Part shown: positions 1 through 45,934 of the stretch, one piece after another
Position numbering within the stretch: the first letter of the stretch is position 1
Layout: the number at the start of each line of letters is the position of its first letter
Assembly: GCA_964539235.1 (NCBI GenBank)
Contig: CAZIIK010000045.1
Coordinates: forward strand, 1 to 45,934
From: an uncultured Gammaproteobacteria bacterium
GTDB taxonomy: Bacteria; Pseudomonadota; Gammaproteobacteria; Francisellales; CACEW01
Direction: 5' to 3'
Length of the DNA stretch: 45,934 nucleotides
Notes under the pieces: model-generated
What the model was told of the DNA's origin: nothing
The model's database searches: none
What the model saw: the letters and a program-made list of their open reading frames with translations, nothing else
Program-made: the position numbers and the translations under genes

Positions 1-137
1 TCTTTGAACTCACCGCCGTGCTTCTCTGCCATCACCTTCGTAATCGCCGCTGTCAACGTAGTCTTACCGTGATCCACGTGACCAATCGTACCCACGTTTA
101 CGTGCGGCTTACTCCGTTCAAACTTCTCTTTTGACAT
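1..137 (-). CDS. tuf: elongation factor Tu, N-terminal 45 codons (gene runs off the left edge)
   Basis: Reverse complement of 1..137 reads from ATG (135..137) as [45 protein letters not shown], the canonical EF-Tu N-terminus with the GHVDHGKT P-loop. AGAGGA SD upstream; directly follows fusA as in the str operon. Confidence 0.92.
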
Positions 138-162
138 AGTCCTAATTCCTCTTTACTAAAGC

Positions 163-2259
<2,097 letters not shown>

Positions 2260-2279
2260 TGCCTAAAATCCTTTCCAAA

Positions 2280-2753
2280 TTACCAACGATAATGCGCAAA
2301 CGCTTTGTTTGCTTCCGCCATACGGTGCGTATCATCACGCTTCTTGATAGCCGAACCCCGGCCTTCGATTGCTTCTAGAATTTCAGAAGCCAAACGCATC
2401 GCCATCGATTTCTCACGACGCTTACGTGCCGCGTCAATCAACCAGCGCATTGCCAACGTCATACTCCGATCTGCACGCACTTCAATGGGCACCTGATAGG
2501 TTGCACCACCGACACGACGAGATTTCACTTCCACCATCGGTTTAATATCATCCAGGGATTTCTCTAACACCTCTAAAGGCAACTGACCCTTAGTCTTTTC
2601 CTTAATGATGTCTAAAGCACCGTAAGCAATACGCTCTGCAATCGATTTCTTGCCATCTTTCATCAACTGATTGATGAACTTTGCCAGCAACTTACTCTTA
2701 TAAACTGGATCCGGCAGAATCTCTCTTTTGGGGACCTCTCGTCTTCTAGGCAT
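2280..2753 (-). CDS. rpsG: 30S ribosomal protein S7
   Basis: 157-aa [23 protein letters not shown]...; typical S7 sequence and position between rpsL and fusA. Confidence 0.97.
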
Positions 2754-2780
2754 TCTTTATATCCCTTTTACTATTTCAAT

Positions 2781-3155
2781 TTATTTCTTTGGCCGCTTGG
2801 CACCATACTTGGAACGACCTTGCTTACGATCGCTGACCCCAGAAGCATCCAAAGCCCCACGCACAGTGTGATAGCGCACACCAGGCAAATCTTTCACACG
2901 ACCGCCGCGAATCAACACGACCGAGTGCTCTTGCAAGTTGTGACCTTCCCCACCGATGTAACTCGATACCTCAAACCCATTCGTCAAACGAACACGCGCC
3001 ACTTTACGCAAAGCGGAGTTTGGTTTTTTAGGGGTTGTCGTGTAAACACGGGTACAAACACCACGTCTTTGGGGACACGCTTCCAATGCAGGTACATTGG
3101 TTTTCATTCTTTTCTGCCGACGCGGTTTACGCACCAACTGATTTACTGTTGCCAT
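2781..3155 (-). CDS. rpsL: 30S ribosomal protein S12
   Basis: 124-aa [18 protein letters not shown]...[12 protein letters not shown]...[14 protein letters not shown]; canonical S12. Confidence 0.97.
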
Positions 3156-3270
3156 TCAAATCTCTCTCTTAAAAACCCATCTTATGGATTTACGTTATTC
3201 ACCCCATACACCTTGATAGATAAGGGGTTCAGCGGAAATCGCTACCATGACGCACCATTTAGGTCGCGTG

Positions 3271-3299
3271 ATTATATCGATGGCTTTGTACATCGTCAA
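3271..3299 (-). promoter_or_regulatory. candidate sigma70 promoter for rpsL-rpsG-fusA-tuf
   Basis: On the minus strand: TTGACG (3299..3294), 17-nt spacer, TATAAT (3276..3271). Lies about 116 nt upstream of the rpsL ATG. Confidence 0.5.
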
Positions 3300-3352
3300 C
3301 ATTACGTGGCACATTTCATAAAATGCCTGTATTCCTCAGATATATTTGAGGT

Positions 3353-3799
3353 TTAGGGACTACAGTCAAACTCTGCAGGGGAAACAAACCATTCCAAATC
3401 AGGGTAAGGCGACATACGTAAATCGGCCAAACGATCAGCCAATGAGTTGGCATGCAACTCTAGCCGATGACCATTGGGATCCACAAAATAGATAGATTCA
3501 CCTTCACTGGTATTTTCTTTCCAGATACAGACCTTGGCTGCTCGGATTCGAGCCACCAAAGCCTTAAGATCAAATTCATTAATATCAAAAGCAATATGCG
3601 TATACTCTGGCAAGGTCTTAGCACGCGCATGCCGATCCACACTCAAACACAACCACAACGCACCAGCACGCAAATAGGCACCATGTCGCCAACGCACCAC
3701 TGGCTCACATGGCAAGACTTCCGTATAAAAGCGAAAAGATTCCTGCAAATCACGTACAGCTAACGTGATGTGGTTAACCCCGCGAATACAATCAATCAT
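3353..3799 (-). CDS. fosA: FosA-like metalloglutathione transferase (VOC/glyoxalase superfamily, fosfomycin-resistance type)
   Basis: Matches my memory of FosA along its whole length: VNHITLAV, GAYLRAGALWLCLS, EYTHIAF, WKENTSEGESIYFVDPNGHRLELH, SLADRLA. The metal ligands (His in NH(L/I)T, His in YTH, Glu in LE(L)H) and the K/S/E/S loop are present. I chose the ATG at 3799 (MIDCIRGVNH...); the track ORF starts at GTG 3808. ATGATTGA overlap with the marR stop. Confidence 0.72.
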   Translation of the reverse strand: MIDCIRGVNHITLAVRDLQESFRFYTEVLPCEPVVRWRHGAYLRAGALWLCLSVDRHARAKTLPEYTHIAFDINEFDLKALVARIRAAKVCIWKENTSEGESIYFVDPNGHRLELHANSLADRLADLRMSPYPDLEWFVSPAEFDCSP

Positions 3800-4232
3800 C
3801 CTGACCACTCTGCAACAGACTCAATCCTTGTAACCATGCTTCAGCATCTGGTAATTGCTTCACAAACGCTTGGTCCACCTCCAACACCTTATCCAATGCT
3901 TCCACTAATAATGCACGACCGGCTTTGGTAACCACCAAGGTCTTAGCACGCGCATCTAGTCGATTATTCGCACGCAATAACAATCCTTTTTTTTCCAAGG
4001 TGCGGCAGACCTTAGATGTCATCATCACATCAGTGGCAAAAAACTGCGCTAAACAATTTTGCGTTACGGTATCACCACGCTGACTTAACTGCACAACGCC
4101 CGTGAGTAACAAACATTGTACATAAGTCAGCCCAATGGGCCGCAGCGCATCCGCCATCTGTTTTTGCCAGTGATTACTCACCTGCCACAGAGAAAAACCA
4201 AACGACCCATGCATCCGCGCCAAAACATCCAT
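3792..4232 (-). CDS. MarR-family transcriptional regulator
   Basis: 146-aa ORF with the winged-helix pattern typical of MarR (LTYVQCLLLTGV...TVTQNCLAQFFATDVMMTSKVCRTLEKKGLLLRANNRLDARAKTLVVTKAG). Confidence 0.85.
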   Translation of the reverse strand: MDVLARMHGSFGFSLWQVSNHWQKQMADALRPIGLTYVQCLLLTGVVQLSQRGDTVTQNCLAQFFATDVMMTSKVCRTLEKKGLLLRANNRLDARAKTLVVTKAGRALLVEALDKVLEVDQAFVKQLPDAEAWLQGLSLLQSGQDD

Positions 4233-4244
4233 TGCCCAACATCC

Positions 4245-4931
4245 TTAATGGCCAGTTAACTGGTCGAATACCCCCTTAATTGTGTTACCAAATGTTTCCA
4301 CACCAGCATTCGATAAAGACCCGATCATCGCAGCTAATACCTGGCTCACGACCTGCGCAATTGTTGCGCCTCCCGGTTGCTCACCGATACCGGTTAACAC
4401 AATACGCTTAAGCTTCATGCCTGTTTTCAAAACCGCAATTGAGCCCGTGACTTCCGCATGTTCAATCACTAATTGATCAATGACAACTCGGCGACTTGCA
4501 CCTTTGTCAGTGGCAGGCGTGCTGGGAACATTCGACTGGTTCGCACTATAATTTGCATGGCCAGAAAGCTTATCAATATTGGAGCCATTCAATCCAACAT
4601 CATAATGTAGCTCTGGAGACCCGATGTAAATACGCTTGACGCGAATCACATCAGACAATAGTGATGCCAACGACAAATCCACAGAAATCTGTTTCACACG
4701 CACCGCATACTGCCCCGAAAATCCTTTTGGGTTTGCCACACTCAAATCAAATAAACTCAAACGACCCGCCAACAACGCCGCATCCACTCGACCTACTTTT
4801 ACTTGGGTACCCACGATATCGGAACCAATGTTTTCAATCCCATTTTTAACCAAGGTATCCATAAACAAGCCGGCCAATATGACTAATACAATAATTAAAA
4901 CAACACACCCGATGACGATTTTCTTAAACAT
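4245..4931 (-). CDS. N-terminally anchored membrane protein, AsmA/DUF748-like (weak assignment)
   Basis: Start moved to ATG 4931 (MFKKIVIGCVVLIIVLVILAG, one TM helix) behind an AAGGAAA SD. The beta-rich remainder resembles AsmA-family N-terminal regions. Sits 12 nt upstream of marR, so probably the same operon. Confidence 0.5.
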   Translation of the reverse strand: MFKKIVIGCVVLIIVLVILAGLFMDTLVKNGIENIGSDIVGTQVKVGRVDAALLAGRLSLFDLSVANPKGFSGQYAVRVKQISVDLSLASLLSDVIRVKRIYIGSPELHYDVGLNGSNIDKLSGHANYSANQSNVPSTPATDKGASRRVVIDQLVIEHAEVTGSIAVLKTGMKLKRIVLTGIGEQPGGATIAQVVSQVLAAMIGSLSNAGVETFGNTIKGVFDQLTGH

Positions 4932-5099
4932 TAGGTTTTTCCTTTCGCAAGACTCGGGCGATATTTTGTCAAAAAAACAAAACAAGTGTTAGATCGCACA
5001 AATCCACCGATAATTGAATTATGCAAAGGCCTTTGAAAGACTATTGCATAACTTCCGTAGCAGATGGAATTCAAGGCGAAATCTGATGAAAAAAACCTG

Positions 5100-5163
5100 C
5101 CCCGGACCACGATCCGGGGTCGATCATAGATAAACTATTTGAGGCCCCCACTTTCGTGGGGGC
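5100..5163. repeat. two GC-rich stem-loops in a divergent intergenic region
   Basis: Hairpin 1: CCCCGGA-ccacga-TCCGGGG (5100..5119). Hairpin 2: GCCCCCA-ctttcg-TGGGGGC (5144..5163). Both lie between two divergent gene starts, so they are not terminators of the flanking genes. Confidence 0.6.
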
Positions 5164-5300
5164 AAGCTTTGAAGAAGATTTTAACGATGAAGTTCGCTGC
5201 TAATGAGGTTATGCAGCAGTCTTTCTGAATTCAAACCATGAAAAACCCCATAGTCTTCGCTATACTGCGCCAGTCTTGACTCAAAGCAGAGAACCCTTTC

Positions 5301-6944
5301 ATGAAAGCTTCTGATCTATTCCTGCGATGCCTGGAAAAATTAGGCATCACCGCCATGTACGGCGTCCCCGGCGAAGAAAATGCTGATCTTATGATCTCAC
5401 TACTCGATTCACCCATCGAATTTATCAGTACACGCCATGAACAAACCGCTGCGTTTATGGCTGAAATGCATGGTCGTTTGACCGGCATCCCTGGCGCTTG
5501 TCTCGCCACATTAGGTCCTGGCGCGACGAACCTTCTTACGGGTGTTGCACAAGCGAATATGGATAACTCTCCGCTGATCGCAATTATTGGGCAAGCTGAT
5601 ACCGACCGGTTGCATAAAATTTCTCATCAAAATATGGACTCAGTCGACATGTATAAACAGGTCACCAAATGGTCGACTACCATTCGTGATGCCAGCACCA
5701 TCCCCGAAGTCATTTCCAAGGCATTTAAAATCGCTACTTCTGGCAAACCTGGCGCAGTCTTGATTGAGCTCCCTGAAGACCTAGCAAAGCATGATACCGA
5801 TGCACAGCCTCTGAAGCCTTTCCAAAAAGCACTGGAAATCGGCACAACTGATACCCAAGTACAACGTGTTCTATCTTTATTACGCGACAGCGAAAAACCC
5901 ATTCTGCTAATTGGTGATGGTGCGGTACGCACAGAAGCCGACGATGCAGTACGCACCTTTTTAGAAAAAACTGGACTCTACAGTGCACATACCTTTATGG
6001 GTAAAGGTGTGGTCAGCCACCTTTACGATCGCTCCCTACACTGTGTCGGTCTTGGTATGAAAGATGTGGTGATTGAAGCGTTTGCAGAAGCTGATTTAGT
6101 CATTGCATTAGGCTATGATTTGGTCGAATACCCACCAGCACGATGGAATCAAGGCACTCCGAAAAAGATTATCCACATCGCAGCGGATGTTGCTGAAGTT
6201 GACCAGGCCTACATTCCAGATGTTGAGCTGGTTGGATATCTACCAACGATCATGAATGAACTCAATGCCCAACTCACTGCATCAGATCAACGTACAGCAA
6301 CTTATCTAAAACCCGTGCAGGATAAAATTCGTGCCGATGTCCGAGGTGACAGCAGTGACGACAGCTTCCCCATGAAGCCGAAACGGATCTTGCATGACAT
6401 TCGCGCCATTCTGGCAGACGACGATATCCTGATCAGCGACGTTGGTGCGCATAAAATGTGGGTGGCTCGCCAATACGGCGCCAGCAAATCTAAAACCTGC
6501 TTTATCAGTAACGGTTTTTGTTCCATGGGTGGCAGCACGCCGGGCGCACTCGAAGCCAAACGCTTATGCCCAGAAAAACATGTTGTAGCCGTGTGCGGCG
6601 ATGGCGGTTTTATGATGAGCATTCAAGCCTTGATTACCGGCGTACAACTGGGCGTACCGTTTGTGGTTGTCCTGTGGGAAGACGACTACTACGGCCTAAT
6701 CAAATGGAAGCAAGAAATGGCATACGAAAAATTTTCGCATGTTCACCTCGACAACCCTGATTTGTGTGCATTAGCACAAGCCTATGGCTGCCACAGCACA
6801 CGCATTAAAAACACCCAAGACTTTTCTGCTGAACTTGAACAGGCACTGACGCGCACTGACCGACCTAGCGTTCTGGTAGTACCCGTTGATTACAGTGAGA
6901 ATATGAAACTGTTTCATCATTTACATGAAGTGGTTAAGTCATAA
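5301..6944 (+). CDS. thiamine-pyrophosphate enzyme of the acetolactate-synthase-like family (possible 2-oxoacid decarboxylase)
   Basis: 547-aa ORF with the N-terminal Pyr domain (GVPGEEN...STRHEQTAAFMAEMHGRLTG...LGPGATNL), a central domain, and the C-terminal PP motif (GDGGFMMSIQAL). Confidence 0.85.
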   Translation: MKASDLFLRCLEKLGITAMYGVPGEENADLMISLLDSPIEFISTRHEQTAAFMAEMHGRLTGIPGACLATLGPGATNLLTGVAQANMDNSPLIAIIGQADTDRLHKISHQNMDSVDMYKQVTKWSTTIRDASTIPEVISKAFKIATSGKPGAVLIELPEDLAKHDTDAQPLKPFQKALEIGTTDTQVQRVLSLLRDSEKPILLIGDGAVRTEADDAVRTFLEKTGLYSAHTFMGKGVVSHLYDRSLHCVGLGMKDVVIEAFAEADLVIALGYDLVEYPPARWNQGTPKKIIHIAADVAEVDQAYIPDVELVGYLPTIMNELNAQLTASDQRTATYLKPVQDKIRADVRGDSSDDSFPMKPKRILHDIRAILADDDILISDVGAHKMWVARQYGASKSKTCFISNGFCSMGGSTPGALEAKRLCPEKHVVAVCGDGGFMMSIQALITGVQLGVPFVVVLWEDDYYGLIKWKQEMAYEKFSHVHLDNPDLCALAQAYGCHSTRIKNTQDFSAELEQALTRTDRPSVLVVPVDYSENMKLFHHLHEVVKS

Positions 6945-6982
6945 AAGACTTTTGGACGCTATAACACACGAGAGGATTCGCC

Positions 6983-8350
6983 ATGAGCATTGACGTCATT
7001 AACCCAGCTACCGGACAGGTACTCAACCGTTATACAGAAATGTCGCAAACCGAAGTTGGCGACATCATTACCAATATGGAAACTGTACGCCAAACGTGGT
7101 TGCAGAACACTTTTAGCAAACGCCGCGAACTGATGCACAATGCAGCCCAAGTGATTCGCGATAACCTAATGGAATATGCCACCATCATCACCCAAGAGAT
7201 GGGCAAACCTATTACACAAGCTAAAGCAGAAATGGAGAAATGCGCCTTACTCTGCGAGTACTACGCTGATCATGCAGAAAAGCATCTGGCACCCGTGCAT
7301 ATTGAGACTGAAAAACGCAAAAGCTACAAATGCTTTGAGCCGCTGGGCATTATCTTTGCCATCATGCCGTGGAACTTTCCTTTTTGGCAGGTGTTACGGT
7401 TTGCCGTACCCAACTTAATGGGTGGTAATGCTGGCCTGTTAAAACATGCCCCCAATTCGACTGCAGCCGCATTAGCAATTGAAGGTATTTTTACAAAAGC
7501 CGGCTTCCCGGAAGGTCTTTTCCGCAGCCTGGTCATTGATGTCGATGTCTGCCCATTTATCATTGAACACCCTTTGGTCGCAGGCGTAACCTTAACCGGC
7601 AGTGGCAAAGCAGGGCAGATTGTGGGCGCTCAAGCGGCACAAGCATTGAAAAAGGCCGTTCTAGAACTGGGTGGCAGCGACGCCTACCTCATTCTAGAAG
7701 ATGCAGACCTCGACCTGGCAGCTCAACAATGTGCGGTATCGCGTATGACCAATGCCGGTCAAATCTGCATTTCGGCCAAACGTATCATTGTTGTCAAAGC
7801 CGCTCGCGAAGCCTTTGTACAAAGGCTACTGGCTCAAGTTGAGCAATACCAAACGGGAGATCCAATGGACCCTCAAACAACCTTGGGCCCCATGGCACGT
7901 GAAGACTTACGCACCCAACTACACGACCAAGTACAACGTTCGATTGCAGCAGGTGTTGAATGCGTGATGGGCGGCGAATTACCGGATGGCGATGGTTACT
8001 ACTATCCAACCACCGTCTTTCTTGACGTTAAAAAAGGCATGCCTGCCTATGATGAAGAATTATTTGGTCCGGTTGTCTGCGTCATCTATGCCAAAGACGA
8101 AGCAGAAGCCATTGCCATGGCGAACGATTCCCCATTTGGCCTCGGTGGTGCCGTATTCACCCAAGATCTAGCTAGTGGTGAACACATCGCACGTGATCTG
8201 ATCCGCACCGGCACCTGCAATGTAAACGCTTTGGTATCTTCAGACCCCAGACTGCCATTTGGTGGCATTAAGCAATCTGGTTATGGTCGTGAACTCTCAG
8301 CAGAAGGCTTGCATGAGTTTATGAATATCAAAACCGTTACTGTTGCTTAA
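6983..8350 (+). CDS. NAD(P)-dependent aldehyde dehydrogenase, succinate-semialdehyde dehydrogenase (Sad/YneI-like) type
   Basis: 455-aa ORF with INPATG at the N-terminus, FPFWQV, LELGGSD (catalytic Glu motif), NAGQICISAKR (catalytic Cys) and PFGGIKQSGYGRE. Confidence 0.85.
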   Translation: MSIDVINPATGQVLNRYTEMSQTEVGDIITNMETVRQTWLQNTFSKRRELMHNAAQVIRDNLMEYATIITQEMGKPITQAKAEMEKCALLCEYYADHAEKHLAPVHIETEKRKSYKCFEPLGIIFAIMPWNFPFWQVLRFAVPNLMGGNAGLLKHAPNSTAAALAIEGIFTKAGFPEGLFRSLVIDVDVCPFIIEHPLVAGVTLTGSGKAGQIVGAQAAQALKKAVLELGGSDAYLILEDADLDLAAQQCAVSRMTNAGQICISAKRIIVVKAAREAFVQRLLAQVEQYQTGDPMDPQTTLGPMAREDLRTQLHDQVQRSIAAGVECVMGGELPDGDGYYYPTTVFLDVKKGMPAYDEELFGPVVCVIYAKDEAEAIAMANDSPFGLGGAVFTQDLASGEHIARDLIRTGTCNVNALVSSDPRLPFGGIKQSGYGRELSAEGLHEFMNIKTVTVA

Positions 8351-8453
8351 ACCCTTTCATATCACTCACCTAAAGCGACCCTAACGCAAATCGTACAAAT
8401 GAGATCTAACCCAATCGATGCGCACACGGGTCGCTTAACCATAAATATTCAAA

Positions 8454-9626
8454 ATGTCTAAAACACTTTCAACCACTGTTCTCACCCAACACAAACATCA
8501 CCTGGCACGGATTACCCAGGTATCCACACCTCATGGGTCTTTTACAACACCAACCTTCATGCCCGTTGGCACGCGTGCGGCAGTGAACTGCTTATCCGTA
8601 CCCATGTTGCAAGAAACCCAATCGCAGATCATTTTGGGTGGCAATACATATCACATGTTGGTTAACCCAGGCATGGAAATTATTCAGGCTGCTGGCGGCA
8701 TGCATAATTTCATGGACTGGCAACAACCAATGCTCACTGACAGTGGCGGCTTCCAAGTCTTCAGTCTGTCGAAGAATAAAAAACTCTGCACCATTGACGA
8801 CCACGGTGCCCGTTTCAAACATCCGACTAACGGCAAGATTATTCACCTCACACCCACCACATCAATTGAAACTCAGAAAATCATTGGCGCTGACATCATT
8901 ATGGCCTTTGATGAATGTACGCCAGAAAGTGGTGGCCGTGCAGCAGCAGTGGCTGCTCTTACCCGTACCAAACGTTGGCTTTTAGAGTCGCGGGCAGCGC
9001 ATGCTAAAAACCCTTGCGGTATTCATGGTCATCCACAAGCCTTATTTCCGATTATTCAGGGCGGAAGCTTTCGTGATCTGCGTGAAGAATCCATGGAATT
9101 TGTACTGTCGATGGACCCAGATGGTATTGCAATCGGTGGCGAAGTCATCGGCTTTGATATGAATAAAACGGCAGAAGTGCTCAGCTGGCTCACGCCTCAT
9201 TTACCACACAATAAAACCCGTTACACCATGGGCGTTGGGCTTTCTCCACAAGATCTCATCGATGTGACGCGCCATGGCATCGATATTTTTGACTGCGTGG
9301 CGCCGACACGGAATGCGCGGCACGGTGCGCTATACCATGGACATACTGTTGCCACGGAGGATCATTGGTTACGTTTTACCAGCGCAGAAGACCGTGGTCG
9401 CATTCTGATTAAGAAACAACAATGCGCGACTGATGAAAGACCCATCCTAGAAGGCTGTGATTGCTATACCTGCACACACCACAGCCGAGCCTATCTACAT
9501 TTTCTGTTTAAGTCCCAACAGGCTTTGTATCACCCTCTGGCCTGCATCCATAACATCCGCGTCATGCAACGCACCTGCGAAGCCATTCAAGCCACAATCC
9601 AGCAACATGCCAGTGAGACTGACTAA
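8454..9626 (+). CDS. tgt: tRNA-guanine transglycosylase homologue (divergent substrate-pocket motif)
   Basis: 390-aa ORF with TPTFMPVGT, GGNTYH, LTDSGGFQVFS, AFDECT, YTMGVG..PQDL, and the Zn site CDCYTC...H. The usual GGLAVGE motif reads GGEVIGF. Confidence 0.8.
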   Translation: MSKTLSTTVLTQHKHHLARITQVSTPHGSFTTPTFMPVGTRAAVNCLSVPMLQETQSQIILGGNTYHMLVNPGMEIIQAAGGMHNFMDWQQPMLTDSGGFQVFSLSKNKKLCTIDDHGARFKHPTNGKIIHLTPTTSIETQKIIGADIIMAFDECTPESGGRAAAVAALTRTKRWLLESRAAHAKNPCGIHGHPQALFPIIQGGSFRDLREESMEFVLSMDPDGIAIGGEVIGFDMNKTAEVLSWLTPHLPHNKTRYTMGVGLSPQDLIDVTRHGIDIFDCVAPTRNARHGALYHGHTVATEDHWLRFTSAEDRGRILIKKQQCATDERPILEGCDCYTCTHHSRAYLHFLFKSQQALYHPLACIHNIRVMQRTCEAIQATIQQHASETD

Positions 9627-10375
9627 TGCTGCAAAAAATCATTTCGACCAAACAACATGCAATTACCCAATTGCCAACATTAGACCCAACAGTGCTTGCT
9701 GCGAGTGAGCGCAATTTCCTAACCGCACTGCAACAGACACCTTTTGCCATCATTGCAGAAATGAAGCAAAAATCACCATCTGAAGGCTTATTAGATAAAA
9801 ATTATGATCCCGCCACACGCGCTCAAGCCTATGCAGCTGGTGGTGCCACTGCACTTTCTGTCTTAACAGATACACCTTTTTTTGGCGGTGACTACAGTCA
9901 TATCAATGCAGCACGCGCAGCTTGTCACTTACCGGTGTTATGTAAAGATTTCATCATTGATACACAACAAATTTATGCTGCCCGTGCTGCAGGTGCCGAT
10001 GCCTGTTTACTGATTGTGCGCATTTTAACGGACACGCAATTGCAACAACTAAAACACACTATTGAAGCCCTCAACATGACGGCATTGATTGAAGTTTTTT
10101 CCGAAGAGGATCTACACCGCGCATTAGCAGTCAATGCTCAACTGATTGGTATTAACAATCGAGACCTCGATACACTGGTTATGGACACCACATTGAGCGC
10201 ACTCTTACAGCAAAACATCGATCCTGATATTACGTGCTTGAGCTTATCAGGTATTCAAACACCTGATATGGTCCAAACACTAAAAGACCAGCAATTTGAC
10301 GGTGTTTTGATGGGAACGTGCTTAATGCGTGCAGAAGACCCCGCAAAATTCTTGCGGCAATGTATAGGAAGATAA
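9626..10375 (+). CDS. trpC: indole-3-glycerol-phosphate synthase (monofunctional)
   Basis: 249-aa ORF with IAEMKQKSPSEG, LCKDFIID, LIEV and IGINNRDL motifs. Its ATG overlaps the tgt stop (TAATG). Confidence 0.82.
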   Translation: MLQKIISTKQHAITQLPTLDPTVLAASERNFLTALQQTPFAIIAEMKQKSPSEGLLDKNYDPATRAQAYAAGGATALSVLTDTPFFGGDYSHINAARAACHLPVLCKDFIIDTQQIYAARAAGADACLLIVRILTDTQLQQLKHTIEALNMTALIEVFSEEDLHRALAVNAQLIGINNRDLDTLVMDTTLSALLQQNIDPDITCLSLSGIQTPDMVQTLKDQQFDGVLMGTCLMRAEDPAKFLRQCIGR

Positions 10376-10424
10376 AAAAATCCCCGATTAAGCTTGCCAC
10401 ACGCCAATGACAAAAAGCTGGAAC

Positions 10425-11762
10425 TTAGGTACCACCGCCACCAGGCATTGTGCGCTTCACACTCAAACACCCCCGCAAGAAAGGCCCATAAGTTGAGAAC
10501 TCATGCTCTGGATAAGAGCCATTTAAACGCTCAGCCACAATGGAGTCCAACTCCTCAATATCTAAGCTATTGCGAATCTCTCCAAAAGGGTCTTCACCAC
10601 TATGATAATAGTCATATTCGACATTGCCCAGGGCCATGCCAGAATCCGAATAACCTTCTTCGATTAATACATTTTGAAATAAGAAAACGAGTTTCTTGAG
10701 TTCACGCAACTCGGTAATAATACTGGGAGCACGCCGAATGGTTGGAGAGCCTTCAATTAAAGTGGGATATCCTAATGAATAATAAACAGAGATATCTTCT
10801 AGTCCTTCACTCAAGCAATAAGGCCGCATGATGATCGGCGCATAATCTTTTAGTAGATAAACTTCGGTATAGGCTTTTTCCAACAATAAAGAAGGCAATG
10901 CATCTTGGCGTTCGGCTACTATTTTATAGCCAGGCGCACTGCCAACTGCAATATTAAATAAATGCTTGACAGTATCGGTCATATAAGGACCTGGCTTCAG
11001 ATTTTTAGCGCGCACAACCTGGCAGAAACGTTCCCATGAACGTGTACGATCCCAACGCGCAGCATGGGTATAACTGTCTTTCCATGCTTTCCTCAACAGG
11101 TAGTTATGAAAGGCCAGCCAAGCCGTATCCTGCCTCGCCTGAAACCACTCTTTTGGAAAGAACAAGACTTTTGAAACCCAGGGATCTTCTTGCTTAATAC
11201 CAGAGTCAATACGTTTAAACACATCCCAATGTTCAGATAAATTAGAAGGCGGTGGATCGCTAAATCCAAAAGTCGTATTAAGACGTTTGTGCGAACGCGT
11301 GTCTGTCACCTTAGGCAACATGAATACCGAACGTGCACCTGCTGTTACTTGTGTTGTGGAACGATCAACACGTAACCCCGCCAAAGGTTCTAATACGGCA
11401 GAAAAACCAAACATTTCTCCTTCCGACACCATTTTTAATGGGATCGTGCGTTCATACATCGAATAAAACTGTTCCGATTCCTTACTCAATTGAAAACACA
11501 GAGCACCCGAGTGCACTAATTGAGCTGTTTCAGCTGATACTTCAGCAGTAGCTTCAGATATACACACACGCCCATGGTCCATAATCATCTCACCGTAACG
11601 GTAAGTACCAAGCACCAAGGGAAATTGATGATCAGGAGAAATAGCATCAATCAAATGCGCTAAATCAGCATTCACGACTTCCATATCAGCACGCACATCC
11701 TCCCAACACACGGAAGACATTGACATACGCATACCTGATTGAAGTTCGGGTTGATTCGTCAT
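10425..11762 (-). CDS. hypothetical protein with an N-terminal cNMP-binding-like (cupin) segment
   Basis: 445-aa ORF starting 3 nt after the kinase stop (11766). The segment GEMFGFSAVLEP...RSTTQVTAGARSVFMLPK resembles the core of a cyclic-nucleotide-binding fold. I do not recognise the remaining ~280 aa. Confidence 0.7.
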   Translation of the reverse strand: MTNQPELQSGMRMSMSSVCWEDVRADMEVVNADLAHLIDAISPDHQFPLVLGTYRYGEMIMDHGRVCISEATAEVSAETAQLVHSGALCFQLSKESEQFYSMYERTIPLKMVSEGEMFGFSAVLEPLAGLRVDRSTTQVTAGARSVFMLPKVTDTRSHKRLNTTFGFSDPPPSNLSEHWDVFKRIDSGIKQEDPWVSKVLFFPKEWFQARQDTAWLAFHNYLLRKAWKDSYTHAARWDRTRSWERFCQVVRAKNLKPGPYMTDTVKHLFNIAVGSAPGYKIVAERQDALPSLLLEKAYTEVYLLKDYAPIIMRPYCLSEGLEDISVYYSLGYPTLIEGSPTIRRAPSIITELRELKKLVFLFQNVLIEEGYSDSGMALGNVEYDYYHSGEDPFGEIRNSLDIEELDSIVAERLNGSYPEHEFSTYGPFLRGCLSVKRTMPGGGGT

Positions 11763-11765
11763 GTG

Positions 11766-14057
11766 CTAACTTCCCTCATCAACCATGTTAGATAGACTGC
11801 GGAAAATATACTTCTTCAACAATGCCTCAAAGTCTTTTTGTAACACTGGCTTCGTTAAATAATCATTCATTCCTGCATCGATACTTTGGCGTTCATAGTT
11901 TTGAAACACATGCGCAGTCAATGCAATAATGGGAACAGGATGTGCCAAGTCAGACTCTTTCTCCCGCAAGGCACGCGCAATATCGAAACCACTCATGTCG
12001 CCTAAACCAATATCAACGAAAATAATGTGGTACTCACTTTCAGCATAGGCCGTTAAAGCCTCTTGTCCTGAGGAAACCACATCCACTGTACAGCCAAAAC
12101 CTTCCAACATAGCTGCCGAGACTTGCTGAGAAGCAAGGTCATTCTCAACCAACAAAACTCTAACCTCATGCATGGCCTTAATTCGACGTTGCCTAGAAGC
12201 CAATAACCACGCATCCCAAGAATCTTTTAATTGCATCGCAAACTGTGTATTAGAAAGCGGTCGGCGAAACAGTGCAAAGAAACCATACTTTTTTAGCAAC
12301 TTAACGTTTAATTGGTCACCCGCATGACACAGCAAAATGAATAATTTATTGGGCACATATATCCGTTGTGCTAAAGCGCAGGCGCTGTCCGTATCTTTTA
12401 AATCAACCAGCACAACTTGCTCCGGTTGCCGGCCAATCGCTTCTGCATCTAGCTGTTCAAGATTTTGCGTCATCAAATTCAATTCAACTGGCGCATTCTG
12501 TGTGAGTTCAGATGCCACAACTGCATCATCGCTCAACCAAAGCACACGCAGTCGAGAGCTTGCCAGTGCCAGCATGGCTTCCTGCACATTTTCTTCCGGA
12601 ACACCGGCTAAAAAAGTCACTGTAAGGGTAGAGCCTTCACCTTCAACACTGTCAACGGATACAGTCCCACCCAAACGATCAACCATATTTTTCACAATAC
12701 TTAGACCTAATCCCAGGCCTTCAAACTGCCCCAGGTAAACTGGGTCTAAGCGGGTAAAGCGCTCAAAAATGTAAGCTTTCTTATCTTTGGGGATTCCAAA
12801 ACCTGTGTCCTTAACAACAATCACCACCTGCTTATCACGAGATGTACCAATGGTTTCGAAACGCACCTGAATATCAATGCGACCAGATTCTGTGAATTTT
12901 ACTGCATTGCCCACCAAATTACCGAGAATACGACGTAAAGCACCAATAGATGCCATGACTTCATGTGGTCCATCAGTTGGATAATCAACATTCAATGTGA
13001 CATTCTTTTGCTCACACTGAAAGGTCATCATATGCGCTACGTCATAGACGATTTGGCGAATATCACACAACTCATGCTCGACAATACATTGACCTGATTC
13101 AATTTTCATAAAGCTCATAATATCTTCGACCAAACTCAACAGTGCTTGCCCCGAACGGTGCACCGCATCCATAAATGCTTCCTGCTCTGGGTAATGATCT
13201 CGCTGCATGAGAATTTATGTTGCACCAATCATAGAATTCAACGGAGTGCGCAAATCATGGCTCATACTAGCAATAAAATCTGATTTCACACGGTTGGCCT
13301 CTTCAGCCCGGTCTTTAGCTTCACGCAACTCTTCTTCCAAATTCTTTAAACGCGTGATATCAACAGAATTTCCTACGATACCCATGATCTTGCCCTTGGC
13401 ATCACGTAGCGGCATCTTGACTGCCATAAATGTACAAAAAGAACCATCCGCCAATTCAACCGGTTCTTCAATGGTCATGGCCTTACCTTCTGCCATCACT
13501 CTTTGATCGTGCTCACGAAATAAAGGAGTCTCATCTAAACCATGTAGCTCAGGATCTGTTTTACCCACGATAGCAGCTGGCGAAGGCAAACCAATAATAT
13601 CTGCCATGTACTGATTACAGCCTAAATACACGCCATTCAAATCTTTCCAATAAATGCTTCCAGGCGTACACTCAACAACACCGACTAGCACACTATCCAT
13701 ATTCTGCACCGCTCGGACAGCTTCTGGCTGTTCTAATCGACCAACAAATAAAACTTGATCATTTTCGACGACATGCGGCGGCTGCCAAATAATACAAGTA
13801 TCATGCAACTCAATTTGCTGTCTAAACACAGCGTTCAACTGTCCTGACTGGTAGCGTTGCCAAAGATCCACCACGTTGAGTGCTTTAGACATGTCACTCA
13901 TCGCCATGCCTAAGACAACTGGTACGCCCCACTCCGAAAACTGCTGCTGACAAGAGGCCGAAACCGCGGATAGTTTTCCCTCTAAATCACACAACAAAAC
14001 CCAATCCTGTGTGACTGATAACCAGATTTCTAAGGCGGAACGTTGAACGCTTTCCAT
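11766..14057 (-). pseudogene. hybrid sensor histidine kinase (2x PAS - HisKA - HATPase - receiver) interrupted by one in-frame TAA at 13215..13217
   Basis: ORF 13215..14057 ends ...[25 protein letters not shown]. Two codons later, in the same frame, ORF 11766..13208 continues IL-MQRDHYPEQEAF...GNLVGNAVKFT...DTGFGIP...GLGLGLSIV, then a receiver (IIFVDIGLGDMSG...LTKP). The stop lies inside the HisKA dimerisation helix. Confidence 0.85.
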
Positions 14058-14177
14058 AAGCTGCCCCCAAACTACAAAAATTTCAGAAGACCATCAGCAC
14101 ACACGTGTGCAAATGCAAAAACTCGCTCAATATACCGAATTATCGGCAATGGGTATATCCCAGGCACTCTAAAAAAA

Positions 14178-15827
14178 TCACATCCGAACCACTCGCTCCA
14201 TACGCTCGACAATACCTGCAGGTTTATGGGTAATCCAAATAACCGTTTTCCCTTGTGAGCGCTGAAAAATTTCATCGATTATGGTTTGTGCTGTCGCCAC
14301 ATCAAGCCCCTCGGTTGGTTCATCCAACAACCAAATGGGTCCATCATGCAGAAAAACGCGCGCTAATGCCAAACGACGCAACTGCCCACCCGAAAGCCCA
14401 ACACCGTGCTCACCCAACCAGGCCTCCAACCCATCTGGCAGAGCCGCAACAACCGTGTCTAAACCAACAGCTGCAAGCACGCGCCACAGTTCCTCGTGAC
14501 TAGCATCCGGCAATGCTACAGATAAATTTTCACGGATCGTACGATTAAAGATATGTGCCGATTGTTCATGCGCGTAAAACAGCGCACGTAAAGATCGACG
14601 ATCAAATTTCACCAACGGTACACCACCCACACATAAACGACCGTGTTGAGGTAATACGAACCGTGTCAACAATTGAATTAAACTTGATTTTCCGACGCCT
14701 GTGGGCCCTAAAATTGCAACCCGTTAACCCGAACGCAAGGTCAAATTAAAATTTTGTAGAACCGGTGTCTGCATATGATAAGCAAAATCAATTTGCTCAA
14801 ATGTGATACTAAAATCTTGTGGTTGCTGAGCTGTCTGCTCAGGATACAGAATTTCAACGGCATGATGTTTAATTTCTGAAAGACGCTGCGTTGCCGATAA
14901 CATTTGCCCCAAATACTGAAAGGCAACCGGCAAAACTTGCACCGCCTCATAAGCACCTAATACTGCCAAAGCCACCAATGCCAACATGGCCCCATTTAAC
15001 TGACCCGCGTGTACCATTGTCACCCCAAAGTAAAGCTCCACACTGACACTTAAGCCTGAAAACAATACTACACCTGCCTGCAAAGCTCCTTTAATCCACG
15101 CCATCTTCAGCTGTGCTGCAATCAACTGATCTGCATGACATGCAAAAGCACAACGTTGACGCGCCACACCCGAAAACATCAGTAATTCAGCCATACGCTG
15201 TATGGTCTCTATTAATTGGACATGCAAGGCCCGCGTTACCGTAATTAACTGAATACTGCGTTTTTTCCCCCAATACAATGCCCATAAGGGTAGTACCACA
15301 ATGGCAACCAACATCAGCAACAAAATGGCATTCGCGACCGGTGCAACATAGCCATGCAAAAACAGCCACAGCAAGAGCGCAACAACTAATGCCAACACCC
15401 ATGGCAACAGCACACGGATATACAAACCATCTAAAGTATTCACGTCTGTCACCATCCGATTCAAGAAATCTGTACGGCGCTCATGCGCCACAAAATTCGG
15501 CGCAACCGGCGTAATCCAATCAAAACACCACACTCGAATCTGCGTCAGAAAAAGAAAAGTTGTATCATGATTAACCACACGCTCACCATAACGTGCGGCA
15601 ATGCGTAGCAGTGCAAAGAAACGCACACCAACGCTGGGTAAGAAGTAATTGAACGAGGTTGCTGTAGCAATAGACAAACCGGCAAAAGCTGCCGCAGAAA
15701 TAAACCAACCCGACAGGGCCAACAAACTGACACCGGCAACTAATGTCAGCAGGCCTAATATCGCACCCGCCAGCGAACGCCAACGCATTTTCATCAACAA
15801 CAGTAGGAATTTCCCAAGCTCAAACAT
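14178..15827 (-). pseudogene. cydC: cysteine/glutathione ABC exporter CydC interrupted by one in-frame TAA at 14724..14726
   Basis: The TMD ORF (14724..15842) ends ...QNFNLTLRSG-TAA. The same frame continues RVAILGPTGVGKSSLIQLLTRF (Walker A) into ORF 14178..14672 (LSGGQLRRLALARV, WLLDEPTEGLD). Start taken at ATG 15827, overlapping the cydD stop (ATGTTTGA). Confidence 0.85.
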
Positions 15828-17589
15828 ATTGCCCAGCCTCACTTAATAAAGACTGAAAAACACCTGTAGATTGGCACAAGTCCTGATAAAGACCAATTTG
15901 CACAATTTTTCCAGCTTCCAACACAATGATCTGATCAAATTCACTGAGCAACTGCAATTGGTGCGTCAGCATAATCACGGTTTTATCGCGCCCTAATCCC
16001 ATCAAGGCTGACATAATATGATGCGTATGGGCCACGCCCAAGTGAGCCGTTGGTTCATCCAACAATACAATTGGCGCTGGTTTTAAATAAGCACGCGCCA
16101 AAGCCACTCGCTGCAATTTGCCGCCAGAAAGCCCTGTATTGCCTGAGGCAATCTGCGTATCCAACCCCGCCGATAAACCGGCAACACATTGCGCAACACC
16201 TGCTTTTTCTAATGCCGCATACAAACCTTCATCTGTCGCATCAGGCGCAGCTAAACGGAGGTTCTCTGCAATACTGCCGTGAAAAAAACCAGGGTTCTGC
16301 CCCAGCCATGTCACCTGTTCACGCCACTCGGTTAAATTGCAAGCCGATAGCGTCTGATTATCTATCTTCACAGAGCCTGCCGTTGGCAATAAAAAACCCG
16401 CCAAAACATTGAGCAATGTTGTTTTGCCTGCCCCACTGGCACCTACAATCGCGACACGCATGCCTGCGGTAATTGTCCATTCAATATTATGCAACGCTAA
16501 ATCCTGGCGATTAGGATACTGATAGCAAAGTTTCTGTAACTCAATATGTTGAAATACTTGAGGCTCAGCCGTAGTTGGTCGTGCCTGAGCCGAGACAATT
16601 GGATCAACAAGCGCCTGATGCAAAATGGGCAGAATTTCTTCAGCAGCCGCAACTGCTTCTGCACGTGCATGGTAATGCGTCCCTAATTCACGCAGTGGCA
16701 AATAAAATTCGGGGGCCAGCAGCAAAATGAACAAACCTGTCAATAAAGTCAGATGATGACCAGAAAAACCAAAATGGATATACCCCAAAAAACTTAGGCC
16801 CAGATAAGTTGCTAATAATGCAATCGAGACAGAGGCAAATAATTCCAGAACCCCAGATGATAAAAATGCAACTTTCAGCACAGACATAGTGGTCTGGCGG
16901 TAAGCATCTGAAACCTGAGAAACTTGTGCACGCGTACGGCCAATTGCATCGAATAAATGCAATGTCGATAACCCCTGCAAAATATCGAGAAAATGCTGAC
17001 TCATGCGCCCCAAAGCCACAAAGTTTTTTCGATTGAGCGCCGCCGCTCCCATACCAATTAGGGCCATAAAGATAGGAGTCAACGGCGCTGTTACCAACAA
17101 AATAATGCCTGCGACCCAACTCATGGGAAACACAATGCACAAAATGGTCACCGGCACCAACAGCACTAAGATCATCTGAGGTAAGTACTGCGCAAAAAAT
17201 GCTTGCAGCGCTTCAACTTCTTCCAGCAAGTGATGGCTTAAGCGTGGTGCATCGCCCAAAGTGCGCAAATGGGAAGGACCTAATTGATGAAGTCTATCCC
17301 ATAACTGCAGACGCACTCTATGCCGAATTGCAGCGCCTGCACGAAACGATAACCACTCACGTAAAATGCTACAAACAGCTCGCACACCGATAGGTGCGAA
17401 AAAGCACACAAAATATATCGACAAGTCGGCGACTGTTCGATGGTGAATAAAAGCGGCATCGACAACAAAAGCCAATACACCCGCCTGTAAGATAACCATC
17501 AAATTTGCAACACAGGCAACCAACACAGTGGCAATTAACCACCCCTTGGCATAGTTCGACTGCTGCATAAGCCATTTTGATGCTTTCAT
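15820..17589 (-). CDS. cydD: cysteine/glutathione ABC exporter CydD
   Basis: Fused TMD-NBD protein with GASGAGKTT (Walker A), LSGGKLQRVALARA and VLLDEPTAHL. Start taken at ATG 17589 (MKASKWLMQQ...), giving 589 aa. First gene of the cydDC pair. Confidence 0.85.
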   Translation of the reverse strand: MKASKWLMQQSNYAKGWLIATVLVACVANLMVILQAGVLAFVVDAAFIHHRTVADLSIYFVCFFAPIGVRAVCSILREWLSFRAGAAIRHRVRLQLWDRLHQLGPSHLRTLGDAPRLSHHLLEEVEALQAFFAQYLPQMILVLLVPVTILCIVFPMSWVAGIILLVTAPLTPIFMALIGMGAAALNRKNFVALGRMSQHFLDILQGLSTLHLFDAIGRTRAQVSQVSDAYRQTTMSVLKVAFLSSGVLELFASVSIALLATYLGLSFLGYIHFGFSGHHLTLLTGLFILLLAPEFYLPLRELGTHYHARAEAVAAAEEILPILHQALVDPIVSAQARPTTAEPQVFQHIELQKLCYQYPNRQDLALHNIEWTITAGMRVAIVGASGAGKTTLLNVLAGFLLPTAGSVKIDNQTLSACNLTEWREQVTWLGQNPGFFHGSIAENLRLAAPDATDEGLYAALEKAGVAQCVAGLSAGLDTQIASGNTGLSGGKLQRVALARAYLKPAPIVLLDEPTAHLGVAHTHHIMSALMGLGRDKTVIMLTHQLQLLSEFDQIIVLEAGKIVQIGLYQDLCQSTGVFQSLLSEAGQYV

Positions 17590-17678
17590 ATAATTACCTG
17601 AATACGCACAGAAGTCTCTATCAGAAACAAAAAAGCCCGCACCTAAAGGCACAGGCTTTATCGCTGGACAAGGTCAGA

Positions 17679-19364
17679 TTACGCTTTACCGTCGTCAGCC
17701 ACTTTATCCATTTTCTCTTTAATCAAATCACCAATCGTTGTGGAAGAAAGTGCTTCTGCTTGCTGCTCACGATATTGCTTAGCTGCTTCGCGTTCTTCAC
17801 CTTCTGAAATCGCACGGATCGACAAGTTAGCTTGATTCTTTTTACGATCAAAGCCAGTAATCATCACTTCAACTTCGTCACCGGCCTTGAAGTGTTGACG
17901 AGCATCTTCCACGCGCTCCTGGCTAATATCGGACGCACGCAAGTAACCTCGTGTATCTTCATCCAGCTCAAAGTGAACACCTGCTTCTTCAACTTCGGAT
18001 ACTTTAGCTTTGACCACGACATTACGTTTTTCTGAGTACTTCGCCACAGGATCATCCGCTAGTTGCTTAATACCCAGAGAAATACGACCACGTTCTACGT
18101 CAATCGCCAATACTAATGCTTCGACTTCATCGCCTTTGTTGTAATCGCGCACGGCTTCTTCACCGGGTTTCGACCAGGACAAATCAGACAGGTGAATCAA
18201 ACCGTCGATACCGCCTGCAACCCCCAGGAATACACCAAAGTCTGTGATGGATTTAATCTGACCAGATACTTTATCACCCACTTTATATTGGCTGGAGAAT
18301 GACTCCCATGGGTTCTCGATGCATTGTTTTAGACCCAAGGAAATACGACGACGCTCTTCATCAATATCGAGCACTATCACATCAACCTCTTGGTCTAGCT
18401 GAACCACTTTATGTGGGTTTACGTTCTTGTTAGTCCAATCCATTTCAGAAACGTGTACCAGACCTTCAATACCGTTCTCAATTTCAACAAAGCAACCGTA
18501 ATCTGCAATGTTGGTCACCTTACCGTGAACACGCTTACCTTCTGGATAACGTTGAATGACATCCATCCACGGATCACCTTCCAACTGTTTCAGACCCAGC
18601 GATACACGCTTACGTTCTTTTTCGAACTTCAGCACACGGACCTTAATTTCATCGCCAACGGCCATCATTTCACTTGGATGATGAATACGTTTCCATGCCA
18701 TATCGGTGATATGCAACAAGCCATCGATACCCCCTAAATCTACAAAGGCACCATAATCGGTTAGGTTTTTCACCACACCTTGGATTTCATCGCCTTCCTG
18801 CAGGCTTTCTAACAATGCTTCACGTTCTGCGCTGCTTTCTTGCTCAATAACCGCACGACGAGAAACAACAACATTATTGCGTTTGCTATCAATTTTGATC
18901 AGCTTCAGATCAATCGGTGCTTCTTCTAAGAAGGTCGTATCTTTTAATGGGCGCACATCAACCAAGGAACCCGGCAAGAATGCACGAATACCATTTAAAT
19001 CAACCGTAAAACCACCTTTCACTTTACCGGTAATCATACCTTTGATTGTTGCACCAGTTTCATTGGCTTCTTCAAGTTCACGCCACATTTGTGCACGTTT
19101 CGCTTTCTCTCGTGACAAGCGGGTTTCACCAAAACTGTCTTCAACCGTGTCAAGTACAACCTCAACCGTATCACCTACGGCAATCTTGAATTCACCATTT
19201 TCTAGAAACTGCTCAACGGGAATTACCGCTTCAGATTTCAAACCTGCGTCTACCAGCACATGCCCGTTGTCTATCTTCAATACAACGCCTTGGACTAGGT
19301 AACCAGAACGCATTTCAACGCCTGCCAAACTCTCTTCAAAAAGTTCTGCGAAACTTTCACTCAT
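17679..19364 (-). CDS. rpsA: 30S ribosomal protein S1
   Basis: Start at ATG 19364 ([13 protein letters not shown]...), 561 aa with six S1 repeats. Typical cmk-rpsA arrangement. Confidence 0.95.
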
Positions 19365-19453
19365 AATATTAATACCTTTGACCGAATGGTCTTTGCTAAT
19401 GTTGGCTTCGAAAAAAACCAACTGAATTGTTTAAAGTTACATTCGCGAGATTG

Positions 19454-20158
19454 CTAAACAGGACGTGCAACCTCACCCCAAATATCTACCGCTTTACGAT
19501 AAATCCACTGAACGACTTCTGTTACGTCCATCTCTGTAGTGTCCAACATCAATGCGTCTTCAGCCGGCTTTAATGGCGCTGCAGCTCGACTCATATCGCG
19601 TTGATCACGCACAATGATATCTCGCAAAAGGTGCGACATGTTAACACCGATACCCTGTGCAAGCAACTGCCGATGGCGACGCACAGCACGCACCTCAGGG
19701 GATGCCGTCATATAAATTTTCAACGGCGCATGCGGAAAAACCACTGTCCCCATATCCCGACCATCGGCCACCAAACCAATATCGGTTAGAAAATTACGCT
19801 GGCGTTGCAATAAAGCCGCACGCACGGCTGGGTAAGCAGAAATCGTTGAGGCAGTACTACTACAAGCTTCTGTACGCAACTCTAATGTGACAGGCTGACC
19901 TTCTAAAAACACATCTGGATCCGCATGGGAGGCTTCCATTTTAAATTCAACATCCAACGTACTGGCGACTTCAACCAATGCACAAATATCTTCTAAATCT
20001 ATTTTCTTCTGCATCGCAGCATAGGCCGTTAAGCGATATAGGGCACCACTATCAAGGAAATCCCACCCCAACTGATATGCCAATTCACGACTCGCTGTAC
20101 CTTTACCTGCACCACTGGGTCCATCAATGGTAATGAGTTTTAATGATGTTTTATCCAT
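19454..20158 (-). CDS. cmk: cytidylate kinase
   Basis: MDKTSLKLITIDGPSGAGKGTASRELAYQLGW...LDSGALYR. The track ORF is extended upstream into serC; I chose ATG 20158 (alternative 20164). Confidence 0.9.
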   Translation of the reverse strand: MDKTSLKLITIDGPSGAGKGTASRELAYQLGWDFLDSGALYRLTAYAAMQKKIDLEDICALVEVASTLDVEFKMEASHADPDVFLEGQPVTLELRTEACSSTASTISAYPAVRAALLQRQRNFLTDIGLVADGRDMGTVVFPHAPLKIYMTASPEVRAVRRHRQLLAQGIGVNMSHLLRDIIVRDQRDMSRAAAPLKPAEDALMLDTTEMDVTEVVQWIYRKAVDIWGEVARPV

Positions 20159-21227
20159 GACCATATTGCCTCTCAAATTCTTGCATAAACGCAACCAGCG
20201 CCTGCACACCTGACAATGGCATTGCATTGTATAGGCTGGCGCGAATGCCGCCCATACTACGGTGACCACCTAGATTCAGCAAGCCTGCCTCAGCAGCTTT
20301 GCCTAAAAACACGTGTTCCAACTCGAGCGTGGGCAAACGAAATACTACATTCATTTTGGAGCGCCAAGCCACATCCACTGTATTATGGTAGAACGCACTA
20401 TTATCAATGCAGGCGTACAGGTACTGGGCTTTGGCCATATTGTGTTGTGCCATTGCTGCTAAGCCGCCTTGCTGCTTTAGCCATTGCAAAACCAATCCCA
20501 CTACATACCAAGCAAAAGTTGGTGGCGTGTTATACAAAGAACCTTTGTCAGCATGATTCTGGTAAACATAAGTCGCCGGCGTACCAGGCAATGCAGATTG
20601 AGCAAGATCTTTGCGCACGATCACCACAGTTACACCTGCAGGTCCCAAATTCTTCTGAGCGCCCGCGTAGATAACACCAAAGTCCTCCGTTTTAAGGGGC
20701 TCAGACAGCAAAACTGACGAAAAGTCACCCACCAGTGGCACGCCAGAAATATACGGATATTCCGGCAAACAAACCCCATCGATCGTCTCATTAGGTGTGC
20801 AATGCAGATAATCCATAGCAGGCAGCTCGAGTTTCCCCGCATTCAATGCTGACAATTGATCTACCGGTAACACATAAACAGCGCCATATCGCTTGGCCTC
20901 AGCAATCGCCTTTTGTGACCAATAACCACTATCGACATACAGTGACTGTTTTTGGGCACCATATAGATTCAATGGCACCATGGAAAACTGCGCAGTCGCA
21001 CCGCCTTGGAGAAATAAAATATGATAGTCATCTGACAAACCCAACAAATCAGCCAGATCTTTTTTAGACTCTTCTACCACTTCCATAAAAGCATCACTGC
21101 GGTGACTCACAGATAAAATCGATAAGCCAGAACCTTGCCAATCTACTAAAGCTTGTTGAGCTTGCGACAATACTGAATCGGGCAACACCGCCGGACCGGC
21201 TGAAAAGTTATACACTGGACCTTGCAT
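20151..21227 (-). CDS. serC: phosphoserine aminotransferase
   Basis: 358-aa [19 protein letters not shown]...; the GAQKNLGPAG PLP-lysine motif is present. Its ATG shares one base with the gyrA TGA. Confidence 0.93.
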   Translation of the reverse strand: MQGPVYNFSAGPAVLPDSVLSQAQQALVDWQGSGLSILSVSHRSDAFMEVVEESKKDLADLLGLSDDYHILFLQGGATAQFSMVPLNLYGAQKQSLYVDSGYWSQKAIAEAKRYGAVYVLPVDQLSALNAGKLELPAMDYLHCTPNETIDGVCLPEYPYISGVPLVGDFSSVLLSEPLKTEDFGVIYAGAQKNLGPAGVTVVIVRKDLAQSALPGTPATYVYQNHADKGSLYNTPPTFAWYVVGLVLQWLKQQGGLAAMAQHNMAKAQYLYACIDNSAFYHNTVDVAWRSKMNVVFRLPTLELEHVFLGKAAEAGLLNLGGHRSMGGIRASLYNAMPLSGVQALVAFMQEFERQYGHG

Positions 21228-23827
21228 CAGACAGTTCCGCTTGGCGCGTCATCAGTATCGTCTGCCGCCTCGTCATCCAAGTCCACTTCCTCAATACGTT
21301 GCAAAGCGACAACATGTTCGTCATCTGACACTCGGATTAAACGAACCCCCTGGGTATTACGGCCAATCACAGAAATCTCATCAACTTTGGTGCGTACTAA
21401 GGTACCACCATCGGTCACCAACATGATTTCGTCAGTTGGCTGAACTAACTTCGCCCCAATCACTTTACCATTACGCTCAGTCGTTTGAATCGAGGTAACA
21501 CCTTGCGCACCGCGATTAACTTCACGGTACTCGGCGACCACTGTACGTTTACCATAACCATTTTCCGTGACGGTCAAAATATCACCATCCGAGCCATCAC
21601 CTAAGGTACTGATTAGTGAAATAACACGCTGACCATCTTGCAAGCGAATACCACGCACACCCCGTGCAACACGACCCATTTCGCGCACATGCGCCTCATT
21701 AAAGCGCAATGCCTTTCCAGCATCGCTAAACAACATGATATGTTGCTGACCATCCGTCAGTAACGCACCAACCAGCGCGTCATCATCATCTAAATTCACG
21801 GCCCAAATACCATTAGCCCGTGGACGAGAGAAAGCCTCCAAACTGGTTTTCTTCACCACACCTTTTTGTGTAGCCATAAATACCGCATGTTGGTCATCAA
21901 ACTCACGCACCGGTAGCATACTGGTAATGTATTCACCTTCTTCCAGCGGCAACAAATTCACAATGGGACGCCCACGCGAAGCACGTGATGCCTGGGGAAA
22001 CTCATACACTTTTTTCCAATAGACTTTACCTCGGCTGGAAAAACACAGCATGGTGGCATGCGTACTGGAAATCACGACTTTTTCGATAAAATCTTCTTCT
22101 TTCAAACTGGTTGCTGACTTGCCTCGACCACCACGGCGCTGAGCTTGGTAAGTACTCAAAGGTTGTGACTTCACATAGCCTGTGCTCGATAACGTCACCA
22201 CCATGTCTTCTTCTGCAATCAGATCTTCAACCGTCATATCATGCTGACTGGCGGTAATTTCTGTACGCCGTTCATCGCCAAAAGTTTCTTTAATATCTGC
22301 TAACTCTTCTCGAATCACCGCCATCAAACGTTGCACATCCGACAGGATATCGATTAATTCCGCAATCTTATCCAGTAGCGCTTTGAATTCACTGAATATT
22401 TTATCCTGCTCCAGCCCCGTTAACCGATGCAAACGTAATTCCAAAATGGCATCTACCTGCGCGATCGACAGACGGTAACCTGCATCAACCATACCATAGT
22501 CGGCAGACAGCCCTTCCGGTCGACTATTAGAAGCGTCGATACGTGACAACAATTCTTGCACTGATCCTGGTTTCCATAAGCGCTCCATAATCCGTTCACG
22601 TGCTTGTTTTGGATTTTGCGAGGACTTAATAATGGCAATCATTTCGTCGATATTATTGAGCGCAACCCCCAGTCCTTCTAATAAATGCGCCCGCTCACGC
22701 GCCTTACGCAGATCATAAATGGTCCGACGCGTCACCACTTCTTGGCGATGTCGAATGAAAGCCTGCAGTAATTGTTTCAGGTTTAATACTTTTGGCTGGC
22801 CATCTTCTAGTGCCACCATGTTAATCCCGAATACTGTCTGCATTTGGGTATAGGCATACAGCTTATTCAGCAACACATCGGCCATTTCACCGCGTCGCAC
22901 TTCGATCACAATCCGCATACCGTCTTTATCAGATTCGTCACGCAATTCGGAAATGCCTTCAACGCGTTTTTCTTTCACCAATTCTGCAATTTTTTCGATC
23001 AAACGGGCTTTATTCACCTGATAAGGCAATTCCGTCACGATGATGCGCTCTTTACCACCACGTTCATCGGTTTCAATTTCAGTACGTGCCCGCACATAAA
23101 TACGCCCACGCCCAGTACGATAGGCTTGGATGATGCCTGCACGACCACTAATGATCCCATGCGTTGGAAAATCTGGCCCTGGAATATGCGCCATCAAGTC
23201 ATCGATATCTAAAGTAGGCTCATCAATCAATGCCAAACAACCATTCACCACTTCGGTCAAATTATGCGGTGGTATATTAGTTGCCATCCCGACCGCAATA
23301 CCCGATGAACCATTGACCAGCAAATTCGGGATCCGCGTAGGCAAAACGGCGGGTATTTGTTCGGTTTCATCATAGTTTGGTACGAAATCGACTGTTTCTT
23401 TATCCAGATCACTTAACAGACTGTGCGCGAATTTTGACATCCGTACTTCGGTATACCGCATGGCTGCTGGCGAGTCGCCATCAACCGAACCAAAGTTCCC
23501 TTGACCATCAACCAACAGATAGCGCATGGAAAATGGCTGCGCCATCCGTACAATCGTATCGTAAACCGCGGTATCACCATGTGGGTGATACTTACCGATG
23601 ACATCACCGACAATCCGCGCGGACTTTTTATAGGGTTTATTCCAATCGTTACCGAGCTCACGCATGGCAAATAAGGTACGCCGATGCACAGGTTTCAAGC
23701 CATCCCTCACATCAGGCAATGCACGGCCAACGATCACGCTCATCGCATAATCGAGGTAGGATTGTTTCAATTCATCTTCAATGGTGACAGGGGAAAAAGT
23801 CGTAGTGGGTGCTGACATAGAATCCAA
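21227..23827 (-). CDS. gyrA: DNA gyrase subunit A
   Basis: 866-aa ORF with DGLKPVHRR, the [21 protein letters not shown], and C-terminal beta-pinwheel repeats with an acidic tail. Confidence 0.97.
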
Positions 23828-23952
23828 TCAAATTTTTAGGCTGAAAAATATCGCGGGATCATACCACAAACCCAACGACAACACAGCTGTGCAGCGGCAC
23901 TCGACGACCCAATGAAAGCACCTATATCATTGACAATTCACACTAAATTTAA

Positions 23953-23977
23953 AGGGAGCCCATCAGCTCCCTTTTTT
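23953..23977 (-). terminator. stem-loop terminator downstream of the lipoprotein operon (bidirectional in form)
   Basis: AGGGAGC-ccatca-GCTCCCT (23953..23972), with T5 on the plus side and TTTAAATTT on the minus side. Lies 53 nt past the stop at 24030. Confidence 0.5.
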
Positions 23978-24029
23978 ATAATCTCTTAACTCATCACATC
24001 ATTTACGACAGAAGAGATGCAATGGTTAT

Positions 24030-24641
24030 CTACCAACCCAACGAAGACCGTTTCGCCACTTTGCGAATGCGTTTTTCACCTTGCCAGATAATCACACCAG
24101 TTTTTAGATCCATCAGTTTCAGCGTAAATTGCATAAACAAACTCTGCTCATTGCTATTACGCTGATTGATACTCGAGACATAGCCATACAGCATATATTG
24201 CGCACCTAACTGATGACCCATTTTGATTGCAGTGGCAGGGTCAACCATGCCAGACTGACTTTGGAACTTCAGTTGCTTTTTCACGGCAGCAACCTGTGTC
24301 ATATCAACAAACTGGAACTGCCCGCCATTAATCAACGGTGTTGAAATCGCATTGGTCAAAGCAGTGGTATCAATATACTGATCTGAGTTATTCGCCATAG
24401 AACCAATAAACACCACAGGTTTCTTGGAACCCATGGTGGTATTTTGTACCGCTGGCGAAGCCAACATTTGGTTCACCAAGGTTTGCGCTGTTGTCGTCAA
24501 ATCCGTTGAACCATAATTAATCGTTGTCGTATCAACCGAATCAGGGCTGACGTAGCTCACATTGGCGTGGCGGCTCCCACAACCAACCAGGCTTAGGGCT
24601 GCAGCCCCAATGCACACGCAACGCATTATGCTTATTTTCAT
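24030..24641 (-). CDS. LpoB/COG3417-like outer-membrane lipoprotein
   Basis: MKISIMRCVCIGAAALSLVGCGS lipobox. Start at ATG 24641 behind a GAGGG SD. Sequence and context (after a YcfL-like gene) match the YcfM/LpoB family. Confidence 0.7.
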   Translation of the reverse strand: MKISIMRCVCIGAAALSLVGCGSRHANVSYVSPDSVDTTTINYGSTDLTTTAQTLVNQMLASPAVQNTTMGSKKPVVFIGSMANNSDQYIDTTALTNAISTPLINGGQFQFVDMTQVAAVKKQLKFQSQSGMVDPATAIKMGHQLGAQYMLYGYVSSINQRNSNEQSLFMQFTLKLMDLKTGVIIWQGEKRIRKVAKRSSLGW

Positions 24642-24652
24642 GAATATCCCTC

Positions 24653-25048
24653 TCATTGTTTATCTTGACAGACTTGCACAGAAAAATTATTGGCTTCTTT
24701 GTTTGGACTCACTGCCGCCACAACCTCATTCAAATCTGGGTACAATTGCAACGACTTCCAGGGCGTGTAATAGCCTGCTGGCTGGCCCTGAGCATTCAAC
24801 CAACTGATGCGATAACGCAGATACTGATTCTCATCAGTCAAATTGGCAATATTAGCTTGAGCACGGTAGTGGCCGTCTTTCTGCTGATTAACCATCAGCT
24901 CAGAAATTTTGGCATGATGACCGAAAGTACCGCCACCAATTTCAGCTGTATTGCTCTCACCTGGCTGATATAGAACATTAATGCACTTGGACGTGCTGCA
25001 ACCGGCCAATACAACACTGGCACCGACCAACAGTAAAGTTTTTAACAT
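24653..25048 (-). CDS. YcfL-like (DUF1425) lipoprotein
   Basis: 131 aa, MLKTLLLVGASVVLAGCS lipobox. The small beta-rich protein sits in the conserved COG3014 / YcfL / LpoB trio. Confidence 0.65.
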   Translation of the reverse strand: MLKTLLLVGASVVLAGCSTSKCINVLYQPGESNTAEIGGGTFGHHAKISELMVNQQKDGHYRAQANIANLTDENQYLRYRISWLNAQGQPAGYYTPWKSLQLYPDLNEVVAAVSPNKEANNFSVQVCQDKQ

Positions 25049-25090
25049 GGTTTTCTCCTCAATTAATCAAGCTAAAATCGTGCAAAGACC

Positions 25091-26527
25091 TTAGAATAAA
25101 TTCAACGTTTCTACGCGCATTTGGTTGCCCGGCTGCATAACCCAAAGAACCGTTGTGTGGTGTGCGCGCAAATGCACCTGAATGGATTGCTGCACAGCAC
25201 CAGCCGACAAGCGTACCGTATCCACACCAGAAGGCAACTCGCGTTGCCAAATTTGTATGGTAGACGGCAATGTCAACCAAGCACGCAAGTCTGCCTTAGC
25301 CGTTAATAGTGTAAACAATTGGGCCACCAAACCACCCACATCGCCCGCTTGTTTTTCCGATGCCTGCACCAACGCCGCTTTCGCAATCAAACGTAATGCA
25401 GCGCGCTTAATAATCAAAGGATAATTTTCCAGCAATGACTTAGCCGCCAACTGCTCAACATTGACCGCAACCGCGGTGTGGCACCATGTTCGACCAGCTG
25501 AGGACAGTTGCAACACAGGTGGCTTGTGTTTAATCGTTTGGTAGATAGGAATCGAAACCATTTGAATCTGCAGATTACCATCAATCGGTAAGGGCACCGG
25601 AATACTCAACGAAGTGGGTGGCGGCACTAAGCCTTGCGCATAAATCACCACCAACTTCGCCGAGTCTTTAGGATAAACCGGTGCATGATGCAGTCCAAAT
25701 TGACGTTGGTAATGCGCTACTGCTGAAGGGTCATCACCACGTTGCATAAGTACATTCAATAATTGTTGCTGTATAAATGGATTCCCTGGCATCACGCCCA
25801 ATGCATCTTTTGCTGCAACAAAGGCGTCGTTATCATGACCGCCAGCTTGAAATGCAATACTGGAAAGATAATACGCAAACCCATTTTCAAACGCTGATTT
25901 AATCTTCCCAGCGGCAGCAGATGTCTTTGCAAAGTATTGCTGATAATCCTTCTGCTGATACTTAAAGCCTTTACCATGCGCAGCTTTTTCAGCAGCTGCC
26001 AGCTCTTTGTCATGCTGCTGCTGAATGAAACGTTGTTGATTAATCACACTACGTATATTCACCATGCCATCAATTGGCTGATGCAAAGAAAAATAATTCA
26101 ATGCTTGATAGGCATACAAAAACACCTTGCCATAGCCCGGCATGATAAACGGGATAGCGTCATCATTGGTCAACAGAGAAGCTGCATTGGCCAATACCCG
26201 ACTGACCTGAACCTTGGCAGCCATACTGGTATGCTCAACTTGCTGGATAGCGTGCGCATACGTCTCAATACTCTGTTGATATTGACCCGAAATTTGTTGC
26301 ACACGGGCTAACTCAGCCTGATACAAAACCCCTTGCTTGCCACTGGGTTTTTGCGCGACAACCTGTTTCTCCGCGGCTTGCCAACGACCTTGCTGAAGCG
26401 CCTCACGAGTGGTGTGCATTTGCACTGGATAAGACTCCAGCATATTGCGACTACACCCTGCCAATAAGCACACCGCGAGACCTAAAAAAGCGCCGATACA
26501 CCCACGTACAGCTTGAGTTTTAGTCAT
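25091..26527 (-). CDS. COG3014-type lipoprotein (TPR-like), first gene of the lipoprotein trio
   Basis: Start taken at ATG 26527 (MTKTQAVRGCIGAFLGLAVCLLAGCS lipobox), 478 aa. Confidence 0.65.
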   Translation of the reverse strand: MTKTQAVRGCIGAFLGLAVCLLAGCSRNMLESYPVQMHTTREALQQGRWQAAEKQVVAQKPSGKQGVLYQAELARVQQISGQYQQSIETYAHAIQQVEHTSMAAKVQVSRVLANAASLLTNDDAIPFIMPGYGKVFLYAYQALNYFSLHQPIDGMVNIRSVINQQRFIQQQHDKELAAAEKAAHGKGFKYQQKDYQQYFAKTSAAAGKIKSAFENGFAYYLSSIAFQAGGHDNDAFVAAKDALGVMPGNPFIQQQLLNVLMQRGDDPSAVAHYQRQFGLHHAPVYPKDSAKLVVIYAQGLVPPPTSLSIPVPLPIDGNLQIQMVSIPIYQTIKHKPPVLQLSSAGRTWCHTAVAVNVEQLAAKSLLENYPLIIKRAALRLIAKAALVQASEKQAGDVGGLVAQLFTLLTAKADLRAWLTLPSTIQIWQRELPSGVDTVRLSAGAVQQSIQVHLRAHHTTVLWVMQPGNQMRVETLNLF

Positions 26528-26537
26528 ACTAAATGGT

Positions 26538-27014
26538 CTACAGATAACGCACGGCAACAACTTCATAATCCACATCGCCACCAGGCGCTTGGACTAGAAC
26601 CTCATCGCCTTCTTGCTTACCAATCAAGGCCCGCACAATCGGTGTTCCAACCGAAATCTTGCCTTGCGATAAATCAGCTTCATCAACACCGACAATCTGG
26701 TAACACACTGTCTCATCTGTTTCGATATTCAATAATTCAACTGTCACGCCAAACACAATGCGGCCATCTTGAGATAATTGAGACACATCAATCACCTGCA
26801 CATTAGACAATTTCGCTTCTAAATCGCGGATACGCGCTTCCAACATCCCCTGCTGCTCACGCGCCGCGTGATATTCCGCATTCTCTTTCAAATCGCCATG
26901 CGCCCTTGCCTCAGCAATCGCCGCCACCACACTGGGCCGTTCAACGGTTTTAAGCTGGGTTAATTCTTCTTGTAGCGCTTCCGCACCTGGAAGCGTCATC
27001 GGTGTTCTTTGCAT
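26538..27014 (-). CDS. greA: transcription elongation factor GreA
   Basis: 158-aa ORF: ...[39 protein letters not shown]..., with the coiled-coil acidic tip and an FKBP-like C-domain. Confidence 0.95.
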
Positions 27015-27025
27015 GTGTATGCCCT

Positions 27026-27361
27026 CTAAAAACCCGGCAGCTGTTCACCGCCTAAAATATGATAATGAAGATGAAAAACTTCCTGACCACCACCAGGCCC
27101 TGTATTCACAATGGTTCGAAAGCCTTGGTGAAGGCCACATTTTTCGGCAATCTTCGGCAATGTCAAGGCCAGGTGTGCTACCCAATCTCGATCGGCTTCC
27201 GATATTTCAGCCAAACTGGCCACATGTTGTTTGGGAATCACCAATACGTGAACCGGTGCCTTAGGCGCAATATCGTGAAACGCTAAAATGTGTTCGTCCT
27301 CATAGACCTTATCGACCGGAAGCTTGCCGGCGACGATTTGACAGAATATACAATCAGACAT
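27026..27361 (-). CDS. HIT-family (histidine triad) nucleotide hydrolase
   Basis: Start at ATG 27361 ([15 protein letters not shown]) behind a GGAGGA SD. HVLVIPK and the HLHYHILGG triad are present; 111 aa. Confidence 0.9.
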
Positions 27362-27415
27362 GAATTTAATTCCTCCATTGAGCCTTTTGTACGATTCGAT
27401 TATTGAGTGAATCAA

Positions 27416-29053
27416 CTATTTCCATAACCCGATGAAAAGCAACACCACACCAGCAACTCCTAACCAATCCAAATGCCAGGAAAACCATTGACGCACATAA
27501 GCCCAGACACCGGTCATAGCTAAAGAAGAGCCTATAGCAACCAGCAACAAAACCACGCCTAACGCCAAGCACCAGCTCCGCCTACGACTGACTGGCAATG
27601 CTTCAGTTGCCTGCACAACCGCAGGCTGTGTCGCTTGCCGCGATAAATATTGGTACATCAAGCCTGGTAGTTCTGGCAGACGGTCACTGACATACGGCAA
27701 CTGCTTACGAAACCGACGATACAACCCTTTAGGCCCCACTTGCTGCTTCATCCAATTCTCTAAAAAGGGTTTTGCAGTTGCCCACAAATCCAAGTCCGGA
27801 TACAACGTACGCCCCATACCCTCGATATTAAGCAGCGTCTTCTGTAGTAGCAAAAGCTGCGGCTGTACTTCCATTTGGAATTGCCGAGCAATTTGAAATA
27901 GGCGCAACAAGGTTTGACCGAAGGAAATATCCTTCAAAGGCCGCTCAAAAATAGGCTCACACACCGTTCGAATCGCTGCCGTCAATTCATCCAAACGTGT
28001 CTGAGGCGGCACCCAACCAGACTCAATATGCAATTCCGCCACCTGACGATAATCGCGTTTAAAAAAAGCTAAAAAGTTGGCTAACAAATACCGTTTATCT
28101 TCCTGATTCAAGCTCCCGACAATCCCAAAATCAACCGCAATATAGCGTGGATTATCAGGTCGTTCAGGATCAACAAAAATATTCCCAGGATGCATGTCTG
28201 CATGAAAAAAATTGTCACGAAATACCTGCGTATAAAAGATCTCTGCCCCTCTCTTGGCCAAAAGTGGCAAGTCCACATTATGCTGTTTTAACGCGGCAAC
28301 ATCATCAACTGGAATACCGACTATACGCTCCATCACCAAGATATTTTCTCGACAATAATCCCAATGAATCTTCGGCACATAGATTTGCTCAGAATCGGTA
28401 AAATTACGCTTCAACTGTGAAGCATTGGCTGCTTCAAGCATCAAGTCGAGCTCATTGAGTAAATTATGTTCTAATTCTTCCACCACGGCTTTCGGCTTTA
28501 AGCGTTTGCCTTTTAAGTAACGCTCGACGACATGAGCTAACACATACATCAACGCCACATCTTGGCGAATCACACGGTCAATATCAGGCCGCAACACTTT
28601 AACCACCACTGTTTCACCTGAGGGCAGAGTGGCTGCATGCACCTGTGCGATCGAAGCCGAAGCCAATGGCTCATCAGAAAATTCCGCAAACAAACCATCA
28701 ACAGATGCTCCTAACGCCATCTCTACTGCTTGACGTGCCAATATGGACTCAAATGGTTGCACCTGATCTTGCAACTTACTCAATGCATCCAGAATATCAG
28801 CGGGCAATAAATCACGCCGAGTCGATAAAATCTGGCCAAATTTCACAAAAATAGGCCCCAACTCTTCCAATGCCGCACGCAAACGTTCCGCTGCAGTACC
28901 CTGGTGTTGCCGACGCACCCAATTGACTGGATTCACATAACGCAAACACGCAAATGGCTTGAGAAAAGGCACGGAAAAAATCACCTCATCCAGGCCATAT
29001 TTGGACCAAATGTAGGCAATCCTAAACAAACGACGCCACTGCGCAAAATGCAT
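27416..29053 (-). CDS. ubiB: ubiquinone biosynthesis regulatory kinase-like protein UbiB
   Basis: 545 aa: FVKFGQILSTRRDLLP, ASIAQVHAA, FHADMHPGNIF, DFGIVG, and C-terminal TM helices. Confidence 0.93.
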   Translation of the reverse strand: MHFAQWRRLFRIAYIWSKYGLDEVIFSVPFLKPFACLRYVNPVNWVRRQHQGTAAERLRAALEELGPIFVKFGQILSTRRDLLPADILDALSKLQDQVQPFESILARQAVEMALGASVDGLFAEFSDEPLASASIAQVHAATLPSGETVVVKVLRPDIDRVIRQDVALMYVLAHVVERYLKGKRLKPKAVVEELEHNLLNELDLMLEAANASQLKRNFTDSEQIYVPKIHWDYCRENILVMERIVGIPVDDVAALKQHNVDLPLLAKRGAEIFYTQVFRDNFFHADMHPGNIFVDPERPDNPRYIAVDFGIVGSLNQEDKRYLLANFLAFFKRDYRQVAELHIESGWVPPQTRLDELTAAIRTVCEPIFERPLKDISFGQTLLRLFQIARQFQMEVQPQLLLLQKTLLNIEGMGRTLYPDLDLWATAKPFLENWMKQQVGPKGLYRRFRKQLPYVSDRLPELPGLMYQYLSRQATQPAVVQATEALPVSRRRSWCLALGVVLLLVAIGSSLAMTGVWAYVRQWFSWHLDWLGVAGVVLLFIGLWK

Positions 29054-29194
29054 GCGGTCACTCTGTCATCAAACTAAAAAGTGGCGCCATCATAACATCG
29101 TGATTTACGGATACAACTTAAGACCAAGATCTGCTGATATCAGTCAATAATCTGTTCGTAAAAAGGTCTTGAAACAGGTCACACATTAGTGATC

Positions 29195-30544
29195 TTACGC
29201 CCCGCACTCAGAGAATAGCGCTTCCATACGATACAAGGCCTCCGGCAATGGCAAAACAGGCACATGGCTGACAGCACTTGCCTGTTGGGTTTTGGCATAA
29301 ATCACAGCATTGGGATATTTCAAAATTTGCTTTAAATCATTAGGTCTTTGCTGACGACGCCATTTAATTTCCACTGGCCAAAATCGACCACCATGGACAT
29401 ACGCCACATCAACTTCACCGGCCGCCTTAATGTAATAAGTCGGGGCATAACGCCTAAAATGTGCAATCACAACAGATTCAACCAACTGTGCTTGTAAGCT
29501 TGTATCTGCCAGCAGAGGTAATATTTGCTGATCATAAGCTGATACAGTTGGATGTAGCCAGGCTCGCATGGCATGGAAAATAAATGGATCATTGAAAATA
29601 ACTTTCTTGCGCTTCTTCGGCGCTGCTGACAGTTTATCTTCTAGCAAAGCATATTGGATAAAACACGCATCCATGGAGACTAACACATTCATATAATCCG
29701 CAATTGTTGCCACATGATTGATTGTGAGTTCTTTGGCCAAATTATCCCAAGAAATTTGACTCCCATAGTGCTTAATAATGCCCATGATAATATCGCGCAG
29801 ATAATGCTCTTGTTTATTCTTCTTACTGATATCACCACGTATCCAATCAGCATAAGTTGCCAATGTTGCTGCTGAAATCGCATGATTGCGTGCATAATCA
29901 TTAATCGCCGTCATAAAACCGCCATGGATCAAATAGTCGTCTAGATAGGCAGAATAGGCTTTAGCCTCTGGCTGTTTATCCGCCGTCAAATCAACAAACT
30001 CTTTAAACGAAAGTGGGTAATAATGAAAATCCACTTGATCCGCCATACCTCGCCTACCCGGGAAACTTTTACGCGCATCCTCCATCAATACCCAATCAGA
30101 ACCCGTCAGCAATAAAACAACCTGCTCCAACTCTCCTGTATCCGCTAAAAACTTAACGGCTTTATCCCAACCATGAATATAGGTCACCTCATCGACCAAA
30201 ATAAATTTGAGCGTCTCAGCTGGCATATTAGATACCTGATCTTTAACCAATCGGTAGAGAACGTGATGATCATCAATCATTTCTCCCGAAAAAAAGAAAA
30301 TTGCCTCAGGCATCACCCCAGCGTTTAAAAGCTGCTCCATCCATTGCTTCAGCAAAGTTGTCTTACCGATCTGACGCCCTCCACCCAATGTGTAAATACC
30401 CGGCACTTGCGTGGGCAAACACGTGAGTAATTCTGATTTAAACATATAGGGTTCTGCATAAAGCCGACGTAAGTTCACATCCAGCCGGGCAAACTCTGCG
30501 GCATCTTCTAAATGTGTATTATTAGCTTGAAAACGAGTATCCAT
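29195..30544 (-). CDS. AAA-family ATPase with a DUF4143-type C-terminal domain
   Basis: 449 aa. Walker A GGRQIGKTTL and Walker B ILVDEVTY. The C-terminal part (VIAHFRR...GEVDVAY...WPVEIKW) resembles the nuclease-fold DUF4143 region. Confidence 0.75.
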   Translation of the reverse strand: MDTRFQANNTHLEDAAEFARLDVNLRRLYAEPYMFKSELLTCLPTQVPGIYTLGGGRQIGKTTLLKQWMEQLLNAGVMPEAIFFFSGEMIDDHHVLYRLVKDQVSNMPAETLKFILVDEVTYIHGWDKAVKFLADTGELEQVVLLLTGSDWVLMEDARKSFPGRRGMADQVDFHYYPLSFKEFVDLTADKQPEAKAYSAYLDDYLIHGGFMTAINDYARNHAISAATLATYADWIRGDISKKNKQEHYLRDIIMGIIKHYGSQISWDNLAKELTINHVATIADYMNVLVSMDACFIQYALLEDKLSAAPKKRKKVIFNDPFIFHAMRAWLHPTVSAYDQQILPLLADTSLQAQLVESVVIAHFRRYAPTYYIKAAGEVDVAYVHGGRFWPVEIKWRRQQRPNDLKQILKYPNAVIYAKTQQASAVSHVPVLPLPEALYRMEALFSECGA

Positions 30545-30568
30545 AGCAAATCCAGACCTTTTTTAAAA

Positions 30569-30616
30569 TTTACTCAATACCTAATGAGTAAATTTACTCA
30601 ACTACTAATGAGTAAA
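30569..30616. promoter_or_regulatory. two exact tandem 24-bp palindromic operator-like sites
   Basis: TTTACTCA-atacctaa-TGAGTAAA (30569..30592) is followed immediately by TTTACTCA-actactaa-TGAGTAAA (30593..30616). The first starts 25 nt upstream of the ATPase ATG (30544), in the divergent region shared with the porin gene. Confidence 0.6.
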
Positions 30617-30687
30617 ATATACTTTCTCGACACAATTGCAAGACAAGGAAATCAAAACGCCCCCTGAGCTGATCATAAAATACTCTA

Positions 30688-30716
30688 TTGAAATAACCGA
30701 TATTTATCGATAATCT
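30688..30716 (+). promoter_or_regulatory. candidate sigma70 promoter for the porin gene
   Basis: TTGAAA (30688..30693), 17 nt, TAATCT (30711..30716); 34 nt upstream of ATG 30750. Confidence 0.4.
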
Positions 30717-30749
30717 GCCTTCTTTGCGTACAAAAGAGAATAAAAAAAC

Positions 30750-32075
30750 ATGAAAAAACAAACAGTCCTACTTGCGATTTCCTTGGCCATGCCACTATGC
30801 ACATTTGCCTTTCCAACACCGGCTAGACCCTTCACGCAAACACCGAAAACACCCTCATCAGATCAAGCACAAAATACAACTGCTGAAGCAACCGAAAACT
30901 GTGATACCAGCCATACACTAACGGGCAACTGGGGCGGCTGGCGTTGTCGCCTACAAGCAGAAGGTGTCAACATCACTGGTGATTACACTTCCTACACCAT
31001 GTTTAACGTATCAGGCGGCAAATCCCGTGGCGGTGCCTATGCAGATTCCTGGGGGCTTAATTTTGATTTTGATTTGGCCAAACTATTAGGACTGAACAAC
31101 ACACATTTCTACGTCAGCCTCGTCGATCGTAATGGTGCTGACCTGTCGGTCGACCATGTCGGCAAACAATATTCCCTGAAGAAGGTCTATGGCAACGAAA
31201 CCCTCACCGTCAATAATGTTTATCTCAAACATACCTTCGGCGGCCCTTACGATTTCATCAAAATTGGCCGGGTAAATGCAGCCGATGACTTCCAGCAAGC
31301 TGATATCTATTACGATTTCGTCAGCAATGCGATTGAAGGCAACCCAATTGGCGTATTTTTTAGCATCACCAATTTCTCAGCCTACCCAAATGCACAATGG
31401 GGCGCCTTACTGTCAGCAGAACCAGCAAATCACATAGTCGGAAAAGTCGCAGTTTACAACACCAACAATAATTCCAACGAAACCAAATACCATGGGCTCA
31501 ACTGGTCATTCCGCAACGATAACGGCGCCTTGATTATGACCGAATGGGATTTTATTAACGGCAATGACAATGCAGGCCTACCGGCCAAATACGGGATCGG
31601 CGCAATGTACGTCACTGGCAACGACCAAATTGACTACAACTCCGGTGAAAATGTCTGGGGCGACTATGGTTTCTACTACCAAGCATACCAAATGCTGTAT
31701 CGACCCAATGGTCCAGGCACCAAACAAGGACTCAGTGCTTTTCTCGCCATGCAATTTTTCCCTAACGATCGTAACGAAATGCCGTTTTTTGGTGACGCCG
31801 GCTTCACCTACAGCGGCATCATCCCACAACGACCTAACGACTTTTTAGGTATTGCTTATGCGTATGGTCGTTACAGTCCCGACCTCGCCAAGCAACAGAA
31901 TGCAGCCGGACTTCCTGCGCAAAACTTTGAAGGCATGCCAGAAGTTACCTACCGCGTGCAATGCAACCCCTGGCTGTATGTGCAACCTGATTTACAGTAC
32001 ATCATCAAGCCTAAAGGCACGGGTGAGATTGCAGACGCACTGGCCATCGGTGCTCAAATCGGCATTACATTTTGA
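30750..32075 (+). CDS. oprB: carbohydrate-selective porin, OprB family
   Basis: 441 aa. Signal peptide MKKQTVLLAISLAMPLCTFA; LTGNWGGWR motif near the N-terminus; aromatic-rich beta-barrel ending in ...GITF. Confidence 0.8.
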   Translation: MKKQTVLLAISLAMPLCTFAFPTPARPFTQTPKTPSSDQAQNTTAEATENCDTSHTLTGNWGGWRCRLQAEGVNITGDYTSYTMFNVSGGKSRGGAYADSWGLNFDFDLAKLLGLNNTHFYVSLVDRNGADLSVDHVGKQYSLKKVYGNETLTVNNVYLKHTFGGPYDFIKIGRVNAADDFQQADIYYDFVSNAIEGNPIGVFFSITNFSAYPNAQWGALLSAEPANHIVGKVAVYNTNNNSNETKYHGLNWSFRNDNGALIMTEWDFINGNDNAGLPAKYGIGAMYVTGNDQIDYNSGENVWGDYGFYYQAYQMLYRPNGPGTKQGLSAFLAMQFFPNDRNEMPFFGDAGFTYSGIIPQRPNDFLGIAYAYGRYSPDLAKQQNAAGLPAQNFEGMPEVTYRVQCNPWLYVQPDLQYIIKPKGTGEIADALAIGAQIGITF

Positions 32076-32183
32076 CCTTGGTCGTTATGCCGACTAATTG
32101 TGCTTTCTAAACCCCAGTTATGAGTTAACAATCAAGCCACACAGTCAAGCCAGGCTTACAAGAAACATTGCCATGCCTGTCAG

Positions 32184-32209
32184 ATGACCTTGAGGGTATT
32201 TCCTGAGGA
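32184..32209. repeat. solo copy of a 26-bp repeat (left arm of the palindromic element at 32515)
   Basis: ATGACCTTGAGGGTATTTCCTGAGGA is identical to 32515..32540. I found no inverted partner in the following 300 bp. Confidence 0.7.
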
Positions 32210-32514
32210 AAACCTAAAAAGGCGGAGCGGATCTTTTTTCGGACGGGTTAGCGCCAAACCTAATATCCAACAGCAAAGCTCAAAGCAACCCCACTTGGAA
32301 TGATCCACTATACATAACGTGAATATCATCAAGAATGGCAGGCAAGCGCACGCAACATAAAACGTCGAGTTAGGCTGACAAGAAACCAAGCAATAAATGA
32401 GCGACAATCCCTTGAGAAAAAAGCATCCCGCAGCCCACCTGAATTGGACGATAGGCCAAACCACCAGACCTTTCAGTCGATATAAAAATCCTCAACGATT
32501 GCTACACCTGCCAA

Positions 32515-32618
32515 ATGACCTTGAGGGTATTTCCTGAGGAGACTCTGCGCCAGGACGGCGCAGCGTCAGTTGCCACGGAGGGCTTTACAACGGTCCGAAG
32601 GGAATACCTCAAGGTCAT
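32515..32618. mobile_element. 104-bp MITE/REP-like palindromic element
   Basis: Left arm ATGACCTTGAGGGTATTTCC (32515..32534) pairs with right arm GGAATACCTCAAGGTCAT (32601..32618). Internal 7-bp hairpin CTGCGCC/GGCGCAG (32545..32563). Flanked by a 23-bp direct repeat CAG(T/C)CGATATAAAAAT(C/T)CTCAAC at 32474..32496 and 32651..32673. Confidence 0.55.
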
Positions 32619-32725
32619 GCGAGCACTGCAAGACTCTTGCATCAACTCATCAGCCGATATAAAAATTCTCAACAGAGCCCCAATCCGCTAAACTATGCCG
32701 CCACAAAACAATCGACCCACAACAC

Positions 32726-34912
32726 ATGCACGCACCCCAAATCCTCGACGGCCTCAATGAAAAACAAACAGAAGCCGTTAGCGCACCCTTACAAAACCTA
32801 CTGATTCTCGCCGGTGCTGGCAGTGGAAAAACCCGCGTATTAATCCATCGCCTCGCCTGGTTGTTCACCCAAGCACACATCTCACCACAACAAATCCTAG
32901 CCGTCACATTCACCAACAAAGCCGCCAAAGAAATGCGCCATCGCATGCAAGACTACTTCCATATCGACACACGCTCGATGTGGGTCGGCACATTTCATGG
33001 CCTTGCACATAAATTTCTACGCCTACATGCCGCCCAAGCACACCTACAACCTGATTTCCAAGTCATCGACAGTGACGACCAATACCGCCTAGTGCGCCGC
33101 ATTATTAAACGCCTGGGCCTGGATGAAAAACACTGGCCTGCCCGACCCGCACAACACTTTATTAACAGCCAAAAAGACCAAGGCAAACGCGCTGCACAAG
33201 TCGAAGCCGATACCCTAGAACATAAAACCTTAGTCAAAGTGTACGCCGCTTACGAAACACACTGCCAAGACAACCAACTGGTCGATTTCTGTGAACTCCT
33301 GTTGCGCTGCTACGAAACGCTAGAAAATGATGCAGCGCTACGCTATGAGTATCAACAACGTTTCCGCTACATCCTGGTCGACGAATTCCAAGACACCAAC
33401 AGCATTCAATATCAATGGCTACGACTATTGATCACCGAACATAACCACATTATGGCCGTTGGTGATGATGATCAATCGATTTATGGTTGGCGCGGCGCTC
33501 AAATTGAAAACATCCATCGCTTCGAACATGACTTAGCGCCTGTCGCCGTCATTCGCCTGGAGCAAAATTATCGTTCCAGCCAAACAATTCTTAAAGCCGC
33601 AAATGCATTAATTGCACATAACCAAACCCGCCTGGGCAAAGACCTTTGGACTGACATCGAAGCAGGCCAGCCTATTTACCTCTACCAAGCATTCAATGAG
33701 CTAGAAGAAGCGAAATTTATCGTCAGCCAAATCCAACAGAAATTACTCGATGGACACGCCTGTCGCGACATGGCCATTTTATACCGCTCCAATGCACAAT
33801 CCCGCCTATTAGAAGAAGCACTGATTCATGCAAACGTACCGTATCGCATCTACGGTGGCCTTAAATTCTTCGAACGTGCTGAAATCAAAACCGCTTTAGC
33901 CTACTTCCGACTGATTCAGCATAAACACGACAATGATGCCTTGGAACGCGTGATCAACACACCCACTCGCGGCATTGGTGAACGCACCTTGGAACACCTG
34001 CGCCAATATGCCCGCGAACACGGCCGTACGCTATGGCATGCCTTAATCGACACCATTAATCAAAAAACCCTGGCGGCCCGCGCCTGCACAGCATTAAGCC
34101 GCTTTGCCGAATTAATCGCAGGTTTAGAAGAAGCCCTGCAGAACCAAGCCTTGCACACACAAATTCAAACCGTGATCGAACACACTGAACTCATTGCGCA
34201 CTACCGCCAAGAGCCGGGCGAAAAAGGACAAGCACGTGTCGAAAACTTAGCTGAACTCGTGACAGCTGCGAAACAATTCTCCGCCGACCCCGGCGAAGAA
34301 CTCCCAGTTTTATCCGCCTTTTTAGCGCATGCCGCATTGGAAGCCGGTGAAACTCAAGCAGACGAAACGGCTGACAGCGTACAATTGATGACCTTACATG
34401 CAGCCAAGGGATTGGAATTCCCCGTTGTATTTATCTGCGGTTTGGAAGAACAGCTATTTCCATCACCTCAATCGATTCAAAGACCGATCAAACTCGAAGA
34501 AGAACGCCGCTTATGTTATGTCGGCATGACGCGAGCCATGCAATGCCTATATCTCACCTATGCCGAATACCGCCGTGTTTTTGGTGACAACCAACTGCAC
34601 TTACCTTCACGCTTTATTCGCGAGATCCCCGCGGAATTCTGCCAAGAGATTCGCCTCAAAAATGAAGTGCGCCGCCCTCATCTGTGTCGGCAACCACAAC
34701 GCACTCAAGCAACCAACACCCTGAGCAACACCCGCACACACAGCAGCGGAACAAACTGGTCAGTTGGCCAGGCCGTCCGCCACGAAAAATTTGGCACTGG
34801 TGTTGTACTGAATTATGAAAGCGGTGGTCGTCAGGCACGCGTACAAGTGCGCTTTGCCAATGGTGAAAACAAATGGTTAATCGCGGCTTATGCACGACTG
34901 CATGCGGAGTAA
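32726..34912 (+). CDS. uvrD: DNA helicase II (UvrD/Rep family)
   Basis: 728 aa: AGAGSGKTRVL, TFTNKAAKEM, VDEFQDTN, QNYRS, LMTLHAAKGLEFP and YVGMTRA helicase motifs. Confidence 0.9.
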   Translation: MHAPQILDGLNEKQTEAVSAPLQNLLILAGAGSGKTRVLIHRLAWLFTQAHISPQQILAVTFTNKAAKEMRHRMQDYFHIDTRSMWVGTFHGLAHKFLRLHAAQAHLQPDFQVIDSDDQYRLVRRIIKRLGLDEKHWPARPAQHFINSQKDQGKRAAQVEADTLEHKTLVKVYAAYETHCQDNQLVDFCELLLRCYETLENDAALRYEYQQRFRYILVDEFQDTNSIQYQWLRLLITEHNHIMAVGDDDQSIYGWRGAQIENIHRFEHDLAPVAVIRLEQNYRSSQTILKAANALIAHNQTRLGKDLWTDIEAGQPIYLYQAFNELEEAKFIVSQIQQKLLDGHACRDMAILYRSNAQSRLLEEALIHANVPYRIYGGLKFFERAEIKTALAYFRLIQHKHDNDALERVINTPTRGIGERTLEHLRQYAREHGRTLWHALIDTINQKTLAARACTALSRFAELIAGLEEALQNQALHTQIQTVIEHTELIAHYRQEPGEKGQARVENLAELVTAAKQFSADPGEELPVLSAFLAHAALEAGETQADETADSVQLMTLHAAKGLEFPVVFICGLEEQLFPSPQSIQRPIKLEEERRLCYVGMTRAMQCLYLTYAEYRRVFGDNQLHLPSRFIREIPAEFCQEIRLKNEVRRPHLCRQPQRTQATNTLSNTRTHSSGTNWSVGQAVRHEKFGTGVVLNYESGGRQARVQVRFANGENKWLIAAYARLHAE

Positions 34913-34914
34913 TC

Positions 34915-35898
34915 ATGCAAAACGGTTACACCCACCCCATTTCTATCGCACCGATGATGGACTATACCGACCGTCATTGTCGGTATTTTCTGCGGCAAAT
35001 CACAGAAAAAGCTTTGCTCTACACCGAAATGGTCACCACACAGGCGATCCTGCGCGGCCAGCGTGATTATTTATTACGCCACCATCCAGCTGAGCATCCC
35101 ATCGCCTTACAGCTGGGCGGATCCGATCCAACACAATTGGCAGCATGCTGCCGTATCGCAACGGACTATGGCTACGATGAAATCAACCTCAATGTTGGCT
35201 GCCCCTCTGACCGCGTACAATCTGGTCGCTTTGGCCTTTGCCTGATGAAAGACCCGCAACAAGTCGCCGAATGTCTGACAGACATGCAGGCTGCCACGTC
35301 ATGCCCAATCACTGTCAAAACCCGCTTAGGCGTCGACGAGCTCGATAGCGATACTTACCTACATAGTTTTATTGGCACATTGGCTAAAACGGGCTGCCAA
35401 ACCTTTATCATTCATGCCCGCAAAGGATGGTTAAAAGGCCTGAATCCAAAACAAAATCGTACCATTCCACCTTTGCAATACGAGCGGGTTTACCAACTCA
35501 AACAAGCCTTTCCAACCCTGAATATTATCCTCAATGGTGGTGTTGAAACCTTGGCAGATATGCAAACACATTTGGCACACGTCGATGGGGTGATGCTGGG
35601 CCGCGCAGCCTATCACAACCCTTACATCCTGGCAGCAGTTGACCCAACTTTTTATGCCGCTACTATGCCGATTCCAACACGACAGGATATTCTGCAGCGC
35701 CTCAACGCTTATGTAGAAACCGAGCTACAACAAGGCCAAAAACTGCATCATATTTCGCGTCATTTACATGGCTTATATTTTGCACAACCCCAGGCCAAAC
35801 AATGGCGCCGGCACTTAAACCAACTCAGCCAAACGGACCAACCACAACAGGCGTGGAAACAGTTGATAAAAAATCTGACATTTTTATTGATTTATTGA
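34915..35898 (+). CDS. dusA: tRNA-dihydrouridine synthase A
   Basis: Start at ATG 34915 (MQNGYTHPISIAPMMDYTDRHCRYFLR), 327 aa. The DusA-type N-terminus, NLNVGCP and HARK motifs are present. Confidence 0.9.
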   Translation: MQNGYTHPISIAPMMDYTDRHCRYFLRQITEKALLYTEMVTTQAILRGQRDYLLRHHPAEHPIALQLGGSDPTQLAACCRIATDYGYDEINLNVGCPSDRVQSGRFGLCLMKDPQQVAECLTDMQAATSCPITVKTRLGVDELDSDTYLHSFIGTLAKTGCQTFIIHARKGWLKGLNPKQNRTIPPLQYERVYQLKQAFPTLNIILNGGVETLADMQTHLAHVDGVMLGRAAYHNPYILAAVDPTFYAATMPIPTRQDILQRLNAYVETELQQGQKLHHISRHLHGLYFAQPQAKQWRRHLNQLSQTDQPQQAWKQLIKNLTFLLIY

Positions 35899-35948
35899 CA
35901 TAAAATAAATTATAATTCGATCATAATAACAACAATAAAGCCATAAAA

Positions 35949-36590
35949 TTGTTTGAATCTTGTCGTAATATCTGCACTATTCCAGCCGCTGTTTGGGGAG
36001 GCATTTCCTCTATTGCGGGATGGTCTGCCAAACAAACCGCTCGGGCTTGGGACCAAGTTGAAAGAGCGGGCTTCAAATTATGTTCATGCTTTTCCCTGGC
36101 AACGATTCAAGGCATGGCCTACTTCAACATTGCGACGGACGGTATCTATCTGGTGGCAAGTTTTTGGAAAAACATGCTCACAGCCTTCCCTGATGTCTAT
36201 GAAAATGGTGAAGCGGGTTACCAAACACCTGCCTGGCGTTGGTCTATTTTTGGCATGTCACTACTGGTGGCAATCTGGGGTCTGCTGGCTGAACGCTTTA
36301 GGCCTAAAAACATATCCAGAGAGATGGGAACAGAAAGCGACGCCGCCCAAGACACACGCGGGAATTACATTGGCCCTCTGAACGGCATTTATATGGTCTG
36401 GCACTGGTGGCGCAGCCTCTTTAGTGCGGCTAAAAATGGCCGACATGCGATTGTTAATCTAGTCAAAGCTGTTTTAGGCGTTCAGGGCTGGACAACGCTC
36501 GGCTTACACGCAGATGATGAAAGCACCATTGGTCAATGGGCATTGAGTGCGGCAACCCTTTATGTTGTCGCGACCTTTTCCGGCTCCTGA
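35949..36590 (+). CDS. hypothetical multi-pass membrane protein (probably the N-terminal part of a frameshifted gene)
   Basis: 213-codon ORF with a TTG start and no clear SD. Several hydrophobic helices (GIYLVASFW, WSIFGMSLLVAIWGLL, WALSAATLYVVATF). No family recognised. Ends TGA-TAG inside the next ORF. Confidence 0.5.
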   Translation: MFESCRNICTIPAAVWGGISSIAGWSAKQTARAWDQVERAGFKLCSCFSLATIQGMAYFNIATDGIYLVASFWKNMLTAFPDVYENGEAGYQTPAWRWSIFGMSLLVAIWGLLAERFRPKNISREMGTESDAAQDTRGNYIGPLNGIYMVWHWWRSLFSAAKNGRHAIVNLVKAVLGVQGWTTLGLHADDESTIGQWALSAATLYVVATFSGS

Positions 36591-37516
36591 TAGAAAAAAC
36601 CAACAAAAAAGAACAAGGAACATGCACCCTGATTCTTGGTGCTGGCGCCAGTGTATTAGACGGCCTACTGGATGGCCTATATATTCCGGGCAATATTGAA
36701 ATCTTTGTCTCGCTATTTGCATCGACTATGTTTGCCGCATCACCCTACGGACGCGCTGCTGCATTCCTGCCCATTATCGCACTGTCGCTTTTAGGCAAAG
36801 TCACTGAAAACATGTATGGCGGACGTGTCCCGCGATTTGGTCGCGCCTGGCATGTGGTCCGTGCATTGCTAAATGGCGCTAAAAACATGGTGCAAGCCTG
36901 CATGATGCTCACCGCCTTTTTTCTTGATAGAGATATGGACAATGTTGCGGATGATGCATTTAACACCTTAAAAATATTTGGTTACACCGCTTTAATCCTG
37001 GCAATGCTACGCGCATTAACATCGACCATCACTGCCTTCCACAGTTTACGCACAGTCAAAAATCGTGATGGTGTTGTCCCCGGGAATGGTTATCTACCGC
37101 CTGGTTCGGATCGCAGTTCCACTGGAAGTGGAGGTTCTGTAGATCATTTAGTAGCGGAAACTGTTACCATGGCATCCTCTAGCGAAGAAGAAGACTCTAG
37201 GGGTGGCAGCTTTGTTGACTCCACAGCAGCGCCTTTGCTGCCAGCAGGCCACAGAGATGGTTCAAATGGTACCTCTGATGCTGCTCATACCAGAAGGGCC
37301 GTGTTAGAGGCTGCTGCACCTGTTGGAGAAATGCCTAACGCTGTTGTGATTGATGTTGCACCAGCAGAAGTAAGAAACACAGCTACAACTACTGCTGCCA
37401 CATCTCAATCAGACACTGAAACATGGGGCGAATGGGCGTCAGGTTGGTACACTTGGGCATCTGCAAAAGTATTTGGCGCATCCACTCCAGACACCCCGGC
37501 AACAAAAACGGGGTAA
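36536..37516 (+). CDS. hypothetical membrane protein with a disordered acidic/Ser-Thr and Trp-rich tail (probably the C-terminal part of the same gene, in the -1 frame)
   Basis: 326-codon ORF overlapping the previous one by 55 nt, with no SD before ATG 36536. Frame 2 is open from 36521. Has TM helices, then a low-complexity tail ...SSSEEEDSRGG...TETWGEWASGWYTWASAKVFG. Confidence 0.5.
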   Translation: MGIECGNPLCCRDLFRLLIEKTNKKEQGTCTLILGAGASVLDGLLDGLYIPGNIEIFVSLFASTMFAASPYGRAAAFLPIIALSLLGKVTENMYGGRVPRFGRAWHVVRALLNGAKNMVQACMMLTAFFLDRDMDNVADDAFNTLKIFGYTALILAMLRALTSTITAFHSLRTVKNRDGVVPGNGYLPPGSDRSSTGSGGSVDHLVAETVTMASSSEEEDSRGGSFVDSTAAPLLPAGHRDGSNGTSDAAHTRRAVLEAAAPVGEMPNAVVIDVAPAEVRNTATTTAATSQSDTETWGEWASGWYTWASAKVFGASTPDTPATKTG

Positions 37517-37623
37517 TATGCGACGGCTCGTGTGACAGGTGCGCCAGGCTCCACCGGAGATCCTTATGCCTGCCTATCACGCCTGGCTGCTGCCGGAGGG
37601 TAATCTATTCGCGCAAAGGTCTG

Positions 37624-37668
37624 CGCAAAAAAACCCACCGAATGCTATCACTAACATGCGGTGGGTTT
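37624..37668 (-). terminator. rho-independent terminator between convergent genes
   Basis: AAACCCACCG (37631..37640) pairs with CGGTGGGTTT (37659..37668). On the minus strand the hairpin is followed by T7, downstream of the stop at 37709. Confidence 0.65.
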
Positions 37669-37708
37669 GAGGAGAAAACAACGGTCTTATTTATGACCTA
37701 AGCCACAC

Positions 37709-38104
37709 TTAGATTAAAGACGTCAGTCCTTGTGACAAGCCCAAATCTTGCTTGGGCGGCAATACACCCGACAGCATAGCTTCATCTGCCGACTTTTGTT
37801 TTTGCTGCACCACAATCTGCACATCGGCAGCTTGATGATCACGTTTCACATACAAACGCATGGCTGTAATGGCTGCTTTAAAGGAACGCGTGGGCTCTTC
37901 TTCCAATTCACAAATACTTTGCAGCGCTTCCACCACATCATCTGCCGTCATGCTTTTATCATCCAAAATATCAATCAGCAGGGATTCATCTTCCAACAGC
38001 CAGTCGTCTGAATGAAATTCAACACATTGTTTACATTTATAAACCACACTGCCATTATAGGCCTGTAATTGTTCGGCATAATCAGCAACAGTTTGGTGCT
38101 TCAT
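37709..38104 (-). CDS. hypothetical acidic protein (131 aa)
   Basis: ATG 38104 sits 8 nt after a strong AAGGAG SD (MKHQTVADYAEQLQAYNGSVVYKCKQCVEFH...). One CxxC; Asp/Glu-rich; no family recognised. Confidence 0.65.
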   Translation of the reverse strand: MKHQTVADYAEQLQAYNGSVVYKCKQCVEFHSDDWLLEDESLLIDILDDKSMTADDVVEALQSICELEEEPTRSFKAAITAMRLYVKRDHQAADVQIVVQQKQKSADEAMLSGVLPPKQDLGLSQGLTSLI

Positions 38105-38135
38105 GGTTAGCACTCCTTATAGTAGGCGATAGGTT

Positions 38136-38369
38136 TTAGCCCCACCGGCTTTGCAATTTCTTATCTAAAATCACTTGCATCACGTAGTCTTCCATCTGGC
38201 GCTCTAAATCTCTTTCTAAAGAACGCGCTAAACGCAAAGCAATTTCGACTTGGATATGATGACCATTTTCCCCTGCACGTAATACAAGATCACGCACCAT
38301 TTCTTCCAGCAGAGAGAACTGCACAACAGGATCTTCATCATGAGTAGAAATACGGTATTGATCGGTCAT
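38136..38369 (-). CDS. Arc/MetJ-type ribbon-helix-helix DNA-binding protein
   Basis: 77 aa behind an AAGGAAG SD. VQFSLLEEMVRDLVLRAGENGHHIQVEIALRLARSLERD parallels the Arc repressor pattern FNLRWPREVLDLVRKVAEENGRSVNSEIYQRVMESF (beta-strand, helix, helix). Confidence 0.6.
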   Translation of the reverse strand: MTDQYRISTHDEDPVVQFSLLEEMVRDLVLRAGENGHHIQVEIALRLARSLERDLERQMEDYVMQVILDKKLQSRWG

Positions 38370-38404
38370 AGCAAACTTCCTTATATTAAAACTGTAACGA
38401 ATAG

Positions 38405-38419
38405 GTGGTTTTTAACCAC
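38405..38419. promoter_or_regulatory. perfect palindrome upstream of the RHH gene (candidate operator)
   Basis: GTGGTT-ttt-AACCAC, 36 to 50 nt upstream of ATG 38369. Confidence 0.3.
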
Positions 38420-38535
38420 GCTTATCTATGTCGCTATCAGACCATAAGGAAAAATTGAAAAAAATGATTTTTTTACCGGTTATCTGGCTGAAATTTAAAC
38501 GCCTGTAAATTCACATACGTTTCCTACAAGCAAAT

Positions 38536-39138
38536 TTACCAAACGACCTGAAACACTTGCCCAGTCTGCAAACCTTCAACACTCTTACTATAAGCCAGAT
38601 CAGCTTCAGCAGCTGGAACCGGTTTATAACCGCGAAAATAAGGCGCATATCCCGACATTGACTCAGCAATGACGGTTGGACTGACCACATTGATCCGTTG
38701 TTGATGCGGTAATTCTAGGGCTGCCGTGCGCGCAAAGCCTTACACAGCAACATTCACCATGCCAGCGCCACTGCCATAGCGAATTGGATCCATATTTAAT
38801 AGACCTGAGGTTAGGGTAAACACACCACCTGCTTGTATGCGTGACTGACCGAGCAACACCAAACTCACCTGGCCTATCAGTTTGTGATCCACACCGATGC
38901 GGTACTCTGCTTCGGTCATTTCGTCTAACGGCCCAAAATGTACTTTACCCGCACAACAGACCACAGCATCAAATTCCCCAACCGCATCGTATAAGGCAAC
39001 AATAGAATCCGAATCAGTCAAATCGACTTGAAAGTCACCTGACTGACTGCCCGCTGTCACAACATCATGGCGCGCACCCAACTCAGCAACTACCGCTTGG
39101 CCAATGGTACCGGTACCCCCAATCACAATAATTTTCAT
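38536..39138 (-). pseudogene. short (~200 aa) NAD(P)-binding short-chain dehydrogenase interrupted by one in-frame TAA at 38740..38742
   Basis: MKIIVIGGTGTIGQAV...GAGMVNVAV-TAA-GFARTAALELPHQQRINVVSPTVIAESM...QVFQVVW-TAA. My own translation of 38536..38739 continues in frame to a second stop at 38536..38538. Confidence 0.8.
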
Positions 39139-39284
39139 CTGTCTTACCCCCGTTTTTTTTGCATGGCACAGGGTAACGGGTTACACCCTTAAATGACAAC
39201 GTGATTTTCTACACCGGGTTGCCTGGGATGACTCAACCTAAGACATCTCAAAAGCGTGGCGACCGGTTGGCAACGAGTGTTCGT

Positions 39285-39390
39285 GGATGTTAGGGGCAAG
39301 CTTGATCAGTGAGTCTGAGGCATGGATGCCGAAGCCGAGCGCCCATGGATGGATTCACCGCGTTACTGAGCAAGCTTGCTCCTAACATCC
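39285..39390. mobile_element. 106-bp MITE/REP-like palindromic element
   Basis: 28-nt terminal inverted repeat with 3 mismatches: GGATGTTAGGGGCAAGCTTGATCAGTGA (39285..39312) versus the reverse complement of 39363..39390. Internal small hairpin GGCAT-gg-ATGCC. Shares GGGGCAAGCTT with 5158..5168. Confidence 0.55.
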
Positions 39391-39497
39391 TTAGAAAAAA
39401 ATACAAACTCAATAGATTGGAAAGGCCGCTATATAACTTCAGTGGTAGATGAAATTCAAAGTGAAATCCGTTTCCACTTCTGCCTGCCAGCGCAATG

Positions 39498-39526
39498 TTG
39501 CCTTTTGCAAACCCCCTCCTTATAAT
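39498..39526 (+). promoter_or_regulatory. candidate strong sigma70 promoter for fis
   Basis: TTGCCT (39498..39503), 17 nt, TATAAT (39521..39526), followed by the GC-rich discriminator CCGCTGG. Lies about 120 nt upstream of ATG 39655. Confidence 0.5.
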
Positions 39527-39654
39527 CCGCTGGATTAAAAGTAAACAGCTGTGCCCAAACGCCTTTATTCATGCGGACTACAGCTGTAAAAAGAGACTAA
39601 AAAGCCCAAAAACCCCATGCCCATAGTCTCAAAAAACAATCAAGAGGAAACAAC

Positions 39655-39936
39655 ATGCCCGCAACCATGCACTACGATAAAAGCCTGAACGAAACCCAGT
39701 CCAAAGGCCAAATTCCACTCAGCGAATACATTGCCAATATGCTACAAACCTATTTTGAAAACGTGGGTAACCAACTACCAGACAACCTGTACGCATTGAT
39801 TATGACCGAAATGGAAGCGCCCCTATTAGAAGCCATCATGAAGCACACACGCTACAACCAAAGCAAAGCGGCGAAAATTCTTGGCATTAACCGCGGTACA
39901 TTTCGTAAAAAACTTGCTTACTATGGCATGCTGTAG
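39655..39936 (+). CDS. fis: DNA-binding protein Fis
   Basis: 93 aa ending ...YNQSKAAKILGINRGTFRKKLAYYGML (Fis HTH); AGAGGA SD. Confidence 0.9.
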   Translation: MPATMHYDKSLNETQSKGQIPLSEYIANMLQTYFENVGNQLPDNLYALIMTEMEAPLLEAIMKHTRYNQSKAAKILGINRGTFRKKLAYYGML

Positions 39937-39960
39937 TTACACGTTATACACCCTTATGAT

Positions 39961-39986
39961 AAGGCCTCTACTCGAGGCCTTTTTTG
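39961..39986 (+). terminator. rho-independent terminator after fis
   Basis: AAGGCCTC-tactc-GAGGCCTT followed by TTTTT. Confidence 0.75.
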
Positions 39987-40002
39987 TCACCATCGATTAA
40001 CC

Positions 40003-40893
40003 ATGACCACCAAAACGCGTTTACTGATTCTCATCACTCGACTCCTCAGCTGGCTGCCTTTACGCGCCACTGCAGCATTAGGTGCCGGAATTGGCGCACT
40101 GATTTATCGCTGGCCCAACACGCTAAGACACCGTGTCACACGCAATATCACACGCTGTTATCCTGATTTACCACACGCCGCACAACAAGAGCGCATCCGT
40201 GCGACTTTGCAACATACCTTTCGCATGATTCTAGAAATGCCTCGGTCCTGGTGTCGAAATTCCGATACGGTGCTGCAATCGATTAAATCTATACAGGGCG
40301 AAGCAGCGGTACACACTGCATTTGCACGCGGCAAAGGCATTATTCTGCTCGGTCCCCATCTGGGCGCCTGGGAACTTGCCGTGCTGTACCTATCAAAAAG
40401 ATTCCCCATGCATGCCATGTATAAACCGCAAAAAAACCCTGATATCGACCAATTTGTCTTGGCTGCACGCCGCCGTTTAGGCACGCAAATGGTGCCGACA
40501 TCTGCGTCAGGCATTCGCCATTTGTACAAGGCACTCAAAAAAGGCCAGGCCATTGGCATCCTGCCTGACCATGACCCGGGCGATAAAGGTGGCGGTATGT
40601 TTGTACCATTTTTCGGTATTCAAGCTCGCACCATGAGCCTGGTTGCGACGCTGGCACGCAAAACGGGCGCACCGGTATTTTTTGGTTTTATGGAGCGCTT
40701 GCCGCATGGTCAAGGATTTAAAGGCCATTACCTAGAAGCAGATCCACAAATTTATGCAGAAGACCTAACCACAGCACTTACCAGCATGAATAACGACATA
40801 GAACGTTTGGTCAGTATTGCGCCAGAACAATACGAATGGGTGGTGCGTCGCTTTCGCAAACGCCCACCTGGCGAAGCAGATTTTTATGCGTAA
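40003..40893 (+). CDS. lipid A biosynthesis (Kdo)2-lipid IVA acyltransferase, LpxL/HtrB family
   Basis: 296 aa. N-terminal TM segment; HLGAWE (HX4E-type catalytic motif); PDHDPG...GGMFVPFFG; typical LpxL/M/P family layout. Confidence 0.8.
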   Translation: MTTKTRLLILITRLLSWLPLRATAALGAGIGALIYRWPNTLRHRVTRNITRCYPDLPHAAQQERIRATLQHTFRMILEMPRSWCRNSDTVLQSIKSIQGEAAVHTAFARGKGIILLGPHLGAWELAVLYLSKRFPMHAMYKPQKNPDIDQFVLAARRRLGTQMVPTSASGIRHLYKALKKGQAIGILPDHDPGDKGGGMFVPFFGIQARTMSLVATLARKTGAPVFFGFMERLPHGQGFKGHYLEADPQIYAEDLTTALTSMNNDIERLVSIAPEQYEWVVRRFRKRPPGEADFYA

Positions 40894-40938
40894 CAAAAAT
40901 CCGCTATGCTTGTACAAATTGATTAAAATTCAAGCACA

Positions 40939-41916
40939 ATGCAACAACTTACTTTACCACTCTCTCCCACCGCTCAACGCGAAGCACAACAGTGGGCACA
41001 AGCTGATTCCAAGCACCATTTCATCACATTAGAACACATCGACTACCCAGACCTACTGAAGCATATTGCCACGCCACCACCTCAGCTTTATGTCATAGGC
41101 AATCTGGCTTGCCTGCAGTATCCGCAACTCGCGATGGTTGGCAGTCGGCGCATGACACACTACGGCGAAGAAAACGCCTATCAATTTGCACGTGATCTGG
41201 CACAAAAAGGCCTCTTTATCACCAGTGGTTTGGCCTATGTCATCGATGCACAAGCCCACCAGGGCTGTCTTGATGCATTAGGTGCCACTATTGCAGTCTT
41301 GGGTTCTGGCATTGATCAAATCACACCCAAACAACACGTTAAGCTGGCAGAAAAAATTATCGCCACAGGCGGTGCCATTGTATCTGAATTCCCCTTAGGT
41401 ATGCCTGCATTGCCGCATCATTTTCCACAGCGTAATCGGATTATTACCGGTTTAAGTCTCGGTACCTTGGTGGTTGAAGCGACGCTGAAGAGTGGTTCTT
41501 TACTGAGTGCACGTCTGGCGATGGAACAAAATCGTGCTGTTTTTGCAATTCCCGGTTCCATCCACAGCCCGATGAGCAAAGGGTGTCATCAACTGCTGAA
41601 ACAGGGGGCAAAATGCGTGGAATCTTCTGCCGACATCCTGTTAGAACTGTCACCCTTGTTAGCATCTTACATAGACCAACCCACTTCAACGGCTGACTCA
41701 AAAACACCTTCAATGGCACGCCAAACCCTCGATGCTGAGCATATTGCTGTGCTAGAACAAGTTGACTATGATGTCACGCCGGTTGATAGTATAATCCGCC
41801 GCTCCCGCCAACCTGCACAGTTAGTCGCGGGGATTTTATTGACGTTAGAGCTCAACGGATACGTTAGCCATACGGCCGGGGGATACATCAAATGCAAGGA
41901 CACCACGCGTGAATGA
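40939..41916 (+). CDS. dprA: DNA-processing protein DprA (Smf)
   Basis: 325 aa: VGSRRMTHYGEENAYQFARDLAQKGLFITSGLA.VIDAQAH, FPQRNRIITGLS, VVEATLKSGSL. Confidence 0.9.
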   Translation: MQQLTLPLSPTAQREAQQWAQADSKHHFITLEHIDYPDLLKHIATPPPQLYVIGNLACLQYPQLAMVGSRRMTHYGEENAYQFARDLAQKGLFITSGLAYVIDAQAHQGCLDALGATIAVLGSGIDQITPKQHVKLAEKIIATGGAIVSEFPLGMPALPHHFPQRNRIITGLSLGTLVVEATLKSGSLLSARLAMEQNRAVFAIPGSIHSPMSKGCHQLLKQGAKCVESSADILLELSPLLASYIDQPTSTADSKTPSMARQTLDAEHIAVLEQVDYDVTPVDSIIRRSRQPAQLVAGILLTLELNGYVSHTAGGYIKCKDTTRE

Positions 41917-42388
41917 GGCCATCTTAAATCTATTAATTCAATTATTCGATCCAGGTGAAGCCATCGAACGCGCCACACATCACCCTGATGCGCAAGGTAC
42001 TGTATTTTCCTCATTGGTCGACTTAGATGCAGACGATGTTATCACTGCCTTAGAATGGCTCACAGCATTCCGCAAATCTTCTGACACGGTTAGATATGTT
42101 AAAAACGCGTCACGCACTAGCTTTCGCATTTACCCGGCAGAAGAACAACGCAAAATCCCACTCGAAGCGCGGGCTTATATTCAAGCACTCAGCCAAGCCG
42201 GTATCATGGATACGCGCATGCGTGAAAACATCCTTCACCATATTATGGGTATCGACACCCACACGGTTTCATTGAAGCATGTTAAATGGATGATTCTGTT
42301 GGCTTTTTGCCACCAGCATCAATTCGACACACTGGCACAACATATGAATGATTTGGCGGAACAACTCACTCTCCATGAAGAACAGTAA
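41909..42388 (+). CDS. smg: Smg (DUF494) protein
   Basis: 159 aa. Conserved position between dprA and topA; overlaps the dprA stop by 8 nt. Confidence 0.8.
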   Translation: MNEAILNLLIQLFDPGEAIERATHHPDAQGTVFSSLVDLDADDVITALEWLTAFRKSSDTVRYVKNASRTSFRIYPAEEQRKIPLEARAYIQALSQAGIMDTRMRENILHHIMGIDTHTVSLKHVKWMILLAFCHQHQFDTLAQHMNDLAEQLTLHEEQ

Positions 42389-42401
42389 TTGAGGTTGGAT
42401 A

Positions 42402-44687
42402 ATGGCTAAATACGTTGTCGTCGTAGAGTCTCCGGCAAAATCTAAAACCATTAAAAAATATTTAGGCAAGGACTTTGAAATTCTCGCCTCATATGGCCAT
42501 GTACGCGATTTACCGAATAAAAATGGCTCGGTTGAAACCGACAATGATTTTCATATGAATTACGAAATCATTGATCGCAACCGTAAACATGTTGATGCCA
42601 TTGCCAAAGCGATGAAAAAAGCCGAAGCACTGTACCTCGCAACTGACCCGGACCGTGAAGGTGAAGCAATTTCCTGGCATGTGCATGAATTATTGCAGGA
42701 AAAACTTTTACTCAAAGACAAGCCTGTACACCGGATTGTGTTCCACGAAATCACCAAAAAAGCCGTGCAAGACGCGGTTGCCAATCCACGTACATTGTCG
42801 ATGGAACTAATCGATGCACAACGTGCCCGACGCGCATTGGATTACTTAGTCGGTTTTACATTATCGCCTCTATTGTGGAAAAAAATTCGCCGTGGCTTAT
42901 CCGCCGGCCGTGTGCAAAGTCCCGCACTGCGTATGATCGTCGAACGCGAATTAGAAATTGAAAAATTTGTCGCCCAAGAATACTGGACGATTGAAGCTGA
43001 CCTGAGCTACCACAACCAACCGTTTGGCGCCAAACTCATTGAATGGGAAGGCAATAAACTCGAGCAGTTCAGCATTACCAACCAAGCCGATGCTGAACGG
43101 GTACAAAAATGGCTAGAAGAGCATGCAGCTGACAAAACGTTAACGGTACATCATGTTGAGAAAAAACAACGCAAACGCAATCCTGCGGCGCCGTTTATTA
43201 CCTCAACGTTGCAACAAGAAGCCTCACGTAAACTGGGTTTCACCACCCGACGCACCATGCAAATCGCTCAGCAACTATACGAAGGTATTGACCTCGGCCA
43301 GGCCGGCACAGTGGGTTTAATCACCTACATGAGAACCGACTCGGTAACATTGGCGAATGAAGCCGTATTCAGCATTCGTGACTACATTAAGCAACACTAT
43401 GGTGAAGACGCCTTACCCAATTCACCCCGCATGTTCAAAACCAAATCCAAAAACGCACAAGAAGCGCATGAGGCGATTCGCCCAACCGACATTAACTATC
43501 GTCCTGACAACATCCGTGCACAATTAAGCGAAGAGCAATACAAACTGTACAACTTGATTTGGAAGCGCACGCTGGCCTGCCAAATGATCCACGCCACAAT
43601 TAATACCGTTGCCATAGATTTTCTCTGCGGTGAAGGCGCGAAATTTCGGTCTACAGGCTCCACCATTGCTAAGCCAGGCTTTATGCGCGTCTACCAAGAA
43701 AGCCAAGACGATGCCAAGAAAACCGATGAAGAGAAGTTATTACCGCCATTGGCGGTTGGCGATGTCGTCGATCTACTGGGTATTCAAGGTTTACAACATT
43801 TTACTGAACCACCGCCCAGGTTCAGTGAGGCTTCTTTGGTGAAAGCCTTAGAAGAACATGGTATTGGACGCCCATCTACCTACGCAGCGATTATCTCAAC
43901 CTTGCAACAGCGTGAATATGCTGCACTGGAGAAAAAACGTTTTCACCCCAGTGATGTCGGCCGCATTGTGAACCGTTTCCTCACCGAGTATTTCACGCAG
44001 TATGTGGATTATGGATTCACCGCGAAACTCGAAGACGAACTGGATGCCATCTCACGTGGTGAGAAAACCTGGGTGCCGGTCCTAGAACGCTTTTGGCAAC
44101 CATTTACGCAACAAATCAGCACCATTGATGCAACCGTTAAAAAATCAGATGTCACCCATGAACCGTTAGACGAAAAATGCCCAGAATGTGAGGGGCAACT
44201 GTCTATCCGCTTGGGTAAAACCGGTCGCTTTATCGGTTGCAATAATTATCCAGACTGCACCTACACCCGCAATCTAAACGAGGACGCCGAACAAGCCAAG
44301 CCTGAAGTAGTTACCGACCGCACCTGCCCACTGTGTGATTCAGAGCTGCATATCAAAACTGGTCGTTATGGCAAATTCATTGGCTGCAGTGCTTATCCGA
44401 CCTGCAAACACATGGAACCTTTGCACAAACCGAAAAACACAGGCGTGCAATGCCCAGAGTGTAATAAAGGTGAGTTACTCGAACGCAAATCGCGCCGCGG
44501 CAAAGTATTTTATTCCTGCGATCGCTATCCTAAGTGCAAATACGCACTGTGGAATCCACCACTGGCGGAACCTTGCCCGAGCTGTAACTGGCCAATTCTG
44601 ACCATTAAAACGACGAAACGTGCTGGCACACAAAAGGTCTGTCCACAGCCAGACTGTGGTTTTATAGAGGACATGCCGGAGTCTTAA
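42402..44687 (+). CDS. topA: DNA topoisomerase I
   Basis: 761 aa. TOPRIM (VVVESPAKSKTI...DPDREGEAI); active-site GLITYMRTDS; four C-terminal Cys4 zinc ribbons. Confidence 0.96.
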   Translation: MAKYVVVVESPAKSKTIKKYLGKDFEILASYGHVRDLPNKNGSVETDNDFHMNYEIIDRNRKHVDAIAKAMKKAEALYLATDPDREGEAISWHVHELLQEKLLLKDKPVHRIVFHEITKKAVQDAVANPRTLSMELIDAQRARRALDYLVGFTLSPLLWKKIRRGLSAGRVQSPALRMIVERELEIEKFVAQEYWTIEADLSYHNQPFGAKLIEWEGNKLEQFSITNQADAERVQKWLEEHAADKTLTVHHVEKKQRKRNPAAPFITSTLQQEASRKLGFTTRRTMQIAQQLYEGIDLGQAGTVGLITYMRTDSVTLANEAVFSIRDYIKQHYGEDALPNSPRMFKTKSKNAQEAHEAIRPTDINYRPDNIRAQLSEEQYKLYNLIWKRTLACQMIHATINTVAIDFLCGEGAKFRSTGSTIAKPGFMRVYQESQDDAKKTDEEKLLPPLAVGDVVDLLGIQGLQHFTEPPPRFSEASLVKALEEHGIGRPSTYAAIISTLQQREYAALEKKRFHPSDVGRIVNRFLTEYFTQYVDYGFTAKLEDELDAISRGEKTWVPVLERFWQPFTQQISTIDATVKKSDVTHEPLDEKCPECEGQLSIRLGKTGRFIGCNNYPDCTYTRNLNEDAEQAKPEVVTDRTCPLCDSELHIKTGRYGKFIGCSAYPTCKHMEPLHKPKNTGVQCPECNKGELLERKSRRGKVFYSCDRYPKCKYALWNPPLAEPCPSCNWPILTIKTTKRAGTQKVCPQPDCGFIEDMPES

Positions 44688-44693
44688 TCAAAT

Positions 44694-45011
44694 TTAGCTA
44701 GGCTTCCAAATGCCTTGTTTTTTAATAGCTGAGTACATTTCACTAGGCGAAAGATCAATTTCTCCAGGCCATGCAATAGTGCCATATTTGACCCATACTT
44801 TAGAAAATAGTTGCTGATCTGCGAGCGCTTTAAAAACACCGGCTTTGGCACTAAAGATAAGGGATTTCATATCAACTATACCGGAAGTACCATCCATAAA
44901 TTCTACTAAGAGTTGATACCCTGATAAGACCGATACACATCTAACATCATCTGGACTATTGCACACTATCTGAGGGGAGGTATCTTCTTGGGCGCTTGCT
45001 TTTGCTGACAT
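44694..45011 (-). CDS. DUF2442-domain protein
   Basis: Start taken at ATG 45011 (105 aa). CVSVLSGYQLLVEFMDGTSGIVDM...YGTIAWPGEIDLSPSEMY fits the DUF2442 pattern. Downstream partner of a DUF4160 gene. Confidence 0.7.
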   Translation of the reverse strand: MSAKASAQEDTSPQIVCNSPDDVRCVSVLSGYQLLVEFMDGTSGIVDMKSLIFSAKAGVFKALADQQLFSKVWVKYGTIAWPGEIDLSPSEMYSAIKKQGIWKPS

Positions 45012-45226
45012 AATGCCCAATCCTCTAATAACGCATCACGGTGCAAAAGCGCCCATTCTAACACCAGATTTTGAGCGCGCCTTGGCATCTTTGCCGCGAT
45101 GACTTCTAACGTATTGATGTTAACGGTAAGTTTATAATGTGCATAGCGAGCATGGAAGTGTGGCGGCGCATGCTCATTCCAAAACATTTGTATCATGATT
45201 CCATAAAACATACTAAGCGTAGGCAT
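44966..45226 (-). CDS. DUF4160-domain protein
   Basis: 86 aa: MPTLSMFYGIMIQMFWNEHAPPHFHARY...LVLEWALLHRDALLEDW, the characteristic DUF4160 signature. Confidence 0.75.
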   Translation of the reverse strand: MPTLSMFYGIMIQMFWNEHAPPHFHARYAHYKLTVNINTLEVIAAKMPRRAQNLVLEWALLHRDALLEDWALCQQKQAPKKIPPLR

Positions 45227-45334
45227 AAAAAACTCGGAAAACAGAATTGATCAAAAATTATACAATTTTAGGCATTCAATGCAAACACCAAAGCGTTAAC
45301 GTACGCCTTTAGGAGACCCTTGCACGCAGAAATC

Positions 45335-45934
45335 TTAAATAACACTACACGAAAACAACTTATCCGCATCAACATGTTGGCGTAATAAACCGGATAAATA
45401 TTCGCGCATTTTGGCCTCACGCTCAGCACTGTAAGACATATGCCCAGCGCGTGACTCAAACGGCTGGCTGAACAGTTTTTCATCCGGATACAAACGCGCG
45501 ACGCGTGCAAACATTTTTTTCGGGAAACGCAGTGGCCCAATGCTGACAGAATGGATAGCCTCCGGCGATAACACGGTGAAAATTTGTTGGATCAACTCGG
45601 CATAGTGTGCTTTGAAATTGACATCATCGATCAGCGGGTCCAAACGCAATCCCAATGGCCAACCCTGTTCAGCCAACTGTTGCATGGCCTGTAAACGATC
45701 CGCTACGCTGGGCACACCACGCTCATAAGCTGTGGAAATGGGCCGCGGTGTAAAGCTGAATGCGACAATAACCCGCTGGCTCACTGGCTGTTGCAATCGC
45801 TGCGAGCCATGGAGCTTGAAAAGCGAGGCGAGTAGTCCGCGATAGCTGCCGATTTTTTGGGTGAACGGCGGCACAAATGTCGGCGCATATAGCTGACGTA
45901 GTGTGCCAGAGTGAGAACAAAAAATCTTTCGGCA
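45335..45934 (-). CDS. spore-photoproduct-lyase-like (SplB/COG1533) radical-SAM family protein, C-terminal part (gene runs off the right edge)
   Basis: The reading frame stays open upstream of the track start (GTG 45874) through to 45934 (...AERFFCSHSGTLRQLYAPTFVPPFTQKIG). The C-terminal region (GWPLGLRLDPLI...SIGPLRFPKKM) resembles SplB-type DNA repair photolyase-like proteins. The radical-SAM CxxxCxxC motif would lie outside the window. Confidence 0.55.
   Translation of the reverse strand, partial: CRKIFCSHSGTLRQLYAPTFVPPFTQKIGSYRGLLASLFKLHGSQRLQQPVSQRVIVAFSFTPRPISTAYERGVPSVADRLQAMQQLAEQGWPLGLRLDPLIDDVNFKAHYAELIQQIFTVLSPEAIHSVSIGPLRFPKKMFARVARLYPDEKLFSQPFESRAGHMSYSAEREAKMREYLSGLLRQHVDADKLFSCSVI

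Follow-up and report, generated by a model that had tools for sequence, protein, structure and literature searches.

Single G>T Nonsense Mutations Probably Inactivated Three Genes in an Uncultured Gammaproteobacterium Amid Mutation Rich in G:C>T:A

The window analyzed here is a 45,934-nucleotide stretch of contig CAZIIK010000045.1, from an uncultured gammaproteobacterium. It carries about 39 genes, fewer than the roughly 50 counted in a preliminary description of the same DNA, at a coding density of 87%; no IS elements were seen within it, and mutM, mutY and mutT all lie outside it. About 10% of its genes are disrupted. Three of these, encoding a hybrid histidine kinase, CydC and a short-chain dehydrogenase (SDR), are each interrupted by a single TAA. 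As first described, the three stops are in frame on the minus strand, and Pfam domains are split across each one. That all three lie on the minus strand is unremarkable, because this strand carries 64% of the coding bases in the window (0.64 cubed is about 0.26).

Among named organisms, Legionella species are the nearest relatives of the source organism, with GyrA about 70% identical. When GTDB representative genomes were scanned with GyrA, only distant matches (73% identity or less) and no sister genome were found, and a scan of the same representatives with the cydC fragment found no relative. The comparisons below use contigs 20 to 46 kb long from four assembly pipelines. Sample A comprises four assemblies (the window, L001, L002 and L003) and sample B two (L004 and L005); the syntenic contig L011, the nearest relative, with kinase and cydC both intact, served as the outgroup.

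By translation and Pfam, the putative kinase pseudogene occupies 11766..14057 on the minus strand and has 763 codons when read through its one stop. The TAA (13215..13217, minus strand; context MIGAT-stop-ILMQ) falls inside HisKA helix 1, just past the H-box, and separates PAS_4 and the start of HisKA from HATPase_c and Response_reg. The L011 orthologue is an intact protein of 760 amino acids that aligns end to end at 64% identity and has GAG (E) at the stop site: MIGATEILMQRDHY. A truncated product of 280 amino acids is encoded in both SAMN08954292 and SAMN08954293, and a look-up with the fragment returned no third sample. Differences in the kinase between samples A and B are mostly nonsynonymous (5 versus 1 synonymous), and the kinase of the sister population has two Gly-to-Val changes, G379V and G449V, both in ATP-binding motifs.

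The putative cydC pseudogene (14178..15827, minus strand) encodes ABC_membrane and ABC_tran domains in 549 codons, again read through one stop. This TAA (14724..14726, minus strand) falls between the two Pfam domains, nine codons upstream of Walker A, in the context LRSG-stop-RVAILGPTGVGKS. The window gene is colinear with the intact 549-amino-acid protein of the sister sample (P0125, P0126) and with 120 homologues; cydC of L011 is intact as well (553 amino acids). At the stop-site codon, all four assemblies of sample A have TAA, both assemblies of sample B have GAA, and the outgroup has GAG. In a further assembly, ERZ27295652 (L017, L018), contigs end about 90 bp before the site. Three derived changes in the window copy, R92L (G>T), A264E (C>A) and S418Y (C>A), affect conserved columns. 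The preliminary description had held that a sister genome with GAA at such a site would indicate an artefact. That rule is too simple, as GAA in the sister sample reflects a segregating polymorphism. The cydC stop, known from one sample only but in four assemblies, is an allele segregating against GAA, and a consensus-level artefact at this position is unlikely.

The third gene (38536..39138, minus strand) would encode a Lin1944-like SDR of 200 amino acids if its one stop were read through. Its TAA, at 38740..38742 on the minus strand in the context VNVAV-stop-GFARTAALEL, cuts the Rossmann part off from the rest of the domain. The protein matches PDB entry 3d7l over residues 1 to 198 (E 1.4e-52), and 119 homologues are 198 to 244 amino acids long, almost all of them 198 to 210. 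The same 132-amino-acid truncated product is encoded in SAMN08954292/SRR8816671, SAMN08954293 and SRR8816673. In addition to the stop, the SDR departs from its family at four near-invariant residues (I88, V106, G124 and D180).

The preliminary description had proposed Glu as the ancestral residue at all three stops. For the kinase, this holds from the GAG of L011, and for cydC from the GAA of the sister sample and the GAG of L011. For the SDR, Glu is plausible, although the family has no one normal residue here: the column has D in 55, E in 53 and N in 11 of the 119 homologues (PDB homologues alone gave T, E and V, and the larger alignment was used instead). Among codons for these three residues, GAA alone is one step from TAA, so that it is the only single-step ancestor.

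A fourth gene is broken in a different way. An ORF without known function (35949..37516, plus strand), 522 amino acids long when intact, is here divided into parts of 213 and 326 amino acids. A candidate frameshift had been suspected near 36521..36590, and it is real: one base is missing from a run of T (~36575-36579), which leaves T4 at ~36575 in the window, versus T5 in L007 and L009, and in L009 (SRR8816673) the ORF is intact. Sample B breaks the same ORF at another place, by a C>A change that turns TCG into TAG. This change and a GAG>TAG in oprB are the nonsense mutations found in sister populations beyond the three of the window. Other genes are being knocked out independently in different samples.

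Could three such stops have arisen by coincidence, as independent nonsense mutations under an ordinary spectrum that happened to take the same codon change? By the window's own codon usage, from which chance was calculated, no nonsense path is commoner than GAA>TAA, which accounts for 10.9% of all paths. Even so, with a flat spectrum, three of three nonsense mutations would take this path with a probability of 1.3e-3, smaller still with transition bias; the probability would be 0.07 if G:C>T:A were the sole change. The two additional nonsense mutations of sister populations are likewise G:C>T:A, making five of five across the sampled populations (P = 1.2e-3, flat spectrum). With the single-nucleotide variants independently enriched in the same class, we consider coincidence very improbable.

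This enrichment is seen at two levels. Among the 137 single-nucleotide variants that distinguish the assemblies, 80 are G<>T or C<>A and 57 (42%) are transitions; A<>T and C<>G do not occur. When nonsynonymous changes were polarized with the outgroup, there were 12 G>T, 7 C>A, 2 T>G, 2 A>C and 9 transitions. Changes of the G:C>T:A type thus make up 19 of 32, versus 4 of the A:T>C:G type, and so predominate both here and among the nonsense mutations, as an oxidative signature would have it. There is no added strand bias of G>T, since the ratio of 12 to 7 fits the G:C ratio of the minus strand. GC3 is 43%, versus 34% in L011; long-term drift towards AT is not visible. The explanation put first in the preliminary description, a G:C>T:A signature in a genome starting to pseudogenize, is supported by the counts of variants, polarized changes and nonsense mutations and by the Glu ancestry of the kinase and cydC sites.

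An excess of this kind has to be weighed against error. Library oxidation and Illumina A/C and G/T miscalls are known artefacts, and 8-oxoG formed during library preparation, or dye cross-talk between G and T or A and C, could enter a low-coverage consensus. The data do have features expected of such errors. G<>T/C<>A is the sole transversion class, and it is strange that a purely biological spectrum with 57 transitions should lack the other two completely. Between assemblies of a single sample, 0.05 to 0.25% of sites differ, chiefly by G>T or C>A; in L005 alone, about 25 differences within 14 kb are private, and 15 of these fall into the two classes. Given this disagreement, some singletons could be library oxidation or Illumina miscalls. 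The cydC TAA, moreover, is confined to the assemblies of one sample.

Two of the stops behave differently. Artefacts of library oxidation and Illumina miscalling stay at low allele frequencies and do not reappear in independent samples. The present data share the substitution classes with them, as well as the disagreement between assemblies of one sample, but the kinase and SDR stops, along with several other derived alleles, are found in more than one sample and make up the assembly consensus. The truncated kinase product is found in two BioSamples and the truncated SDR product in two BioSamples and a third run, which speaks against the artefact offered earlier as one option. Derived G:C>T:A alleles present in two samples (the kinase and SDR stops, S418Y in cydC, 18665 in rpsA and 24065 in lpoB) must therefore be real. 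All four pipelines concur on the three stops. Conserved genes are spared: rpsA, tgt, trpC, o445, dus, dprA and an acyltransferase gene have no fixed differences in 8.3 kb, where about 14 were expected, and the differences thus do not reflect uniform sequencing error. Finally, cross-talk would predict symmetry, not a polarized ratio of 19 to 4 towards T:A. Taken as the source of the three stops, artefact seems to us highly unlikely.

Tolerated nonsense was the other option raised early on: TAA would be read through, suppressed or recoded, and all three genes would still yield full-length protein. Frame and motifs are indeed intact downstream of every stop, and in-frame stops at conserved sense positions are what stop reassignment looks like. 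Known cases include UGA reassigned to Trp or Gly in bacteria and UAG or UGA recoded in phages. Here, by contrast, TAA is the main genuine terminator, only three genes are affected, and TAA is polymorphic with GAA, the two codons being alternative alleles at the cydC site. Recoding of TAA was rejected from stop-codon usage, as this codon terminates 22 of 38 genes, fusA, rpsG and rpsL among them. Scans of the window for tRNAs and Rfam elements found neither. The broken genes also carry further damaging substitutions, namely, the three radical changes in cydC, the four positions in the SDR and the two glycine changes in the sister kinase. Among fixed differences between A and B, the four broken genes together have 15 nonsynonymous and 2 synonymous changes, a ratio that rests on small numbers. 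It is hardly credible, then, that these stops are tolerated.

In intact genes, omega is about 0.6 to 0.7. Purifying selection in these populations is weak. Fixed differences reach 2.6 to 9.5 per kb in the kinase, cydC, cydD, serC and an AsmA-like gene. Differences between A and B are also clustered, with 21 neighbor pairs within 50 bp versus 5.3 expected and 3 tandem doublets versus 0.11 expected (P at most 2e-4), and alleles are mosaic between samples, L002 for example having B alleles at 7854-5, 9984 and 24065. Clusters and doublets suggest that a further process is at work, for instance recombination or synthesis by an error-prone polymerase. One can envision that such events, whether recombination involving diverged strains or errors made by a translesion polymerase at several bases at once, mainly generated the real variation and its G>T excess. 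The three stops, on the other hand, are isolated single-base changes. Imported tracts should contain many synonymous changes and transitions, whereas the clusters are chiefly nonsynonymous G<>T; uneven constraint among genes would yield clustering as well. We regard clustered events as an unlikely main source.

The explanation that we favor is that genuine Glu-to-stop nonsense mutations of the G>T type probably inactivated the kinase, cydC and SDR genes, amid mutation rich in G:C>T:A and under weak selection. As far as comparison of sequences goes, all three look like pseudogenes: uninterrupted orthologues are colinear with them, the lesions are reproduced (in two BioSamples for the kinase and three runs for the SDR), and constraint appears relaxed. 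At each stop, a Glu codon (GAA or GAG) would have become TAA by a coding-strand G>T change. Of the codons that a single G>T step turns into a stop, GAA is the most frequent, and it would therefore be the expected route to nonsense under a supply of mutations rich in G:C>T:A. We imagine that this supply comes most likely from unrepaired oxidized guanine, with weak or lost repair of the MutM/MutY type or a strongly oxidative niche as its possible source, and that drift or relaxed selection may then allow knockouts to persist. The enzymatic part of this scheme, 8-oxoG left in place by a mutM or mutY defect, is inferred. The decay itself is clear but ordinary genome erosion, involving neither recoding nor assembly error.

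A stronger version can also be envisioned, in which this deep-branching lineage is a natural hypermutator with defective GO repair (mutM/mutY), caught at the first stage of erosion with knockouts segregating and the same genes killed independently. We offer this version tentatively and think it rather doubtful as a whole. In such a hypermutator, the clustered and tandem substitutions would hint at a second component, due to error-prone synthesis.

Early reductive genome evolution is described for host-restricted lineages such as Sodalis in lice (PMC11137140) and "Streptomyces philanthi" (PMC8092579). The window resembles the pseudogenes that accumulate there under relaxed selection, in that single stops or 1-bp indels interrupt full-length genes with intact orthologues, about a tenth of the genes are affected, different populations have inactivated the same gene independently, and N/S is high. 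Unlike in those lineages, no IS elements are seen in the window, its coding density is still high, and the affinity of the organism is to distant Legionella. The usual mix of lesions there is dominated by frameshifts, whereas the nonsense mutations here are exclusively G:C>T:A.

Oxidative attack and defects in mutM/mutY have been invoked to explain an excess of G:C>T:A in host-associated bacteria, the case described being that of Bordetella hinzii during its evolution in a patient (PMC8302680). The excess in polarized substitutions and in all nonsense mutations is shared with that case, and Glu-to-stop and Gly-to-Val changes, both seen here, are typical outcomes of such a GO deficiency or oxidative signature. 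The share of transitions, the clustered differences and the tandem doublets set the present populations apart from it. Moreover, the Bordetella work had isolates and measured mutation rates, whereas natural metagenomic populations give relative spectra only.

For annotation, the kinase, cydC and SDR genes should be marked as pseudogenes; public gene calls split each of them into a pair of ORFs. With respect to method, one 46-kb contig and public sister assemblies suffice to polarize a spectrum and to separate lesions from artefacts. Existing knowledge of the genetic code and translation is unaffected by this result, and the case adds to a known type of nonsense-driven gene decay. Should the bias extend to the whole genome and mutM or mutY be absent, these populations would provide a natural system for mutation-driven gene loss in which the alleles are still polymorphic.

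Three minus-strand genes are each interrupted by a single in-frame TAA, at 13217-13215 in a hybrid kinase gene, 14726-14724 in cydC, and 38742-38740 in a short-chain dehydrogenase (SDR) gene, just where a preliminary description had placed them. Read through its stop, the kinase gene spans 763 codons and encodes a hybrid histidine kinase (PAS_4, HisKA, HATPase_c, Response_reg), cydC spans 549 codons (ABC_membrane, ABC_tran), and the SDR gene (38536-39138, minus strand), which is of the Lin1944 type, spans 200; each of the stops cuts Pfam domains. By those tests for a nonsense pseudogene that could be run here, all three genes qualify. Nonsense mutation under a G:C>T:A-biased spectrum has turned them into pseudogenes; both of these elements are well known.

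The window, an entire contig of 45,934 bp present in NCBI, Logan, and ENA, was compared with public assemblies containing the same organism at 99.5-100% identity. Sample A (SAMN08954292 / SRR8816671) supplied the window and loci L001-L003, L006, and L010; sample B (SAMN08954293), L004, L005, L007, L008, L012, and L013; and sample C (run SRR8816673), L009. A fourth assembly, ERZ27295652, has short contigs (L017 and L018, equivalent to window 13520-14632 and 15185-15849), which end ~90 bp before the cydC stop site. The outgroup, L011 (SRR27482142), is syntenic and more distant (GyrA 88% identical). It carries, between lpoB and gyrA, an ORF of 550 aa, faintly similar to RHS repeats (L011 3125-4777), that is missing from the window. 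In the window, overlapping small DUF4160 and DUF2442 genes (44694-45226, minus strand) adjoin topA. GyrA (gyrA 21227-23818) shares 69-72% identity with its Legionella and Tatlockia counterparts, no species representative of the GTDB collection (L019-L098) exceeded 73%, and the sole closer relative found was an unbinned Logan contig, at 88%. Together with the best named match of the SDR, a Legionellales MAG, these values point to an uncultured gammaproteobacterium with only distant Legionellaceae affinity, in what is, judging by sequence comparison, a lineage without a close reference genome.

Glu had been proposed as the ancestral residue at all three sites, and for two of them the comparison bears this out. 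The kinase orthologue in L011 is a single intact 760-aa protein, aligning end to end, with GAG at the stop site, where it reads MIGATEILMQRDHY. In sample B, cydC is intact (549 aa) and has GAA at the site, reading LRSGERVAILGP; L011 has E (GAG), and the column holds Q 42, E 27, and R 18 among 117 homologues. For the SDR, conservation of Glu had been overstated, the column being D 55, E 53, and N 11 in 119 homologues; of these residues only E (GAA) is one step from TAA, so Glu is the parsimonious ancestor there.

A sequencing artefact, one of the explanations raised initially, failed the tests applied to it: the kinase and SDR stops recur across samples, and differences are unevenly spread. Both A and B encode the kinase truncated to 280 aa, A, B, and C all encode the SDR truncated to 132 aa, and both sites are invariant across all aligned loci; thus, these two stops are genuine and have reached fixation in the populations sampled. 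At the cydC site the stop allele is segregating, being present in all four sample A assemblies and in neither of the two from sample B. It is unlikely to be a consensus-level error of sample A, since it lies on 20-46-kb contigs and four pipelines agree. No differences between samples A and B (A/B differences) occur across 8.3 kb made up of rpsA, tgt, trpC, o445, dus, dprA, and an acyltransferase gene, and they are dense in cydC, cydD, the kinase gene, serC, and an AsmA-like gene; selection acting on real variants leaves such a distribution, and uniform error does not. Assemblies of the same sample differ at 0.05-0.25% of sites, chiefly by G>T or C>A. These disagreements may reflect within-sample strain diversity, a reading favored by the mosaic sharing of some alleles between samples; oxidation of the library or miscalls by Illumina (G/T and A/C) could instead account for part of them.

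Suppression or readthrough had also been considered. TAA is not a sense codon here: it terminates 22 of the 38 window genes, including fusA, rpsG, and rpsL, and stop-codon reassignment was rejected on these grounds. No tRNA genes and no Rfam matches were found in the window.

When all same-species loci were aligned to the window, 137 single-base differences were seen, 80 of them G<>T/C<>A and 57 transitions. No A<>T or C<>G change was among them, which is unusual beside 57 transitions. Polarising the nonsynonymous differences in eleven shared genes by the outgroup residue gave, on the coding strand, G>T 12, C>A 7, T>G 2, A>C 2, and 9 transitions, or 19 G:C>T:A versus 4 A:T>C:G; the 12:7 ratio is what the surplus of G on that strand would give and so implies no extra strand bias. 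All five nonsense mutations in these populations (the three TAA codons and those in oprB and a 522-aa ORF, discussed below) are G:C>T:A. With the codon usage of the window and a flat spectrum, the probability that three of three nonsense changes would be GAA>TAA is 1.3e-3 and that five of five would be G:C>T:A is 1.2e-3; under a G:C>T:A-only spectrum, the former becomes 0.07, GAA making up 42% of nonsense paths in that class. The suggested G:C>T:A signature in a pseudogenising genome is therefore supported, and the spectrum, like the pseudogenes, is directly visible in the assemblies and fits that of a GO-type signature.

The A/B differences are strongly clustered, with 21 neighbour pairs within 50 bp versus 5.3 expected and three tandem doublets versus 0.11 expected (examples within 4178-45934 are 7854-7855, 12711-12712, 16036-16037, 20143-20144, and 4382-4549), and recombination or an error-prone polymerase may thus contribute. 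The AsmA-like gene has 7 A/B changes within 170 bp. GC3 is 43% in the window versus 34% in the outgroup, so long-term AT drift is not visible. Plus-strand GC skew is -0.1 to -0.23 over most of the contig, independent of gene direction, and near zero (about -0.01) in the 2-kb blocks 6001-8000 and 36001-38000. Third positions of minus-strand genes are 28% G and 15% C; this bias and the skew amount to a very strong replication-type asymmetry.

Other genes are damaged as well. In sample B, oprB, encoding an OprB-family porin (30750-32075, plus strand; L007 13823-15100), has GAG>TAG at 32025, a G>T nonsense change on the plus strand that costs the protein its last 16 residues (425 aa versus 441 aa). 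A 522-aa ORF without a Pfam match (35949-37516, plus strand; L007 8333-9901; L009 2845-4413) is intact in sample C (SRR8816673) and is broken independently in two populations, by TCG>TAG at codon 255 in sample B and by the loss of one T (T5>T4) near 36575 in the window (sample A), the latter confirming a -1 frameshift suspected near 36521..36590.

CydC carries further derived changes at conserved columns, R92L (G>T), A264E (C>A), and S418Y (C>A, common to samples A and B), and so appears to have been loosely constrained before the stop arose and independently of it. ERZ27295652 retains the ancestral R92 and S418 and has changes of its own, pointing to additional strains of the organism in the same study. 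Even the "intact" cydC of sample B (L004/L005 2621-4270) has lost an invariant Walker A glycine (GVGKS>GIVKS; G379V, G>T at 14692), and cydD has a +1 T insertion in one sample B assembly (16390; L005 858-2628); the CydDC transporter thus seems to be decaying in both populations by different routes. No cydAB genes were found near cydDC. In the SDR, besides the stop, four residues that are nearly invariant in the family are replaced (M88I, S106V, S124G, and A180D), D180 being derived only in sample A, by C>A, and the sample B kinase has G>V changes in the N-box and G2-box. Fixed A/B differences in intact genes number 30 nonsynonymous to 15 synonymous (omega ~0.67, a value not significantly lower than the neutral expectation) and 15:2 in the four broken genes.

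G:C>T:A change is what unrepaired 8-oxoguanine classically produces and what the MutM/MutY "GO" system normally prevents. Most probably, a G:C>T:A-rich mutation supply, which we infer to have an oxidative or repair-loss cause, meets the abundant GAA codon and converts it to TAA, with weak purifying selection or drift allowing the knock-outs to persist or become fixed. A host-associated example of G:C>T:A change has been linked to oxidative attack and mutM/mutY defects (PMC8302680). If the pattern were true genome-wide, with mutM or mutY lost, this organism would be a natural hypermutator caught during genome erosion, and the significance of the finding would rise.
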